Shown here: positions 1 through 64,000 of the stretch, piece after piece
Numbering within the stretch: the first letter of the stretch is position 1
How the letters are laid out: each line of letters opens with the position of its first letter
Assembly: GCA_016699915.1 (NCBI GenBank)
Contig: CP064990.1
Coordinates: forward strand, 256,671 to 320,670
DNA from: Neisseriales bacterium
Lineage (GTDB): Bacteria; Pseudomonadota; Gammaproteobacteria; Burkholderiales; Q3-R57-64
DNA length: 64,000 bases
Direction of reading: 5' to 3'
Notes under the pieces: generated by a model
What the model was told of the DNA's origin: nothing
Databases searched by the model: none
Seen by the model: only the letters and a program-made list of their open reading frames with translations
Translations under genes and position numbers: made by a program

Positions 1-1
1 T

Positions 2-760
2 GATGCTATTATTAAAAGGATGATGCATCGTTTAGCCTATGTGCGCTTGCAACCTGATAGGGTGCTTGATGTGGGTAGCGGCACAGGCAACGGCGCTTTC
101 CATTTGCGCCAGCATTATCCGGTTGCTGATGTCATTGAGCTGGATATAGCTTGGTCTATGCTAACTTGTTCTTATTGTAAAACAGTAAACACCTCTTCGC
201 GACGTAGCCAATGGCTACTGAATGCGAACATGGATTACTTGCCTATTGCCAATGAAGCGGTTGATATGCTGTGGTCCAATTTGGTTTTGCATTATACGAA
301 TCACCCCGAAAGAATCTTACAAGAATGGCACCGTGTTTTAAAACCTAACGGACTTTTAATGTTCAGTTTATTAGGCCCTAAGACGCTGCAAGAATTTCAA
401 AGTGTTTTTTTGCAATCAGGCTGTCTTGGTTCACCCCATCATTTTGCTAGCATGCAGGCAATCGGTGACCAACTGCTGGAAGTAGGTTTTTCTGACCCGG
501 TTGTTGACCATGAAATGGTTGTGTTAACCTACCCAAATTGGCGAATGATGATACAGGCTTTGCGTGGTAGCGGTATGTATGCTTTACTTATTAATCAGTT
601 ACCAGCAAGGCTATCTCAGCAGCAATGGCGAAGGATTCAACAGCAATATGACATGCTGAGGTATGGGGGGGCTGATTGGCCAGTTACTTGTGAAGTGATT
701 TACGGGCATGCTTGGCGCGCTATAGCCGATGATGCGTTATATTCGATCCGGTCGGTATGA
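2..760 (+). CDS. bioC: BioC-like class I SAM-dependent methyltransferase (malonyl-ACP O-methyltransferase family); 5' end lies outside the window
   Basis: The frame is open to nt 2. It has SAM motif I 'VLDVGSGTG', then 'LWSNLVLHY', 'VLKPNGLLMFSLLGPKTLQEF' and a C-terminal 'VIYGHAW', collinear with E. coli BioC as I remember it. Confidence 0.6.
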   Translation, partial: DAIIKRMMHRLAYVRLQPDRVLDVGSGTGNGAFHLRQHYPVADVIELDIAWSMLTCSYCKTVNTSSRRSQWLLNANMDYLPIANEAVDMLWSNLVLHYTNHPERILQEWHRVLKPNGLLMFSLLGPKTLQEFQSVFLQSGCLGSPHHFASMQAIGDQLLEVGFSDPVVDHEMVVLTYPNWRMMIQALRGSGMYALLINQLPARLSQQQWRRIQQQYDMLRYGGADWPVTCEVIYGHAWRAIADDALYSIRSV

Positions 761-787
761 TCGGTATGTTGAGGATAGGCATAATTA

Positions 788-1432
788 ATGCAAAGGTCTG
801 GGATTGGTTTATTTGGCGGCACTTTTGACCCGATTCATCTTGGCCATCTTCGCTTGGCTTGTGCATTAAGAGATGAATTGCGATTATCCAAAGTTTACCT
901 TATACCTGCCGGACAGCCTTACCATAAAACAGCGTTGCCTGTTGCTAGCGCAGCCCAGCGCTTGGCCATGGTCAAGCTCGCTATTCAAGGCGAACCGTTG
1001 CTATTTACTGATGATCGTGATGCGGTTAAGCAAACACCAACCTATACAGTAGAAACACTCAGTACCATCCGCCAAGAGGTTGGCAGTAAAGAAGTGTTAT
1101 GGTATCTGATGGGTATGGATGCTTTTAGGCAATTGACCTTATGGAAAGACTGGAAAATTTTACTGACACTCACTAATATTGCCGTTGCTTTGCGAGATAA
1201 GCATCATGCTAAGCTACCGACACAACTGGATCTTCTATGGCAAGCACGGCAATCCGATGTATTTTCCCATCAAGTAGCAGGTAGGTTGTATTGCCTGCAT
1301 TTGCCTCCCAAAGCTATTGCTTCAAGGGATTTAAGGGAGCAGTTAATGTGCGGTAAACACGATCAAACTTTAGTACCCCAAGCTGTTTTAGACTATATGA
1401 CACGAGAAGCCATTTATTATCAGCCTGCTTGA
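788..1432 (+). CDS. nadD: nicotinate-nucleotide adenylyltransferase
   Basis: 214 aa. Nucleotidyltransferase motif 'GLFGGTFDPIHLGHL' and a C-terminal 'IASRDLRE' (ISSTxIR-like). Confidence 0.9.
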   Translation: MQRSGIGLFGGTFDPIHLGHLRLACALRDELRLSKVYLIPAGQPYHKTALPVASAAQRLAMVKLAIQGEPLLFTDDRDAVKQTPTYTVETLSTIRQEVGSKEVLWYLMGMDAFRQLTLWKDWKILLTLTNIAVALRDKHHAKLPTQLDLLWQARQSDVFSHQVAGRLYCLHLPPKAIASRDLREQLMCGKHDQTLVPQAVLDYMTREAIYYQPA

Positions 1433-1536
1433 TGAGGCATCTCTATCCAATCCATAGTTGTTAAAAAATAAGAGCACATTATACTCAACGTGATATTGAT
1501 CAGGTGCTATTGACTGTGTGATGGGATGCTTCAAAT

Positions 1537-2028
1537 ATGATACAACCTACCGAGGCTGATGTGATTTCAATATTATTGATGCGTAATGAACTTGGTTTAG
1601 GTATGTTACTCGGTAAGCATTTTTGTAATCGTTACGCTTATGCGTGCAGTATATTTTCCATACTATTGCTTTTATTACTCGTCGTGCACAGCAAGCCTGC
1701 TTTTGCCCAATTTGGCCAGGATGATTATGATTATGTGGATTATGAGGATCTCAAATCAAAAGTTTGTGCAAGAGAATTAGAGCGATTTCGTCAAAAACTT
1801 CGTAATGATGATATCCCCCTTGTTGTATTCCTCAAAATTACTCGTAAACTGATCATAGAGAAGTGCGGGTCGGATAATTATTTGTTGATTAATTATTTAT
1901 CTCGAATCATTGTTCAAGCAGAACGGCTCGAAAAAGGTGAAATCAGTTACGAAATATTTAGGCGCTTCAGAAATCAAGAGTGGAGGAGATATGAAAGAAA
2001 GGTTCAGCAGAGCAACGAAAAATACTGA
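1537..2028 (+). CDS. hypothetical small secreted protein (orphan). The true start is probably ATG 1603, giving a signal peptide ending 'PAFA'
   Basis: 163-aa ORF. Internal 'MLLGKHFCNRYAYACSIFSILLLLLLVVHSKPAFA|QFGQ' looks like a Sec signal peptide. The mature part has an acidic Tyr-rich 'DDYDYVDYEDL' followed by basic helical sequence. I recognise no family. Confidence 0.45.
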   Translation: MIQPTEADVISILLMRNELGLGMLLGKHFCNRYAYACSIFSILLLLLLVVHSKPAFAQFGQDDYDYVDYEDLKSKVCARELERFRQKLRNDDIPLVVFLKITRKLIIEKCGSDNYLLINYLSRIIVQAERLEKGEISYEIFRRFRNQEWRRYERKVQQSNEKY

Positions 2029-2515
2029 TACCTCGGCTCACCCAGAAAATTCGTTTTTCAGTCCTCGATATGTTATTGCCTTGTTGTTTGTGGTCTTCAT
2101 TGCTGTTATCATTTGCGTCATATTTTGGCAAAAAAATACTATTCTAGAAGAAAAAATAAAAATTGCGGACAGCCAAATTGCGTCCAGCGAGGTTGTTGCA
2201 TTTGAGCCCCAGGTAGCTAGTCAGGAAATTCAAACAGCTCAAGAAACGATGGAGGAGTTTAAAAATAAGCATGACAAGATATCCGAGACAGATGTTGAGC
2301 AGTACTGGGAAATTTCGAGCTTAAAAGAACAAAATGCCATATTAGTTAACAATGTTCAAGCGCTCAAACAGTACAACGATAGGCTTGAGTCAGAATCTGC
2401 AGCTTTTGGGTCAAGAATTTCAGAGTTGGAGTCAGAAATTGCTGCCTTAAGACGCAGGCTCTACAATCTAGAGGCTCAGGAAGACTATATTGCAGAAGAA
2501 GCGAGCGCGGAATAG
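1991..2515 (+). CDS. hypothetical N-terminally membrane-anchored coiled-coil protein (orphan)
   Basis: A strong RBS GGAGGAG (1983-1989) sits just before ATG 1991, in the same frame as track ORF 1910..2515. There is one TM segment, '[20 protein letters not shown]', then heptad-like Glu/Gln/Leu-rich sequence ('[21 protein letters not shown]'). It overlaps the upstream ORF by 38 nt. Confidence 0.5.
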
Positions 2516-2516
2516 A

Positions 2517-2669
<153 letters not shown>

Positions 2670-2711
2670 TGTGGCATTTACAGCGATGCAAAAATAAAGA
2701 AGAATTGGTCG

Positions 2712-3329
2712 ATGAGTAGATTAATCTTGTCTTATATATTTACCTCCTCTTCACTTTGGATCTTCTCCTTCCTCATGCCGTTGTTGTTTTTATCGGCTAA
2801 AGCACCCCCATTACTTATTACGACCGCTTATGCTGTTGCTTTTTCGTCTTATTTGATTGTGACTCCTTTTGCTGGCGGGCTTTGTGATCGATTTAACAAA
2901 AAAATGATGCTGTTGCTCGGAGAATTATTAGCGTCTCTGTCCATAGCCATTATCGCCATCATGCCAATAAATAGTACGACCACTCCCTTGATTTTGCTAC
3001 TCACGTTTATTGCTGCTTCAGCAGGCGTGATGCATCATCCAACCTTTCAAAGTATTATTCCTTCTGTCGTACATCCTGATTTTCGCGAAAAGTTTAATGC
3101 CAAAATTAATGGGATTGATAATGTGGTTAATATTTTGGCGCCATTAGGCGCTGGTTCACTGTTAATATTGATGAATCATCAACAGGTTTTATTATCATGT
3201 ATAGCACTTAATTGTATTTCTTATTTAATTATTACTTATTTAAATTATCAACACTTCTCTGATAAGTGGCACCCTGATTTTCCTGGGGGTGCTCTATGGG
3301 AAAAAGACACCTTTGTTTGGAGCGGGTGA
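2712..3329 (+). pseudogene. MFS transporter, N-terminal half only (about 6 TM); truncated
   Basis: ATG 2712 lies within track ORF 2490..3329. The 205 aa contain about 6 hydrophobic helices and an MFS loop motif, 'PFAGGLCDRFNKKMMLL'. The ORF ends in non-MFS sequence ('SDKWHPDFPGGALWEKDTFVWSG'). Only ~250 bp of non-coding DNA follow, whereas full-length relatives are ~400 aa. Confidence 0.6.
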
Positions 3330-3447
3330 TAATGTCAAGCCCTCCTAAGCTATTCATTAGCTTTTTATATGCATCAAGTGTTTGCGTAATCTATACGCTA
3401 TGACATCCATTATTCGAACAGATGCTTTCTCATTGAGAAAATAGAAC

Positions 3448-3485
3448 AAAAAAACCTTGGCGAAAATAAACAATTTCGCCAAGGT
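3448..3485 (-). terminator. intrinsic terminator downstream of dnaK
   Basis: An 11-bp perfect stem, CCTTGGCGAAA (3455-3465) / TTTCGCCAAGG (3474-3484). On the minus strand it is followed by T7 (the plus-strand A-run at 3448-3454). It lies 100 nt after the dnaK stop. Confidence 0.75.
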
Positions 3486-3585
3486 TCTATATTGCCACTG
3501 CTCTAAATGGTTAATATCTTTGACCACTTACAAAGCTTTTCAATAGAAGCGATAGGTTGCTTGCTATTTTCAGTTAGCAGGACAA

Positions 3586-5532
3586 TTATTTTTTATCTTT
3601 CTGATCGTCTTTTACCTCTGAAAACTCTGCATCAACAATATCCTCTGGTGCTTTTTTCTCACCATTTTCGGGTTGTTTTGCTTGTTCTGACGTAGCGTTT
3701 TTGTCTGCCTGCATCTGTGCATACATCAATTCACCCAATTTTTGGCTCACTTTAGCGAGTGCTTCAGATTTTTGCTCAATTTCTGTTTGGTTATCACTTT
3801 TCACAGCTTCTTCCAACGCTTTTAGCGCTGTTTCGATCTGATTTTTCTCGTCTGCACTGATTTTATCGCCATATTCCGCAAGCGATTTTTTTGTTGCATG
3901 AAGCAAGGTATCAGCTTGATTTTTAGCTTGCACCAATGCATGGAGTTTTTTGTCTTCTTCGGCATTGGTTTCAGCATCTTTGACCATGTTCTGAATTTCT
4001 GCTTCTGATAAGCCGGAAGATGCTTGAATAATAATTTTGTTTTCTTTGCCAGTTGCCTTATCTTTGGCAGAAACATGCAAGATACCGTTAGCGTCAATAT
4101 CAAATGTGACTTCAATTTGCGGGATACCGCGTGGCGCAGGCGGAATATCGGATAGATTAAATTGTCCCAAAGATTTATTAGCACTTGCTTTTTCGCGCTC
4201 ACCTTGTAAGACATGAATCGTTACACTACCCTGATTATCTTCCGCAGTTGAAAATACTTGGCTTGCCTTGGTGGGAATAGTGGTATTTTTTTGAATCAGT
4301 TTGGTTAAAACACCCCCCAAAGTTTCGATACCCAAAGATAAGGGCGTTACATCTAGTAGCAACACATCAGTTCGGTCTCCTGCCAACACCGAACCTTGAA
4401 TAGCAGCTCCCACCGCAACGGCTTCATCGGGATTAATATCTTTTCTGGGTTCTTGACCAAAGAAAGCTTTGACCACTTCTTGCACTTTTGGCATACGGGT
4501 TTGCCCACCTACCAAAATAACATCGTGAATGTCGCTGACCGATAGCCCAGCATCTTGCAGAGCAATTTTGCACGGCTCAATAGAGCGCTGAATTAAGTCT
4601 TCAACGAGGGATTCGAATTTTGCACGCGTTAACTTCATCGTCAGGTGTTTAGGGCCTGACGCATCCATCGTAATGTAAGGTAAATTAATTTCGGTCTGTG
4701 TAGCGCTGGATAATTCAATCTTTGCTTTTTCGGCTGCTTCTTTTAAGCGTTGTAGTGCCATGACATCATTTTTCAGATCAATGCCTTGCTCTTTTTTATA
4801 TTCCGTCACAATATAGTCAATAATGCGCTGATCAAAATCCTCGCCACCAAGGAAAGTGTCTCCATTTGTCGCTAACACCTCAAACTGTTTATCATTATCA
4901 ACGGCAGCAATTTCAATGATGGAGATATCGAAGGTACCACCACCTAGGTCGTAGATAACAATTTTACTGTCATTTTTTTGGGTTTTATCCATACCAAAAG
5001 CCAACGCCGCCGCTGTGGGTTCGTTGATAATTCGCTTGACTTCTAGGCCGGCAATCCGACCCGCATCCTTTGTTGCTTGACGCTGGCTATCATTAAAGTA
5101 GGCTGGTACGGTAATCACCGCTTCAGTAACAGTTTCGCCTAAATAGTCTTCGGCAGCTTTTTTAAGTTTTCTTAAGATTTCCGCTGCGATCTGAGGTGGC
5201 GCCATTTCTTTGCCTTGTGCTCTGACCCATGCGTCCCCATTAGGGGCTTTCATGATCTCAAAAGGCATCAAGTCAATATCTTTTTGGACTTCTTTATCTT
5301 CAAAACGCCGACCAATTAAGCGTTTAGTAGCATATAAAGTATTCTTTGCATTGGTGACGGCCTGACGTTTAGCCGAAGCACCAACGAGCACTTGATTGTC
5401 ATCCATATAAGCAACCACAGAAGGTGTCGTACGACCCCCTTCGGAGTTTTCAATGACCTTCGGTTTGCCATGCTCTATGATGGCTAAGCAAGAATTGGTG
5501 GTACCCAAATCAATGCCAATAATTTTTCCCAT
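3586..5532 (-). CDS. dnaK: molecular chaperone DnaK (Hsp70)
   Basis: 648 aa. Hsp70 signatures '[10 protein letters not shown]', '[12 protein letters not shown]' and '[11 protein letters not shown]'. Confidence 0.98.
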
Positions 5533-5547
5533 AATTTTTCCTAATTT

Positions 5548-6171
5548 TTAAGAGTGCTTGTCATGATTTAAAGGAATTGTTTCATCTCGTTGATATAGGT
5601 CGTGGTCATTTGTCTTATTTTCAAGTACTGAGGATACCGGATTGACTGCAGCAGAAACAATGACCATGGCAGGTCTTAGCACCCGATCAGCGATTACATA
5701 ACCTTTTTGCATGACACGCAATACACGGTTTGGTTCTTGCTCAGATGCTTCGGTACTAATTGCATGATGCCGGTGCGGATCAAGCTGTTCGCCTTGAACT
5801 GGATTAATTTCGCTAATTTGAGCCCTTTCAAAAGCTGAAACTAACTGCTTGAGTGTCAACGAAACCCCCATTTTTAATGTTTCAAACTGATTGCTCTCAT
5901 CGGCCAGCGCCATTTCTAAGGCATCTTTAACACCTAAAAGGTCGGCAGCGAACTTATTGGACGCGTATTTATGCGCATTCTGTAATGCTTCCTCTGAGCG
6001 ACGACGCTGATTTTCCATTTCAGCCAATGTTCGCAAAAGCTGATCATGCAACTGGCGACAAGTCTCCTCAAGTTGCAATGTGGTTTGATCGGACTCGTTT
6101 TTTTGCGGTGTAGGAGCCTGCACTGTTTCTTCAGGACAAGATATTGTTTTATGTTTAGTATGGCTTGCCAT
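5548..6171 (-). CDS. grpE: nucleotide exchange factor GrpE
   Basis: 207 aa. 'LRTLAEMENQRRR' and a C-terminal 'GYVIADRVLRPAMVIV'. It lies 15 nt upstream of dnaK. Confidence 0.93.
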   Translation of the reverse strand: MASHTKHKTISCPEETVQAPTPQKNESDQTTLQLEETCRQLHDQLLRTLAEMENQRRRSEEALQNAHKYASNKFAADLLGVKDALEMALADESNQFETLKMGVSLTLKQLVSAFERAQISEINPVQGEQLDPHRHHAISTEASEQEPNRVLRVMQKGYVIADRVLRPAMVIVSAAVNPVSSVLENKTNDHDLYQRDETIPLNHDKHS

Positions 6172-6200
6172 GCTTTATTCCTACAGAATAGCCTTAAGAT

Positions 6201-7211
6201 CTAAGTTTGAGTACAGCTACCAGATGAGGGCATATCGCCTAAATTCAATAGGGCAACGTCAGCACGTTTGGATTGCAAAGTAGATGGCAGCGCAAAAACA
6301 ACCTTTTCTTCTACACCCGCTAATTCCTGTATGGTAGCTTGGGTCAGCTCTTGAATGCGTAGCGCAATTGTTTTGACTAAGCTCTCCGGTGCTGATGCGC
6401 CAGCCGTCAAACCAATATGGGCTACTTGTTCAAACCAGCTTTCATTGAGTTGATCAGCGTGATCCACCATCCAAGCTTGCGTACCTGCTTGTTCAACAAC
6501 TTCTTTTAGGCGATTAGAGTTAGAGCTATTAGGGGAGCCAACGATCACCATAATATCAGAAAGTTTAGCAAGCGTGATTGCGGCATTTTGTCGATTTTGC
6601 GTAGCATAGCAAATATCGCTTTTTCTAGGCCCGATGATACCAGGAAACTTTCTTTTTAATGCTGTAATAATTGCTTGGGTTTCTTGTACGGCGAGCGTGG
6701 TTTGCGTGACATAAGCGAGTTGTTGTGAATGCTTGACTGGAAGTAGTGCAATATCATCGATAGATTCAATCAAGTAAATATGTTCCGTTAACTGTCCCAT
6801 TGTGCCTACTACTTCGGGATGTCCAGCATGGCCAATCATGATGATTTCGAATCCAGCCTCATGCATTCGGCGAACTTCCAGATGAACCTTTTTAACAAGG
6901 GGGCAGGTTGCATCGAGTATTCGCATGGATTTAGCTTGAGCGGTTTGCTCAACGGCGCGCGATACGCCATGCGCTGAGAAGATGCATACGGACTGTGGCG
7001 GGGCTTCATCAAGATTTTCTACAAAAATGGCACCTTGTTTTTGTAATGCAGCGATGACAAATCGATTATGAACGACTTCGTGATGCACGAAAACAGGTTG
7101 TCCAAATTGTTCAAGTGTCAAGCGAACAATGGATATAGCTCGATCAACACCTGCACAAAAGCCACGCGGATTAGCGATATATAATATTTTTTGAGTCATT
7201 GGCGTCGCCAT
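6201..7211 (-). CDS. ispH: 4-hydroxy-3-methylbut-2-enyl diphosphate reductase
   Basis: 'ANPRGFCAGVDRAI', 'VHNRFV' and 'GSPNSSNSNRL'. The start may be the 5th codon (MTQKIL). Confidence 0.95.
   Translation of the reverse strand: MATPMTQKILYIANPRGFCAGVDRAISIVRLTLEQFGQPVFVHHEVVHNRFVIAALQKQGAIFVENLDEAPPQSVCIFSAHGVSRAVEQTAQAKSMRILDATCPLVKKVHLEVRRMHEAGFEIIMIGHAGHPEVVGTMGQLTEHIYLIESIDDIALLPVKHSQQLAYVTQTTLAVQETQAIITALKRKFPGIIGPRKSDICYATQNRQNAAITLAKLSDIMVIVGSPNSSNSNRLKEVVEQAGTQAWMVDHADQLNESWFEQVAHIGLTAGASAPESLVKTIALRIQELTQATIQELAGVEEKVVFALPSTLQSKRADVALLNLGDMPSSGSCTQT
6222..6249 (-). promoter_or_regulatory. candidate sigma32 (heat-shock) promoter for grpE-dnaK, inside the 3' end of ispH
   Basis: The minus strand reads ATTGAAT - 13 nt - CCTCATCT, against the E. 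coli sigma32 consensus CTTGAAA-N13-15-CCCCATNT. It lies ~50-75 nt upstream of the grpE ATG (6171). Confidence 0.45.
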
Positions 7212-7232
7212 GCTATGTTAAGTACTACATCG

Positions 7233-7733
7233 TCATGAGCGTTTCAGCGTGGCTGGACGATTAATAAGGAAACCCAATGCACCGAGTGTAATGCAACTAT
7301 CAGCAAGGTTAAAAGCTGGAAAAGTATATTGCTGATAATAAAATACGAGAAAATCAGTTACATAACCATAAAGGCATCGATCAATCAAATTACCGATTGC
7401 TCCACCGAGAATCAATGCTGCACTCATTGACATCATGCCGACAAAATACCCACGCCAGATACCTCGTATCAACCAAATGGCCATTATGATGGCTAGCGCG
7501 GCAAAAAGGTAAATTTGCCAACCCGTCTCATGAGATAAGAAGCTAAAAGCCGCGCCAGTGTTATAGTACAAAGAGAGTTTAAAGAAGCCTGGAATGGCTT
7601 CGTAAGAGGTTACTTTGGCTAACCAAGCGCGACAAGTTATTTTGCTAAGCTGGTCTAGTAAAATCATAACACCCGCTAAACCTAACCACTGCCAAGGATT
7701 GGCATCATGTTTTTTTTGGATCGTATTAGGCAT
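7233..7733 (-). CDS. lspA: lipoprotein signal peptidase II
   Basis: '[10 protein letters not shown]' and 'FNLADS'. I place the start at ATG 7733 (MPNTIQKK...), which overlaps the ileS stop by 8 nt. The longer track ORF (to 7868) would run deep into ileS. Confidence 0.9.
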
Positions 7734-10509
7734 GGCGACGTATTTCTCCTTGACCATATACATTGCTCTGGCAACGATTGCACAGTGTTGGGTATGTAGT
7801 AGATTGACCAACGGATGGATGAAAATGCCAACAACGGGCACATTTATTATGCTGACTAGGTAGGACATGCAGGGTTAATGTATCTCCCATGATGATACTA
7901 ACTTGCGAGACGATGAGTGCGAATTGCAATTCATCCTGTAGGCTAGATAAAAAGGAGTATAACGTTTTGGGAGCAATCACTTGCACTTCGGCTTGCAAGG
8001 AAGAGCCGATATGGCCGACTTGACGCTGATTTTCAAGTGCTTTATGTACTACTTCACGAAAAGCGCGGATGGCCTGCCATTTATCAAGCAAAATTTGTCG
8101 CTCGCCAGGAGATTGCTTAGGAAAAATGTAAGTCGTGTGGAACAAAGTGCTATCTTGATCGTCTTGTACAAGCGTCTCCCATGCTTCTTCTGCAGTGAAG
8201 GTTAAAATAGGGCTCATTAATAGTAATAGACTATGTGTGATATGGTAAAGCACAGTTTGTGCCGAACGCCGACCCAGGCTATTTTTCTGCATGGTATAGA
8301 GGCGATCTTTGATGATATCTAAATAAAAAGCCCCTAAATCTTCTGAGCAATAGTGTACCAGTTCTTGTACAGCAAAATGAAACGTGTAGCGCTCGTAATG
8401 AGTAAGAACCTTTTCCTGCAACAGTTCTGAGACAATTAACATATAGCGATCTAATTCGATCATCTGATCCAGCTGTATTGATTGCTCGGTTGGGTTAAAG
8501 TCGGATAGGTTAGCTAACAAAAATCGGATGGTATTTCGTATCCTTCGATAACTTTCGGTTGCCTGCTGCAAGATTTCATCTGAAACCGCTATCTCGCCTG
8601 AGTAATCGGTCGATGCGATCCATAGACGCAAAATATCTGCCCCCAACGAATCATTGATTTTTTGGGGTGAGATGACATTCCCGAGCGATTTGGACATTTT
8701 ATTGCCCTTGCTATCGACCACAAAACCGTGGGTGAGTAGTTGACGATAAGGGGCTTTTTTAAGGATAGCGCTACCAATAATTAAGGAGGTTTGAAACCAA
8801 CCACGATGCTGATCAGAGCCTTCCAAATATAAATCAGCAGGCCAAGTCAGTTCAGGTCTTTCCTGTAAGACAGTCATATGGGTTGATCCTGAATCAAACC
8901 ACACATCTAAAATATCAGGGGATTTTTGGTATAGATCAGCCTCATCTCCGAGCAAGGTTTTGGGGTCAAGTTTGAACCATGCCTCAATACCTTCTTTTTC
9001 GATCAATTGCGCAACTTGTTCAAGTAGTGCCTCGGAATTCGGGTGCAGTGTTTGGGTGTGGCGGCGCACGAAAAATGGTATCGGAATCCCCCATTGTCGC
9101 TGCCTCGATATACACCAGTCGGGTCGCGAATCAATCGTAGATCTAAGGCGTATTTTGCCTGAATCAGGAAAAAATTGTATTGCTTGGGCTACTTGCTTTA
9201 GTGTTGTACGTAACGTGGTTTTTTGTGACCCCAGTTTATCCATGTGGATAAACCATTGTTTTGTTGTACGAAACAAAAGCGGGGTGTGATGGCGCCAGCA
9301 ATGTGGATAACTATGCGTGATTTTTGCTTGATGAATCAAAGTATGCTGTTTTTGAAGTGTATCAATAATTGTTTGATCAACTTGCCTAACCGACAAGCCA
9401 GCGAACAATTCCACATCAGGTTTGTAGCATCCGCTTGCATCCAAGGGATTATGAAGTGGCAAGTGATATTTTAGTCCAACAAGAAAATCTTCTGTGCCAT
9501 GAACAGGAGCAGTATGGACAAGGCCTGTTCCCGCATCGGTTGTAACATGTGAACCGCATATGATGGGCACGGTTCGCTGATAAAAAGGGTGCTGCAATAC
9601 TAGATGCTCTAGTTCACTACCCATTGCCTCTGCTATGAGGTCGTATCGTTCAATGCCACAGCGTTGACAGGTTATATCAACCAGTGCTTTAGCTACTATC
9701 CAGCAAGTATTATTGTTGATGCTAATTAATTGATAGATTAATTCAGCGTGCACCGCAACGGCCTGATTTGCTGGCAATGTCCAAGGTGTTGTTGTCCAAA
9801 TTACCGCAAAACAAGCTTGATTGGGTTGCGGAATACCAAATGCTTTGGCTAATTTGGCAGGTTCTTGTACCCGAAATGCGACATCAAGGGCAATGGTGGT
9901 ATGTGGGGCGTATTCCACTTCTGTCTCAGCTAGTGCTGAGATGCATTCGATACACCAATGTACGGGTTTTTCTCCCTGTCCCAAGTAACCTGCTTGATAA
10001 ACCCTACTCAAGGTTCGTACGGTATTAGCCTCTGTTAAAAAATCCATCGTGATATAAGGGTGATCCCAATCCCCACAAATACCCAACCGAATAAAATCCT
10101 GCTTTTGTTTGGCGATTTGCTGGGTAGCATATTCGCGACATCGTTGACGAAATTGATCGGCAGGCATAGCTTTACCATATATTTTTTCAATAGCCAGCTC
10201 AATCGGTAATCCATGGCAGTCCCAGCCAGGTATGTAAGGCGCATCAAAACCAGCAATCGTTTTTGAGCGAATCACGATATCTTTGAGCACTTTATTGACA
10301 GCATGCCCTATGTGGATAGAGCCATTAGCGTAAGGGGGGCCATCATGCAAAATAAATTTTGGTCTACCAAGAGCCAGCTGACGCAAATGTTGATAGCGGC
10401 CTTGTTTTTGCCATTTTTTAACCCACTCCGGCTCCCGTTGCGCTAAGTTAGCACGCATGGGAAAGGTTGTATCCATCAAATTGATGGTGGTTGTGTAATC
10501 TATATTCAC
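7726..10509 (-). CDS. ileS: isoleucine--tRNA ligase
   Basis: 927 aa. HIGH motif '[12 protein letters not shown]', KMSKS motif 'KMSKSLGN', and C-terminal Zn-binding 'CARCW...CNRC'. Confidence 0.98.
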
Positions 10510-11433
10510 TTATGCTAATTCCCAGTAAATTTTTGCTTGTCGCACATCCTCTTGTATTTGTGTTACCAGCGCATCAATGGTCTGAAAACGTTTTTCATCA
10601 CGCAATTTTTTAATAAAATATACGGTCATGCGTTGACCGTACAGTGAACTGGAATGGTTCAAAAGATGCGTTTCCAATTTATATTGTGTGTTGCTGTGTA
10701 CAGTTGGGCTTTTGCCAAGATTAGCCACGCCATATTGTTTGCCAAATGCACCTTCTGATTCAACAATAAATACGCCTTCCAATACGGGCTGATTGCTGGT
10801 TAAATAAATATTTGCGGTTGGAAATCCTAGTTGTTGGCCAAATTGGCGACCATAAGCAATTTTTCCAGTAATTTGGTAAGGCTGTTCCAGTAGTTGTGAA
10901 GCGTAAGCTAAATCACCCTTGGCTAATGTTAGGCGAACCAAAGAACTAGAAACTCGTTCTCCATTCATGAGTACCGTTGGCATGGTTTCTGTTGTAAATG
11001 ATGCGTACTGCATCAAGTGTGTTACATTACCAAGCCGTTGGGCGCCAAAATGAAAATCTTCACCAATTAGTATATAACGGGTTTTGAGTGTATCGATTAG
11101 TATATGACGTACAAAATGGTCAGCACGCAATGCGGCAAATTGCTTAGTGAAGCGACAGACAAATACCTGATCAAGCAAGTTTGTTTGCGATAACAAAGTT
11201 AGTTTGTCACGCAATGTAGAGAGTTGAGAAAGCTTATTAAATGGACTTTTTGAGTGGGGCTCAAAGGTCAAAAGACTGGCGGGCAAACCCCTTTTATCGG
11301 CCTCTTTTCTCAAGCATCGCAGTAATGCTCTATGTCCGTGATGTACGCCATCGAAATTACCGATGCTCAACGCACAGCTTGGCAATTTTTGCGTGTCCTG
11401 AAAGGGTAAAAAAATAACCTGCATCATGCTCAA
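10510..11433 (-). CDS. ribF: bifunctional riboflavin kinase / FMN adenylyltransferase
   Basis: 'GNFDGVHHGH' and 'GFPTANI'. It abuts the ileS start, as in the conserved ribF-ileS-lspA-ispH cluster. Confidence 0.95.
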   Translation of the reverse strand: MSMMQVIFLPFQDTQKLPSCALSIGNFDGVHHGHRALLRCLRKEADKRGLPASLLTFEPHSKSPFNKLSQLSTLRDKLTLLSQTNLLDQVFVCRFTKQFAALRADHFVRHILIDTLKTRYILIGEDFHFGAQRLGNVTHLMQYASFTTETMPTVLMNGERVSSSLVRLTLAKGDLAYASQLLEQPYQITGKIAYGRQFGQQLGFPTANIYLTSNQPVLEGVFIVESEGAFGKQYGVANLGKSPTVHSNTQYKLETHLLNHSSSLYGQRMTVYFIKKLRDEKRFQTIDALVTQIQEDVRQAKIYWELA

Positions 11434-11448
11434 ACCAGTTGTTTACAA

Positions 11449-13077
11449 TTACCTGCCGATGCCCTGTTTAGCAAGGTAACTGTCATAGTTGCCCAAATGA
11501 TAATGATACCGACTTGTACCATCTAGTTCCAAAATTTGTGTAGCTAACGAAGCTACAAACTGACGATCATGGGATACAAAGATAAGTGTCCCAGCATATT
11601 TTTCAAGAGCGATATTGAGGGATTCAATCGATTCCATATCCATATGATTTGTGGGTTCATCCATAATTAGCACGTTGGGTTGTTGCAACATGAGTTTGCC
11701 ATATAACATCCTACCTTTTTCGCCGCCGGAAAGTACTTGGACGGATTTATTGGCCTCATCACCAGAAAAAAGCAGTTTACCCAATGTACTGCGAATGTTT
11801 TGCTCGTCTTGTTGTGTACCCCATTGTCGCATCCAATCAATCAGGGTCATAGCGGATTGGAAATCTTTTTCGTGATCCTGTGGATAGTAGCCTACTACAG
11901 CCTTTTCTGACCATTGAATGGTACCTGTATCTGCCAAAATGGGTGGTATGCTTGCCGCATGCCATGCACTATATAACAATTTAACAAGTGTTGATTTACC
12001 CGAGCCATTCGGGCCGATAATGGCGAGTCGCTGACCTGCCTTGAGCATGAGATTAAGTTGGCAAAAGAGGGGTTTATCAAAGGCTTGACTTAATTGTTTG
12101 ATTTCAACTGCTTGTCTATGCAATGGATGATGCTTATCAACCTCAAAACGAATAAAAGGGTATTGACGGGTGGAGGGTTTGATCATGATCATGCTAGATT
12201 TTATTTTTTCAACTTGTTTAACGCGACTTGTTGCTTGTCGTGCTTTGGATTTATTGGCTGAGAAGCGCGCAACAAAGCTTTGTAAGGTTTGAATTTGTTC
12301 CTTTGCTTTGGCATTGAGTGCTAATTGCTGTGTACGAGATTGTGTGCTCGCTAGCATGTAATCATCATAGTTACCGGGATATATCCCAATAGTTTGATAA
12401 TCTAAATCCATGATATGAGTACAAACCGCATTAAGAAAGTGGCGATCATGGGAAATGATGACCATCATGGCACCATAATTGTTCAGGGTTTCTTCTAGCC
12501 AGCGAATGGTATTGATATCTAGGTGATTGGTAGGTTCATCTAACAGTAAGATATCGGGGTTAGAAAATAAAGCTTGCGCCAAGAGCACGCGAAGCTTCCA
12601 ACCAGGCGCGATATGACGCATGAGCCCTTGCTGTGCTGGTAAAGTAATGCCTACACCAGATAATAGTTCACCGATTTTAGCTTCAGCAGCATAGCCACCG
12701 TAGGATGCGAATTTTTCCTCAAGTTCTGCAGCGTGCAAGTAATCAGCTTCTGAGGCGCTTGGATTGGCGTAAATAGCATCACGCTCGGACATAGCTTGCC
12801 ACATTTCTTGATGGCCTTGCATGACAACATGCAGGACGGATTGATCCTCAAAGGCGAATTGATCCTGACGTAGTTTACCAATTCTTATATTCGGTTCGAC
12901 GATAACTTGCCCATCAATGGGTACAAGATCGCCTGCTAAGACCTTTATAAAGGTGGATTTACCTGAGCCATTTGCACCGATGAGCCCGTATCGACAACCT
13001 GCATTGAATTTAAGAGAAATTTTTTCAAATAAGACATGGGCACCAAACTGCACTTTAATGTCATTGACGCTTAACAC
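11449..13077 (-). CDS. ybiT: ABC-F family ATPase, YbiT-like
   Basis: 542 aa with two cassettes ('GANGSGKST', 'GPNGSGKST', 'LSGGEKGR') and no TM domain. It is collinear along its length with E. coli YbiT as I recall it. Confidence 0.85.
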
Positions 13078-13238
13078 AATGTTGTTTACTTACCTTAAAA
13101 TATCTCTATGAATTTGGAATAGAGCAGCATTAAATGTTCATTTTAGCATAGGTTTAAAGGATAGACTGTCCCATACCTTATTTATCGTGGCATAAGCAAT
13201 GAAGCGTTGATAGGTGCTCATACAACTTCCTTAGTTTT

Positions 13239-14138
13239 ATGGAAAGGGATATATTCATGTTAACGGGTAGCATCGTAGCACTTATAACACCCATGCAGCA
13301 AAATGGGCAGATTGATTATGTGGCATTAAAGCGTTTAATTGATTGGCATATTGTTCAGGGTACAGATGGTATTGTATTAGGGGGTACTACTGGAGAATCT
13401 GTAGTACTAGAAGACGAGGAATATAGGGCAGTTATCGAATTTGTTGTACAGCATATTAATGGTCGCATTCCAGTTATTGTGGGGGCGGGTGGTAATTCAA
13501 CGCATGCGACTATTCGGCGTGTACAGCAAGCCAAAGAAGCTGGAGCACAATCTGTTTTATCGGTTGTACCCTACTATAATAAGCCAAATCAAGAAGGTAT
13601 TTATCAACATTTTGCATGTATTGCCGACGCTGTTAAAATACCCCTTATCCTCTATAACGTACCGAGTCGCACAGCATCGGATATTCAAAACGAAACTGTG
13701 TTGCGTTTAGCGCAAATTCCCAATATCGTCGGTTTGAAAGACGCAACAGCCAATTTAGCAAGGGCTTGTGAGTTGATGGCATTAGTGCCGAAGGATTTTG
13801 CGTTATATTCGGGTGATGATGCTACAGCGATGGCTTTTATACTCTGTGGTGGACATGGCGCTGTTTCTGTTTGCGCGAATATAGTTCCTCATGCTTTTCG
13901 AAAGATGTGCCATGCTGCTTTGTCAGGTGAGATTAACTTGGCGCGCCAGCAAGATAGCGATTTGAGAGTACTTTATGAGCAGCTTTTTATGGAAACCAAT
14001 CCATCGCCTGTCAAATGGGCACTACACGAGATGGGTTTTATTGAAAACGTGATGCGACTGCCATTGATACCGATTTCGCCACACCTCGTAGCTAAACTAA
14101 CGTATACATTGCGTCGCATGAATCTTATTAAATTGTAA
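13239..14138 (+). CDS. dapA: 4-hydroxy-tetrahydrodipicolinate synthase
   Basis: 'GGTTGES', 'YNVPSRT' and 'VGLKDA' (catalytic Lys). The start may be ATG 13257. Confidence 0.95.
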   Translation: MERDIFMLTGSIVALITPMQQNGQIDYVALKRLIDWHIVQGTDGIVLGGTTGESVVLEDEEYRAVIEFVVQHINGRIPVIVGAGGNSTHATIRRVQQAKEAGAQSVLSVVPYYNKPNQEGIYQHFACIADAVKIPLILYNVPSRTASDIQNETVLRLAQIPNIVGLKDATANLARACELMALVPKDFALYSGDDATAMAFILCGGHGAVSVCANIVPHAFRKMCHAALSGEINLARQQDSDLRVLYEQLFMETNPSPVKWALHEMGFIENVMRLPLIPISPHLVAKLTYTLRRMNLIKL

Positions 14139-14162
14139 AAAATTTATCACCAAAACTTGAAC

Positions 14163-14195
14163 AAAAAGCCGACCATCAAGGTCAGCTTTTTGTTT
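14163..14195. terminator. probable bidirectional intrinsic terminator (dapA / small lipoprotein gene)
   Basis: AGCCGACC (14167-14174) / GGTCAGCT (14180-14187), with 7 of 8 pairs. It is flanked by an A5 run upstream and TTTTGTTT downstream. Confidence 0.55.
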
Positions 14196-14231
14196 CTTTA
14201 GTCGACTAAAGACTAGTTGCTGCGTACAACC

Positions 14232-14390
14232 TTATTCAGCAGCAGAGGCTTCGGAGGCTTCTTCAATGCTAGAAGCTTCTTGATTAAGAGGATCTGAAGC
14301 AACTTCCGATGAGGCAGTATCACTTTGTTTACCAGCACAACCAGTCAAAGCGATAGCCAACAAAGCAGCAACAAGTAGTGATTGTTTCAT
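14232..14390 (-). CDS. small acidic lipoprotein (hypothetical)
   Basis: 'MKQSLLVAALLAIALTGC' is a signal peptide plus lipobox. The mature part is Ser/Glu/Ala-rich. I chose the internal ATG at 14390. Confidence 0.55.
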   Translation of the reverse strand: MKQSLLVAALLAIALTGCAGKQSDTASSEVASDPLNQEASSIEEASEASAAE

Positions 14391-14649
14391 AATTCTTACC
14401 TTCGTTAAAAATGACAATTAAACTTTGCAAAGTATTACCGTTCTATAATACTACTAGACCGAAACACAAACCGCTTTTGAGGGATCCTAATACGGTGTCG
14501 CAAAGACATCCATACCTATACTCCCCCTTCCGCAGGAGGATTTATATCATAAAATGAAACTTTTAGCACTATTTACTTGTCTTTGAACAGAATTTATTGT
14601 GCTAGTTATCCATATCATCGCGAAAAATGAAGCCAAGCAACATGGTTTT

Positions 14650-15822
14650 TTATGATGACGAAGACATAAATAAGAGCAAGAGATCATTCAAAAACTTTCT
14701 ACCTCGTGTACTGGGCTTGATCAGGCTTGAATTGACTATAGCTAAACCTTGTCGTTTGGCTTCATCTAAAGCACCGCTTAGCACACTAAACGGTAAACCA
14801 GTTCGCTGTGTAAATAGAGTGGGCGCAAAACCAGCTGTCAATCGTAAAGCATTCATCATAAATTCGATTTTAAGCTGGTTTGGAGCAATATGATGTTGTG
14901 ACTGAATAGGTGTTTTATTGGAAACCTGTCTGGCATAGGTTTTTGGATGCTGATAGCGCATAGTACGCAAAATACCATGCTTTGTTGTCAGTTTGCTATG
15001 CGCACCAGCACCAATACCCACATAGTCTCCAAACTGCCAATAATTGAGATTATGCTGGCAGTAATGGTGATTTTGGGCAAAAGCTGAAATTTCATAATGC
15101 GCAAACTTAGCAAGCCGAAGCTGTTGATGTATGGCTTTAGCAATCGCATCGGATTGATCGTGATTCGGTAAATCTTTGGGTGGTGCACAACCAAAAGGTG
15201 TATGTGGTTCAATAGTCAGTTGATAGGCTGAAATATGGCTAACGCCTGATGCCAGTGCAGTTTTTATATCCAACAAAGCTTCTGTTATGGTTTGGTGAGG
15301 CAAAGCGTACATTAAATCAATATTGACTTTTTTAAAATAAGACAATGCGCAATCTACTGCACGATGTGCTGCAAGGTTGTTATGAATGCGACCCAAGCTT
15401 TGTAGGCAACGGTTGGAAAAACTTTGTATACCAAGGGAGAGTCTTGTCACACCAGCTTGAGCAAAGCGCTGAAAACGACTTTGGTCTACAGTACCAGGAT
15501 TGGCTTCTAAAGTAATTTCGATATTAGGTATTAAGTGGCAATATTTTTGTATACCTAAGAGCAATTGTTCAAGTGCTTGGCAAGAAAGCAAACTGGGTGT
15601 TCCGCCTCCGATAAAAATACTCACAATTGGTCTATGATCAATGCTTGGTAAGGCAAACAAAAGATCTTGCAGTAGGCTATCGACATAGGCTTGGTCATCA
15701 ACATGATGGCTCGAAATGGCATGGGAATTAAAATCGCAATAAGGGCATTTTTTGATACACCAAGGGATATGCACATATAACGATAAAGGAGGTAGACAGT
15801 GCGAGTCGGTAAACGGTGTCAT
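14650..15822 (-). CDS. hemW: radical SAM heme chaperone HemW (HemN-like, YggW)
   Basis: CxxxCxxC motif 'CIKKCPYCDF'. 390 aa. It overlaps the rdgB stop by 4 nt, the conserved yggV-yggW arrangement. Confidence 0.85.
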   Translation of the reverse strand: MTPFTDSHCLPPLSLYVHIPWCIKKCPYCDFNSHAISSHHVDDQAYVDSLLQDLLFALPSIDHRPIVSIFIGGGTPSLLSCQALEQLLLGIQKYCHLIPNIEITLEANPGTVDQSRFQRFAQAGVTRLSLGIQSFSNRCLQSLGRIHNNLAAHRAVDCALSYFKKVNIDLMYALPHQTITEALLDIKTALASGVSHISAYQLTIEPHTPFGCAPPKDLPNHDQSDAIAKAIHQQLRLAKFAHYEISAFAQNHHYCQHNLNYWQFGDYVGIGAGAHSKLTTKHGILRTMRYQHPKTYARQVSNKTPIQSQHHIAPNQLKIEFMMNALRLTAGFAPTLFTQRTGLPFSVLSGALDEAKRQGLAIVNSSLIKPSTRGRKFLNDLLLLFMSSSS

Positions 15823-16424
15823 TTAACGGGTAAGAATAAATGAGATTGTGCTAGTAATTTTTTGAACGCTTGTGCACGATGACTGAGGCGATTCTTGTTA
15901 GTTGGGTCTAACTGTGCAGCGGTTAATTTTAAATGTGGTAAATAAAATAAAGGGTCGTAGCCAAAGCCCTTATCGCCTTGTAAAACCGTGGCTATTTGGC
16001 CGAACCATATGCCTTCTGCTATGACAGGTGCAGGATCATCAGGGTATCGTACAAGGGTCAACATGCAGTAGAAATAGCCATCACGTTTTGTGACTCCACG
16101 CATTTTTTCAATCAATAACTGATTATTTGCAGCATCTGAAGGTGGTTCTCCTGCAAATCTTGCCGAGTGGATGCCCGGTAATCCATGTAAAGCGCGTACA
16201 CATAACCCAGAGTCATCCGACAGTGCAGGTAAACCCGTTATACGGCTGGCTTGCCTTGCTTTATGCAGTGCATTTTCAATAAAAGTACTATAAGGTTCGT
16301 CGGCAGGCGGTATATGTTGCTGATTTTGCGGTATTAATTGTAGAGCAAGTGGTGCCAATAGTGCCTGGCATTCTTTGATTTTGTGTGGGTTATTACTGGC
16401 AAGGATTATCCTCTTCATATGCAT
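15819..16424 (-). CDS. rdgB: dITP/XTP pyrophosphatase
   Basis: 'ASNNPHKIKE' and 'GFGYDPLF'. Confidence 0.92.
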   Translation of the reverse strand: MHMKRIILASNNPHKIKECQALLAPLALQLIPQNQQHIPPADEPYSTFIENALHKARQASRITGLPALSDDSGLCVRALHGLPGIHSARFAGEPPSDAANNQLLIEKMRGVTKRDGYFYCMLTLVRYPDDPAPVIAEGIWFGQIATVLQGDKGFGYDPLFYLPHLKLTAAQLDPTNKNRLSHRAQAFKKLLAQSHLFLPVK

Positions 16425-16575
16425 GAGTCTAGGTTAGTTGAGTTGTGAGCGGAAAACAATAGCTCAAGCACACTACTTAAGCGATGCTTCATGTATAAAT
16501 TACATTATAAGGTGTTAGAATTTTAATGTGAGATAATGGATAAAATAATTATAGATTGGCTCGTCTTAAAATCAT

Positions 16576-17523
16576 GTGGAATGTTATATTTTGGGATCCC
16601 TATTAACAAACAATACTTGGGCTCAACAACTCAAGAAAGGATTGCTGAAGACGCGGCAAGGTTTTGGCCGTGCTTTGTCTGATTTATTGAGTGCGCATCG
16701 CATAGATATGACATCCTATGAACAGCTCAAAAATATATTATTAGCTACCGATATGGGGTTAGATGCAGCGGAGTATTTATTGTCAGTATCCAAACAACAA
16801 GCGGTGCATAATACACAGCAATTGATACAGGCTTTATCTGACGCTTTATTTACTTTGATTCATCCGCTGGAACAGCCGCTTGATGTAACTGCCCATCAAC
16901 CTTTTGTGGTGATGATGGTTGGTGTGAATGGTGCTGGCAAAACCACTTCTATTGGTAAACTGGCCAAATATTTTAAAGACCAACAAAAAACGGTATTACT
17001 CGGTGCTGCCGATACGTTCCGAGCAGCAGCCTACGAACAACTGGTTAAGTGGGCAACGTTAAGCGATATTCCTGTTGTCAGTAAAGTGGATGGGGATGCG
17101 GCTGCTGTATGTTATGACGCTATTGCAACAGCTTGTGCACAGCATATTGATGTCGTATTCATTGATACGGCTGGTCGATTGTCTACACAAAAGCATCTGA
17201 TGGATGAAATCAAAAAAGTCAAGAAGGTTGCCCAAAAGGTATTATCTCATGCGCCACATGAAATATTATTGACGTTGGATGCTAATACGGGATTAAATTC
17301 ACTGTCTCAAGCTAAGGCATTTGATGAAGCCCTCGGGGTAACTGGATTGGTGCTAACAAAATTGGATGGTACGGCAAAAGGCGGTATCATTGCTGCTATG
17401 GCACAACAAAAGCCCATTCCACTGCGTTTTATTGGGTTGGGGGAAGGTGTCGGTGATATACGTCCTTTTATTGCGCGTGACTATGTGGATGCTTTATTTG
17501 AAAATGGAAATGGTGCCTTATGA
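16576..17523 (+). CDS. ftsY: signal recognition particle receptor FtsY (short form, NG domain only)
   Basis: 'MMVGVNGAGKTTSIGKLA', 'DTAGRL' and 'TKLDGTAKGG'. There is no in-frame ATG near the 5' end, so a GTG (16576) or TTG start is inferred. Confidence 0.9.
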   Translation: MECYILGSLLTNNTWAQQLKKGLLKTRQGFGRALSDLLSAHRIDMTSYEQLKNILLATDMGLDAAEYLLSVSKQQAVHNTQQLIQALSDALFTLIHPLEQPLDVTAHQPFVVMMVGVNGAGKTTSIGKLAKYFKDQQKTVLLGAADTFRAAAYEQLVKWATLSDIPVVSKVDGDAAAVCYDAIATACAQHIDVVFIDTAGRLSTQKHLMDEIKKVKKVAQKVLSHAPHEILLTLDANTGLNSLSQAKAFDEALGVTGLVLTKLDGTAKGGIIAAMAQQKPIPLRFIGLGEGVGDIRPFIARDYVDALFENGNGAL

Positions 17524-18173
17524 TTCAGTTTGAGCAAGTCAGCAAGCATTATTCGGATCGCATACAGGCGTTAAATATGCTCAGTTTCTCAATTGCGAGT
17601 GGGGAAATGGTATTTATCGCTGGGCACTCCGGTGCTGGTAAATCAACATTATTAAAATTGGTCGCAGCAATTGAGCGCCCAACAAGTGGTCAAATTACTG
17701 TCAACGGCTACAACATCAGTAAGGCAACTGATGCACAACTTTGCTTTGTGCGCCAGCATATTGGTGTGGTATTTCAAGACCACAAAATATTGTTTGACCG
17801 CAATGTTTCTGATAACGTCATGCTACCACTTGATATTGTTGGGATAGGGCGTAAAGAGGCTAAACGTAGAGTGCAGGCAGCTTTAGATAAGGTGAATTTA
17901 TTAGGCAAAGAAAAAGTGGCACCGATTCAGTTGTCTGGCGGCGAGCAACAGCGGTTATGCATTGCGCGTGCTGTAGTGCATCGCCCGGCGATTTTGCTGG
18001 CGGATGAGCCTTCAGCTAATCTTGATCGTGACTGCGCGCTAGATATTATGGAGCTGCTACAATCTTTTCATCAGTCTGGCGTAACGGTGTTGATTTCAGC
18101 CCATGACGAAACATTGATGGAAGACTATGGTCGGCGTATTTTGCGATTGAAAGCCGGACAGTTTATTACCTAA
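17520..18173 (+). CDS. ftsE: cell division ATP-binding protein FtsE
   Basis: 'GHSGAGKSTLLK' and 'LSGGEQQR'. It overlaps the ftsY stop by 4 nt. Confidence 0.93.
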   Translation: MIQFEQVSKHYSDRIQALNMLSFSIASGEMVFIAGHSGAGKSTLLKLVAAIERPTSGQITVNGYNISKATDAQLCFVRQHIGVVFQDHKILFDRNVSDNVMLPLDIVGIGRKEAKRRVQAALDKVNLLGKEKVAPIQLSGGEQQRLCIARAVVHRPAILLADEPSANLDRDCALDIMELLQSFHQSGVTVLISAHDETLMEDYGRRILRLKAGQFIT

Positions 18174-18178
18174 CCTTT

Positions 18179-19111
18179 TTGCAATGTGGATATACCATGT
18201 CTATTAAATATTATATTTATTTGCATGCACGCAGTGCTAAAGACGCATTTGTTAAGATTGTTCATCAGCCATTCAGTTCTTTATTGTCACTTGCTACATT
18301 GTCGTTAGCGTTGCTATTGCCACTGATGCTTTATGCTGTGGTTGCCAGTGTGCAGGATTATGCACCACGCATGGCCGCCTCACCACAAATTACGTTGTTC
18401 ATGGATCTTTCTGCTGACGACGTGGCTTTGGGATCTGTTCATCAACAACTCAAGCAACATCGTTTGGTGGCACGTTATATATTTATTAGCAAAGACCAGG
18501 CGCTGGCTGAACTAGAGAGCCATGACGATATATCAGGTCTGAGGGACATATTACCTGATAATCCCTTACCCGATGCGTTCGTGGTTACCCCCACTGTTAC
18601 AGATTTGCAAAGTTTGTCATCATTGCAAAAAACCTTATCGAATTTGCCGGGTGTGCACCAAGCACAATTTGATATGCGCTGGGCACAACGGTTTTATGAG
18701 CTCATTAAACTGGGTCATCGTGCCGTATTACTTTTTGCTTTGGTTTTTGGTGCGGCTGTTGTGTTGATTACTTACAATATTATTTACATGCAAATTTTGG
18801 GTAAAAAGGAGGAAATTGTTGTATCCAAATTGATTGGAGCTAGCGATCACTTTATCCGCCGAGCCTTTTTTTATCACGCATGTTGGCAAGCGTTATTGGC
18901 TGCTCTTATCGCTTGGCTTGGCACCTTATGGGTTGCAGGAGCAGTGAATCCGGTGATTCATCATTTTGCTTCTCTATACCATGAAAAAATACTGCTACGC
19001 CCATTGTATTTTGACGAATTGACCCTATTTATTTTACTGACGGTTGCGCTGACTGTTTTGGGTGCACGCCTCGCGGTTGGTCAACATTTACGCCAACTAA
19101 AAGCCCACTAA
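18179..19111 (+). CDS. ftsX: cell division permease-like protein FtsX
   Basis: It follows ftsE directly. One N-terminal TM, a periplasmic domain and 3 C-terminal TM segments. The start is probably ATG 18197. Confidence 0.85.
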   Translation: MQCGYTMSIKYYIYLHARSAKDAFVKIVHQPFSSLLSLATLSLALLLPLMLYAVVASVQDYAPRMAASPQITLFMDLSADDVALGSVHQQLKQHRLVARYIFISKDQALAELESHDDISGLRDILPDNPLPDAFVVTPTVTDLQSLSSLQKTLSNLPGVHQAQFDMRWAQRFYELIKLGHRAVLLFALVFGAAVVLITYNIIYMQILGKKEEIVVSKLIGASDHFIRRAFFYHACWQALLAALIAWLGTLWVAGAVNPVIHHFASLYHEKILLRPLYFDELTLFILLTVALTVLGARLAVGQHLRQLKAH

Positions 19112-19184
19112 GGCAAAAGTTTTGAGATGTTGGCAGCACACCACGGTTTGTGTTAGAGTACGGTGGCAGGTGTTGTACAAATAA

Positions 19185-20081
19185 ATGAGGAACATGGAAG
19201 TGATGACTGAGATGAGGTTGCCTGTTTTGTCGGCTGGCGGTAGCCTGGAGCGTTATATCCACAGCGTAAACAGCATCCCGATGCTGTCAGTGGATGAAGA
19301 ATGTAGCTTGGCAGAGCGTTTTCAGAATCAGGGTGATTTGGAAGCGGCAAGAAAACTTGTTTTGTCTCACTTAAGGGTTGTTGTGTCGATTGCAAGAGGC
19401 TATGCGGGGTATGGTTTACCACAAGCTGATTTGATACAGGAAGGCAATATTGGTTTGATGAAGGCGGTTAAGCGTTTTCAACCGAACCGTGGCGTGCGCT
19501 TATTTTCTTTTGCGATCCATTGGATCAAGGCGGAGATTCATGAATTTGTCCTACGCAACTGGCGTTTGGTGCGTATTGCGACAACGAAATCCCAACGTAA
19601 ATTGTTTTTCAATATACGTAGCATGAAACGCAAGCTCACTGCGCTGACAGACGGAGAAGCACAGCGTATTGCTGATGAATTAGGTGTCAAGCGCGAGGAA
19701 GTATTGGAGATGGAAATGCGTCTTGCTGGGCAGGATATGACGTTATCAACGGATCATGCAGAAGATACCTATTATTCACCCATTCATTGGTTGTCAGACA
19801 GTGAGCAAGAGCCTATTCGGCAATTAGAACGCAAAGCGGATGATCGCTTGCAAGGAGAAGGATTACAGGCGGCTTTAAAAGCACTTGATGCAAGGAGTCG
19901 TCGTATCATTGAGGCGCGTTGGTTAGAACTTGACAAAACTGGCGAGTCTTCCACACTACATGATCTTGCCAAAGAATTGGGTATTTCAGCCGAGCGCGTT
20001 CGTCAAATTGAGCAAAAAGCCCTTACTAAAATGAAGAGCTTCTTTGCGCAAAAAGGCTTACTTCCCATGTCGCTGAATTGA
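19185..20081 (+). CDS. rpoH: RNA polymerase sigma-32 factor
   Basis: Region 2 'DLIQEGNIGLMKAVKRF' and RpoH box 'QRKLFFNIRS'. It follows ftsX as in many proteobacteria. The likely start is ATG 19203. Confidence 0.93.
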   Translation: MRNMEVMTEMRLPVLSAGGSLERYIHSVNSIPMLSVDEECSLAERFQNQGDLEAARKLVLSHLRVVVSIARGYAGYGLPQADLIQEGNIGLMKAVKRFQPNRGVRLFSFAIHWIKAEIHEFVLRNWRLVRIATTKSQRKLFFNIRSMKRKLTALTDGEAQRIADELGVKREEVLEMEMRLAGQDMTLSTDHAEDTYYSPIHWLSDSEQEPIRQLERKADDRLQGEGLQAALKALDARSRRIIEARWLELDKTGESSTLHDLAKELGISAERVRQIEQKALTKMKSFFAQKGLLPMSLN

Positions 20082-20099
20082 TTATTTGTTTTAACTACA

Positions 20100-21908
20100 C
20101 TATTTATAGCGCTGGGGCAATTGCTCGTGCTGTGTTTGGGTCATCTTCCTTAATTGTTGATAAGCAGGCTCCTCAGCTGGCAGAGTTTTTAGGTAAGTTT
20201 TTGCTAGCGTTGGAAAAGAGGCCAATACTAATGCCATGGAATGCTCAGATTCCTTGAGCCGACCTGCCAAAGCTTCCAATTTTGCTTTTTTAAGCATGAT
20301 GTTTGGAAAGGGACGTATTTTAGCGAGTTGCTTGATATAGTATAGTTTTAAGTCAAGCGCTTGATGGCTGGCAACGAGGTAGTTATTCAGCGTTATGAGT
20401 GCATAAAAACTAAATAATGTGTTGTGATCAACCATGTCTTGTAAGTAGATCACACGTTGATTGTAGGTTTTTGCATCGCGTATTGGCATATAAATGCGCG
20501 TCAGTGTGCTGTACGTTGACCAATGAAAAAACATTAAGAAAAGTAACGCGGCAACCGTAAGGCCTGACAGGGCAGGCACCAATCGTCGCTTCCAAAAGGA
20601 AGTAATAATATGCTCATCATTGGGCACTCCAGTTCGTTGAGGGGCAAGCGTGACTGCGACTACAAAAACGGCTAAAAACCCCATATTCCACAACGGATAT
20701 TCTACCATGCTGTGTAACAGGGTAATCATCATCATACCAAAAGGTAATATGCTGGTATGTTGAGCGGGTTGCGTAAAATATGTGTGAATTGCCCAAATAA
20801 ATCCCACTAGGGCGGTTAATGTGCCGATGACACCCATTTCGGCGAGCAAATGAAGCACCAAGTTATGCACATTGGTAAACAGCGAGCTACTAAAATCACT
20901 CTGTATAAATTCAGGGCGCAAATGCAGTGTTAAACTATGCTGAGCGAACTGGCTCCATCCACAACCAAACCAAGGATAGTTTTGGAAAACAAGCCATGCT
21001 TTATGCCATTCAGTTTGACGGCGACCGATACTGGATGCTTGTGCACCTATAATCCGCTCTATACCTGATGTAGATTGAATGGTAAGCCACTGATCCAGTT
21101 GGGGTAATAGCCACTGTATGATTAGACTGGCCATACTGATAGCACATAACCAAACCCATATCTGCCGAGATTGCGTAGTTTGGAGTCGGCTATGCCATGA
21201 GGTTGCTACTGCTGCCATAGCAATCAGATAAAGCACAACTGTTCTTGAGCCATTCCATGCCATTAATGAAGCCAGTAATAAAATAAGCCCTATGGCTATC
21301 CATGACTTGAGCTGATGGCAAGCGACCAAATATCCTGTAGCAAGCATACCCCAAGCCAAGTAATGCGCATAAAGGTTCCTCTGGCCGATTATGCCAATGA
21401 TCGTGGTTTTATGGCTGCTATCATAAGCAATCCACCCATGTAGGTGACTGGCAAGACCCGTGAACTGCAAGATCCCCACTATAGCTTGCATAACAGCGCC
21501 GATCACCAAAGCCCAAGCAAGACAGGACACTAATTTTTCCGCTGTCCATAGATGTTGTAAACCAGAACTTACATAGGCTAGTAATGCCATAGATAGAAAA
21601 ACCAACACTGCCCATACATTGAATCCAGGAAAAAGGATATCTACGCAAAGTGGCTGTATGAACCATATGATTGCTAAACCAATCATCCAGTAGCTGGTGG
21701 ATGGGATCCTACTAGGTAACTTATGACATACAAGTAACGTGAGCCATAACATGGATGTAATCAGAACGACCGATACGCCAATAAACCAATTTGGTATAGG
21801 ATGATAAGCAATACACCTTATAAAAGGTAACAAAAATAAGCTTGCCCACAGCAACAGCGTGGCCTGTTTTACTTTGTGCTGATAAGTGAATGAATCTGCG
21901 ATAGCCAT
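20100..21908 (-). CDS. polytopic Wzy_C-domain glycan ligase (O-antigen ligase / PglL-type O-oligosaccharyltransferase family)
   Basis: 602 aa with at least 10 TM segments. 'GQRNLYAHYL', 'NGSRT', 'RRQTEWHKAWLVFQNYPWFGCGWSQF' and 'HNLVLHLLAEMGVIG' are typical of the WaaL/PglL family. The C-terminal ~130 aa are soluble and helical. Confidence 0.65.
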   Translation of the reverse strand: MAIADSFTYQHKVKQATLLLWASLFLLPFIRCIAYHPIPNWFIGVSVVLITSMLWLTLLVCHKLPSRIPSTSYWMIGLAIIWFIQPLCVDILFPGFNVWAVLVFLSMALLAYVSSGLQHLWTAEKLVSCLAWALVIGAVMQAIVGILQFTGLASHLHGWIAYDSSHKTTIIGIIGQRNLYAHYLAWGMLATGYLVACHQLKSWIAIGLILLLASLMAWNGSRTVVLYLIAMAAVATSWHSRLQTTQSRQIWVWLCAISMASLIIQWLLPQLDQWLTIQSTSGIERIIGAQASSIGRRQTEWHKAWLVFQNYPWFGCGWSQFAQHSLTLHLRPEFIQSDFSSSLFTNVHNLVLHLLAEMGVIGTLTALVGFIWAIHTYFTQPAQHTSILPFGMMMITLLHSMVEYPLWNMGFLAVFVVAVTLAPQRTGVPNDEHIITSFWKRRLVPALSGLTVAALLFLMFFHWSTYSTLTRIYMPIRDAKTYNQRVIYLQDMVDHNTLFSFYALITLNNYLVASHQALDLKLYYIKQLAKIRPFPNIMLKKAKLEALAGRLKESEHSMALVLASFPTLAKTYLKTLPAEEPAYQQLRKMTQTQHEQLPQRYK

Positions 21909-21923
21909 TGTCGTTTATGTAGG

Positions 21924-23411
21924 TTAGTTAAAAGAAAGTGGAATGAATAATCGTTCCTCTGCACGTTGAACCAACAAAGCAACATAGCCGTTGGATTGTG
22001 CTAAAGCGATGCGTAATTGTGACAACGTATTAATCGGTTGGCGATTATTAACGCCAATAATAATATCGCCACGCATTAAACCTGCTCTGGCTGCCATATC
22101 TTCTACCTGTTGCACGATGAGTCCTCCTTGAGGCAAATGCAACTGTTTTTTTTGCCAAGAGGTTAAAGGTGATAATGTTGCACCCATCCCCTCAAGTCGC
22201 TTGTTGGGCGATGCAACATACCGTTGTTGATTGGTTACACGATGCTTGATGACCCTATCAGTTGGTAACTGCCCCAATTTGATGCGGAGGGTTTTTTGGG
22301 TACCATTACGCCATATTTTTACCATGATGACTTGGCTAGGCACAGTCTTGTTTAACATGACCGATAGATCGCTATAGGATTCAATTGCCTGCTGATCAAT
22401 GGATAGCAAGATATCTCCTGTTTTAAGGCCAGCATGATGAGCGGGTCCCCGTTTTTCAAGACCCGCAATTAAAATACCATGGGTTCGATCCAGTGCAAAT
22501 GCCTTAGCAATGCCTTGCGTAACGGGTTGGATATAAACCCCTAATTTACTGTGCTGTGCCTGACCTGTTTTTTTGATTTGATTTGCTGCATGCATCGCAA
22601 TATCAATTGGTACAGCAAACGCGATGCCGCTAAATTCACCTGATTTACTATAAATTTTGGTGTTGATACCAATTACTTTGCCGTTCAAATTAAATAATGG
22701 GCCGCCGGAACTGCCGACATTGATTGCCACATCGGTCTGAATGCATGGAATATAGCTACCATCTGGCAGATTGCGCCGCGTTGCCGAAATAATGCCTGCT
22801 GTGACGGTATGATCTAACTGAAAGGGCGAGCCAATGGCTACTACCCATTCGCCAACTTTAAGCGTAGCAGGATGACCGATTTGAACAACGGGTAGGTCAT
22901 ATGCTTTTATTTTTAATAAAGCAATATCAGTGTGTTGGTCAAATCCCACAACGGTGGCTGGAAACTCTCGCTTATCCATACAAGTGACGGTGATATAACC
23001 AGCATGCTGCACTAAATGTGCGCTGGTGAGAAGATAGCCATCAGCGCTAATGATAAAGCCTGATCCGCCTGAAATGAATGCGCGCCCAGCGTTTGAATCA
23101 GGCGGTGCAAAATAATGAAAAAAGTTCCACGGGAGATCATCTTCAGCGGGGCGGGGTAGCATTTTTTGCAGCACATTGGATCCATCGTGATAGGCTTGGA
23201 TATTCACAACGGCGGGACTATAGCGTTCAACAAGCTTTGTAAAGTCAGAGTTCAGAACAACAGCTCGGTCTTCTTTGTCCCCTGTTACTATCGCATTGAA
23301 TTGAGCAATCCAATGTGATACGGATGTGGGCAGTATATCAAACGTATGGCTACCCCATAAAAGCAGTAGACCGACTACACATGTCCAAAAAATAGGTTTT
23401 TTATACCGCAT
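21924..23411 (-). CDS. periplasmic serine endoprotease, HtrA/DegP/DegQ family
   Basis: 495 aa. Catalytic contexts 'TSAHLV', 'DIALLKI' and 'GSSGGPLF'. Two PDZ-like regions and an N-terminal signal anchor. Confidence 0.9.
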   Translation of the reverse strand: MRYKKPIFWTCVVGLLLLWGSHTFDILPTSVSHWIAQFNAIVTGDKEDRAVVLNSDFTKLVERYSPAVVNIQAYHDGSNVLQKMLPRPAEDDLPWNFFHYFAPPDSNAGRAFISGGSGFIISADGYLLTSAHLVQHAGYITVTCMDKREFPATVVGFDQHTDIALLKIKAYDLPVVQIGHPATLKVGEWVVAIGSPFQLDHTVTAGIISATRRNLPDGSYIPCIQTDVAINVGSSGGPLFNLNGKVIGINTKIYSKSGEFSGIAFAVPIDIAMHAANQIKKTGQAQHSKLGVYIQPVTQGIAKAFALDRTHGILIAGLEKRGPAHHAGLKTGDILLSIDQQAIESYSDLSVMLNKTVPSQVIMVKIWRNGTQKTLRIKLGQLPTDRVIKHRVTNQQRYVASPNKRLEGMGATLSPLTSWQKKQLHLPQGGLIVQQVEDMAARAGLMRGDIIIGVNNRQPINTLSQLRIALAQSNGYVALLVQRAEERLFIPLSFN

Positions 23412-23431
23412 GGAACTTTACTCAATATCCG

Positions 23432-24064
23432 TTACATCAGTTTAGCTGGGTATTCGCAATGCTGAGCAATAACACATTGTGCGCACAGTGGTTTTTGCGC
23501 CTTACAAGTATAGCGACCCAACAAGACTAACCAATGATGAGCATGTTGACGAAATGGATCTGGGATGTTGTGCATCAAATGCTTTTCAACAGTTTGTACA
23601 TTGCTACCGCGCGCAACACCTGTACGGTTTGACACACGAAATACATGGGTGTCAACAGCAATCACAGGCTGATCAAAAATGATATTGAGTAGGATATTGG
23701 CGGTTTTTCTGCCCACACCAGGCAATGATTCGAGTGCTTCTCGGCTATTGGGCACCTCTCCTTGATGCTGATCAATTAACTGCTGGCAAATACCCAACGC
23801 ATGTTTGGCTTTATTGCGATATAACCCTAAACTGTGAATATAGTGCACGAGTTTTTCATAGCCAAGTTTTAACATGGTTTGTGGTGTTGGTGCGTCGTGG
23901 AATAACGTTCGTGTGACCCGATTAACTGCTACATCGGTAGATTGTGCCGAGAATACAGCTGCAATCAACAGTTGAAAGGGCGTATCGTATATGAGCTCTG
24001 TGGCAGGTGTTGGGTTATTTTTTGCCAACAGCGTAAAGATTTGATAACAAGTAGGACGATCCAT
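23432..24064 (-). CDS. nth: endonuclease III
   Basis: HhH motif 'LPGVGRKTANI' and a 4Fe-4S cluster, 'CKAQKPLCAQCVIAQHC'. Confidence 0.93.
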   Translation of the reverse strand: MDRPTCYQIFTLLAKNNPTPATELIYDTPFQLLIAAVFSAQSTDVAVNRVTRTLFHDAPTPQTMLKLGYEKLVHYIHSLGLYRNKAKHALGICQQLIDQHQGEVPNSREALESLPGVGRKTANILLNIIFDQPVIAVDTHVFRVSNRTGVARGSNVQTVEKHLMHNIPDPFRQHAHHWLVLLGRYTCKAQKPLCAQCVIAQHCEYPAKLM

Positions 24065-24150
24065 GACTAACCAACCTGTAAGCGATCCAATTCAATAAGC
24101 ATATCTTAGCATATCGTATTGAAATACGGTATTGGCTACGCGATGTGGTG

Positions 24151-25266
24151 CTAATGGGCATGATTTTCAACAATATACTGATGATGTGGGTTAGCGGTAT
24201 GGAATAAACGTTCTAATAATTGCAAAACGGGTGCTGGAATCGCTATTTTTTTTACTGTTTGATAATCTATCCACCGCCCAGGGAGCTTATCAAGCGATGG
24301 CGTTGCAGCATGTACCTTAACAATTTGTGGTGAAATTACCAAACGAAGATGAGTAAAGACGTGAATGATTGTTGGCCAAGCAGGTGGCAGCGGATAGATA
24401 TCCAAGGTATTAACAACACGCAAAGCACTTTGTAGGCTATCAAATGCCGGAAATGTCCACAATCCTCCCCAAATACCATTGGGTGGTCGTTTTTCTAAAT
24501 ATACACCATGCTTGTAGCAAATCAAAAGCATCGTGGTATACCGTACTTGCAATGGGTTTCGTACTGGTTTTGCGGGGATGCTGGCTGTTTTATTTTGTAA
24601 AGCTGCCAGACAAATGTCTTGCATCGGGCAAGTGGCGCAGCGTGGTTGGTGATGTTTACAAATCATGGTGCCAAGATCCATCAAACCTTGAGTATAAGGC
24701 ACCATATCGTTGTGATGATTTGGGAGTAATTGCTTGGCTAGTTGCCACAATTGTTCTGTTGTTTGGCGTCGTGACAATAAAGCTTCAATGCCAAATACTC
24801 TTGCCAAGATACGCTTGACATTGCCATCTAAAATAGCCTCTTTTTGGTGTGCAGCAAATACGGCAATAGCTCCTGCAGTTGATCGTCCGATACCTGGCAA
24901 GGTTTCCAAAGTTTGCCGCGCTGTGGGAAAGCGACCTTGAAATTCAGACACAATAATTTGTGCTGTTCGGTGTAATCGGTGTGCTCGATGGTAATAGCCC
25001 AAACCACTCCATAAGGTTAAGACCTCATCAAGTGGCGCGTTAGCCAGCGTAACAATGTTAGGAAATTGCGTCACAAAACGTTTGTAATAGGATAGAACCG
25101 TATGAACTTGGGTTTGCTGTAGCATAATTTCTGATAACCATATTCGATACGGATCGGTGACTTGCCAAGGAAGGTGGTGTCTGCCATGCGATCGCTGCCA
25201 AGTAATCAGGCGCGGAGCAAAGGTTGAAACAGCTACAGTAGTGATGGGGATTGGTGCTTGATGCAC
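24151..25266 (-). CDS. mutY: A/G-specific adenine glycosylase
   Basis: 'LPGIGRSTAGAI', cluster 'CKHHQPRCATCPMQDIC', and a C-terminal MutT-like domain. 371 aa. Confidence 0.9.
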   Translation of the reverse strand: MHQAPIPITTVAVSTFAPRLITWQRSHGRHHLPWQVTDPYRIWLSEIMLQQTQVHTVLSYYKRFVTQFPNIVTLANAPLDEVLTLWSGLGYYHRAHRLHRTAQIIVSEFQGRFPTARQTLETLPGIGRSTAGAIAVFAAHQKEAILDGNVKRILARVFGIEALLSRRQTTEQLWQLAKQLLPNHHNDMVPYTQGLMDLGTMICKHHQPRCATCPMQDICLAALQNKTASIPAKPVRNPLQVRYTTMLLICYKHGVYLEKRPPNGIWGGLWTFPAFDSLQSALRVVNTLDIYPLPPAWPTIIHVFTHLRLVISPQIVKVHAATPSLDKLPGRWIDYQTVKKIAIPAPVLQLLERLFHTANPHHQYIVENHAH

Positions 25267-25276
25267 GTACTTACCT

Positions 25277-25891
25277 TTAAGTATTGCTGAGAATATGATA
25301 CAGCGTTACACACAATATTTTAAGGTCGCCAAGCAAGGTCTGATGGGCTACATAGTGCAGATAGTAACGCATTTTTTTAGGCAAGATATGGTCAATATAG
25401 TAACCTTCAGGATCGCTGACTGTAGCGAGCAATTGGTTTTCTCGTAGCATCCGAATAGATGCCCAATCGGTCATACCGGGTCGTAGTGACAAAATACGTG
25501 TCCGTGCCGAAGCAGGATAGTATGCAATGTATTTTGCCACTTCAGGCCTAGGCCCAACAAAACTCATTGTTCCTCGTAAAACATCAATCAATTGAGGTAG
25601 TTCATCTAGCTTGTATCGGCGAAGAAATTGCCCGACGTTTGTAATGCGATGATCATTGCCTATGGTCAATGCACTAAACTGTTCTGAACCGATGTACATG
25701 GTGCGAAATTTGAATATGTTAAAAGGTTTGCCAAACTGACCTATTCGAGTTTGGCGAAAGAAAATGGGGCCGGGTGAATTCCATCGAATGCATAGAGCAA
25801 TACCTAAAAAAACTGGCAACAATATCAGCAATAGCAAACTACTACTGATGACATCAAATAATTTTTTGATCATTGTTTTGTGTCGATTCAT
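25277..25891 (-). CDS. small undecaprenyl-phosphate sugar-phosphotransferase (bacterial sugar transferase family, Campylobacter PglC-like size)
   Basis: 204 aa with one N-terminal TM. 'FKFRTMY' and '[21 protein letters not shown]'. Confidence 0.85.
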
Positions 25892-27062
25892 GGGCCAATA
25901 AGCATTGCTCTAAGGCGTGAATCACGTTGTCTTGGTCTTCATCGGTCATAGTGGTATAAAGCGGCAAAGAGACTTCATGCCTGAACAAAGCATCCGCATG
26001 AGGAAACTGTGTTTTATCAAGGTTATAGGTATTTTTCCAAACGGGTTGGCGATGTAGTGGAATAAAATGCACTGAGCAGCCAATACCCAACTTTGCCATG
26101 TTGGTAATGAGCTGTGCTCTATCAATGGGCGCATTACCCGTTAATTGTACAGGGTAAAGATGCCAGGCATGCTGGTTTTCCGAAATGGATCGCGGCGGTA
26201 GGCGAATAGGAAGTAAAGACAATGCCTTATCATAGCGCTTAGCTAATTGCACACGTCGTTGGTGAAAACGGTCTAACTTGCCCAGTTGATGGATACCAAT
26301 GGCTGCTGCAATATCAGTCATATTGTATTTAAACCCTGGGGCAACGACTTCATAATACCAAGCTGGTGTTTTAGAATGGTAGCGGTCAAATGCATCTTGG
26401 TTGATGCCATGTAAACGCATCACTTGACAGCGTTTTAACAAGGTGGGATCGCGCGTGACAATCATGCCGCCTTCCCCAGTAGTCATGGTTTTGGTAGCAT
26501 AAAAACTAAAAACCGTGGCGTCGCTTTGTAGTGCCCCGATACGTTGGTTACAATAAGTCGTTGGCAAAGCGTGTGCAGCATCTTCAACAACACGCAAATG
26601 ATATTGGTGAGCAATGGATAAAATTGCATCCATCTGGCAAGCTAGACCTGCAAAATGCACGGGAATGATAGCACGCGTTTTCGGGGTAATTGCTTTGATA
26701 ATAGCCTGTGGATCGATATTATAAGTATCTGGATCAACATCCACGATTACGGGGCGAGCACCCAAATAGTGAACCACTTCTGCTGTGCTGGTGAAGGTGT
26801 AAGAGGGCACGATCACTTCATCACCTGTTTTAATGCCAATTGCTTCCAAGACCAAATGGAGTCCAGCTGTTGCAGAGTTAACGGCAACAGCCTGCACATT
26901 GCTACCAATATATTGCGCAAAGTCTGCCTCGAATTGCTTTGTTTTCATGCCTGTTGTAATCCAACCGGAACGCAAAGTATCAACGACTTCACGGATTTCT
27001 TCTTCACCAATATCAGGCCAAGCAAAACGCAAAAATGAAATTGATTTAATCGGATGGTTCAT
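25854..27062 (-). CDS. DegT/DnrJ/EryC1/StrS-family PLP-dependent sugar aminotransferase
   Basis: 402 aa. 'EDAAHALPT' and '[18 protein letters not shown]' (PLP lysine context). Confidence 0.88.
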
Positions 27063-27132
27063 GGCAACTCAACGAGGCTCTTTGCAAAGACAGCTGTTTA
27101 TTGTGGTGAGGCTGTTATTTTATCATCCAACT

Positions 27133-28719
27133 TTACAGGATGTATCGCTTTTTAAGGCATGACCATAAACTAGCCAATACCAATAGACCGATGCATAAAG
27201 CGAGTACAGGGTAGTCACCATAGTGCATGTAAGGCGTCCATCCTGTATAGCCTTGTGCTTGACCTACTAACACGGTTTTTTTATCAGTAGGTACCATTAC
27301 AGCGATCTGTCCTTTAGGCGTAATGATAGCTGTTCGGCCAGTATTTGTCGCACGCAACATAAATCGCCCATTTTCCAGTGCGCGTGCCTGAGATAATTGT
27401 AAATGTTGATCCAAACCGATGCTGTGTGGGCCAAACCAAGCCAAATTGCTAAGGTTAGCAAGCATAGTGGATTGCCGTGCCATGTGGATTAATTCTTCCC
27501 CGAAGCTGTCTTCATAACAGATATTAAAAGCGATGCGCTGTGTAGCCAGTGCAAGCGGTGTTTGGTGATCATTGCCTGGAAGTGTTTGGCTAGCACATTT
27601 TTTGATCTGCCGATACAATTTTTCTGTAAATGACCAAGGGGCATACTCGCCAAATGGTACCAAGTGGCGTTTGGCATATATTGCTTGTGTATCGAGTGAC
27701 ATGACTGTATTGAAAATATGTGAACTACGAGGTGCGCCACGTAATACGCCAAGTGCAATAGACATATGGCGATAACTGGCTAGTTGTTTGAGGTGATCAA
27801 TATAACCCAATGGTAGGTGCTCAAAGTCAGTCAGAAAAAGCGATTCTGGAAAAATCATCAAGTCTGCTTGTGTTGCCTCAATTTGCTGTTGGTACAAATT
27901 GAGCGTGGCATAAAACATTGCCGGATCCTGCTTGAGTTGTTGTGGCACATTACTTTGTGCTAAGGCAACTCTTATCGGTTGACCAACTGGGGTTGTCCAA
28001 GCCCAATTTTTCATGAGCATAGCTTGGAAATTGCCCAGCAACAATCCGCTAGTCAATACCACAGCAACCTTATATGAGGGTTTTAAACTGAGCAGGATGA
28101 GTATGCCAGTACTGATCATTAAAAAAAGCGTGACGCCATGTATGCCGAGTAGGGGTGTTATGCCAGACAATGAGCCCTCAGCAATTTGTGTCAGTCCCAT
28201 TTCTCCCCAAGGAAACCCGGTTAATATTTTGCCACGTAACCATTCGGTAAGAGTCCATGTTGCAGGAAATACCATTAACCAACGCCAATATTTTTGTGTA
28301 GTAACGCGACAAGTTATCCATAATGCAATTGCCGGGTAACAGGCTATGTACATGACAAAGGCGCTCATCGCTAATAAGGTCACGGTGAAAGATAATTGCG
28401 CAATGATCAGTAGGCTGTAATAAATCCAGCCAAAACAAGCACCATAAGCGGCCAATCCCCATAAATAACCATATCGAAAGGCGTGTCCGGGCTGTTTTTG
28501 GATAAATCGGAGTGGCATAAAAAGGCTTAAAGGAGCCAGCCAATAATGTCGAAAAGGTGCGAGCGCAAAAACCAACAGTAGGCCAGATAAGGCGATACAT
28601 AAAGGTGGATAGAGTGTGCGTAGCCAAGCCACGAGTCGAGGGTAATGGCTCATCCAACGAACCATTGTAGACGATAAACTCATAGAGCGATCTTTTAGCT
28701 TGGATGTATAAGCGTCCAT
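27133..28719 (-). CDS. lnt: apolipoprotein N-acyltransferase
   Basis: 528 aa. A multi-TM N-terminal half followed by a CN-hydrolase domain: 'LMIFPES', 'YAKRHLVPFGEY' and 'NICYED'. Confidence 0.9.
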   Translation of the reverse strand: MDAYTSKLKDRSMSLSSTMVRWMSHYPRLVAWLRTLYPPLCIALSGLLLVFALAPFRHYWLAPLSLFMPLRFIQKQPGHAFRYGYLWGLAAYGACFGWIYYSLLIIAQLSFTVTLLAMSAFVMYIACYPAIALWITCRVTTQKYWRWLMVFPATWTLTEWLRGKILTGFPWGEMGLTQIAEGSLSGITPLLGIHGVTLFLMISTGILILLSLKPSYKVAVVLTSGLLLGNFQAMLMKNWAWTTPVGQPIRVALAQSNVPQQLKQDPAMFYATLNLYQQQIEATQADLMIFPESLFLTDFEHLPLGYIDHLKQLASYRHMSIALGVLRGAPRSSHIFNTVMSLDTQAIYAKRHLVPFGEYAPWSFTEKLYRQIKKCASQTLPGNDHQTPLALATQRIAFNICYEDSFGEELIHMARQSTMLANLSNLAWFGPHSIGLDQHLQLSQARALENGRFMLRATNTGRTAIITPKGQIAVMVPTDKKTVLVGQAQGYTGWTPYMHYGDYPVLALCIGLLVLASLWSCLKKRYIL

Positions 28720-28738
28720 GATAGCGCGCTTGGGCGTC

Positions 28739-29269
28739 TCATGTCTGATTCACAGGTAGCGTGTCATGGGTAATATAGGGGTGCTGATAGCCTAATTTTT
28801 GTAGGATACGGTATTCCAATTGCAGCATCAGGGCAGCTGCTTTTTGGTTGGCTTCATGGTGATAGCCTTGCAAGTGTAACATACCATGTATTATCAGCAG
28901 TGCATAGTAAGCGTGTAACGGCTGTTGTTGTTGAGCAGCTTCCTTGACGACAAGTGGCGTACATAATACCAAGTCGCCGATCAGGATATTATGGCTATGT
29001 ACGCTATTTGGTGTGGCTTCACTTAACGAAAAAGATAGTACATTAGTTGGATAATTTTGATGTCGCCACCTTTGATTCAAGGCACTACTTTGTTCCGCAT
29101 CTGTCAACATGACGCCAATATATGCTTGGCGAATATGTGGCATTAAAGCGCTTTGGATAATTTTACGCAGTTGTTTAGTCGTAGGATGCGGTGGACAAAA
29201 ACCGCTAACGCTTAATGACAGCCGATGGATCCATTGCTCCTTTAATGGGCTTTTTCTGGCCTTTTTCAT
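28739..29269 (-). CDS. ybeY: rRNA maturation endoribonuclease YbeY
   Basis: Metal-binding motif 'HGMLHLQGYHH' (canonical HGxLHLxGYDH) and 'YPTNVLSF'. Confidence 0.88.
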   Translation of the reverse strand: MKKARKSPLKEQWIHRLSLSVSGFCPPHPTTKQLRKIIQSALMPHIRQAYIGVMLTDAEQSSALNQRWRHQNYPTNVLSFSLSEATPNSVHSHNILIGDLVLCTPLVVKEAAQQQQPLHAYYALLIIHGMLHLQGYHHEANQKAAALMLQLEYRILQKLGYQHPYITHDTLPVNQT

Positions 29270-29398
29270 GATGTCGTCATGCTGTTTAATGATCGTGTAG
29301 GCGGTTTGTTATCCAACGAAAATACAGGCACGCTTCCCAAAAAAGAGGACAATGCGACCTGCCTCCAAGTACAATAAGACCTGATTAACCATCTTTTT

Positions 29399-30031
29399 AT
29401 GGGTTGCAAGGGTATGCAAACAGGCAATATGATTGTCATCACAGGTCCTTCTGGTGCTGGCAAAACAACTCTTGTACAGGCGCTACTGGATGCAGATCCT
29501 CATGTTTGTTTGTCTGTCTCGTATACTTCGCGACCGCCTCGCATCAACGAAGTGAACGGACAACACTATCATTTTATTACGAAAGCTATTTTTGAGACAT
29601 ATATTGCCCAAGGTGAATTTATTGAGTATGCCACGATTCATAATCATTATTACGGTACCAGTCGGCGTTGGATACAGCAACAGTTAAACCATCATACCTT
29701 TGATATTTTGCTTGAAATTGATTATCAGGGATTAATTCAAGTACGCTCCATGTTTCCGCAAGCTGTCAGCGTTTTAGTTTTGCCGCCTACTTTATCTACA
29801 TTGTCAACACGTTTGCAGCAACGTAATACGGAGTCTTCAGAGGCGATTACCCATCGCCTAGCCCGTGCTATCAAGGAAATCGATATATTATCTTGCTGTG
29901 ACTACTTTATCGTGAATCACGATATTCAGCAAGCTACGCATGATCTTATGCATATTGTGCAAGCTGAGCGCTTAAAAATGGTACGTTGTGAGGATGTGTT
30001 ACAGCAAATACTGCAAAACCATACCGCCTAA
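29399..30031 (+). CDS. gmk: guanylate kinase
   Basis: 'ITGPSGAGKTTL' and 'SVSYTSRPPR'. The start may be an internal ATG (MIVITG). Confidence 0.92.
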   Translation: MGCKGMQTGNMIVITGPSGAGKTTLVQALLDADPHVCLSVSYTSRPPRINEVNGQHYHFITKAIFETYIAQGEFIEYATIHNHYYGTSRRWIQQQLNHHTFDILLEIDYQGLIQVRSMFPQAVSVLVLPPTLSTLSTRLQQRNTESSEAITHRLARAIKEIDILSCCDYFIVNHDIQQATHDLMHIVQAERLKMVRCEDVLQQILQNHTA

Positions 30032-30064
30032 CAACCGTAAAAGATAGGTAAGGCAGGCCAATGA

Positions 30065-30331
30065 CTATCGTGGCTTTTTTTGTATCACAATGCGGTGCGT
30101 TTGTTGTTTTGTATTAGCCTCAGATACCAGTAAACGATGACCAGTTTGGTGACAAAATGCTGCCAGATCATCCGGTGCGTTGGGGTCGTCAACGGTGATC
30201 TCTAATAGCATATCTGCTGTCATATTGGCCAAGGCTTTTTTAACCTGTAAAACAGGCAATGGACAGCGTAACCCAGTCAGTGATAGGTGCTGTACAGAAG
30301 ACGACATACATATCCTTTTCAAGGTCATCAT
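30065..30331 (-). CDS. tusA: TusA/SirA-family sulfur carrier protein
   Basis: 'LTGLRCPLPVLQVKKAL' contains the CPxP motif. About 80 aa; the likely start is ATG 30307. Confidence 0.7.
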   Translation of the reverse strand: MMTLKRICMSSSVQHLSLTGLRCPLPVLQVKKALANMTADMLLEITVDDPNAPDDLAAFCHQTGHRLLVSEANTKQQTHRIVIQKKPR

Positions 30332-30436
30332 GCTGACTTAACCAATAGATTGTGCTAATCCCTGCATCAACCTTCAATCAACTCGGTTACAATAGCACAA
30401 ACCGCAATAGGTGGCTTGTTTGTATGGTGAGGTGTT

Positions 30437-31897
30437 ATGTTGCTTAACGATACAACAACTTCTCGACTCAATCTTATTCGACACATGGCTGACCAAGCCT
30501 TCTCGCGTTCTGCTGGCGCTCCGTTAGTTGGTGGCAATCATATCGAATTATTATTTGATAGCACACAAAATTTTCCTGCTTGGGAAAGAGCGATTACCCA
30601 AGCCCAACACCATATTTTTATTGAGATGTATATATTCTCAAATGGCAGATTTGGTTGCCATTTGCGGGATTTATTGATTAAAAAAGCAACCGAAGGCATA
30701 GCAATTTATCTTTTATATGATTGGTTTGGTTCATGCTACGAACATTATTTTGGTTTTTTTAAGCCTTTGCAAAAAGCAGGAGTGCATGTTCGCGTGTTTA
30801 ATAAACCCTCAACCAATCGTATTTTGCAACTTTTGCAGCGTGATCACCGCAAACTCATCATTATTGATGGCCATACAGCTTTTGTGTCTGGACTATGCAT
30901 TTCAAGCTTATGGGAGAGCCATGCATCAGGATCCACAAAAGTATGGCGCGATACGGGCACAAAACTGACGGGACCTATTGTAGCCGACGCTGTAGCTGCT
31001 TTTGCGGACAGTTGGAGCCGGTGTGGTGTACCACTTACCGAAAACCTGAAAAATATACAAACCATGCCTTGTGGATCGGTTCAAGCGCGACTCATTGCCA
31101 CAACACCCGATACGGTGAGTATGATGCGACTTGATGTATTAATTGCCAGTATTGCAAGGCATACTTTATGGATTACGGATGCTTATTTTATGGGTAGTGG
31201 TCTTTATATTAGCGCCTTAAAACATGCCGCAAGAGATGGTGTTGATGTGCGGATTTTAGTGCCACGCTCTTCGGATATTGGATGGATTGCTACCATTTCA
31301 CGAACGTTATATCGTCCGCTCATTGAGTCAGGGGTTCGTGTGTTTGAATGGAACGGCGCCATGATGCACGCTAAAACGGCTGTGGCTGACTTTAGGTGGT
31401 CAAGAATTGGGTCAACTAATTTGAACTTATTTAGTTGGCTTGCGAATCGTGAATTAGATGTTTCTATTGAAGACGAATTACTTTCTACAGAAATGGCTAC
31501 GCGTTTTTTGGACGATCTGAACAATGCCACAGAAATTGTATTGTCCGGATCAAGCCATCGCCTTAACCTTGCTTTGCCACGTCAGCACGAAGCGCCTTCA
31601 TTCATGCCATTACGCGGTCGAAGCGTTGCAAGTGCCAATGCTGTGGCTCGCCAAATTGTACGCATTAAAGATGTTTTGGGGGTGGTTGCAAGTGATACAA
31701 GAGCCGTTGAGAGTAGTGAAGCTCCTTCTTTTTTATTGATAGGGTTGTTTTTATGTTTGTTGGCTATGTTAATTGGCTGGTTTCCTCGCTTCATTGCTTG
31801 GCCATTGGCAGTTCTTATCGGTATATCAGGACTAGCGACGACGGTGCGATCCGTTATGCTGTATCGGGAACGTAGGCATCAGCGATCTTCAAAGTAA
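30437..31897 (+). CDS. phospholipase D / cardiolipin synthase-like protein with C-terminal TM anchor
   Basis: Two HKD motifs, 'HRKLIIIDG' and 'MHAKTAVADFRWSRIGSTNLN'. The C-terminal ~70 aa contain two hydrophobic helices ('FLLIGLFLCLLAMLIGWF', 'WPLAVLIGISGLATTV'). Confidence 0.8.
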   Translation: MLLNDTTTSRLNLIRHMADQAFSRSAGAPLVGGNHIELLFDSTQNFPAWERAITQAQHHIFIEMYIFSNGRFGCHLRDLLIKKATEGIAIYLLYDWFGSCYEHYFGFFKPLQKAGVHVRVFNKPSTNRILQLLQRDHRKLIIIDGHTAFVSGLCISSLWESHASGSTKVWRDTGTKLTGPIVADAVAAFADSWSRCGVPLTENLKNIQTMPCGSVQARLIATTPDTVSMMRLDVLIASIARHTLWITDAYFMGSGLYISALKHAARDGVDVRILVPRSSDIGWIATISRTLYRPLIESGVRVFEWNGAMMHAKTAVADFRWSRIGSTNLNLFSWLANRELDVSIEDELLSTEMATRFLDDLNNATEIVLSGSSHRLNLALPRQHEAPSFMPLRGRSVASANAVARQIVRIKDVLGVVASDTRAVESSEAPSFLLIGLFLCLLAMLIGWFPRFIAWPLAVLIGISGLATTVRSVMLYRERRHQRSSK

Positions 31898-31931
31898 CCT
31901 GCTCGTGGCTGTGGTGACAAATCCTTCTAGT

Positions 31932-34628
31932 TTAGTGTGCGGCTTCCCAATTATTGCCGGTTCCTACCCGAGCGACTAATGGGATTCTTAATTTTGCCAC
32001 ACCAGCAAAGAGGTGCGGCAATATGTTTTGCATCGCCTCTAACTCTGCTTCAGGTACCTCCACTACCAATTCATCATGTACCTGCATGATCAGCCGGGAT
32101 CTCATGTGATAGTTTTGCAACCATTTTTGTACAGCGATCATGGCTAATTTCATTAAATCGGCTGCTGTGCCTTGTATGGGTGCATTAATAGCAGCGCGTT
32201 CGGCACGCGTACGACGATTGTAGTTTGCTGAATCAAAATTGGTTTGATAAATACGTCGCCCGAATAACGTATCAACATAGCCATGTGTAGCGGCTTGTTT
32301 TTTTGTTTTTTCCATATACATGGCAACTTTCGGATAACGTATAAAGTAGCGATCAATAAACTCTTTGGCTTGTGCTTGTTCAATATGTAGTTGTTGAGCC
32401 AGCCCATAGGCACTCATACCATAGATTAAACCGAAGTTAATACCTTTAGCATAATTACGTTGTGCTTTGGTGACAGATGTAACAGGAATACCAAATATTT
32501 CACTAGCAGTTGCTTCGTGAATATCTTGTTCCCGAATGAAGGCTTCACACAGATTATTGTCTTCCGATAGATGCGCCATGATGCGTAGCTCAATTTGCGA
32601 GTAGTCAGCTGATACAATAAAAAAACCATCAGGCGCGATGAATGCTTCTCTTACGCGACGACCAGCAGTGGTTTTAACCGGAATATTTTGTAAATTTGGA
32701 TCATTACTTGCCAAGCGCCCTGTTACAACGACGGCTTGTGCATAATTGGTATGAATGCGTCCGGTTTTGGGATGAATTAATAAAGGCAGTTTATCGGTAT
32801 AAGTGGATTTAATTTTAGCAAGCGTTCGATATTCTAGGATGCGTTTAGCAATGGGGTAGTCAAGCGCTAGTTTTTCAAGAGCTGATTCATTGGTGGAATA
32901 GTCACCAGTTGGTGTTTTTTTAAGCCCTGTTGTTGCGATACCGAGTTTGTCAAATAGGATAACTTGTAGTTGTTTGGGAGAATTGATATTAAAAGGTTGT
33001 TGTGCTAAGTCATGAATTTGTTTTTCTAAATCAAGCATCTGTTCGCCTAATTCATGGCTTTGTAAGGCAAGTTGTGTTTTATCTATAAGGACGCCATTAC
33101 GCTCCATCGCAAATAAAATATCGGATATAGGTAATTCAATATTGTGGTAGAGCGCCTGTTGCATTGGCAATAATTTAGGCTTGAAAATGTGACAAAGCCG
33201 CAAAGTTATATCAGCATCTTCCGCTGCGTATGCTGTGGCCTTATCAATTGGTACAGCGGAAAAAGCAATTTTTTTTGCTCCTTTGCCACAAAGGGTTTCA
33301 TAGGGGATAGTTTGATAATGCAAATGGCGTTTTGCTAATGCATCAAGATTATGTGGTAGGTGGCTTTCTAGGACATAGGAAGCTAGTAAGGTGTCTTCTG
33401 CAATACCTTGCAGCGTGATGCCATGGTTAGCTAATACATGTCGATCATATTTGAGATGTTGTCCTACTTTTTTGTGCAGAGGGCTTTCTAGCCAAGGTTT
33501 TAATTGATTTAAGGTACTATCCAGTGCAAGTTGTGGTGGAGCATCTGTATATTGATGCATCAGAGGCAGATAATACGCTTCATGGGTGTGATAGCTAAAA
33601 CTCATACCAACCAACTGTGCCGACAAGGGATTTAGGCTGGTTGATTCAGTATCGAATCCGACAAGATCTGCTTGCATTAAATCGGTCAGTAATGTGGACA
33701 ATGCTTCTTGTGTTAGGATGCACTGATAGGATGTTGATGGAATATCCGTAGCATGAGAAATAGTCTGTTCGGGTGGCTGGATTTTAGCTAATAGTGACTG
33801 AAAACCATGTTGTTGGAATAGTGTTGCCAATGCTTTATAGTCAGGTGGCTGACGATTGAGACTATCCATGCCATGGGGTAGTACCGCGGATAGGTCTATA
33901 TCGCATTGGATGGTAATGAGTCGCTGAAAAAGGGGTAACTGAGTTAGCGTTTTACGTAGCGCGTTTCCGACAGCACCTTCAATAGACGATGCAGCGTTTA
34001 TAATACCCTGTAAATTGCCGTAAGTTTTGAGCCACTTGATCGCGGTTTTAGGCCCACATTGCGGAACGCCTGGAATGTTATCTGCTGTGTCGCCAATAAG
34101 CGTAAGATAGTCAACGATCTGTTCAGGTAAAACGCCAAATTTTTTCTCAATACCGGCCTTGTCCAACTGTTCCGCATGCATTGTATTGATCAAAGAGACT
34201 TGTGGATTAACAAGTTGCGCAAAATCTTTGTCGCTTGTTGCAATAATTACTTGCCATCCCAATGCGGTTGCTTGTCTGGTTAATGTACCAATCACATCGT
34301 CTGCTTCGACATGGGGCAAGGTAATCACTGGCCAACCCATCGTAGAGACTAAATGATGTACGGGTGCAATTTGAACCACTAAGTCACTTGGCATAGCCGC
34401 CCGCTGGGCTTTGTAGGGCGGGTATAGTTCGTGGCGAAACGTTTTTCCCCATGTATCAAATACACAAGCACTGTGGTCAAATGCTATCGTTTGTGATAGT
34501 TGTTGTAGCATGTTAACGATACCGTACAATGCACCTGTTGGTTCATGATCAGGTGAACGTAAATCGGGCATCGCATAAAATGCTCGGTATAAATAGGAAG
34601 AACCGTCAATAAGGAGCAGAGTGTGCAT
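31932..34628 (-). CDS. polA: DNA polymerase I
   Basis: 898 aa. A 5' nuclease domain, 3'-5' exo 'GFDTESTSL', and polymerase motifs 'DYSQIELRIMAH' and 'QVHDELVVE'. Confidence 0.98.
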   Translation of the reverse strand: MHTLLLIDGSSYLYRAFYAMPDLRSPDHEPTGALYGIVNMLQQLSQTIAFDHSACVFDTWGKTFRHELYPPYKAQRAAMPSDLVVQIAPVHHLVSTMGWPVITLPHVEADDVIGTLTRQATALGWQVIIATSDKDFAQLVNPQVSLINTMHAEQLDKAGIEKKFGVLPEQIVDYLTLIGDTADNIPGVPQCGPKTAIKWLKTYGNLQGIINAASSIEGAVGNALRKTLTQLPLFQRLITIQCDIDLSAVLPHGMDSLNRQPPDYKALATLFQQHGFQSLLAKIQPPEQTISHATDIPSTSYQCILTQEALSTLLTDLMQADLVGFDTESTSLNPLSAQLVGMSFSYHTHEAYYLPLMHQYTDAPPQLALDSTLNQLKPWLESPLHKKVGQHLKYDRHVLANHGITLQGIAEDTLLASYVLESHLPHNLDALAKRHLHYQTIPYETLCGKGAKKIAFSAVPIDKATAYAAEDADITLRLCHIFKPKLLPMQQALYHNIELPISDILFAMERNGVLIDKTQLALQSHELGEQMLDLEKQIHDLAQQPFNINSPKQLQVILFDKLGIATTGLKKTPTGDYSTNESALEKLALDYPIAKRILEYRTLAKIKSTYTDKLPLLIHPKTGRIHTNYAQAVVVTGRLASNDPNLQNIPVKTTAGRRVREAFIAPDGFFIVSADYSQIELRIMAHLSEDNNLCEAFIREQDIHEATASEIFGIPVTSVTKAQRNYAKGINFGLIYGMSAYGLAQQLHIEQAQAKEFIDRYFIRYPKVAMYMEKTKKQAATHGYVDTLFGRRIYQTNFDSANYNRRTRAERAAINAPIQGTAADLMKLAMIAVQKWLQNYHMRSRLIMQVHDELVVEVPEAELEAMQNILPHLFAGVAKLRIPLVARVGTGNNWEAAH

Positions 34629-34730
34629 AATAGGTGATTATAAAATTGGTAAGGATCGCTGTACCAGTGATACATTGTTTAGTTACTATACCCCACTTTA
34701 ACGGTTCATATTGATGACAGGTTAGTATTC

Positions 34731-35669
34731 ATGTCAGTTTACACCAGTGTGTTATCAGAAGAGCTTGTCAAATGGCTGGATTCTTACGAATTATCTGGCT
34801 CAGTGCTACTTGAGCCTATTTTAGAAGGCATTACCAACTCTAATTATTTTGTCATATTGCCTGACCGAAAGCTCGTGCTAACCTTGTTTGAGGTTATTAC
34901 ACAAAAAGAGGCTGTATTTTATCTTAAGTTGATGCATTATTTGACTTCACAAGGTGTGCCATGCCCCCTGCCTTTAAAAGATAAATGGGGGCATTTTGTT
35001 TCCATGCTTGCCAATAAACCTGCCTGCCTAGTGACTTATTTACCGGGTAAAGCAGTGGATCAACCTAGTGTTGCGCAATGTCAAGCTGTGGGTAAGCAGT
35101 TAGCAGCAATGCATATCACAGGCCAAGCTTTTCCCCATCGCATGATCAATTCTCGAGGGCTGGCTTGGTGGAATCAGACTGCTCAGCGTCTTTATCCATT
35201 GTTATCAACCAGTGATGCCAAACTACTTTGCGAAGAAATTGATTTTCAAAATGAACACCAAGCATTGGCGCTTCCAAAAGGTATTATCCATACTGACCTT
35301 TTTAAAGATAATGTATTGATGGATCAAGACCAAGTGGCTGGATTCATTGATTTTTATTATGCTTGTTACGATTATTTGCTTTATGACATCGCTATTACGC
35401 TTAATAGCTGGGCTGGTTTACCAACAGGTGATATTGATGAAAAAAAAGCACAAGCACTCTTAAAAGGTTATCAAAGCGTACGAACCTTACATCAAGCAGA
35501 AATAAAGGCTTTGCCAGCTATGTTACGTGCTGCTGCTTTACGTTTTTGGTTGTCGCGTTTACACGATGCGTTTTACCCGATGCCCGGTGAGATGACTCAT
35601 ACCAAAGATCCCACAATTTTTCGTTTCATGCTATGCAAGCATCGTTTACGTAGCAAGTTTTGGCTGTGA
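34731..35669 (+). CDS. thrB: homoserine kinase, APH/ChoK-type (Pseudomonas-type ThrB)
   Basis: 'EGITNSNYFV', 'IHTDLFKDNVLMD', 'GFIDFYYAC' and 'RFWLSRL', collinear with the type II ThrB I recall. Confidence 0.85.
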   Translation: MSVYTSVLSEELVKWLDSYELSGSVLLEPILEGITNSNYFVILPDRKLVLTLFEVITQKEAVFYLKLMHYLTSQGVPCPLPLKDKWGHFVSMLANKPACLVTYLPGKAVDQPSVAQCQAVGKQLAAMHITGQAFPHRMINSRGLAWWNQTAQRLYPLLSTSDAKLLCEEIDFQNEHQALALPKGIIHTDLFKDNVLMDQDQVAGFIDFYYACYDYLLYDIAITLNSWAGLPTGDIDEKKAQALLKGYQSVRTLHQAEIKALPAMLRAAALRFWLSRLHDAFYPMPGEMTHTKDPTIFRFMLCKHRLRSKFWL

Positions 35670-36243
35670 GATACTTTCTTTAACACTGTTTAATGGATTT
35701 TGAATATTACGATGATGACCATGGCTGACTTTTGAAATGACCAGTAAAGAAAAAACACCCACCAAATCAGCGTGCGGTTATTTTTTACATTTTTCTAACC
35801 TTTTTCAAAAATACTCAAAATCACATGAGTGAAAAATAAATATAAAACAGAAAAAATAAAAAATCCCCCATCTTGTTTTTATCGTCTATTGCATTATGTA
35901 TGTGAACCAGTAAAGTAATAGCATAAGTGTAGAAAGTTGCAAATAAAATACAGATCTTTTAAAAGTCTATTTCACTGTTCCTTTTTTTTAATAATCTATT
36001 TTGCTACTAATCCAATCCGATCCTGCTTTTCGCTGACAAAGCCGAAAAAACTTTCATGACAACTGAAAATTTGACCAGCAATTTTAAATGTGTCAAGGTG
36101 ATACAGGGAAACTGCAAAAAATATTTCAAGCTATACAACACTTCAATCAACATATTCCATTACTTGAAATAATTAGGGTACAGTAGTGGTATGATTGTAT
36201 ACCTACTTTGGTTTATATTTTTTTAGTGAAAGGTTATATGATT

Positions 36244-36828
36244 ATGGCACATCAATTACCCGCTCTTTCTTATTCGTTGGATGGGTTAGCCCCCATACTT
36301 TCCAAAGAGACATTGGAATATCACTATGGCAAACATCATCAAACATATGTTACTAATCTCAATAATATGATTAAAGGCACGGAATTTGAAAACGCGAGTC
36401 TAATAGATATTATTAAGCAATCATCGGGCGCTGTATTTAATAATGCTGCACAAATCTGGAATCATAATTTTTATTGGAATAGTGTTTGTCCTAAAACAGG
36501 CAGTGGTGTTCCATTTGGTCAGCTTTTTATTGCTATTGAAGCAAGATGGGGCTCTTTTGAGGGTTTTAAGCAAGCATTTAATGCCTGTGCACTGGGTACG
36601 TTTGGTTCTGGATGGGCGTGGCTTGTCAAAAATCCAGATGGCAAATTAGATCTGTTGTCTACTTCAAATGCAAATACGCCACTTACTACAGACAAAAAGC
36701 CTTTATTGACTTGCGACGTGTGGGAGCATGCCTATTACATTGATTATCGTAATAGCCGACAAAATTATCTTGAAGCTTTTTGGCAAATTGTTAATTGGGA
36801 TTTTGCAGAGCGTAATTTTTCTCTTTAA
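36244..36828 (+). CDS. sodB: iron superoxide dismutase
   Basis: '[10 protein letters not shown]', '[11 protein letters not shown]' and '[11 protein letters not shown]'. The RBS GAAAGG is 11 nt upstream of ATG 36244; the track ORF starts earlier at TTG 36208. Confidence 0.93.
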
Positions 36829-36843
36829 ATATTTGTTGTTGGT

Positions 36844-36879
36844 ATGCCACATGATCCGTCTTAGCAGGTCATGTGGCAT
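36844..36879 (+). terminator. hairpin downstream of sodB (possible terminator, weak U-tract)
   Basis: An 11-bp perfect stem, ATGCCACATGA (36844-36854) / TCATGTGGCAT (36869-36879), with a 14-nt loop. It is followed by CATGTTTAAG, which is not a strong T-run. Confidence 0.4.
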
Positions 36880-36920
36880 CATGTTTAAGTATCCTTTGTT
36901 CATTTTACTAAGTATTTGGC

Positions 36921-37622
36921 ATGTATAGTATGGATCCATTGGAAGTTAAAAAATTCGATCAATTAGCCCATGATTGGTGGGATCCATCTGGTGTTTTTTG
37001 TACGCTGCACACTCTTAATCCAGTGCGCTTGCAATATATGCAACGTTTTGTAAGTTGGTCGAATAAAACCGTATTGGATGTTGGATGCGGTGGTGGTATC
37101 TTGTCAGAAGCCATGGCTACACAGGGCGCCAGAGTAACTGGTATTGATTTATCCAGGTCATCCATTGCCGTGGCAAAACGCCATAGCCGAAAGATGACAA
37201 ATTCTATTGATTACCGGTGTATGGCAGTTGAAACATTGCTTAAGATCATGCCAAAGTCTTTTGATATTGTGGTTTGTATGGAAATGTTGGAGCACACAAC
37301 CGAACCACAGCATGTGGTACAGGCATGTGCTCGTTTGACCAAACCAAATGGTTGGGTATTTTTTTCAACAATTAACCGCAATTTGCCTGCATATTTGGGT
37401 GCTGTACTGGTTGCTGAATATGTGCTTGGATTATTGCCAAAGGGCATGCATCGCTATGAGCGTTTCATTACTCCTGCTGAGTTAATGGATATGGTACGCA
37501 ATACGAGTTCACTCATATTGCAAAACTTATCCGGTTTATTTTACAATCCCTTTAGTCGGTATTGTCGTTTTACCGAACGACCTACCATCAATTATTTTGC
37601 AGCATTAAAGAATGGTAAATAA
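36921..37622 (+). CDS. ubiG: bifunctional ubiquinone biosynthesis O-methyltransferase
   Basis: 'WWDPSGVF', 'VLDVGCGGGILSE', 'CMEMLEH' and 'FFSTINRN', collinear with E. coli UbiG. Confidence 0.92.
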   Translation: MYSMDPLEVKKFDQLAHDWWDPSGVFCTLHTLNPVRLQYMQRFVSWSNKTVLDVGCGGGILSEAMATQGARVTGIDLSRSSIAVAKRHSRKMTNSIDYRCMAVETLLKIMPKSFDIVVCMEMLEHTTEPQHVVQACARLTKPNGWVFFSTINRNLPAYLGAVLVAEYVLGLLPKGMHRYERFITPAELMDMVRNTSSLILQNLSGLFYNPFSRYCRFTERPTINYFAALKNGK

Positions 37623-37653
37623 TCTCATTATATTAAAAGATTGATTGTCCTTT

Positions 37654-38202
37654 TTAGCTTCTTACCCCCTGACTTAATCCCATTTCTCCCTTAAACACTT
37701 GATCTTGGTTTAATAAGATTTGCTGAAGGTTCGCTTTGATACGCATCACGGAAGATACGCCATGCTGTAATTGATAGTCTAGATTGACTTGTGTTGAAAA
37801 TGGTACAGCAATGCAGTTTGTAAACATAATTGATCGCTCGTAGTATAAGTGAACTCACCTTGTGTGCAGAAGTCCTCTAGAATGGATGGAGCAATCAGGG
37901 TAAAGGTTGTATGTTCTTGGTATTGTTTTCAATAACGGTGATATGGCTCGATGATCCAAAACCATAGTCTAAGGCAACGCAGGAAATCAAGGTACCCAAC
38001 TTGCTTGGCAATAGAATAATCCAACGTGCCTTTGTAAAACTGCGCTGATGAAGTGTTTGTTTTGCTAAAAGGTATCCTTATAGTGCCGATAGCCTAAATC
38101 AAAAGTAGGGCTAAAGGTTAAAACCACAAACATTTTTTCCAATTTTTTCCTCAAAGCACTCAAAGCAGTAATGCTACAACCAATCACCAATAAGTTACCC
38201 AT
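37654..38202 (-). pseudogene. ddl: probable heavily eroded D-alanine--D-alanine ligase remnant
   Basis: There is no ORF of 60 aa or more, yet minus-strand translation gives four collinear Ddl-like blocks in shifting frames. They are 'GCSITALSALRKKLEKM' (cf. SGVxASALSMDKLRSK), 'IRIPFS..FYKGTLDYSIAKQ' (cf. IRIQPSGTFYDYEAKY), 'QYQEHTTFTLIAPSIL...LQTALL' (cf. KYLSDETQYFCPAGL...LQALVL) and 'FSTQVNL...HGVSSVMRIKANLQQILL' (cf. LLEANT...AGMSFSQLVVRILE). The position directly downstream of murC is where ddl normally lies. Confidence 0.55.
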
Positions 38203-38309
38203 TAATATCAGATAAATAATTTTAATTACTAATGAAGTTTTTCGAGGAAAGGGGTCATTAATAAAAAAAACTTTGGTAGCGTGGGAGTATAGTAATTTTA
38301 CAGCCTCTT

Positions 38310-39728
38310 TTATAAGCGATTGGTAGCTGATTGTACAATGCAGTTAGGCACGCTGCTGATAGATCCAGCGCCCATTGTTACCACGACATCATTTGCTTCC
38401 ACCATATCCAATATTTGATCGGGGATTGCTCGGATGGATTCGATAAAAAGTGGCTCAACTTTACCTGCCACGCGAATCGCTCTTGCTAAGGCTCGGCTAT
38501 CCGACGCAATAAGTGGCATTTCGCCTGCCGCATATACTTCAGTTAATATCAAAATATCGGTACGTGACAACACGTGCACGAAATCTTCGAATAAATCTCG
38601 TGTACGTGTATAGCGGTGCGGCTGAAAAATTAGGATTAAACGTCTGCCAACAAAAGCATGCCGAAGCGCTAAAATAGTTGCCGAAATTTCAGTAGGATGA
38701 TGACTATAATCATCGATCAACGTAAAATACCCGTTGTGAACTGGTAAGTTGCCATAGGATTGAAAACGTCTACCCACTCCTGAGAAGCTTTCAAGCCCAA
38801 TTTTAATGATCTGTTCATCAACGCCACACTCTAAACCCACTGCAACGGCTGCTAGTGCATTCAGTATATTATGGTGCCCTGGCATATTGAGTGTTACAGG
38901 AAAACAGGGATCTTTTTGGTTGTCAAATAGACCTTGTATTACTACATCAAAACGTGTTTGCATACCTATTGTACGGATATTTTTTGCACATAAATTCGCT
39001 TGGCTATCTATACCATAAGTTGTGATCGGTTTTGCTATACTGGGTAATATTGATTGAATATGTGGATCATCTAAACAGAGTATTGCGCGTCCATAAAATG
39101 GCAAACGGTTCAAAAAATCAATAAAAGCTTGTTTGAGTTTATCAAAATCATGGTGATAGGTTGCCATGTGATCTGAATCAATGTTTGTTACAACAGCAAT
39201 AACTGGCGTTAAATATAAAAACGATGCATCCGATTCATCCGCTTCCACTAACATAAATTCTCCAAGCCCTAACTGTGCATTGGACCCAGCTGCCAACAGT
39301 TTTCCACCAATGATGAAAGTCGGATCCAAATTGGCTGCTGCTAATACCGACGCGGCCAGACTGGTAGTTGTTGTTTTGCCATGCGTGCCTGCAATCGCAA
39401 TGCCCTGCTTAAAACGCATTAATTCGGCTAACATCATGGCGCGTGGTACAACGGGAATGTGTGCATGGATTGCTGCGCATAATTCAGGATTAGTTGGCTC
39501 AATAGCGCTAGACACCACAACTACATCCGTAGGTTCCAAAAGTGTTGTTCGATGACCAATCACAATGTGAGCGCCCATTTTAATCAACCGCCCAACCAAT
39601 GGACTATCTGAAATATCCGAACCCGATATGGTATAACCCAGCTTTAGCAATACTTCAGCAATGCCGGACATGCCAATACCACCGATGCCGATAAAATGGA
39701 TATGTTTAATTTTATGTTTCATCATCAA
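38310..39728 (-). CDS. murC: UDP-N-acetylmuramate--L-alanine ligase
   Basis: 'IHFIGIGGIGMSGIAE' and 'AGTHGKTTTT'. 472 aa. Confidence 0.96.
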   Translation of the reverse strand: MMMKHKIKHIHFIGIGGIGMSGIAEVLLKLGYTISGSDISDSPLVGRLIKMGAHIVIGHRTTLLEPTDVVVVSSAIEPTNPELCAAIHAHIPVVPRAMMLAELMRFKQGIAIAGTHGKTTTTSLAASVLAAANLDPTFIIGGKLLAAGSNAQLGLGEFMLVEADESDASFLYLTPVIAVVTNIDSDHMATYHHDFDKLKQAFIDFLNRLPFYGRAILCLDDPHIQSILPSIAKPITTYGIDSQANLCAKNIRTIGMQTRFDVVIQGLFDNQKDPCFPVTLNMPGHHNILNALAAVAVGLECGVDEQIIKIGLESFSGVGRRFQSYGNLPVHNGYFTLIDDYSHHPTEISATILALRHAFVGRRLILIFQPHRYTRTRDLFEDFVHVLSRTDILILTEVYAAGEMPLIASDSRALARAIRVAGKVEPLFIESIRAIPDQILDMVEANDVVVTMGAGSISSVPNCIVQSATNRL

Positions 39729-39806
39729 AACTTTGTAATTAACTAAAGCGCTCTGTCATCTTTATCTGATTTTGCAATATCAACCAAGCATCGCTTAGCC
39801 TTTTTT

Positions 39807-40880
39807 CTAAGGCGGTAATAAGGATTCACAAATATCGGCGATGCGCTCGCACGCATTGATTGAGGCAATGCTACGTGCCGCATTGGCCATTTTTAGGCAT
39901 TGTGCTCGGGTTAGTTTGTTGAGCCATTGCGCCACATTGTGTGGTGAAAATTCTCTCTGCGGTACAATATGCGCCGCACCTGCAAGAGACAGTAATTGGG
40001 CGTTACGTGTTTGGTGATCATCTGCTGCAAAAGGATAGGGCACCAATAAACTCCCTACCCCTGCTGCCGCTAATTCTGCAACAGTTAATGCACCTGCTCG
40101 ACATAACACAATATCAGCTTTGGCGTACTCATCTGCAATATGATCAATAAAAGCACGGCAGTCTGCCTCAATGTTCAATTGTGCATAGCGATTATTGAGC
40201 GCATCAATTTGTTGAACACCTGCCTGATGTACAACATGTAAACGTTGCGCGTCAGGCAATAATAAGGCAAGCGCTTGCGGCAAAACGTCATTGAATATTT
40301 GAGCTCCTAAACTACCGCCGATCACCAGTAGGCGCAAAGCGCCTTCCCTAGCCTGAAAACGCTTGTCTGGATTGGGCAGTCTTGCAATAGCTGATCTAAC
40401 CGGATTACCCACGCAACCTTCAGGGTCAGAAAATACGCCTGGGAAAGCATATAACGTGCGATGGGCAAAATAAGATAATACTTTGTTAGTCAAGCCAGCA
40501 ACGGCATTTTGTTCGTGAATCACGAGGGGCTTACCCATTAAACGTACTGCAACAGCACCTGGAAATGCCGCATACCCGCCAAAACCAATGGCTACATCAA
40601 ATGGGCGTTTGATAAAAAGCTTTTGTGCATCGTAAATTGCTCGCGCAACAGTAAATGGTGCGAGACATTGTCGCATCAAACCATTGCCTCGTAAGCCGTG
40701 AATTGTGATGGTTTCTAGTTCAATACCATGCTGAGGGATCAGATGATTTTCCATTCCCATTTTGCTACCCAGCCATACCGTTTTCCAGCCACGATTACGT
40801 AATGTTTCGGCAACCGCTAAACCAGGAAAAATATGTCCACCAGTGCCACCCGCCATAATCATCGCCGTGTAGGTTTTCAT
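39807..40880 (-). CDS. murG: undecaprenyldiphospho-muramoylpentapeptide beta-N-acetylglucosaminyltransferase
   Basis: 'MAGGTGGHIFPGLAVA'. 357 aa, in dcw cluster context. Confidence 0.96.
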   Translation of the reverse strand: MKTYTAMIMAGGTGGHIFPGLAVAETLRNRGWKTVWLGSKMGMENHLIPQHGIELETITIHGLRGNGLMRQCLAPFTVARAIYDAQKLFIKRPFDVAIGFGGYAAFPGAVAVRLMGKPLVIHEQNAVAGLTNKVLSYFAHRTLYAFPGVFSDPEGCVGNPVRSAIARLPNPDKRFQAREGALRLLVIGGSLGAQIFNDVLPQALALLLPDAQRLHVVHQAGVQQIDALNNRYAQLNIEADCRAFIDHIADEYAKADIVLCRAGALTVAELAAAGVGSLLVPYPFAADDHQTRNAQLLSLAGAAHIVPQREFSPHNVAQWLNKLTRAQCLKMANAARSIASINACERIADICESLLPP

Positions 40881-42058
40881 GATGAAACCTTGTAGTATCC
40901 ATGCATAATGCGTTTATTTTCCCAATCCACCCTCAATACTATACAAAGCGCCACTAAATTAGCAACGAGAGCTGATCCACCAAATGACATCAATGGCATC
41001 GTCATACCTTTTGTTGGCAAAATTCCCATGCTAACGCCCATATTAAGAAACGCTTGTAACCCAATCCAAATACCAATGCCCTTAGCAACCAAAGCACCAT
41101 AATAACGCTCTAGCTTTCTGGCTTGTTCTCCAATACGAAAAGTGCGCCATACAATCCATGCATAAGTTGTAATCAGCAAGCAAACCCCAATCACACCAAA
41201 TTCTTCAGCAATGACAGCCATAATAAAATCCGTATGTGGTTCAGGTAAATACGCTAATTTTTGTATCCCACCACCTAATCCCATGCCAGACCACTTGCCT
41301 AATCCAAAGGCAATAAGCGAGTTGGTTAACTGATAACCCTTATCATAAGGGTCATCAAAAGGCGCAATAAATCCTAATACCCGACGCATCCGATAAGGTT
41401 CAATCAGGATAAGCAAAATTAATGTCACGAGTGCCAACAGTATTGAACCACTAAATACCCAACCATTTACACCGCCTAAAAATAGTAAACAAAAGATGAT
41501 GACTATAATAACAACCAATGCACCAAAATCAGGTTCGAGTAAGAGTAATACCCCAATAAGCAACATCGGCGCAATGGCTGGCAAAAACCCTCTTTGGATA
41601 TTATCCAATACCGTTTGTTTTCGTATCAAATAACTTGCTGTATAAAGAACACAAGCAAATTTCATCAATTCAGAAGGCTGAATGTGAAACCACAATAATG
41701 TTATCCAACGACGTGAACCATTGACTGTGTGCCCGATACCTGGCACCAAAACCAATACAAGCAATAACAACGCAACGCCAAAAATAGGCGTTGCGTATTG
41801 TTCCCAAATCCGTAATGGTACGCAAAACGCAATCCAACCGATGGTCATTGCTATGACAATGGACACGGCATGGTAATATAGGTAGTAGTAAGGATTACCA
41901 GTATGAGAAAAATGTTCAGCAACAGCAATTGAGGCAGAATACACCATCGTTAGGCTAAATAACAAAAGACCAAGCACAACAAAAGTCAGGGCTTCATCAT
42001 ATTTTTTAGTGTGGACAAGTGGTGGTTTTGTCCATATTTTTTTTAGCAGGTTGTACAT
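40877..42058 (-). CDS. ftsW: peptidoglycan glycosyltransferase / lipid II flippase FtsW (SEDS family)
   Basis: A ~10-TM protein. 'LPEPHTDFIMAVIAEEFG'. It lies between murD and murG. Confidence 0.93.
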   Translation of the reverse strand: MYNLLKKIWTKPPLVHTKKYDEALTFVVLGLLLFSLTMVYSASIAVAEHFSHTGNPYYYLYYHAVSIVIAMTIGWIAFCVPLRIWEQYATPIFGVALLLLVLVLVPGIGHTVNGSRRWITLLWFHIQPSELMKFACVLYTASYLIRKQTVLDNIQRGFLPAIAPMLLIGVLLLLEPDFGALVVIIVIIFCLLFLGGVNGWVFSGSILLALVTLILLILIEPYRMRRVLGFIAPFDDPYDKGYQLTNSLIAFGLGKWSGMGLGGGIQKLAYLPEPHTDFIMAVIAEEFGVIGVCLLITTYAWIVWRTFRIGEQARKLERYYGALVAKGIGIWIGLQAFLNMGVSMGILPTKGMTMPLMSFGGSALVANLVALCIVLRVDWENKRIMHGYYKVSS

Positions 42059-43404
42059 ATCGGTTTCAGGGATGACACCGCATCACGGAAGACTTGTGCA
42101 CGATGGGCATAGTTATTAAACATATCAAAACTAGCACAAGCAGGAGAAAGAAGAACCGTATCACCCGCTTTGGCTAAGTTGGTAGCTACCCATGTTGCTT
42201 CTTCCAATGTTTGGCAATGTTGAATAGGTAAGCGAAGCCCTGCAATGGCTTCATGAATCTTCTGCGCATCTTCTCCAATTAATACAACCGCTCTGCCGAC
42301 CTTTTGCAATGCGTTGTTGAGTAGGGAAAAGTCCTGCATTTTGCCTGCTCCTCCTGCGATCAGCACCACCTTTTTTGGCATACTCAATAGTGCCGCTTCG
42401 GTAGCAGCAACGTTGGTACCTTTTGAGTCATCAATGTAAGTTATCCCATTGATTTGATCAACCCGTTCAATGCGATGTGGCAAACCGCGAAAAGTTTTGA
42501 GACCAGTAAGTAATGGCGCACGAGGCAAGCGTAGTGCCTCACACAACGCTAAAGCAGCCAAAGCATTAGCCGCGTTATGTTTACCCAGCATTAGCAGTGC
42601 TTGCGTTGATAATAGAGATATGCCATCTGCTATGAGCACATCCCCTGCTGATACATGATAGTCCGCGTTTTGCCGCAGAGAAAATTGACGGATAACCCGC
42701 CCTTTTCTTTGCATCGCAAGACATAATGGGTCATCGGCATTAATTACCTGTACGCCTTGTCCATTAAAGATATGTGCTTTACTTGCCGCATAATGTAATA
42801 AGTCAGGATATCGATCAAGGTGATCTTCAGCAATATTCAACACAACTGCTGCATCAGCGTTTAAGGACTGTGTGACATCCAACTGAAAACTTGATAGTTC
42901 CAATACCCAATATGCTGGCATTCTGCCTTGCAGTTCTTTATCCCACAATGCCTTCAATATCGGCAACCCAATATTGCCTGCAACGACTGTATCACACTGG
43001 CAAATCCGACAGAGATGACCCACCCATTCTGTAACCGTACTTTTACCGTTTGAACCTGTAATTGCAATTACTTTTCCCGAAACATGATGCGAAAAAAGCC
43101 GTGCAAATAATTCAATATCGCCAAGAATGCTACCACCTTTTTGGCGAAAAGCCATGATATCTGGGTTAGCAAGCGGCACCCCTGGACTAACAAGCACATA
43201 ATCGGCTTGTTGCCAGTAACGATCTGCTAAGCGTTCTGTGTAAAGTGGTACGTTGGGTAATAACTGGGCAAATAACTCGCCTTTTGCTGGTATTTTTTGG
43301 TGATCAAACGCTACGACCTCTGCACCATGTTGTACGAGGTAAAAAGCACTTGCTAAGCCTGTATCTCCTAAACCCAGTACAATAAATTTTTTTCCAGCAA
43401 GCAT
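42043..43404 (-). CDS. murD: UDP-N-acetylmuramoylalanine--D-glutamate ligase
   Basis: 'VLGLGDTGLA' and 'ITGSNGKSTV'. 453 aa. Confidence 0.95.
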   Translation of the reverse strand: MLAGKKFIVLGLGDTGLASAFYLVQHGAEVVAFDHQKIPAKGELFAQLLPNVPLYTERLADRYWQQADYVLVSPGVPLANPDIMAFRQKGGSILGDIELFARLFSHHVSGKVIAITGSNGKSTVTEWVGHLCRICQCDTVVAGNIGLPILKALWDKELQGRMPAYWVLELSSFQLDVTQSLNADAAVVLNIAEDHLDRYPDLLHYAASKAHIFNGQGVQVINADDPLCLAMQRKGRVIRQFSLRQNADYHVSAGDVLIADGISLLSTQALLMLGKHNAANALAALALCEALRLPRAPLLTGLKTFRGLPHRIERVDQINGITYIDDSKGTNVAATEAALLSMPKKVVLIAGGAGKMQDFSLLNNALQKVGRAVVLIGEDAQKIHEAIAGLRLPIQHCQTLEEATWVATNLAKAGDTVLLSPACASFDMFNNYAHRAQVFRDAVSSLKPICTTC

Positions 43405-43407
43405 GAT

Positions 43408-44493
43408 TTATCGCAGTTTTAATGTTGTTAAACCGATTAGCACCAAAATCATGGTGATAATCCAAAAACGGACTACAATTTGTGTTTCTGTCCATCCCTT
43501 TAACTCATAGTGATGGTGTAAGGGTGCCATTTTAAAGATACGGCGACCCGTCAATTTAAAAGCGGTTACTTGTAAAACAACAGAAACCGCTTCTATTACA
43601 AATAATCCACCCATAATCAATAGCACAATTTCCTGACGCACGATCACAGCTACTACGCCTAGTGCAGCACCAAGTGGCAATGCGCCAGTATCGCCCATAA
43701 AAACTTGAGCCGGATAAGCGTTAAACCATAAAAATCCCAAACAAGCACCACAGATCGCTGCACAAAAAATTACCACTTCATGTGCGCCGGGCACGAAGGG
43801 CAATTGTAGATACTGAGCAAAAACAGTATGCCCTGCAACATAAGCAAATATTGCAAAACCAGCCGAAACTAAGACGACAGGTAGTGTTGCTAATCCGTCT
43901 AATCCATCGGTCAGATTAACAGCATTTGATGTACCAACAATCACTAAATAGGTTAATAAAAAAAAACCACAGGCACCCAAAGGATAGTTAATATGCTTGA
44001 AAAAAGGCACAATAAATTCGTAGGAGGCAGGTAATTTTGCGGTATAAAAAAGAAATATAGCAGCGACAATAGCCAAAACAGATTGCCAAAACATTTTGGC
44101 ATAAAATGATAGTCCACTGGTATGGTTATGCTTAATTTTGTGCCAATCATCGTAAAAACCTAATGTACCCATACCAAAGAGTATAGCAAGCAATAAAGCA
44201 ATATAATGATTCCCTAAGTCAGCCCATAGCAAAGTGCTTACCACAATGCATAACAAAATCAAAGCACCGCCCATGGTTGGTGTGCCCGTCTTGACAAGAT
44301 GCGATTGTGGGCCATCTGTACGAACAACTTGACCGACCTTAAATAGGGTCAGCTTACCAATGACATGCGTTCCCAATAATAGCGAGATAAAAAGAGCCGT
44401 TAAGCAAGCCATAACTGCCCGCAATGTCGTATAGTTTAGTACACCAAGACCGCGTATTTGCCCACCCCATAAATTCGCTAACCATAAAAACAT
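43408..44493 (-). CDS. mraY: phospho-N-acetylmuramoyl-pentapeptide transferase
   Basis: '[13 protein letters not shown]' and '[12 protein letters not shown]'. 361 aa. Confidence 0.97.
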
Positions 44494-44503
44494 CGCCGTT
44501 CAC

Positions 44504-45874
44504 CTAGTGTATCGTTCGTTGGGAAAAATATTGCACGACACGTTCCATTTTCATGGCACGCGAACCCTTGACTAAAACCGTACTTTGTTGATTAATCAAT
44601 ACTTCTAAACCCTGACATAAGGCTTTAATTGTCTCAAAGCAAAGCGCATTTTTGCCAAATGCTTTGGCAGCGCTTTGTGATAAAGTACCCAGTGTCAGTA
44701 GGTAATCGATCCCTTTTGCTTTGGCATAATATCCAATATCTTCGTGTTGTTGTTCAGCTTTTTCGCCTAATTCAGCCATATCACCCATGACCAAAATACG
44801 CGGTGTGCATCCGTTTGATGCTAATACATCAATTGCTGCTTTCATCGAATCCGGGTTAGCATTATAGGTGTCATCAATCCACAATCCACTGGCCATCTGC
44901 ATACTATTCAAGCGTCCTGGCGTACCTAAAAATAATGATAATCCTTGTGTAATGGTCAACAAAGGAACCTGCATTACGAACGCTGCAGTTGCCGCAGCTA
45001 ATGCATTATAAATATTATGTGCGCCTGGCATACGAAGCGTTACTGATGATATGCCTTGTGGCGTAACTAGGCTAAAGGTGCTGCTTAGCCCATTTAATTT
45101 GATATGGTCAGCATATACATCACCCTGATGTAACCCAAAATGGTAGCAAGTGTGCCCTTGTGCTTTGTGATCAAACAAAGTGGTATAGGGGTCGTCAGCA
45201 GGCATAATCGCAATACCAGAGCTATCTAGGTTTTCAAATATTTCAGCTTTTGCTGTTGCAATATCTCGTAGACTTGAAAAACCACCGCTCATGTGCGCAT
45301 GTCGGGCATTTAAAACCATGGCAATTGTAGGATGAGTCAATTGTGCTAAATAAGCAATTTCCCCCGCATGACTCATGCCCATTTCAATCACCGCATATTG
45401 ATGAAATGACGTCAAACCCAACAAGGTAAGTGGCAACCCAACATGGTTGTTAAAATTGCCTGGCGTTGCCCATACTGCATCGGCGCTACTTTGCACACTT
45501 AAAATTGACGCTAACATATTTTTAACTGTAGTTTTCCCGTTAGACCCGGTAATACCTACAACAGGTATTGCATGTAATTTTCGCCATTGTTGAGCCATAC
45601 GACCCAATTCATGGTAAGTGTCAGCCACTGGTAATACAAACTTATCAAAGCAAGAGTAGCCTTGATTAACCATCGCACCGATTGCACCTTGTTTGAAGGC
45701 TTGTCGAACAAAATCATGGCCATCAACATGCTGTCCTTTTAGCGCGACGAAAAAATCCCCTGTTTGCAATATACGTGTATCCGTAACAATTTTTCTGACA
45801 GGCTGATCCCAAGCAATGTGACTACTGACTTGATCATGTGCAATCAAACGCGCAATCCATCCCATCGTCATCAT
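44504..45874 (-). CDS. murF: UDP-N-acetylmuramoyl-tripeptide--D-alanyl-D-alanine ligase
   Basis: 'GITGSNGKTTVK'. 456 aa, between murE and mraY. Confidence 0.95.
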   Translation of the reverse strand: MMTMGWIARLIAHDQVSSHIAWDQPVRKIVTDTRILQTGDFFVALKGQHVDGHDFVRQAFKQGAIGAMVNQGYSCFDKFVLPVADTYHELGRMAQQWRKLHAIPVVGITGSNGKTTVKNMLASILSVQSSADAVWATPGNFNNHVGLPLTLLGLTSFHQYAVIEMGMSHAGEIAYLAQLTHPTIAMVLNARHAHMSGGFSSLRDIATAKAEIFENLDSSGIAIMPADDPYTTLFDHKAQGHTCYHFGLHQGDVYADHIKLNGLSSTFSLVTPQGISSVTLRMPGAHNIYNALAAATAAFVMQVPLLTITQGLSLFLGTPGRLNSMQMASGLWIDDTYNANPDSMKAAIDVLASNGCTPRILVMGDMAELGEKAEQQHEDIGYYAKAKGIDYLLTLGTLSQSAAKAFGKNALCFETIKALCQGLEVLINQQSTVLVKGSRAMKMERVVQYFSQRTIH

Positions 45875-47346
45875 GACTGCGTTCCCTGATACAATAATTG
45901 TTCAGCAATGTTAAAATCGGAAAAAGGCAGTTTATGGCCACCGATATCTTGGTGCTGTTCATGACCTTTTCCGGCAATCAGCACAATATCCTTTGCTGTT
46001 GCATGACGAATCGCCCACTCAATTGCCAAGGCACGGTCAACTTCAATATGCGACACATGATGCATACCCGATACAATATCTTGCACAATATGTTCTGATA
46101 CTTCAGTGCGTGGGTTATCACTTGTTACAACAGAAACATCAGCATTTTTTTCAACAACGTGACCCATCATGGGTCGTTTGCCATGGTCTCGATCCCCACC
46201 ACAGCCAAAGACACAGTACAGCTTGCCCTGTTCTGTCCGTAATTCAGATAATGATTTGAGGGCTGCTTGTAATGCATCGGGTGTGTGTGCGTAATCAATC
46301 ACCACGAGTGGTTTATTTCCTCCACCCAATCGCTGCATACGACCACAGACTGGCTCCATAAGGCTGAGCACATCACGCGCTTGAGATAATGGCACATCAT
46401 CCACACACAATGCAGCAAGACAAGCGAGTATATTGGAAATGTTAAAGCGCCCAATCAAGGAATTAGCAAGTTGAATATCACCCCATGGTGTATGAATATC
46501 AAGTACCATTCCCCCTTTAGAGACGTGGCAAGCAGTCAGATGAATATCACCTTGTTCCAGACCATATGTTAATAATTGCACAGCTTGTTGCTTAAGTTGT
46601 GCAGCTAATTGATAACCAAACTGGTCTGCTACATTAATAATGGCATAACGCAAGCTTTCCCAATAAAATAGCAGGCTTTTTGTGTAACCATAAGCTTGCA
46701 TAGTTTGATGGTAATCAAGATGATCCCTTGTCAAATTTGTAAAAATCGCTGTTTCAAATGGCACACCATTCACGCGCCCTTGATCTAGAGCATGAGAAGA
46801 AACTTCTATTGCTACAACTTTTGCTGATTGATGTGCAAAATGTGCTAATAATTGCTGCATGGTAATTGCGTCCGGCGTCGTATACGTGGTGTTGGACAAT
46901 TGGCTTAAAAAACCATTACCTACTGTACCGATAAGCGCTGCTTTCTTTTCCAAGATACCATAGGCTTGTGCTAACCAATGTGTAATGGAAGTTTTGCCAT
47001 TTGTGCCTGTTACGCCGATGATCCGCATGGCTTGGCTAGGATAATGCAATATATCTGCAACAATCATGCCAGCTTGTTGAGCAAGCTGCTTAACAGGCAA
47101 GTGATCAACTAACCAATTGGAGTTCCAACAAAAACCAGCATCATCTTCCCAAAAGACAACCGATGCACCTTGTCGAACCGCTTCGGCAATGTAATGTCTA
47201 CCGTCAGTATGATGACCTTGATAGGCCAAAAAAAGATCACCCTGCTTGACCAATCGGCTATCTGCCGTTACATGATTAACTTTATGGTAAAAAGGTCGGT
47301 AACGGGTCAAGTCGCATATCGGTAGCGGTTGTAAGCGACTTTTCAC
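45871..47346 (-). CDS. murE: UDP-N-acetylmuramoyl-L-alanyl-D-glutamate--2,6-diaminopimelate ligase
   Basis: 'GVTGTNGKTS' and 'TSDNPRTE' (DNPR motif). 491 aa. Confidence 0.95.
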   Translation of the reverse strand: MKSRLQPLPICDLTRYRPFYHKVNHVTADSRLVKQGDLFLAYQGHHTDGRHYIAEAVRQGASVVFWEDDAGFCWNSNWLVDHLPVKQLAQQAGMIVADILHYPSQAMRIIGVTGTNGKTSITHWLAQAYGILEKKAALIGTVGNGFLSQLSNTTYTTPDAITMQQLLAHFAHQSAKVVAIEVSSHALDQGRVNGVPFETAIFTNLTRDHLDYHQTMQAYGYTKSLLFYWESLRYAIINVADQFGYQLAAQLKQQAVQLLTYGLEQGDIHLTACHVSKGGMVLDIHTPWGDIQLANSLIGRFNISNILACLAALCVDDVPLSQARDVLSLMEPVCGRMQRLGGGNKPLVVIDYAHTPDALQAALKSLSELRTEQGKLYCVFGCGGDRDHGKRPMMGHVVEKNADVSVVTSDNPRTEVSEHIVQDIVSGMHHVSHIEVDRALAIEWAIRHATAKDIVLIAGKGHEQHQDIGGHKLPFSDFNIAEQLLYQGTQS

Positions 47347-47370
47347 ATGCTTCCTTTCTTTGTCAACAAG

Positions 47371-49086
47371 CTAGTCAGCAACAGTCAGTAGATTATTTAT
47401 AGACATATCAGGCGCTACGTCAAAACTACGCAAACAGCCATTCATAATGCGCGAAAAAATAGGACCTGCCACTGTTGTGCCGTAATAAAATCCAGCATGT
47501 GGCTCATCAATCATGACCGCGACAATAAAACGCGGTTTTGATAAAGCGGGCGCAAAACCGATAAATAAACTAGCATGTTTGTTGGGTTGATAGACACCGT
47601 TTTCAAGCTTACGTACCGTACCCGATTTTCCGGCTACGTGGTAACCCGATATTTGTATACTAGGCTGCCCAACAATGGTCAGCATTTGTCGCATTTGTCT
47701 GGCTGTACTATTAGCAATGACTTGCTCTCCCTCAGCTGGCATCGATACCTTAGCAAAAGAAACGGGCATTAACTTACCGCTAGTTGTAAAAATGGTATAG
47801 GCTCTGGCCATTTGTAATAAACTGGCCGCGACACCATACCCAAAAGACATCGTTGCTTGTTCTATAGGTCGCCAATTAACTGGGTTGCGTAGCCTGCCTG
47901 CGCTTTCCCCTGGAAAACCTGAATCCAATGAACGACCAAAACCGACGGTATGATAAAAATGCCACATCTCACGTGAACTAAACATGAGTGCAAGTTTGGA
48001 AACACCAACATTAGAGGATTTTTGTACAATGTTAGCCACATCCAAGCTGCGATGGGTTTTAACATCCCGCACCACAGCGCCATTAATAGTGTAGCTATTG
48101 GTATTCAGTACAGTATGTGGCGTTACTTTTCCGCTATCAATAGCCTTTGAAACCAAGATTGGCTTAATGGTTGAGCCTGGTTCTGTAAGATCAGTAATTG
48201 CACTATTGCGCCATTGTAGTGAACGCGTAGTTTGGCGATTATTAGGGTTATAAGAGGGATAATTTGCCATGGCTAAAATTTCGCCTGTTTGAGCATCCAG
48301 CACAACGACACTACCAGATTTGGCCTTGTTTTCTACTACGCCACGCCTAAGCTCACGATAAGCTAAATACTGGAGTTTCTGATCCATGGACAAGATAAGT
48401 TTTTGCCCATTTTTTGGTAATGTCACATCGGTCAAATCATCAACAATATGACCTAGTCGATCTTTAAGCACAACCCTTTTACCATTTTGCCCGGCTAGCT
48501 TATCGTTGTATGCCAACTCTAGACCTTCTTGACCTATTTTATCCACTCCTGTAAAACCGACTGCATGTGCGAATAATTCGCCGGTTGGGTAAAAACGCCG
48601 ATACTCAACTTGACTGGCAATACCTGGAATACCCAATTGCATCACTCGGTTAGCAAGTTCTGGTGCAATGTGACGTTTGATGTAAACAAATTCTCGCTTT
48701 TTATCAGCCAATTTTGCCTGAATAGTGCTCGGCAAGATGTTAAGTAAATGCGCTAATCGCTTTAATTGTTGATGTGACACTTTTTCCATGCTTGACGGGC
48801 TAGCCCAAATTGATTCCACACGTGCACTCACTGCTAACAAGGCACCATTTCGGTCTGTAATAACACCACGCGTTGCATGTAAAGTCAGCTCACGACAAAA
48901 ACGTGCCTCCCCCTGATTTTGTAAGAAATGCCCATTGCACAACAAAATGTAAAAAGCGCGAACCAATAACACTAAAAACAATGCGATAAAGATAAAGAGA
49001 ACAATACGAGACCGTTTAGACTGTTTATCTAATGGTGCAGGCTGTTTGCCGCTATAGCGAAAGTTTGTGTAAGTATAGCTACTCAT
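47371..49086 (-). CDS. ftsI: peptidoglycan D,D-transpeptidase FtsI (PBP3)
   Basis: SxxK 'GSTIKP', SxN 'SSNVG' and KSG 'AGKSGTV'. An N-terminal TM anchor. Confidence 0.95.
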   Translation of the reverse strand: MSSYTYTNFRYSGKQPAPLDKQSKRSRIVLFIFIALFLVLLVRAFYILLCNGHFLQNQGEARFCRELTLHATRGVITDRNGALLAVSARVESIWASPSSMEKVSHQQLKRLAHLLNILPSTIQAKLADKKREFVYIKRHIAPELANRVMQLGIPGIASQVEYRRFYPTGELFAHAVGFTGVDKIGQEGLELAYNDKLAGQNGKRVVLKDRLGHIVDDLTDVTLPKNGQKLILSMDQKLQYLAYRELRRGVVENKAKSGSVVVLDAQTGEILAMANYPSYNPNNRQTTRSLQWRNSAITDLTEPGSTIKPILVSKAIDSGKVTPHTVLNTNSYTINGAVVRDVKTHRSLDVANIVQKSSNVGVSKLALMFSSREMWHFYHTVGFGRSLDSGFPGESAGRLRNPVNWRPIEQATMSFGYGVAASLLQMARAYTIFTTSGKLMPVSFAKVSMPAEGEQVIANSTARQMRQMLTIVGQPSIQISGYHVAGKSGTVRKLENGVYQPNKHASLFIGFAPALSKPRFIVAVMIDEPHAGFYYGTTVAGPIFSRIMNGCLRSFDVAPDMSINNLLTVAD

Positions 49087-49360
49087 TGATCAAGCTTTTA
49101 TTAGCATTAATAACAACCGTTTCTTCTTTGCTTGGTATGTGCATACCTAAACGTGTGGTTGCTGCTTTATCCACTAAGTTATGTGCTCCCCAAGTACTTT
49201 GTTCCAGCTGCAGTTGTTCATACTCTGCATTGAGTTGTTCTATTTGGTTTTGTATCCTATCTAATTGGCTATAAATGGAACGCGCTTTATGCTGTGTAGT
49301 CACTACCCAAAGTGCAAAACCAACGATAGCAATTAATAAAACACCATTCAATTTCTTCAA
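49079..49360 (-). CDS. ftsL: cell division protein FtsL
   Basis: 93 aa with one TM followed by a coiled coil ('QIEQLNAEYEQLQLEQS'). It lies between rsmH and ftsI. Confidence 0.88.
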   Translation of the reverse strand: MKKLNGVLLIAIVGFALWVVTTQHKARSIYSQLDRIQNQIEQLNAEYEQLQLEQSTWGAHNLVDKAATTRLGMHIPSKEETVVINANKSLINE

Positions 49361-49365
49361 GCCAT

Positions 49366-50319
49366 CTACTCTCTTAACAAAGCGTGGCTACGCCTTGCAA
49401 CACGAAGTACAGCAGAACGCGCCCGCGGGTTCTGCTGTACTTCTTCTTTGCTTGCATGCTTGACACGATCAACGCAGTCCAATAATGGTTGGGCTAATTC
49501 ATGACTCCTTACTTTGACCCAACGGGGTAAATGATCAGCCCGGCTATAACAACGCATGAATCGCTTAACGATGCGATCTTCGAGCGAATGAAAGCTAATC
49601 ACTACGAGTTTTCCACCACACTTTAATCGCCGCACTATTTTCGGCAATACGGTCGCTAGAGAATTTAGCTCATCATTGATGTAAATTCTTAATGCTTGAA
49701 ATGTCCTTGTTGCAGGATGCTGTCCTGCTTCATAATGTTTAATTTGCTTCGCAACCAATGTTGCTAACTGACCCGTTGTAGCGATAGGGGACACAGCACG
49801 CTGTTTGACAATCGCACCAGCAATAGATTTTGCAAATCGCTCTTCTCCATAAGTACGAATCACCTGCTCAATATCTGATTGCGTGGCGTTTGATAACCAT
49901 TCGGCTGCCGTCATGCCACTACTCGTATCCATACGCATATCAAGCGGTGCATCAAAACGAAAACTAAATCCACGCTTTGCATCATCTAATTGCATTGAAG
50001 ACATTCCTAAGTCATAAAGCGCACCATCAATTTGGTCTATACCCATACGATCTAATACCAACTCAACATGCACAAAATCACTATGTACCATATCAAATCG
50101 TCCATCTTCCTTAGACAGTGCAGATCCAATAGCAACCGCATACGGATCTTTATCTAACGCAATAAGACGTCCCGATGCACTCAATCTGTCTAATATGGAT
50201 TGACTATGCCCACCATATCCAAAAGTGTTATCTAAATACACACCTGCTTTTTTGGTAATCAATGCGTTAGCCGATTCGCTACACAACACACTTTGATGGT
50301 GTAATGCCTGATCATTCAT
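49366..50319 (-). CDS. rsmH: 16S rRNA (cytosine1402-N4)-methyltransferase
   Basis: 'DNTFGYGGHS' and 'ISFHSLEDRIVK'. Confidence 0.96.
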   Translation of the reverse strand: MNDQALHHQSVLCSESANALITKKAGVYLDNTFGYGGHSQSILDRLSASGRLIALDKDPYAVAIGSALSKEDGRFDMVHSDFVHVELVLDRMGIDQIDGALYDLGMSSMQLDDAKRGFSFRFDAPLDMRMDTSSGMTAAEWLSNATQSDIEQVIRTYGEERFAKSIAGAIVKQRAVSPIATTGQLATLVAKQIKHYEAGQHPATRTFQALRIYINDELNSLATVLPKIVRRLKCGGKLVVISFHSLEDRIVKRFMRCYSRADHLPRWVKVRSHELAQPLLDCVDRVKHASKEEVQQNPRARSAVLRVARRSHALLRE

Positions 50320-50762
50320 AATGAAAACTCATCCAGTGCCATGTTTAAAACTTTTCTGTCTAGAATCAAAGCCGCTTCCGTCTCCGCTTTCCAGTCTTGT
50401 GCGTTCCATAACTCAAAACGGTTACCCATTCCAACAAGTCCCACTTCTTTGTTTAAAAAAACCAATTCCCGTAAACAAGTAGGAATCAAAATACGTCCAA
50501 AACCATCCATTTCCAAGGTTTCAGCATGCCCAAGCATTAAACGCTGATAAGCTTTAAGCATAGGGTTGCCGACGGGTAACGCAATGAGTTTTTGCTCAAC
50601 AAGTCGCCATTGTGATTCTGGGTAAATCAAAAGATGGTTTTTTGCTTCTAGGGTAACCACTAACGTTGGGCTAAAATTTGTCAATAACACTTCTCGATGT
50701 TTAGCGGGGATCGCTAAGCGCCCTTTATTATCCAAATTGAGAATATTTACACCGCCAAACAT
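50316..50762 (-). CDS. mraZ: transcriptional regulator MraZ
   Basis: Duplicated DxxxR motifs, 'DNKGRLAIP' and 'DGFGRILIP'. 148 aa. Confidence 0.96.
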   Translation of the reverse strand: MFGGVNILNLDNKGRLAIPAKHREVLLTNFSPTLVVTLEAKNHLLIYPESQWRLVEQKLIALPVGNPMLKAYQRLMLGHAETLEMDGFGRILIPTCLRELVFLNKEVGLVGMGNRFELWNAQDWKAETEAALILDRKVLNMALDEFSL

Positions 50763-50832
50763 GTCATGAACCTCATTGACTGAAGTTGGTCAATACATGC
50801 CCCACCCTAAAAAAAGTAGTACGTGCATATTT

Positions 50833-50872
50833 TACCCACTTTAATCCATTTTTATCCACTTTATGCCACTTT
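50833..50872 (-). promoter_or_regulatory. MraZ-type operator: four tandem 10-bp direct repeats
   Basis: The minus strand reads AAAGTGGCAT AAAGTGGATA AAAATGGATT AAAGTGGGTA (plus strand tacccacttt aatccatttt tatccacttt atgccacttt). It lies 71-110 nt upstream of the mraZ ATG. The GTGG core with 10-bp periodicity matches described MraZ boxes. Confidence 0.7.
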
Positions 50873-50897
50873 TAGAGAATTAGGCAATATTTGTCAA
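50869..50897 (-). promoter_or_regulatory. candidate sigma70 promoter of the dcw operon (Pmra)
   Basis: On the minus strand, TTGACA (50897-50892), a 17-nt spacer, then TAAAAG (50874-50869). The -10 element overlaps the first operator repeat. Confidence 0.45.
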
Positions 50898-51308
50898 GCA
50901 AAAAATAGCTCTTATGCTGAAAAAATAATGGGACGTGACATGCGAAACCATCTGTGTGCGCAAAAATAAGCATTGTCAGCAACAAGTTTTGTGCTAATTT
51001 CATCCAAATGGTATGTTGAACAACTTATGTTACAGTGTAGTCAAAATATACAAAGTAAGTAGCGCAGAAAGAAAAACTGATCAGCAATGATTGCAGTAGT
51101 TAAAAAGTACTGCATAGGAAAATCAACGTGCTGCTATTCTTGCATAACAAGCTTTTCCCAAATTATCATTTACAATGTGTCTCATCTGAATTGACTCTTA
51201 GGGTTTTTTGTTATAGTTAGCGGTTCGGGTGCATTCATTAAAACTTAAAAAAACTGAGGCTCGTTTTGGTTTATTATATTTTTACGATACGACCAATCCT
51301 CTATTACT

Positions 51309-52094
51309 ATGTCTATTAATCTAGCAAGACGTTTTGGTGGTATTGCCAAACTATATGGCGAAGAGTGTTTGGCACAATTTGCTCAGTCCCATGTATGCGT
51401 CGTTGGTGTAGGAGGTGTTGGCTCTTGGACAGTTGAAGCGCTTGTCCGTAGTGGAATTGGCGCGATTACCATCATTGATTTGGATAATGTCAGTTAGTCG
51501 AACTGTAATCGACAGCTTTCTGCATTAGACCCGCATTTTGGCAGGGCTAAAGTAGCGGTCATCACAGAACGTATGCACGCTATTAATCCACACTGTCGTA
51601 TCAATGCTATTGAAGAATTTATTAATGCGGATAACTTATCTGAATTGCTCAATGAGCGCTTTGATTACCTCATGGATGCGATAGATCACACTGCTACTAA
51701 GGCCGTTTTAGCTACTTGGTGTATTCAACAAAAACTCCCTTTCATTGTATGTGGCGGAGCGGGCGGAAAAATTCAGCCACAGTGTGTTAAAGTCAGTGAT
51801 TTAAGTGCTGTGCAGGGCGATCGTCTATTGGCAAACTTGCGCTATACCCTCAGGAAATATTATGGATTCAGTCAACCGATCAAGCAACCATTCAATGTAC
51901 TTTGCGTTTACTCAGATGAACCTGAGCGCCATCCATTACAACGTACATCCAATAAGGCTTTAAGTGGTTTATCTTGCTCAGGATATGGTTCCAGCATGGC
52001 TGTTACAGCTACTTTTGGTTTAATTGCTGCGGCGACTGTGATTAATACTTTAGCTGGCTATACATCGCACATAATAGCTCGGCAACACGCATGA
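51309..52094 (+). pseudogene. tcdA: tRNA threonylcarbamoyladenosine dehydratase (TcdA/CsdL, ThiF/E1-like) interrupted by one in-frame TAG at 51495-51497
   Basis: Track ORFs 51309..51497 and 51573..52094 are in the same frame. The joined translation 'VGVGGVGSW...GIGAITIIDLDNVS*SNCNRQ...INP' is collinear with E. coli TcdA 'VGIGGVGSW...GIGAITLIDMDDVCVTNTNRQ'. The stop falls on a sense position inside the conserved D-x-V-x-x-(S/T)-N-x-N-R-Q block. Confidence 0.75.
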
Positions 52095-52104
52095 GGAATC
52101 AACC

Positions 52105-53166
52105 ATGACAATTAAAACTGATATGTTACAAACCAATAGCCCAATGCCTCTTATGGCGAAAGTTACTTTATCTTCACAGGAAGAAGCTTTAGAAAAAGCG
52201 CTACGCCCAAAACAATTTAATGAATATATTGGCCAAACAAAAATTCGAGAGCAGCTTGAAATATTTATTACTGCCGCTAAAAATCGTGGTGAAGCATTAG
52301 ATCATGTATTGTTATTTGGACCACCTGGCTTAGGAAAAACCACTTTAGCGCATGTTATCGCACATGAACTAGGAGTGGGATTTCGCCACACATCAGGACC
52401 TGTCTTGGAAAAAGCTGGTGATCTGGCAGCATTACTGACTAATTTAGAAGCACATGACGTGCTATTTATTGATGAAATACATCGATTACCCGCTTGCGTT
52501 GAGGAAATTTTGTATCCAGCACTTGAAGATTATCAGTTGGATATTATTATTGGCGAGGGGCCTGCGGCGCGCTCTGTTAAAATTGATTTACCTCCTTTTA
52601 CACTTATTGGTGCTACCACCAGAGCTGGCATGCTTACTAATCCATTAAGAGAAAGATTTGGCATTGTTTTTAGGTTAGAATTTTATGCAGAAGATGAGTT
52701 ATCACGCATCGCAACACGATCTGCCAAACTGCTCGCTACGCAACTGGACAAACAAGGTGCTACGGAAATTGCAAAACGATCACGAGGCACCCCTCGCATT
52801 GTTAACCGCTTACTGAAAAGAGTGCGTGATTATGCCCAAGTCCGCGCTGATGGCATTATTACATCAAAAGTAGCCCATGCAGCACTTGCTTTACTTGAGG
52901 TCGATGAAGCCGGGCTAGACATTATGGATCGCAAGTTATTGCAGTCCATCATTGAGAAATTTGAAGGCGGACCTGTCGGGTTGGATAGCCTGGCCTCTGC
53001 TATTGGAGAAACCAGTAATACCATAGAAGATGTCATTGAGCCGTATTTAGTACAGCAAGGCTATCTGCAGCGTACTTCAAGAGGTAGACTTGCTACAGCC
53101 CGCGCTTATCAACATTTTGATTTACAAACTACAAATACAGCAACAACTGAGGATTTATTTGGCTAG
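52105..53166 (+). CDS. ruvB: Holliday junction branch migration helicase RuvB
   Basis: '[14 protein letters not shown]', 'LFIDEIHRL' and '[18 protein letters not shown]'. Confidence 0.97.
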
Positions 53167-53189
53167 CAGTGATTGGGCTTGTTATAAAT

Positions 53190-54251
53190 CTATTGGTATC
53201 GAGTTGCCATCATACTAAGACTTATGGGTTTAATATAGCTTGCCTGACCTGCTGTACCGAATGCTTCATAGCGCCCAATACACAGGTTACGCATCGCTTC
53301 TTTAGATGGACCAAGATATTTTCTTGGATCAAACTCTTCGGGATGACAAGATAAAAAACGGCGAATGGTGCCTGTACTTGCCAACCTAAGATCTGTATCA
53401 ATATTCACCTTTCTCACACCGTGCTGGATACCACGCACAATCTCTTCAACTGGTACACCATAAGTGTCGGGTATATTCCCACCAAATTCATTAATAGTTG
53501 CTAGCCATTCTTGGGGGACAGAACTAGACCCATGCATGACAAGATGTGTATTCGGAATTTTTTGGTGAATCTGTTTGATCAAATCAATTTTTAATACTTC
53601 TTGGGTAGGTTTTTGCGTAAATTTATAAGCACCGTGACTTGTACCAATAGCAATGGCCAAAGCATCCACGCCCGTAGCCTGTACAAAATCTGCCGCTTCA
53701 TCCGGATCAGTAAGTAACTGGTGATAGTTGAGCGATCCGCTAGCTCCTATGCCATCCTCTTCGGTAGCGCAACCTGTCTCTAAAGATCCTAAGCAACCAA
53801 TCTCGCCTTCCACTGATACACCACGAGCATGCGCAAAATTCACCACCTGACGGGTTACTTCAACATTATATGTATAATCAGCAACAGTTTTACCGTCAGC
53901 TTTCAATGATCCATCCATCATCACTGAACTAAAACCATGTTGAATGGCCTGCTCACATATTTGGAAACTGGTGCCATGGTCTTGGTGCATGACTACTGGG
54001 ATATGTGGAAATGTTTCGATCGCAGCTAAAATGAGATGTTTTAAAAAAAGATCTCCTGCATATTTTCGAGCGCCTGCCGATGCCTGTAGAATAACTGGCG
54101 CATCGGTCGCATCAGCCGCTTCCATAATCGCCTGTATTTGCTCGAGATTATTAACATTAAACGCAGGCACTCCATAGCCTTTTTCCGCTGCATGGTCTAA
54201 AAGCTGTCTTAAAGATATCAATGCCATGAAGTCCTCCGAATACACTGCCAA
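53190..54251 (-). CDS. fba: class II fructose-bisphosphate aldolase (354-aa Calvin-cycle/FbaA subtype)
   Basis: 'VMHQDHG', 'TSHGAYKF' and '[10 protein letters not shown]'. Confidence 0.93.
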
Positions 54252-54273
54252 TTAATAAAATTCAAAATAGTCA

Positions 54274-55458
54274 TTAATCATTAAACCGAGCTGATAATAT
54301 CGCAATAGCAGGTAGCGTTTTACCCTCTAAAAATGCTAAAAATGCACCGCCACCTGTTGAAAGGTAACTCATTTTATCAGCCACCTTAAACTGGGTAACA
54401 GCAGCAATTGTTTCTCCTCCCCCGGCAATAGAAAAAGCATCGGATGCCCCAATTGCTTCTGCCAAAGCTCGAGTACCGTGACTAAATGGTGCGATTTCAA
54501 ATACACCAATAGGACCATTCCACACAATCATTTTAGCTTGCCTAATCAATTGAAGTAACAACGCTATGCTACGCGAACCAAAATCAACGATTTTATCTTC
54601 TGGCAAGATATCAGCAATATTTTTAAGCACTGCCGTTGCATCAGCCGATATATTTTTCGTGACGATAACATCGCTCGGAAGCGGAACCAATCCATGGCGA
54701 CGCTGCATATTATCCATAATACTTTTTGCTTCATTTAGATAAGCTGATTCGGCCAATGATGCGCCAATATCATAACCTGACGCCAATAAAAAAGTATTGG
54801 CAATACTGCCTCCAACCACCAATTGATCAACTTTGTCAGCCAATGCGTTGAGAATAGATAGTTTCGTTGATATTTTAGCGCCTGCCACAATTGCCAAAAG
54901 CGGGTGTGCAGGCTTTGATAAAGCAAGGCTCAGCGTGGCTATCTCTTGATGTAATAAAAAACCTGCGCAGGCAACAGGCGCAAATTTTGCCACCCCATAT
55001 GTTGATGCTTCAATACGGTGTGCAGTACCGAAAGCATCGTGAACAAATACATCGCATAGCTTGGCATAGCGTTGACTTAGATCTGGATCATTCTCTTTTT
55101 CACCTATATTCAAGCGCACATTCTCCAGCATGACAACGCTGTTAGGTGCAAGCTGGATAGCTTCGGACCATTGCTGAATGATAGCAACAGGTCGCTGTAA
55201 AAGTTCACTGAGACGCTTAGCAATCGGTAATATGCTGTCTTTTGTCTTGGGTGAGCCCTCAATGGGACGCCCTAAATGGGTCATGATAATGACAGCAGAG
55301 GCATTTTGTTGTAAACAATATTGTATAGAAGGTAGGGAAGCACGAATACGGGTATCGTCACTAATGGCACCGTTGTCTTGCAATGGCACATTCATATCAA
55401 CACGAATCAAAACCCGTTTGCCTGCCACATTGAGTTTTGCTAATTGCAGATAAGGCAT
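54274..55458 (-). CDS. pgk: phosphoglycerate kinase
   Basis: 'RVDMNVP' and 'YLSTGGGAFLAFLEG'. Confidence 0.96.
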   Translation of the reverse strand: MPYLQLAKLNVAGKRVLIRVDMNVPLQDNGAISDDTRIRASLPSIQYCLQQNASAVIIMTHLGRPIEGSPKTKDSILPIAKRLSELLQRPVAIIQQWSEAIQLAPNSVVMLENVRLNIGEKENDPDLSQRYAKLCDVFVHDAFGTAHRIEASTYGVAKFAPVACAGFLLHQEIATLSLALSKPAHPLLAIVAGAKISTKLSILNALADKVDQLVVGGSIANTFLLASGYDIGASLAESAYLNEAKSIMDNMQRRHGLVPLPSDVIVTKNISADATAVLKNIADILPEDKIVDFGSRSIALLLQLIRQAKMIVWNGPIGVFEIAPFSHGTRALAEAIGASDAFSIAGGGETIAAVTQFKVADKMSYLSTGGGAFLAFLEGKTLPAIAILSARFND

Positions 55459-55493
55459 ATTGTTACCTTTGCAACCAAAAGATAGTTTGTTAG

Positions 55494-56504
55494 TTACACC
55501 GCAAACATCGCTTGTGCAGTATTAAGCATCTGGCAACAAAATCCCCATTCATTGTCATACCACAATAATACTTTCACAAGATTGCCACCCAAAACTTTGG
55601 TAAGGGTTGCATCAAAATGTCCCGCTTCTTTAGTATGGTTAAAATCACTCGAAACAAGTGGTAAATGATTATAGCCTAGTATTTTTTTTAGGGTGCCTTC
55701 TGCGGCTGATTGAGCAATCGCATTGACTTCTTCAACCGTAGTTACGCGTAAAGTTTCAAATGTAAAATCAACCAGCGAAACATTAATGGTGGGGATGCGC
55801 ACCGCAAAACCATCTAATTTACCAACCATTTCAGGCAACACCAATCCCACTGCTTTTGCAGCACCTGTTTTAGTGGGGATCATATTTTCCACTGCAGATC
55901 GTGCTCGACGCAGGTCTTTGTGACGTATATCGGTTAATGTTTGATCATTCGTAAAAGCATGAATCGTTGTCATCAACCCTTTGGCAATACCAAGCTGATC
56001 ATGAAAAATTTTAACAGCAGGCGCTAAACAGTTTGTGGTACAACTTGCATTGGATACCACACACATTGCTGGTGTTAATATAGTGTGATTGACGCCATAG
56101 ACAATGGTCGCATCAACATCCGCATCGCCTGGCGCGGAAATTAAAACTTTTTTTGCGCCGCTGTCAAGATGAACAGATGCTTTGGCTTTGCTGGTTAAAG
56201 AGCCAGTACATTCCAGCACTAAATCAACACCGAGTTGTGCCCAGGGTAATGTTGTGATGTCTCGCGTTGAAAAAAATGGAATGGCATCACTATTAACCAC
56301 TAATTGGTTATCAACATAACTAACTTTTTCAGCAAAGCGCCCATGTACCGTATCAAATTGCGTTAGGTGTGCATTAACCTCTAAGCTACCTGATCCGTTA
56401 ATCGCAATGACATGAAATTGTTTTTGCAACTTGTACTCATAAATTGCTCGCAGAATCTGGCGACCAATTCGGCCATAGCCATTAATTGCAACACGAATCG
56501 CCAT
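55494..56504 (-). CDS. gap: glyceraldehyde-3-phosphate dehydrogenase
   Basis: 'INGYGRIGR' and the active site '[12 protein letters not shown]'. Confidence 0.96.
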
Positions 56505-56550
56505 GTTAACTCCTGTTAGCGGTGAATGATTAAAACCTTCAACAATCCTA

Positions 56551-58539
56551 TCAAATAATATCGCGCACAGCTTTTACAATATGCACAACATCCAATGCAA
56601 ATTCTTTGAATAATTCAGGTGCTTTGCCTGATTCACCAAAAGATCCAATACCAATAACCGCTCCTTTTAGCCCCACATACTTTCTCCAAAAATCTGGGTG
56701 ACCTGCTTCAATGGCGACGCAGGGTAAATGAGTAGGCAATACAGATTCTCTATAGATTGGATCTTGCTGGTCAAATATCGTAGTTGATGGCATCGAAACA
56801 ACCCGTACAGCAATGCCCATGTTAGCCAGTTCAATTTTTGCCGATAGAGCCAACTGCACTTCAGATCCCGTTGCAATCAATACCGCTTGCAACTGATTGG
56901 CATCACTTAGAATGTAACCACCTTGTCGAATCAATTGAATTCGTTCTGGCAAGCTGTCAATAAAAGGGAGATTTTGCCGGCTAAATATCAAGCAACTAGG
57001 CTGATCACGTTGACTCAACGCTTCAATCCAAGCAACCATCGACTCAAGCGTGTCACAAGGTCGCCAAACAACCATATTAGGAATATAACGCAAGGTAGCA
57101 ATTTGCTCAATCGGTTGGTGAGTGGGTCCGTCTTCACCTAAACCAATCGAATCATGCGTTAGCACAAATATTGGATTAATTTTCATTAAAGCAGCCATAC
57201 GTAGAGCATTGCGTGCATATTCGCTGAACATTAAAAATGTGCCACCAAATGGCTTAAATCCACCATGCAAAGCAATCCCATTAATGATGGCAGCCATACC
57301 GAACTCTCGTACACCATAATGAATATAATTACCGCTGGGTTGTGTAGCATTTAACACCACTGCCTCTTTCCATTTGGTCAAATTAGATTCGGTCAAATCG
57401 GCTGATCCCCCTAGTAATTCAGGGAGTTTTTCGGATAAAAAAGTGATAGCATGTTGAGAAGATTTACGGGTTGGTAGTGTTTGTGCATCCCGACAAACTT
57501 GATGCAATTTTTCGTTCGCATCATTTAACCAGTAATCGGGTAATTGATCCGTTATTCTTCGTTTAAATTCTTTCGCAAGCACGGGATATATATTGTCGTA
57601 TTCAGTAAAATTAACACACCAATCGTTTTCATGTTTTTTGCCCAATTGACGTGCATCCCACATATTGTAAATCTCATCAGGAATCACAAAGGGTGGATAA
57701 GACCATCCTAAGTTCAAGCGCGTATTGTTGACCTCTTCTTGCCCAAGCGGAGCGCCGTGGACATAGCAAGAACCAGCCTTGTTTGGCGAGCCATAACCAA
57801 TCGTTGTTTTGCAACAAATTAGTGTAGGGCGCTTGGTTTCTTTTTTGGCTTGTTTGATAGCATGATTAATTTGAAGAGGGTCATGACCATCTACACTACG
57901 AATGACTTGCCAATGATAGGCTTCAAAGCGTTTGGCGGTATCTTCATTAAACCAACCAACAACTGGTCCATCAATAGAAATACCATTGTCATCCCAAAAA
58001 ACCACTAATTTATTTAATTCAAGCGTACCAGCTAACGAACATACTTCGTGGCTAATACCTTCCATGAGGCAGCCGTCTCCTGCAAATACCCAAGTATAAT
58101 GATCGACAATAGGATAATTGGGTCGGTTAAATTCGGCGGCCAATCGTTTTTCAGCCAGTGCCATTCCAACTGCATTAGCAATTCCCTGACCTAATGGTCC
58201 TGTCGTTGTTTCAACGCCAGGCGTTACCCTATACTCAGGATGACCCGGTGTTTTAGAGTGAAGCTGTCGGAAATGTTTAATATCGTCAATAGAAACGTCA
58301 TAACCCGTCAAATGCAGCAAGCTATAAAGCAACATCGAACCGTGACCATTTGAAAGAATAAAGCGGTCTCGATTACACCATTGAGGATTTGATGGGTTAT
58401 GTTTTAAAAAAAGGCGCCACAATACTTCAGCAATATCAGCCATACCCATTGGCATTCCTGGATGACCTGAATTCGCTTTTTCCACAGCATCTATTGAAAG
58501 AAATCGAATTGCATTGGCTAAATCATCCCGCGTGACCAT
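56551..58539 (-). CDS. tkt: transketolase
   Basis: '[11 protein letters not shown]', '[12 protein letters not shown]' and '[18 protein letters not shown]'. 662 aa. Confidence 0.97.
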
Positions 58540-58874
58540 TGCACAACCTTCATAAATAATTGTGATGTGAGCATTGTTGGCATCTTATCAAATTTCGCTG
58601 CAATTGCTAATGAATTCCCATAGCTTTTATCAATAAATTTTTTAGCAAAATAGATGTTGGGGTATCGTGCGATAATAGTGTGGTTAGCAACTTATGAAGC
58701 TAACTTAAATTAAGAAGGCTCCAATTATCTTCATTTAAGATGATATCTCTCGCTCTTGTTTTAGGATAAGACTGGTAAAATTTGACTACACATTTTAGTA
58801 AACACTGCAATAATTTTCTTGGCAGCGTACAATCACCCTTTTTAAAAAACCGCACACTGAAAATTTAAGTATTC

Positions 58875-61256
58875 ATGTTTAAAAAGATTCTTGCAATGTT
58901 GTCGGGGTTGATGTTTGGCGCCGGTCTACTTTTTGCTGGCTGCTTAACCATTGCCATCCTCATTGTTTACCCGCAACTGCCAGACCTTCATGTTTTGACA
59001 GAATACCAACCTAAAATCCCCCTTCAAATTTTCTCTGAAGATAATCAGCTTATTGGGGAATTTGGCGAAGAGCACCGTTCATTTGTCAACATTCAAACTG
59101 TGCCCAGTATGATGAAAAACGCTATCCTCGCCGCAGAGGATGAGCGTTTTTATCAGCATAATGGTATTGATTATATTGGTATATTGCGCGCACTATTTAG
59201 CAATATCATGCTCGGACATACACATTCTGGTGCCAGTACAATTACGATGCAGGTAGCAAGAAACTTTTTTTTATCTCGAGAAAAAACGTTCATTCGTAAA
59301 TTTCATGAAGTGTTACTTGCTTTTAAAATAGAGCGATCCTTAACTAAAAACCAGATTTTAGAGCTGTATATCAACCAGATCTATTTGGGTCACCGTGCCT
59401 ATGGCTTTTCAGCAGCAGCACGCACCTATTTTGGCAAACCATTGGATGCTTTAAGCGTAGCACAAATGGCTATGTTAGCGGGTTTACCAAAGGCACCATC
59501 GTTATACAATCCGATTACGAGCATGAAACGCGCTAAGCAACGCCAGCATTATGTTTTAGACCGTATGTATGAACTTGATTTCATTGATGAAATCACCTAT
59601 CAAGCAGCACTCAAAGAGGATGTTAAGCCAATCCGATCTCCCGAAAATACCTTATTACCAGGACAGTATATTGCCGAGATGGTTCGCCAAATCATGTATG
59701 ATTATTACGGGGAGAATGCTTACACAAAAGGATATCGTGTTTACACAACAATTAATAGCAAACATCAAAAATGGGCATTTGATGCGCTGCGAAATGGTTT
59801 GATGAATTTTGATCATCATTTTCCTTACCGAGGCCCTATTTCGCATATTGAATTATCTGCTTTAAGCGGTAGCAAGGAAGATCAAGAGGCATTTTTGGAT
59901 CAGCAATTATCACAGTGGCTGGATGATGGTGATTTGCAACCTGGCGTGGTGTTGAGTGTTCGCCCTTCGTTAGTCAGCGTTTATTTACAAGGAGGTCAAG
60001 TTGTTAAAGTGTATGGTAAAGGACTAGCCTATGCACATTCAGCAATTGGTACCAAGGTATCTGCACAACGACGTATTTGTAGCGGTTCGGTTATATATTT
60101 GCGACCTCATCCAGGTGGTTATTGGGAAATTACACAAATGCCAGAAGTCGAAGGTGCTTTTGTATCTATGGATACAAAAAGCGGTGCGATCAAGGCTTTG
60201 ATAGGTGGGTTTAATTTCTTCCGACGTAATTTTAATCATGTCACCCAAGCTTGGCGTCAACCCGGCTCAATTTTCAAACCCTTTATCTATTCTGCTGCTA
60301 TCGAAAAAGGTATGACGGTTTCCACGCAAGTTAACGATGCCCCACTATCTATTCCCAAAGCCATGTCTGATGGCTCAGCATGGGAGCCCAACAATTCAGA
60401 TGGACGGTTTGGTGGTCTCATGACGCTGCAAGATGGGCTGACACGTTCTCGAAACTTGGTATCAGTACGCGTACTGATGGCTATTGGGCTAGATTATAGC
60501 CGTCAATACATTCAGCGCTTTGGTTTTGATTTGCAACATCATCCTGCTTCATTATCTATCGCGCTAGGTGCCGGGTCAGTGACCCCATTACAAATGGCTG
60601 AAGCTTATGTAGTATTTGCTAACGGTGGATATCGTGTTAAAAACTATTTTATTGAACGCATAGAAGACGCAAAAGGCCAGATCTTACTACAAAGAACGCC
60701 AGAAGGAGCTGTGCGAACTGTTGATGCTAGGAATGCTTACATCATGACGCATATGTTAAGTGATGTCATGCGACATGGAACGGCAGCTAGTGCCATGAGT
60801 CTTGGTCGTCGAGATTTAGGTGGCAAAACTGGAACCACCAATGATTTTAAAGATTCTTGGTTTGCTGGATTTAATCCTGACCTTGTTGCTGTGGCTTGGG
60901 TGGGTTATGACCAACCAAGAAGTTTAGGCAGGCTTGGATTTGGTGGTATTGCTGCTTTACCCATCTGGATTCGCTATATGTCTGATGCACTTAAAGGCCA
61001 GCCAAATCGAGCCTTACCAAAACCATTGGGCATAGTTACAAAAGGCGATGGTTTTTATTATCAAGAGTATCAACAAACTAACCCTAAACTGCATATTGAT
61101 AATAGGGGAGTCGTGCCAGAAGAAAAGCTCGAGCTTGATCATACAACCGATGCTCTCAATGAGTTGTTAAACAATCTTAACCTAGCGCCCGAGTTACCAG
61201 CATCAAGCTTGGCTGAAGAAATTATACCTAATACTATTGAGCCACCGCCACAATAG
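58875..61256 (+). CDS. mrcA: penicillin-binding protein 1A (bifunctional glycosyltransferase/transpeptidase)
   Basis: GT51 'AAEDERFYQHNGID', 'GASTITMQ', SxxK 'GSIFKP', 'SRN' and 'KTGTT'. 793 aa. Confidence 0.95.
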   Translation: MFKKILAMLSGLMFGAGLLFAGCLTIAILIVYPQLPDLHVLTEYQPKIPLQIFSEDNQLIGEFGEEHRSFVNIQTVPSMMKNAILAAEDERFYQHNGIDYIGILRALFSNIMLGHTHSGASTITMQVARNFFLSREKTFIRKFHEVLLAFKIERSLTKNQILELYINQIYLGHRAYGFSAAARTYFGKPLDALSVAQMAMLAGLPKAPSLYNPITSMKRAKQRQHYVLDRMYELDFIDEITYQAALKEDVKPIRSPENTLLPGQYIAEMVRQIMYDYYGENAYTKGYRVYTTINSKHQKWAFDALRNGLMNFDHHFPYRGPISHIELSALSGSKEDQEAFLDQQLSQWLDDGDLQPGVVLSVRPSLVSVYLQGGQVVKVYGKGLAYAHSAIGTKVSAQRRICSGSVIYLRPHPGGYWEITQMPEVEGAFVSMDTKSGAIKALIGGFNFFRRNFNHVTQAWRQPGSIFKPFIYSAAIEKGMTVSTQVNDAPLSIPKAMSDGSAWEPNNSDGRFGGLMTLQDGLTRSRNLVSVRVLMAIGLDYSRQYIQRFGFDLQHHPASLSIALGAGSVTPLQMAEAYVVFANGGYRVKNYFIERIEDAKGQILLQRTPEGAVRTVDARNAYIMTHMLSDVMRHGTAASAMSLGRRDLGGKTGTTNDFKDSWFAGFNPDLVAVAWVGYDQPRSLGRLGFGGIAALPIWIRYMSDALKGQPNRALPKPLGIVTKGDGFYYQEYQQTNPKLHIDNRGVVPEEKLELDHTTDALNELLNNLNLAPELPASSLAEEIIPNTIEPPPQ

Positions 61257-61262
61257 ATGCCA

Positions 61263-62174
61263 TTACAAATCATGCAATATTTCGCGCATCCATTGTGGCA
61301 CGACTGCAAGGAGGCGACCCATCCAATCTGGCAGCTTGATGCCAAAAGTAGAGTTGAATAAGGTTGTTGCCAATTCAACTGTATGGGGACGCTTTGCACG
61401 CTGCGGTTGTATTGAGGTTGATAGCGGATAAAGATGACCTAACACATAGCCTTGCGTATCATGATGTTTGGCAATATTCAGTACCTTTTGTGCATAATCA
61501 AACCGGCTCGTTTTGCCTTGTGACGATAAGTGGTAAAGACCATAAGGAAATAAAGATGGCTCTTGCGTTTGAATATACTGTTTGAGTACCTGGCAGGTTG
61601 CTATAGCCACATCAATCGTTGCAGTGGGTACCCCAAATTCATCGTCAACAGCATATATCGCTTGATTAAGATACGCAGATTGTAAAATTATCTTAGGAAA
61701 ACTCCTGCCTTGAGAATCAAATAACCAACTGGTGCGAAAAATAAGATAGCGATCGGTGTAAATGGATACTAGTTTTTCACCCGCAAGCTTACTTTTTCCG
61801 TAGACAGATAATGGATGCGTCCTATCTGTTTCAAGGTAAGGGGTGAGTTGCTGCCCATCAAACACATAGTCTGTCGAATAATGTACAAAAAGAGCACCAT
61901 AATGCGTAGCCAACTGAGCCAGCACGCCAACGGCCTCTGCATTAGTCCAATGCGCCAAAGCAGCATCCGATTCAGCTTGATCCACATTCGTATAGGCTGC
62001 TGCGTTGATGATAATATGAGGTTGTATGCGACGCATGAGACAGCGCAATGCATGGCTATCCGTAATATCACATGTGATGCGATCTATTGCTGTAACTTGA
62101 CCTAATAAATCCAAGTAACAACAGAGCCTCTGACCGAGCCTACCATTTTTACCGAATAAGATAATACGCGTCAT
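61263..62174 (-). CDS. rfbD: dTDP-4-dehydrorhamnose reductase (RmlD-type SDR)
   Basis: 303 aa. N-terminal Rossmann 'ILFGKNGRLG', 'IINAAAYTNVDQAE', 'HYSTDYVFDG' and 'YGKSKLAGE' (YxxxK). Confidence 0.75.
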   Translation of the reverse strand: MTRIILFGKNGRLGQRLCCYLDLLGQVTAIDRITCDITDSHALRCLMRRIQPHIIINAAAYTNVDQAESDAALAHWTNAEAVGVLAQLATHYGALFVHYSTDYVFDGQQLTPYLETDRTHPLSVYGKSKLAGEKLVSIYTDRYLIFRTSWLFDSQGRSFPKIILQSAYLNQAIYAVDDEFGVPTATIDVAIATCQVLKQYIQTQEPSLFPYGLYHLSSQGKTSRFDYAQKVLNIAKHHDTQGYVLGHLYPLSTSIQPQRAKRPHTVELATTLFNSTFGIKLPDWMGRLLAVVPQWMREILHDL

Positions 62175-62197
62175 ACCAATTGGTTGCTTTCCTTATC

Positions 62198-62962
62198 CTA
62201 TTGCGCAGGATAACGAGTGACTGTTTCACTTTTCAATCCGGTAATACAATAATCTCCCCATAGTGCCTGTAAAGCCGACACGGCAGATAATGCTGCAGTT
62301 TCAGTGCGTAGTACGCGAGGACCCAAGCGAACGGCTAACCAGCCATTTTGAATAGCCAATTGTTGCTCTTGCGGATCTAAGCCTCCTTCCGGGCCTACCA
62401 TCATCCAAATTTTACTAGGACGCTCATCAGATGGCATAGTGGTTGCATCTGGCGATAGGAGCCATTTAGTGGATACATCACTTCTTAACCTGTTTACCCA
62501 TGATGAAAAGGACTGCACAGGATAGATTGTTGGAATAATATTTCGGCCACATTGCTCACAGGCGGCAATGATAATCGCTTGCCATCTTGCTAATTTTGCC
62601 ACCAAATCTTGTTGTGACTGTTTACCTATAGAGCGCTTCATGAGGAGTGGCTGAAATGCACATACACCCATTTCTACCCCTTTTTGCAGTGTAAAAACCA
62701 TACTCTCTGAGCAAGAAATCCCTTGCGCCAAACCAATCCACAAGGGACATTCACGATCAATATGCTGTGGCGCACCAACCTGTGCCCAGGCTGTTTGGCG
62801 TGTTATATTTTCAAGCGTAGCGGGGTATTCGTAGCCATCTCCGCAAAATAGCGCTAATGTTTGACCAGCTTTTAAGCGTAACACATGGATATGGCGAACA
62901 ACCGATTCAGGCAGTTGCCACTTTCCAATGCGAGGCGAGGTTGCAACATAGAACCTAGGCAT
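62198..62962 (-). CDS. rsmE: 16S rRNA (uracil1498-N3)-methyltransferase
   Basis: 'RHIHVLRLKAG' (PUA-like N-terminus) and 'MMVGPEGGLDPQE'. 254 aa. Confidence 0.88.
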   Translation of the reverse strand: MPRFYVATSPRIGKWQLPESVVRHIHVLRLKAGQTLALFCGDGYEYPATLENITRQTAWAQVGAPQHIDRECPLWIGLAQGISCSESMVFTLQKGVEMGVCAFQPLLMKRSIGKQSQQDLVAKLARWQAIIIAACEQCGRNIIPTIYPVQSFSSWVNRLRSDVSTKWLLSPDATTMPSDERPSKIWMMVGPEGGLDPQEQQLAIQNGWLAVRLGPRVLRTETAALSAVSALQALWGDYCITGLKSETVTRYPAQ

Positions 62963-63004
62963 GATAGGTTAAGTTAAAAGCTAAGCAGATTTAACAGTCT
63001 TTAT

Positions 63005-64000
63005 TCACAGGCTGTAGTACATTTCAAACTCAATAGGATGTGTAATGGTACGCAGCAAGTTTACTTCATCAGTTTTAACTTTGATATAAGCATCAATAAA
63101 GTCTTGACTAAATACGCCACCTTGTAATAAGAAAGCGTGATCCTCAGCCAGTGCACCCAGTGCTTCTTCCAACGAGGCGCATACTGTTGGGATCTGTTTA
63201 TTTTCCTCAGCGGTAAGCGTATAAAGATTCTTGCTTGTTGCTGCACCGGGATGAATTTTTTGTTTAATGCCATCCAGCCCTGCCAATAGCAAAGCGGCAA
63301 AACACAAATAAGGATTTGATAACGCATCTGGAAAACGCACTTCTACACGACACGCGCTGGAATTTGTTGCATAGGGAATGCGAATAGCAGCTGAACGGTT
63401 AGAAGGTGCGTAAGCTAACTTAACAGGGGCTTCGTAATGTGGCACAAGACGCTTATAAGAATTGGTGCCCGGATTGGTGATAGCATTAAGTGCTCTAGCA
63501 TGCTTAATAATACCACCGATATAGTAAAGTGCAATATCTGACAAACCGCCCGGTTGATCGCTTGCAAACAAATTTTGCCCTTTTTTCCATAGCGATTGAT
63601 GAATATGCATCCCAGAGCCATTATCTCCTACAATTGGCTTGGGCATAAATGTAGCGGTTTTGCCGTAGTGATGCGCAACGTTACGCACGATATACTTGGA
63701 AATTTGCGTCCAATCGGCGCGCTCTGTCAGAGTCGAGAATCGGCTAGCGACCTCACTTTGCCCGGCAGTACCCACCTCGTGATGATGGACTTCAGCATGA
63801 ATGCCCATTTCCTCCATCGCTAACAAAATCGCAGAGCGAAGATCATGGCCACTATCCACAGGTGGCATTGCATAGTAGCCCCTTTAACATTGGGGCGATG
63901 CCCCGTATTGGCGCCTTCGTAAGATTTTCCAGAAGACCATGCAGCCTCTTCCGATTCGATTTTAACAAACGTACCCGACATATCGGTTTTCCAAGTCACG
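63005..64000 (-). pseudogene. glnA: glutamine synthetase type I with an apparent 1-nt frameshift in a C4 run (63879-63882); N-terminal part continues beyond the window edge
   Basis: The C-terminal 287 aa carry GS-I signatures: '[12 protein letters not shown]', '[16 protein letters not shown]', 'NSYKRLVP' and the adenylylation-site context 'KNLYTL'. Upstream (63883-64000, a different frame) reads '..[40 protein letters not shown]'. The two join as 'GHRPNVKG|GYYAMPPVD' only if the G4 run (minus strand) were G5. Confidence 0.8.

Follow-up and report, generated by a model that had tools for sequence, protein, structure and literature searches.

The 64,000-nt stretch of contig CP064990.1 analysed here (the window) most probably represents, at a rough probability of 0.7, an ordinary part of a published, long-reduced genome, in which five apparent anomalies would have no single shared cause and the defects of tcdA and glnA are most likely consensus errors. 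A sequence-only reading had counted as anomalies a truncated MFS transporter gene, a stranded 23S rRNA fragment, an eroded ddl gene with a shortened dcw cluster, an amber codon in tcdA and a homopolymer frameshift in glnA, and had viewed them jointly as ongoing reductive evolution or systematic assembly error. Four of the five are present in the sequence; the ddl relic was undetectable.

CP064990.1 is a circular genome of 912,463 bp with 41.5% GC, named "Neisseriales bacterium Fred" (MAG Fred_18-Q3-R57-64_MAXAC.425_cln) (PMC8012365, PMC11436785), and represents a deep-branching Neisseriales/Burkholderiales MAG originating from activated sludge (Fredericia sample); exact matches to proteins of the window bear accessions from QQS16849 to QQS17029, while identical entries for MurC, RuvB, RsmE, MraZ and the Logan protein P0137 were sought and not found. 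Nanopore reads at 22.7x coverage were assembled with CANU, and the consensus was then corrected with Racon, twice with medaka v0.6.5 and, using Illumina reads at 12.1x coverage, once more with Racon (PMC8012365). Comparison was made with an independent short-read (Logan) assembly, DRR274965, which is approximately 99.9% identical to the window strain and represents a distinct strain, with genuine SNPs relative to the window at approximately 0.1%. A scan of metagenomes for close relatives using GrpE yielded a best identity of 55%. The features of the window considered below are as follows.

2517 to 2669, plus strand: 23S rRNA fragment of 153 nt (Rfam LSU_rRNA_bacteria, 63 bits, the gathering threshold being 50).
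2712 to 3329, plus strand: remnant of an MFS transporter gene, covering positions 1-167 of 347 of Pfam MFS_1 only.
14232 to 14390, minus strand: putative lipoprotein ORF of 52 aa whose lipobox reads LTGC, within the supposedly ORF-free spacer at 14139-14649 (six-frame scan; weak NCBIfam lipoprotein signal-peptide match).
30065 to 30331, minus strand: tusA-like gene within the supposedly ORF-free spacer at 30032-30436 (NCBIfam TusA, E = 2e-15; CPxP motif).
35670 to 36207, no strand: spacer preceding sodB, AT-rich (30% GC) and truly empty, with no ORF and no Rfam match.
37623 to 38309, no strand: gene-free 687-bp spacer between ubiG and murC at the end of the dcw cluster, where the GC skew changes sign.
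38310 to 50762, minus strand: dcw genes mraZ-rsmH-ftsL-ftsI-murE-murF-mraY-murD-ftsW-murG-murC, all intact (ORF list).
50763 to 51308, no strand: divergent mraZ/tcdA regulatory region, not a lesion; the equivalent gap in the relative L082 is 430 bp.
51309 to 52094, plus strand: tcdA, interrupted once by an in-frame TAG (51495-51497) and otherwise intact (translation, alignment).
63005 to 64000, minus strand, cut by the window end: glnA, with a 1-nt deletion (G4 for G5 at 63879-63882) that shifts the frame and the remainder intact.

The amber codon reported for tcdA and the homopolymer frameshift reported for glnA are both to be found in the sequence at the positions given above. The codon at the tcdA TAG position is GAG (Glu) in relatives: the 261-aa Logan protein P0137 equals the window TcdA except for a Glu at this codon, and Glu is likewise found in P0138 (87% identical) and in L082, to which the window TcdA aligns over its full length (68% identity) with no secondary decay beyond the one lesion. 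TAG is an ordinary stop codon in the window, being used by 14 of 54 genes. For glnA, an intact 475-aa product (P0377, contig L089 of DRR274965) is identical to the repaired window protein at 331 of 331 residues, while the DNA of the two differs by one gap and one synonymous mismatch in 1245 nt, L089 carrying G5. The GlnA of the relative P0257 (95% identical) is also intact, and the window gene carries its one lesion without secondary decay.

Neither lesion was reproduced in independent data of the lineage, as would be expected of an established pseudogene, and on these alignments neither tcdA nor glnA is one. The TAG codon and the glnA deletion are private to the CP064990.1 assembly, representing either consensus errors or very recent strain-level mutations. 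Most likely they are errors left in the consensus of a Nanopore-first assembly of low coverage or, at most, mutations of very recent date. The caveat of the sequence-only reading, namely that the two point lesions might reflect sequencing chemistry, is the better interpretation, as both genes are intact in a strain of approximately 99.9% identity and the Nanopore-first assembly received approximately 12x Illumina coverage. The glnA lesion in particular fits a Nanopore homopolymer error, being an indel within a homopolymer of a Nanopore assembly that is absent from the short-read contig, and the loss of one base from G5 in an otherwise perfect gene resembles what is seen in R9-era Nanopore-first assemblies polished with medaka and light Illumina data. 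In contrast to that error pattern, tcdA carries a G-to-T substitution, an atypical change for Nanopore data, and the overall load is low, at one frameshift in 64 kb despite the presence of more than 130 homopolymers of at least 6 nt, a frequency that does not bear out the suggestion of "systematic" assembly error. A miscall at a methylation motif was considered for the G-to-T change, the intact form containing GAGTC (a GANTC), and was rejected: with 135 sites in the window, GANTC shows no depletion, and GAGTC occurs 25 times against 20 expected.

It is also conceivable, albeit unlikely, that all of the lesions are real and reflect ongoing reduction in a host-restricted or bottlenecked lineage, with tcdA and glnA as newborn pseudogenes of the Fredericia population. 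Because genuine SNPs set DRR274965 apart as a strain of its own, and because the outgroup carries the window allele at the glnA synonymous site, the two lesions could be genuine strain-specific mutations, private changes being possible at a SNP level of approximately 0.1%. Furthermore, many reduced genomes and symbionts can dispense with tcdA and glnA, a bias which would not be expected from random errors and which thus counts against the error interpretation. The strong reduction and AT shift of CP064990.1 point in the same direction, as does the deletion in the MFS gene, which shows that gene loss went on after the last species split. These arguments are countered by the otherwise perfect conservation of tcdA and glnA and their intact state in the 99.9%-identical strain, by the classic Nanopore form of the glnA homopolymer deletion after only 12x Illumina polishing, by the undetectability of a ddl relic in 37623-38309, and by the coding density, transposase count and Pseudofinder fraction of the genome.

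That the lineage of CP064990.1 is genome-reduced is already published, and to this extent the earlier claim of reduction holds, the small and AT-shifted state of the genome being confirmed (PMC8012365, PMC11436785). At 912,463 bp, the genome is compact, far smaller and more AT-rich than those of free-living relatives; the AT-rich composition noted previously is borne out by a GC content of 42% in the window against a median of 64% across the dcw loci of free-living relatives. The description of this erosion as "ongoing" or "recent" is not supported: coding density is approximately 92% in the window and 90.4% genome-wide, with 0 transposases, and the published Pseudofinder census reports 84/902 pseudogenes (9%), a value which lies inside the 4-14% range obtained with that tool for free-living relatives and is not elevated (PMC8012365 / PMC11436785). 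The census reveals no excess of pseudogenes, and neither coding density nor the transposase count gives a sign of active erosion; the profile of recently host-restricted genomes such as Sodalis or M. leprae, which combine sparse coding with abundant pseudogenes and expanded IS elements, is seen neither in the window nor in the genome. A closer likeness is presented by long-established, host-dependent reduced Betaproteobacteria (Candidatus Kinetoplastibacterium and the Neisseriaceae-related louse symbionts), which are similarly small, AT-shifted and densely coding, free of mobile elements, and marked by genes lost through deletion and by broken conserved clusters. In contrast to these, the window genome comes from activated sludge without a known host, its GC content is still 42%, and the window carries intact genes for peptidoglycan synthesis and division.

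The truncation of the MFS gene is of a different kind. DNA and protein alignments indicate that the remnant keeps approximately 181 N-terminal codons, has lost approximately 554 nt internally, and retains its last approximately 13 codons and stop out of frame. An intact 390-aa orthologue occupies the same location in contig L170 of a sister species, and comparison with it confirms the claimed truncation as an internal deletion of approximately 0.55 kb; the window gene falls well short of the 12-helix domain (approximately 347 profile positions, or approximately 390 aa) of an intact transporter. Judged by these alignments, the deletion, known from one assembly, is genuine rather than a base-calling error, and it would have inactivated the gene later than the split from the sister species. 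The best matches listed from a plasmid collection share approximately 34% identity and derive from Salmonella plasmids and Burkholderia; a Neisseria orthologue, sought in order to assess the gene as an ancestral rRNA-operon neighbour, was not found among them.

Directly upstream of the MFS gene, and in the same orientation in both species, lies the 23S rRNA fragment, which corresponds approximately to helices 91-95, sarcin-ricin loop included, and is 96.7% identical to the 23S rRNA of Neisseria gonorrhoeae. The claim of a stranded fragment is upheld by both its Rfam score and its 3' junction, which is identical in L170; the shared junction implies that the fragment predates the species split. 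Unique sequence flanks the fragment on both sides, and the window contains no 16S. A split rRNA gene is ruled out by the full-length LSU genes tabulated for the MAG (PMC8012365), and the fragment is a surplus copy, since full-length 23S genes exist elsewhere in the genome. We regard it as an old stray copy that was already present before the split and whose lasting likeness to 23S is most simply explained by conversion from the full-length genes. Four-fold-site divergence between the two species (p = 0.28) predicts approximately 27 neutral changes per 153 nt, against at most 6 observed; the Poisson probability of at most 5 changes is approximately 4e-7, the alignment showing approximately 6. 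Between the species 31 nt can be compared, and within these each lineage carries one private substitution, which fits weak selection as well as it fits gene conversion. The fragment resembles other stray rRNA fragments under gene conversion in being a short internal 23S piece with unique flanks, in coexisting with full-length copies and in diverging more slowly than its surroundings, and differs from them in holding the same place ahead of a single transporter gene in both species, with conversion itself a deduction.

This fixed position, together with conservation beyond the neutral expectation, raises the question of whether the fragment is functional and kept by selection, for example as a mimic of rRNA, as a decoy or as a regulatory element linked with the neighbouring MFS transporter. 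On our reading of the alignment, the two private substitutions also appear to keep the pairing of the helix-95 stem. However, the adjoining gene is dead in the window genome without any greater degradation of the fragment there; the strongest promoter-like candidate for MFS expression (2677-2705) lies downstream of the fragment; gene conversion from the full-length copies accounts for the conservation without function; and the interspecies comparison is confined to 31 nt. A function is accordingly regarded as distinctly improbable, and the narrower proposal of a selected functional RNA before the MFS gene, for instance a decoy or sensor for factors targeting that part of the ribosome, as very improbable.

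In principle, every anomaly, the 23S fragment, the truncated MFS gene and the short dcw cluster among them, could stem from misassembly, for instance from a chimeric join or a repeat collapse, given that CP064990.1 is a metagenome-assembled, Nanopore-first sequence and that rRNA repeats are common misassembly sites. We consider this extremely improbable, as the 23S/MFS junction recurs in L170, an independent short-read assembly of another species; the stretch immediately 3' of murC is found again, 99.9% identical, in DRR274965; the unique flanks of the 153-nt fragment are unlike a repeat misjoin; and 4.4 kb of cross-checked sequence contained 1 indel. The earlier assertion that the ddl relic and the rRNA fragment lie beyond base-calling error thus holds for the fragment, as it does for the MFS deletion, and lapses for ddl, of which no relic was detected.

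The dcw cluster of the window is collinear with those of the relatives L082, L085 and L087, and ddl and ftsQAZ are missing downstream of murC. When a profile derived from the Ddl sequences of 76 betaproteobacterial loci was run against all six frames of 37623-38309, the best E value was approximately 1 even in this tiny search space, and tblastn for Ddl in the same interval returned nothing below E = 0.03, its matches being scattered. FtsQ, FtsA and FtsZ profiles and blastx revealed no remnant in 37623-38309, and an Rfam search of 35.6-38.4 kb no non-coding RNA. Whereas ddl directly follows murC in 76 of 80 outgroup loci, the sister lineage (L085 and L086, MurC 73% identical) has the order murC-ftsQ-ftsA-ftsZ, with approximately 217 bp from murC to ftsQ and without ddl; the spacer therefore lacks both the sequence similarity and the ddl gene at the orthologous position in the closest relatives that a relic would entail. 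The cluster does end at murC, as the sequence-only reading stated, but its eroded ddl could not be detected, ddl having already left this site in the sister lineage. Because that lineage runs straight from murC to ftsQ, ddl must have left its dcw position long ago, and its departure from the cluster would date back to a common ancestor of the clade.

In the window species, the cluster may later have been cut after murC by a rearrangement, or may be located at the replication terminus. The GC skew flips at 37.5-38 kb regardless of gene orientation; in L085 it remains positive through the corresponding position. A search for a dif site, which would mark the switch as the terminus, gave a best match with 9-10 mismatches in 28. 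Over the 350 bp nearest murC, the spacer differs from the independent contig L001 by 2 substitutions, the ubiG side being known from this assembly alone. Compared with the canonical betaproteobacterial arrangement (mraZ ... murC-ddl-ftsQ-ftsA-ftsZ), the order from mraZ to murC is kept and intact, whereas ddl is missing from the cluster throughout the clade and, in the window species, ftsQAZ are also not found downstream, the break coinciding with the GC-skew switch.

Five gaps in the window exceed 400 bp. The earlier description of ORF-free spacers holds in part: of these gaps, those at 35670-36207 and 37623-38309 alone are truly empty, while 30032-30436 and 14139-14649 hold ORFs and 50763-51308 is the divergent region listed above.

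As the reduced state of the lineage and a genome-wide pseudogene census are already published, the present finding adds little to the general picture. It does urge caution, in that single-base "pseudogenes" in thinly polished Nanopore-first MAGs need to be checked against reads or independent assemblies before they are counted as decay. For specialists of this clade, two by-products may be of interest: a stray 23S fragment that is still 23S-like before a transporter gene across a species split, and the clade-wide absence of ddl from a dcw cluster in which the other murein-synthesis genes of the window are kept.

The anomalies of this window comprise two old structural scars, one clade-wide change of gene order, and two single-base defects which are not found in an independent assembly, and they do not give a picture of ongoing erosion. 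A sequence-only reading had proposed at least five independent lesions, produced by ongoing reductive evolution or systematic assembly error; its observations were partly confirmed and its interpretation was partly supported. The gene content of the window, with a GC of approximately 42%, is a housekeeping set typical of Betaproteobacteria, and its proteins exactly match QQS16849 to QQS17029 on a 912,463-bp contig of a Neisseriales bacterium MAG. The genome is known from the literature as "Neisseriales bacterium Fred" (CP064990.1; GCA_016699915), a circular MAG recovered from activated sludge of the Fredericia plant (PMC11436785; PMC8012365). It is listed, also as circular, under the name Fred_18-Q3-R57-64_MAXAC.425_cln, with a CheckM completeness of 74%, a GTDB placement in the order Burkholderiales without a family, two full-length SSU and three LSU rRNA genes, coverage of 12.1x (Illumina) and 22.7x (Nanopore), and a polymorphic rate of 0.0002 (PMC8012365 Supplementary Data 3). 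Among cultured bacteria, the closest are Aquitalea, Vogesella, and Aquaspirillum, with a MurC identity of only approximately 64%.

Two of the proposed lesions adjoin each other near the start of the window:

2517-2669, 23S rRNA fragment, corresponding to approximately positions 2543-2700 of the bacterial LSU rRNA model and including the sarcin-ricin loop
2712-3329, MFS remnant ORF of 205 codons, covering only positions 1-167 of the 347 of the MFS_1 profile

The 23S fragment, whose best match is the Neisseria gonorrhoeae 23S rRNA (96.7% identity), is real and predates the species split, because L170, a short-read contig of a sister species (ERR4010616), joins it to the MFS upstream region at the same point. 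This contig stops 31 nt into the fragment (L170 6839-6869); ending at the edge of a repeat is the expected behavior of a de Bruijn assembler. As the genome contains full-length 23S genes, the fragment represents a surplus copy. With four-fold sites of the window and the sister species differing at p = 0.28 (K = 0.35), neutral decay on the lineage would be expected to have introduced approximately 27 changes in 153 nt, versus at most about 6 from the Neisseria 23S. The simplest cause of this slow divergence is gene conversion from the full-length 23S genes. Retention through selection for a function could likewise account for so few changes, but it has little support, as the adjoining MFS gene is dead in this genome and the fragment lies upstream of the best promoter-like site. 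Across the 31 comparable nucleotides, each species carries one private substitution. The MAG table lists three LSU against two SSU genes (PMC8012365 Supplementary Data 3), and this fragment, which scores above the Rfam gathering threshold, might be the extra LSU.

The MFS gene was correctly described as truncated. From ileS to dnaK, L170 and the window share 91% DNA identity, and L170 harbors an intact MFS gene of 390 amino acids in the same place, convergent with dnaK. Homology between the two DNAs extends from 2638 to 3253, and the last 13 or so codons and the stop of the gene recur in a different frame at 3293-3330. By this alignment, the locus is an ordinary deletional pseudogene, with an internal deletion of approximately 554 nt that is younger than the species split.

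The dcw cluster is indeed shortened: murC is followed by a gene-free stretch of 687 bp and then by convergent ubiG, such that ftsQAZ, in addition to ddl, is missing from this position. The proposed eroded ddl was not recovered. Comparison of the murC-ubiG spacer with the ORFs of 87 related loci by blastx returned no relevant match, a profile built from 76 true Ddl sequences reached a best E value of only about 1 across its six frames and matched nothing elsewhere in the window or in the contigs of the clade, and profiles of FtsQ, FtsA, and FtsZ gave no match. In L085 and L086, contigs of a JGI relative (MurC 73% identical), murC is followed after approximately 217 bp (L085 11405-11621; L086 3330-3545) by ftsQ-ftsA-ftsZ-moaC-recC-recB, without ddl. 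The whole clade lacks ddl between murC and ftsQ while retaining murC-F, mraY, murG, ftsW, and ftsI. Because ddl lies directly 3' of murC in 76 of 80 outgroup loci and is absent there from the JGI relative, its loss from this position is assigned to the clade ancestor, and a relic is therefore not to be expected. The absence of ftsQAZ 3' of murC is specific to the present species, and the break coincides with a flip in the sign of the GC skew at 37.5-38 kb, in the ubiG/murC spacer. Third-codon-position skew in the genes of both strands is +0.22 and +0.06 to the left and -0.015 and -0.11 to the right, whereas in L085 the skew remains positive through the equivalent point. The break and the flip could mark a rearrangement (inversion) breakpoint or a replication terminus; no dif-like site was located. 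Over the 350 bp of the spacer next to murC, the window differs by two substitutions from L001, an independent short-read contig of a closely related strain (DRR274965).

The remaining two proposed lesions, an amber codon and a frameshift, are both present in the window sequence:

51309-52094, tcdA, with a single in-frame TAG at 51495-51497
63879-63882, minus strand, glnA frameshift; the frame is lost at AAAGGGGCTAC, and one extra G restores the protein

Both genes are intact in independent Logan data. In tcdA of the JGI relative (L082), the codon at the TAG site is GAG (Glu), the remainder being 68% identical with no other defects; a Logan protein of 261 amino acids (P0137) equals the repaired TcdA at every residue, with Glu at this site, and an 87% identical relative (P0138) likewise carries Glu there. 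TAG serves as a normal stop codon in this genome, ending 14 of 54 genes. For glnA, contig L089 (DRR274965) encodes an intact protein of 475 amino acids (P0377) identical to the repaired window protein at 331 of 331 residues, and over 1,245 nt the DNAs differ at only two places, the missing G and a synonymous ATT/ATC site; at the latter, the outgroup allele is that of the window and not that of DRR274965. A relative from ERR4010616 with a 95% identical GlnA is also intact. DRR274965 is a different sample (approximately one substitution per kb from the window). Both lesions are therefore private to the Fredericia assembly, having arisen as errors of the consensus or as mutations of very recent date. 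The assembly was built with CANU from Nanopore reads and polished with Racon, two rounds of medaka v0.6.5, and one Illumina Racon round (PMC8012365). Consensus error is favored for glnA because the lesion removes one base of a homopolymer and the assembly is Nanopore-first with 12x Illumina coverage, and is less certain for tcdA, where the change is G to T; a methylation-motif miscall at tcdA was tested and rejected. Such errors are not systematic, since the window contains more than 130 homopolymers of at least 6 nt and yet only one frameshift. Of the five substitutions that separate the window from the DRR274965 contigs, three lie at or beside homopolymer runs (e.g., GGAAAAAA versus GGGAAAAA), two within 38131-38260 (against L001) and the third in glnA near 63254; Nanopore consensus errors typically show this pattern too.

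Three ORF-free spacers of 400 to 700 bp had also been described. Five gaps exceed 400 bp, two of which are truly empty; the others harbor a tusA-like gene, a small lipoprotein-type ORF, and the divergent mraZ/tcdA region, which is long in a relative too. The 538 bp upstream of sodB (35670-36207; 30% GC) contain neither an ORF nor an Rfam match. Two lineage-specific ORFs (1537-2515) separate nadD from the 23S fragment, the first without a family match and the second encoding a coiled-coil protein that has a membrane anchor and a weak, subthreshold similarity to IcmG/DotF of type IVB secretion (E = 7.5e-6; 26 bits against a cutoff of 200); its stop codon ends one base (A2516) ahead of the fragment start at 2517. 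Synteny is broken upstream of tkt (window 58540-58874; L082 1625-2868), where the window carries mrcA (PBP1A) and the JGI relative a MatE-like gene. Two pgl-like genes are kept alongside one for a PglL-type oligosaccharyltransferase. This 0.9-Mb genome retains a Neisseria-style protein O-glycosylation set (20100-21908 and 25277-27062), made up of the PglL-type enzyme, a DegT aminotransferase, and a sugar transferase of the Bac_transf type. The remaining genes checked match NCBIfam or Pfam models over their full length.

Genome-wide figures, of the kind that the sequence-only reading called for, are already published and do not point to an elevated pseudogene load. The Fred genome has 902 genes, 853 proteins, and 84 pseudogenes by Pseudofinder (9%), with 90.4% coding density, no transposases, no phage or mobile elements, and a BUSCO score of 53.4% (PMC11436785 Table 1); coding density in the window is approximately 92%. 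This fraction is not raised, given the counts of the same tool for Neisseria cinerea (258/1,794), Snodgrassella alvi (171/2,296), and Vitreoscilla (108/2,617) (PMC11436785). The AT-rich composition is real and clade-wide, six contigs having 39 to 44% GC against a median of 64% in the dcw loci of free-living relatives. The lineage is reduced, a point already published, its authors having cited the MAG in support of genome reduction among Proteobacteria (PMC8012365), and the conserved stray 23S fragment is the sole mildly surprising item of the window.

What the first reader, a model, noticed from the sequence alone, without database searches (positions are those of the whole stretch)
37623..38309. 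dcw cluster ends at murC: ddl reduced to a frameshifted relic, and ftsQ-ftsA-ftsZ missing from the locus
The cluster mraZ-rsmH-ftsL-ftsI-murE-murF-mraY-murD-ftsW-murG-murC is intact and tightly coupled. The ~690 bp downstream of murC, where ddl-ftsQ-ftsA-ftsZ canonically follow, has no ORF of 60 aa or more and runs straight into the convergent ubiG. Translating the minus strand gives four Ddl-like blocks in the correct order but in different frames and with large gaps: 'ALSALRKKLEK'; 'IRIP..FY..DYSIAKQ'; 'QYQEHTTFTLIAPSIL..LQTALL'; 'QVNL..GVSS..LQQILL'. That would make it a ~550-bp relic of a ~900-bp gene. murF, which consumes D-Ala-D-Ala, is still intact. So either a second ddl exists elsewhere, the dipeptide is obtained another way, or the pathway is in the process of being lost. 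The position of ftsQAZ is also unresolved. This is the most biologically consequential anomaly I see in the window.
Basis: partly seen in the sequence, partly recalled or inferred. Interest (0 to 1): 0.7.

Follow-up and report, generated by a model that had tools for sequence, protein, structure and literature searches.

The report
Split dcw cluster, no ddl relic
The 687 bases after murC are not a broken ddl gene but an unrecognisable, species-specific spacer at the point where a chromosome rearrangement cut the cell-wall/division gene cluster in two; ftsZ is intact elsewhere in the same genome, so this is an ordinary rearranged cluster.

Summary
The descriptive part of the finding holds. mraZ to murC (50789-38310, minus strand) is intact. 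It is followed by 687 bp with no ORF over 57 aa, then by the convergent ubiG. The window contains no ddl, ftsQ, ftsA or ftsZ.

BLASTX, TBLASTN and a Ddl profile of 77-82 sequences score the spacer no better than shuffled sequence. Pfam and NCBIfam find nothing in any frame.

The window comes from an NCBI MAG named 'Neisseriales bacterium' (912,463-bp contig). Its nearest relatives with context (MurC 70-73% identical) read murC-ftsQ-ftsA-ftsZ-moaC with no ddl, while relatives at 65-67% keep ddl. So ddl left the cluster before this species arose.

FtsZ of the same MAG (QQS16508.1, 396 aa) lies on the same contig. All dcw genes, murF included, have dN/dS of 0.08-0.20 against sister species.

The window's cumulative G-C count peaks inside the spacer, and homology to sister species stops at or within 17 bp of the murC stop codon. 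The best reading is a rearrangement junction, probably an inversion breakpoint. Fewer stop codons on the minus strand hint at an eroded, unidentifiable ORF. Where ddl now lies was not resolved.

The parts
37623..38309 (.). 687-bp spacer between the convergent ubiG and murC. It has no recognisable gene or RNA and is specific to this species.
   Evidence: ORFs of at most 57 aa. No hit in Pfam, NCBIfam or PHROGs in six frames, none in Rfam, none to plasmids or phages, and none to 100 related loci. Homology to sister species L091, L092 and L093 stops at or within 17 bp of the murC stop.
38310..39728 (-). murC, the last gene of the truncated dcw cluster. The NCBI record starts it at 39722; its 470 aa are identical to QQS17028.1.
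   Evidence: TIGR01082 scores 520 bits against a cutoff of 335. 100% identical to QQS17028.1.
39807..50789 (-). mraZ-rsmH-ftsL-ftsI-murE-murF-mraY-murD-ftsW-murG, all intact.
   Evidence: NCBIfam hits. FtsL is 64% identical to that of L082. dN/dS is 0.08-0.20 against sister species for the genes from ftsI to murG (mraZ, rsmH and ftsL were not tested).
36921..37622 (+). ubiG, convergent on murC. It is the first gene of the block that has the opposite GC-skew polarity.
   Evidence: TIGR01983 scores 261 bits against a cutoff of 103. Equals QQS16873.1.
37654..37827 (-). 57-aa ORF annotated by NCBI as hypothetical protein IPK86_01415 (QQS16874.1). It is an orphan and probably not a real gene.
   Evidence: it is the only member of its 90% cluster. 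The codon-usage score of the 66-aa stop-free stretch that holds it is 0.132, below the 95th percentile of the null (0.148). No family hit.
38065..38202 (-). 45-aa ORF called on Logan contigs. It lies inside the 80-aa stop-free stretch 38068-38307, which has the most gene-like codon usage in the spacer.
   Evidence: Codon score 0.224, against 0.251 (sd 0.097) for real genes; 3% of simulated spacers reach this value. A full HMMER scan of 1.84 billion representatives finds only the ORF itself.
38117..38117 (.). Maximum of the cumulative G-C count of the whole 64-kb window, marking a switch of GC-skew polarity.
   Evidence: Left of the spacer, genes on both strands have positive plus-strand skew (25 of 27). 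To the right, 15 of 16 minus-strand genes are negative. None of 10,000 block permutations reached the observed range.

Best explanation
The 687 bp are a non-coding junction left by a chromosomal rearrangement that cut the dcw cluster immediately after murC. They are not a decayed ddl.

Inferred order of events:
1. The ancestral betaproteobacterial order was mraZ...murC-ddl-ftsQ-ftsA-ftsZ-lpxC.
2. In the common ancestor of this MAG and its 70-73% relatives, ddl and lpxC left the cluster, giving murC-ftsQ-ftsA-ftsZ-moaC.
3. In the lineage of this species and its 90-92% sisters, a break directly after the murC stop codon separated mraZ-murC from ftsQAZ. It joined murC tail-to-tail to a block (polA, thrB, sodB, ubiG) whose GC skew has the opposite polarity.

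The simplest single event for step 3 is an inversion with one breakpoint between murC and ftsQ. FtsZ now lies elsewhere on the same contig, apparently some hundreds of genes away. Step 3 is inferred, not shown.

In functional terms, transcription of the mraZ-murC unit now simply ends in this spacer, and ftsQAZ must be expressed from their own promoters. The cell-wall pathway is fully in use, so ddl must be encoded elsewhere; this too is inferred.

The spacer carries a weak statistical trace (few stops on the minus strand, gene-like codon usage in one 80-codon stretch). That trace may be the eroded remains of an unidentifiable minus-strand gene, or it may be chance.
For: NO DDL SIGNAL
- Searches find nothing. 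The positive controls work: the Ddl profile scores 580-586 bits on relatives, and the FtsQ profile finds 30 bits in the short L082 gap.

DDL ABSENT AFTER MURC IN THE NEAREST RELATIVES
- Absent in L082, L083 and L090. Present in L085, L086 and L089.

FTSZ ELSEWHERE IN THE SAME MAG
- FtsZ is on the same 912,463-bp contig (QQS16508.1). Nine neighbouring genes in the window run QQS16870-16878 in series.

THE BREAK
- Homology to sister species stops at the murC stop codon in L092/L093 and 17 bp after it in L091.
- The 651 bp that follow murC in L092 are gene-less, 34.7% GC and unrelated to this spacer. With dS of only 0.25-0.39, orthologous neutral DNA should still align.

GC SKEW
- The polarity switch falls exactly in the spacer and does not depend on gene orientation.
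- Relatives with an unbroken murC-ftsQAZ show no switch there.

NOT AN ARTEFACT
- Independent assemblies confirm the sequence.

PATHWAY IN USE
- dN/dS is 0.08-0.20. FtsI and PBP1A are intact.
Against: - The type of rearrangement cannot be seen from 64 kb. Protein accession order is only a rough proxy for position: MurC's own number, QQS17028, is out of series, and the locus-tag ordinal (01415) does not fit a simple count.
- A skew switch is also what a true replication terminus looks like.
- Stop codons are depleted on the minus strand (35 against 55; P = 0.0044 against shuffles; frame 2 has only 6 stops). One stretch has gene-like codon usage. So 'purely non-coding' may be too strong.
- The composite six-frame search of the large protein collection missed ORFs known to be in that collection. 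It does not count as a negative result.
- ddl was not located.
Confidence: 0.7

Rival explanations
1. The spacer is a frameshifted relic of ddl.
For: Canonical position downstream of murC. No long ORF. The minus strand is somewhat depleted in stops.
Against: No Ddl similarity by BLASTX, TBLASTN, a Ddl profile with --max, Pfam or NCBIfam in any frame; scores equal those of shuffles. The nearest relatives already lack ddl between murC and ftsQ. The spacer is not even shared with sister species that are 90-92% identical.
Confidence: 0.02
2. The spacer marks the true replication terminus. The skew switch is the stable terminus, and the variable, gene-poor DNA reflects recombination and turnover typical of terminus regions. 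The dcw break would be a by-product.
For: The cumulative G-C maximum lies at 38117 and the polarity change is of the terminus type. The flip of skew at the murC end is also seen in the 651-bp tail of sister L092, so the junction is not very recent. High turnover between sister species.
Against: No dif-like XerCD site anywhere in the 64 kb: at best 9 mismatches of 28 to the E. coli site, and 6 of 28 to a degenerate consensus, inside genes. On the left side 17 of 27 genes lie on the strand that the skew marks as lagging, including dnaK, grpE, ileS and polA, which is unusual for an equilibrated replichore. This reading is compatible with the rearrangement explanation rather than exclusive of it.
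Confidence: 0.25
3. The spacer encodes one or two real small orphan proteins: the 57-aa protein annotated by NCBI, and/or a 45-aa protein with a hydrophobic N-terminus and a lipobox-like VIGC.
For: PGAP annotates QQS16874.1. The Logan gene caller called the 45-aa ORF. Gene-like codon usage in 38068-38307. Stop depletion on the minus strand.
Against: No homologue in 1.84 billion representatives for the 80-aa stretch that contains the 45-aa ORF. The 57-aa ORF is the only member of its 90% cluster. The region is absent in sister species. No convincing Shine-Dalgarno sequence by eye. The two substitutions against L081 both change the amino acid in that frame. The statistics are marginal after multiple testing (P about 0.03).
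Confidence: 0.1
4. The spacer is a decayed ftsQ. In the nearest relatives ftsQ follows murC directly and is of similar length (212-234 aa).
For: Position and size match a reading of about 217 codons in minus frame 2 with only four internal stops. There is a hydrophobic segment near the 5' end.
Against: An FtsQ profile (81 sequences) finds FtsQ N-termini in the short gaps of the relatives at 30 bits. In the spacer it scores at most -2.7 bits. TBLASTN with the relatives' FtsQ is negative. An intact ftsZ elsewhere suggests the ftsQAZ block moved as a unit.
Confidence: 0.03
5. The junction is a chimeric join or an indel-ridden stretch of the MAG assembly.
For: MAGs can be chimeric. The contig of L081 ends inside the spacer, at 37961.
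Against: L081 matches 37961-41070 with no indels. A 3925-bp Logan contig is listed for a PolA fragment, a UbiG of the same 90% cluster and the exact 45-aa ORF, and the exact 57-aa ORF is also on a Logan contig. Together they span ubiG, spacer and murC.
Confidence: 0.03

Closest known systems
Canonical proteobacterial dcw cluster (E. coli order mraZ-rsmH-ftsL-ftsI-murE-murF-mraY-murD-ftsW-murG-murC-ddlB-ftsQ-ftsA-ftsZ-lpxC)
   Same: The first eleven genes are in the same order and orientation and are tightly packed.
   Different: The cluster stops after murC. In this genome ddl, ftsQ, ftsA, ftsZ and lpxC are not contiguous with it. Relatives at 65-67% MurC identity still have the canonical order.
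Rearranged or split dcw clusters, described in the literature for bacteria that are not rod-shaped or Gram-negative (discussed in PMC10214165, which cites Tamames 2001 and related work)
   Same: Loss of gene-order conservation within dcw while the genes themselves are retained.
   Different: Here the split can be dated within a narrow uncultured Neisseriales lineage. It coincides with a GC-skew polarity switch. The cell shape of the organism is unknown.
Unnamed metagenomic relatives L082/L083 (JGI 3300035180/81) and L090 (ENA ERZ27250493)
   Same: The same clade (MurC 70-73%, FtsI 73%, MraY 81% identical). They share the absence of ddl after murC and of lpxC after ftsZ.
   Different: They keep murC-ftsQ-ftsA-ftsZ-moaC-recC-recB contiguous, with uniform skew. 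The window genome does not.
D-alanine--D-alanine ligase pseudogenes, or MurC-Ddl fusions of Chlamydiae (PMC10214165)
   Same: Only the position downstream of murC.
   Different: No Ddl-like sequence in the spacer. MurC is of ordinary length (470-472 aa), so there is no fusion.

Membership tests
Ddl (D-alanine--D-alanine ligase, Pfam PF01820/PF07478) pseudogene | Detectable sequence similarity to Ddl in at least one frame, with blocks collinear with the protein | tested here: not met
   BLASTX against 77-82 betaproteobacterial Ddl sequences, TBLASTN, and a Ddl profile with --max. The best minus-strand score is -3.7 bits, the same as shuffles. Pfam and NCBIfam return nothing at E <= 10.
Ddl (D-alanine--D-alanine ligase, Pfam PF01820/PF07478) pseudogene | An intact ddl at the orthologous position in the closest relatives | tested here: not met
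   L082, L083 and L090 (70-73% MurC identity) have murC followed directly by ftsQ. Only relatives at 65-67% have ddl there.
Canonical dcw cluster | mraZ through murC in conserved order, intact | tested here: met
Canonical dcw cluster | ddl-ftsQ-ftsA-ftsZ contiguous downstream of murC | tested here: not met
   None of them within the 64 kb. FtsZ of the same MAG is elsewhere on the contig.
FtsQ pseudogene | Similarity to the POTRA or FtsQ C-terminal domains in some frame | tested here: not met
   The FtsQ profile scores at most -2.7 bits in the spacer. The positive control scores 30 bits in the L082 gap.
Replication terminus (dif region) | Switch of GC-skew polarity of the terminus type | tested here: met
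   Cumulative G-C maximum at 38117. None of 10,000 permutations reached the observed range.
Replication terminus (dif region) | A 28-bp XerC/XerD dif site nearby | tested here: not met
   Best matches in the window have 9 of 28 mismatches (E. coli dif) or 6 of 28 (degenerate consensus), and lie inside genes. A divergent dif, or one outside the window, is not excluded.
Known non-coding RNA or mobile element | Match to an Rfam family, a tRNA, a repeat, or plasmid or phage DNA | tested here: not met

The most novel reading that the evidence does not exclude
This uncultured Neisseriales clade may have lost ddl (and lpxC) altogether rather than moved them. It still keeps murF, ftsI and PBP1A under purifying selection. 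It would then need D-Ala-D-Ala from a non-Ddl enzyme or from outside the cell. The two precise gaps flanking ftsQAZ in the relatives (no ddl, no lpxC) look more like deletions than like two separate relocations.
Probability: 0.05. Interest if true: 0.75.

Novelty: new member of a known kind. Interest (0 to 1): 0.15.

Why it matters
It matters little beyond this lineage. dcw clusters are known to break up in some bacteria, and this is one more documented case. It is unusual only in how well it can be dated, by comparing relatives at 65%, 70-73% and 90-93% MurC identity, and in coinciding with a GC-skew polarity switch.

The practical value is negative. There is no evidence that D-Ala-D-Ala synthesis or FtsZ-based division is decaying in this organism. 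The peptide 'blocks' read by eye were chance.

If the whole genome truly lacked ddl, that would be interesting. Nothing here points that way.

Tried and rejected
DDL
- Tested and rejected.

FTSQ, FTSA, FTSZ, MURB AND LPXC RELICS
- Tested in the spacer or window and rejected.

OTHER KNOWN FEATURES OF THE SPACER
- Rfam, tRNA/tmRNA, promoter and terminator scans and RNA folding of the gene ends gave nothing.
- Repeats within the spacer, and between the spacer and the window, gave nothing.
- Plasmid and phage DNA searches gave nothing.

LARGE PROTEIN SEARCHES
- The composite six-frame query against the 5.8-billion protein collection returned nothing. This is not a valid negative, because exact 45-aa and 57-aa ORFs known to be in the collection were missed.
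Only the 80-aa stretch could be run, and it found only itself.

UBIG RELATIVES
- Searching metagenomes for UbiG relatives, to learn ubiG's ancestral neighbour, gave only distant loci (at most 52% identity) and no match to the spacer.

FETCHING THE GENOME'S OWN RECORD
- Exact look-ups of the window's own MurC, UbiG and MraY, and of QQS17028.1, found no contig on record. The genome's own record could not be fetched.
- Contigs of the closest sisters end 66 bp (L091), 78 bp (L093) or 651 bp (L092) after murC.

LITERATURE AND DIF
- Literature searches for the run and for the locus-tag prefix found nothing useful.
- The dif search was negative.

DDL ELSEWHERE

Full report
WHAT IS AT THE COORDINATES

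The interval 37623-38309 lies between the stop codon of ubiG (36921-37622, plus strand; TIGR01983, 261 bits) and the stop codon of murC (38310-39728, minus strand; TIGR01082, 520 bits). The two genes converge.

Upstream of murC on the minus strand lie murG, ftsW, murD, mraY, murF, murE, ftsI, ftsL, rsmH and mraZ. All are intact, closely spaced or overlapping, and strongly matched by NCBIfam models.

The spacer has no start-to-stop ORF longer than 57 aa, and its longest stop-free stretch is 80 aa.

IS IT A DDL RELIC?

No. I collected 80 betaproteobacterial murC loci and used them for three tests:
- BLASTX of the spacer against every ORF in them gave nothing better than E = 0.4, and the top hits were antisense frames.
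- TBLASTN of Ddl, FtsQ, FtsA, FtsZ, MurB and LpxC against the whole window gave nothing in the spacer. Elsewhere the only hits with E below 1e-3 were weak FtsA matches to a 653-aa ORF at 3586-5547 that I take to be dnaK (not scanned against any family library).
- A Ddl profile built from 77-82 sequences, run with all filters off on the six frames, scored -3.7 bits at best on the minus strand. The best score in each of 200 shuffles averaged -2.9 (sd 0.9) bits.

The same profile scores 580-586 bits on real Ddl in related loci. An FtsQ profile run the same way picks up 30 bits from the few dozen N-terminal FtsQ codons in the short murC-ftsQ gap of a relative. The method therefore has power. Pfam and NCBIfam scans of all six frames at E <= 10 found no family.

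WHOSE GENOME IS IT, AND WHAT DO RELATIVES HAVE HERE?

The window's MurC is 100% identical to QQS17028.1, named 'MAG... [Neisseriales bacterium]', on a contig of 912,463 bp.

Nine consecutive window genes carry serial accessions:
- PolA: QQS16870
- ThrB: QQS16871
- SodB: QQS16872
- UbiG: QQS16873
- a 57-aa hypothetical protein, IPK86_01415, at 37654-37827: QQS16874
- MurG: QQS16875
- FtsW: QQS16876
- MurD: QQS16877
- MraY: QQS16878

NCBI's annotation therefore also places nothing but a small hypothetical protein in the spacer.

The nearest relatives with readable context are metagenomic contigs L082/L083 (MurC 73% identical) and L090 (70%). They read ...murG-murC-ftsQ-ftsA-ftsZ-moaC-recC-recB, with no ddl and no lpxC. 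Relatives at 65-67% (L085, L086, L089) have the canonical murC-ddl-ftsQ-ftsA-ftsZ-lpxC. By parsimony, ddl left the cluster in an ancestor of this clade. A fresh ddl pseudogene is therefore not expected here.

WHERE ARE FTSQAZ?

They are not in the window. Searching with the FtsZ of L082 returned, third from the top, 'MAG: cell division protein FtsZ [Neisseriales bacterium]'. It is QQS16508.1, 396 aa, 78% identical, and its only contig is 912,463 bp long. This is the same contig that carries the window.

FtsZ is therefore intact and lies elsewhere on this replicon. Its accession number is 366 below that of the spacer ORF. That suggests a distance of some hundreds of genes on the ubiG side. Accession order is an imperfect proxy, however: MurC's own number is out of series, and the locus-tag ordinal does not fit a simple count.

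WHAT IS THE SPACER?

Four observations point to a rearrangement junction.

1. Homology stops abruptly in sister species. They are 90-92% identical in DNA across the dcw genes, yet lose homology at the murC stop codon (L092, L093) or 17 bp after it (L091). The 651 bp that follow murC in L092 are gene-less, 34.7% GC and unrelated to this spacer or to anything else in the window. Synonymous divergence between these genomes is only 0.25-0.39, so orthologous neutral DNA should still align. The sequences have been replaced, not merely diverged.

2. The GC skew flips here. The cumulative G-C count of the whole 64 kb peaks at 38117, inside the spacer. To the left, genes on both strands have positive plus-strand skew (25 of 27). 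To the right, 15 of 16 minus-strand genes have negative skew. None of 10,000 block permutations reached the observed range. The switch is therefore not an effect of gene orientation.

3. Unbroken relatives show no flip. Those with a continuous murC-ftsQAZ have no polarity change at the end of murC, whereas the short tail of L092 flips too.

4. The junction is real. An independent short-read contig (L081, run DRR274965) matches 37961-41070 at 99.9% without indels. A 3925-bp Logan contig is the longest contig listed for a PolA fragment, a UbiG of the same 90% cluster and the exact 45-aa ORF at 38065-38202, and the exact 57-aa ORF is also recorded from Logan.

The simplest model is an inversion with one breakpoint between murC and ftsQ. 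It would carry ftsQAZ to the far end of the inverted block and bring ubiG tail-to-tail with murC. This step is inferred.

A true replication terminus would give the same local skew pattern. I found no dif-like site in the window. In addition, most left-side genes sit on the strand that the skew marks as lagging. I therefore rank the terminus reading second, and it does not exclude the first.

IS ANYTHING ENCODED IN THE SPACER?

Nothing known is encoded there:
- no Rfam family, tRNA or terminator;
- no repeats;
- no plasmid or phage similarity;
- no PHROG of note.

There is a weak statistical trace of former coding on the minus strand:
- It has 35 stops against 55 on the plus strand (shuffles give 46.6 and 48.0; P for the difference is 0.0044). 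Frame 2 has only 6 stops in 229 codons.
- The 80-codon stretch 38068-38307 has codon usage like real genes (0.224, against 0.251 with sd 0.097). Three per cent of simulated spacers reach this value.

That stretch has no homologue among 1.84 billion representative proteins other than its own 45-aa ORF. The region is missing in sister species, and the two substitutions against L081 both change the amino acid. I read this as, at most, the eroded remains of an unidentifiable gene. A functional orphan peptide is possible but unlikely.

One caveat applies. The composite six-frame query of the larger protein collection failed to recover ORFs known to be in that collection, so it is not counted as evidence.

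IS THE PATHWAY DECAYING?

No. Against the two sister species, dN/dS is 0.08-0.13 for murC, murD, murE, mraY, murG, ftsW and ftsI, and 0.18-0.20 for murF. The window also encodes an intact class A PBP (58869-61256) in addition to FtsI. From general knowledge, both are DD-transpeptidases that need D-Ala-D-Ala-terminated donor peptides.

A ddl gene elsewhere in the genome is therefore by far the most likely situation.

COMPARISON WITH WHAT IS KNOWN, AND VERDICT

Break-up of the dcw cluster is well documented outside rod-shaped Gram-negative bacteria (PMC10214165 and the works it cites). This is one more case, in an uncultured Neisseriales lineage. It can be dated by comparison of relatives and coincides with a skew switch.

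The proposed ddl relic is not real, ftsZ is not missing from the genome, and nothing indicates loss of the pathway. Interest is low.

The only reading that would be notable is true absence of ddl (and lpxC) from the clade. The evidence does not exclude it, but nothing supports it either.

Noticed in passing
window 2405-2760 (+), best part about 2530-2670: An isolated fragment of 23S rRNA, matching model positions from about 2500 to about 2700 almost to the letter and including the sarcin-ricin loop sequence AGUACGAGAGGACCGG. It scores 59-63 bits, E about 1e-16. It is not part of an rRNA operon. It overlaps the 5' end of an ORF (2490-3329) whose remainder matches only the first half of an MFS transporter model. 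This looks like a scrap of decayed or rearranged DNA.
   Followed up: partly
L082 14777-15358 and L090 14913-15492: In the closest relatives, lpxC and the small genes that follow ftsZ in canonical loci (L085, L089) are missing as well. ftsZ is followed directly by moaC. So both genes that flank ftsQAZ (ddl and lpxC) were removed in this clade. Whether they were moved or lost is unknown.
   Followed up: partly
L092 7600-8250 (sister species, Logan ERR15459718): The 651 bp after murC in a genome 90.5% identical across dcw are gene-less, 34.7% GC, of opposite skew, and unrelated to the window's spacer or to any fetched locus. The DNA after murC turns over quickly in this lineage.
   Followed up: partly
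L092 6166-7599 / protein P0123: MurC of this sister species is 477 aa. Its C-terminus reads ...NHLKCLVNT instead of ...NRL, so the stop codon has shifted at the very point where homology ends.
   Followed up: no
window 3586-34628, left block: 16 of 17 minus-strand genes left of the spacer have a C-rich coding strand. They include ispH, ileS, ribF, degP, lnt and polA, and a 653-aa ORF at 3586-5547 that I take to be dnaK from a weak FtsA-family TBLASTN hit and its GrpE neighbour (it was not scanned against a family library). So 63% of genes in that block lie on the strand that the skew marks as lagging. This is unusual and may bear on the history of the block.
   Followed up: no
window 38310-39728 (murC): In the NCBI record the MurC protein accession (QQS17028.1) is out of series with its neighbours (QQS16873-16878). 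The accession and locus-tag ordinals also do not fit a simple count, so accession numbers are an unreliable guide to position in this record.
   Followed up: no
window 16570-20081: ftsY and ftsX, then rpoH, lie 18-21 kb from the spacer. A 193-codon stop-free stretch at 17524-18106 between ftsY and ftsX was not identified; I presume it is ftsE. Division genes other than ftsQAZ are therefore present and intact near by.
   Followed up: no
tool behaviour: A composite six-frame query with X at the stops returned no hit from the large protein collection, although exact 45-aa and 57-aa matches are in that collection. Such composite queries should not be trusted as negatives.
   Followed up: yes
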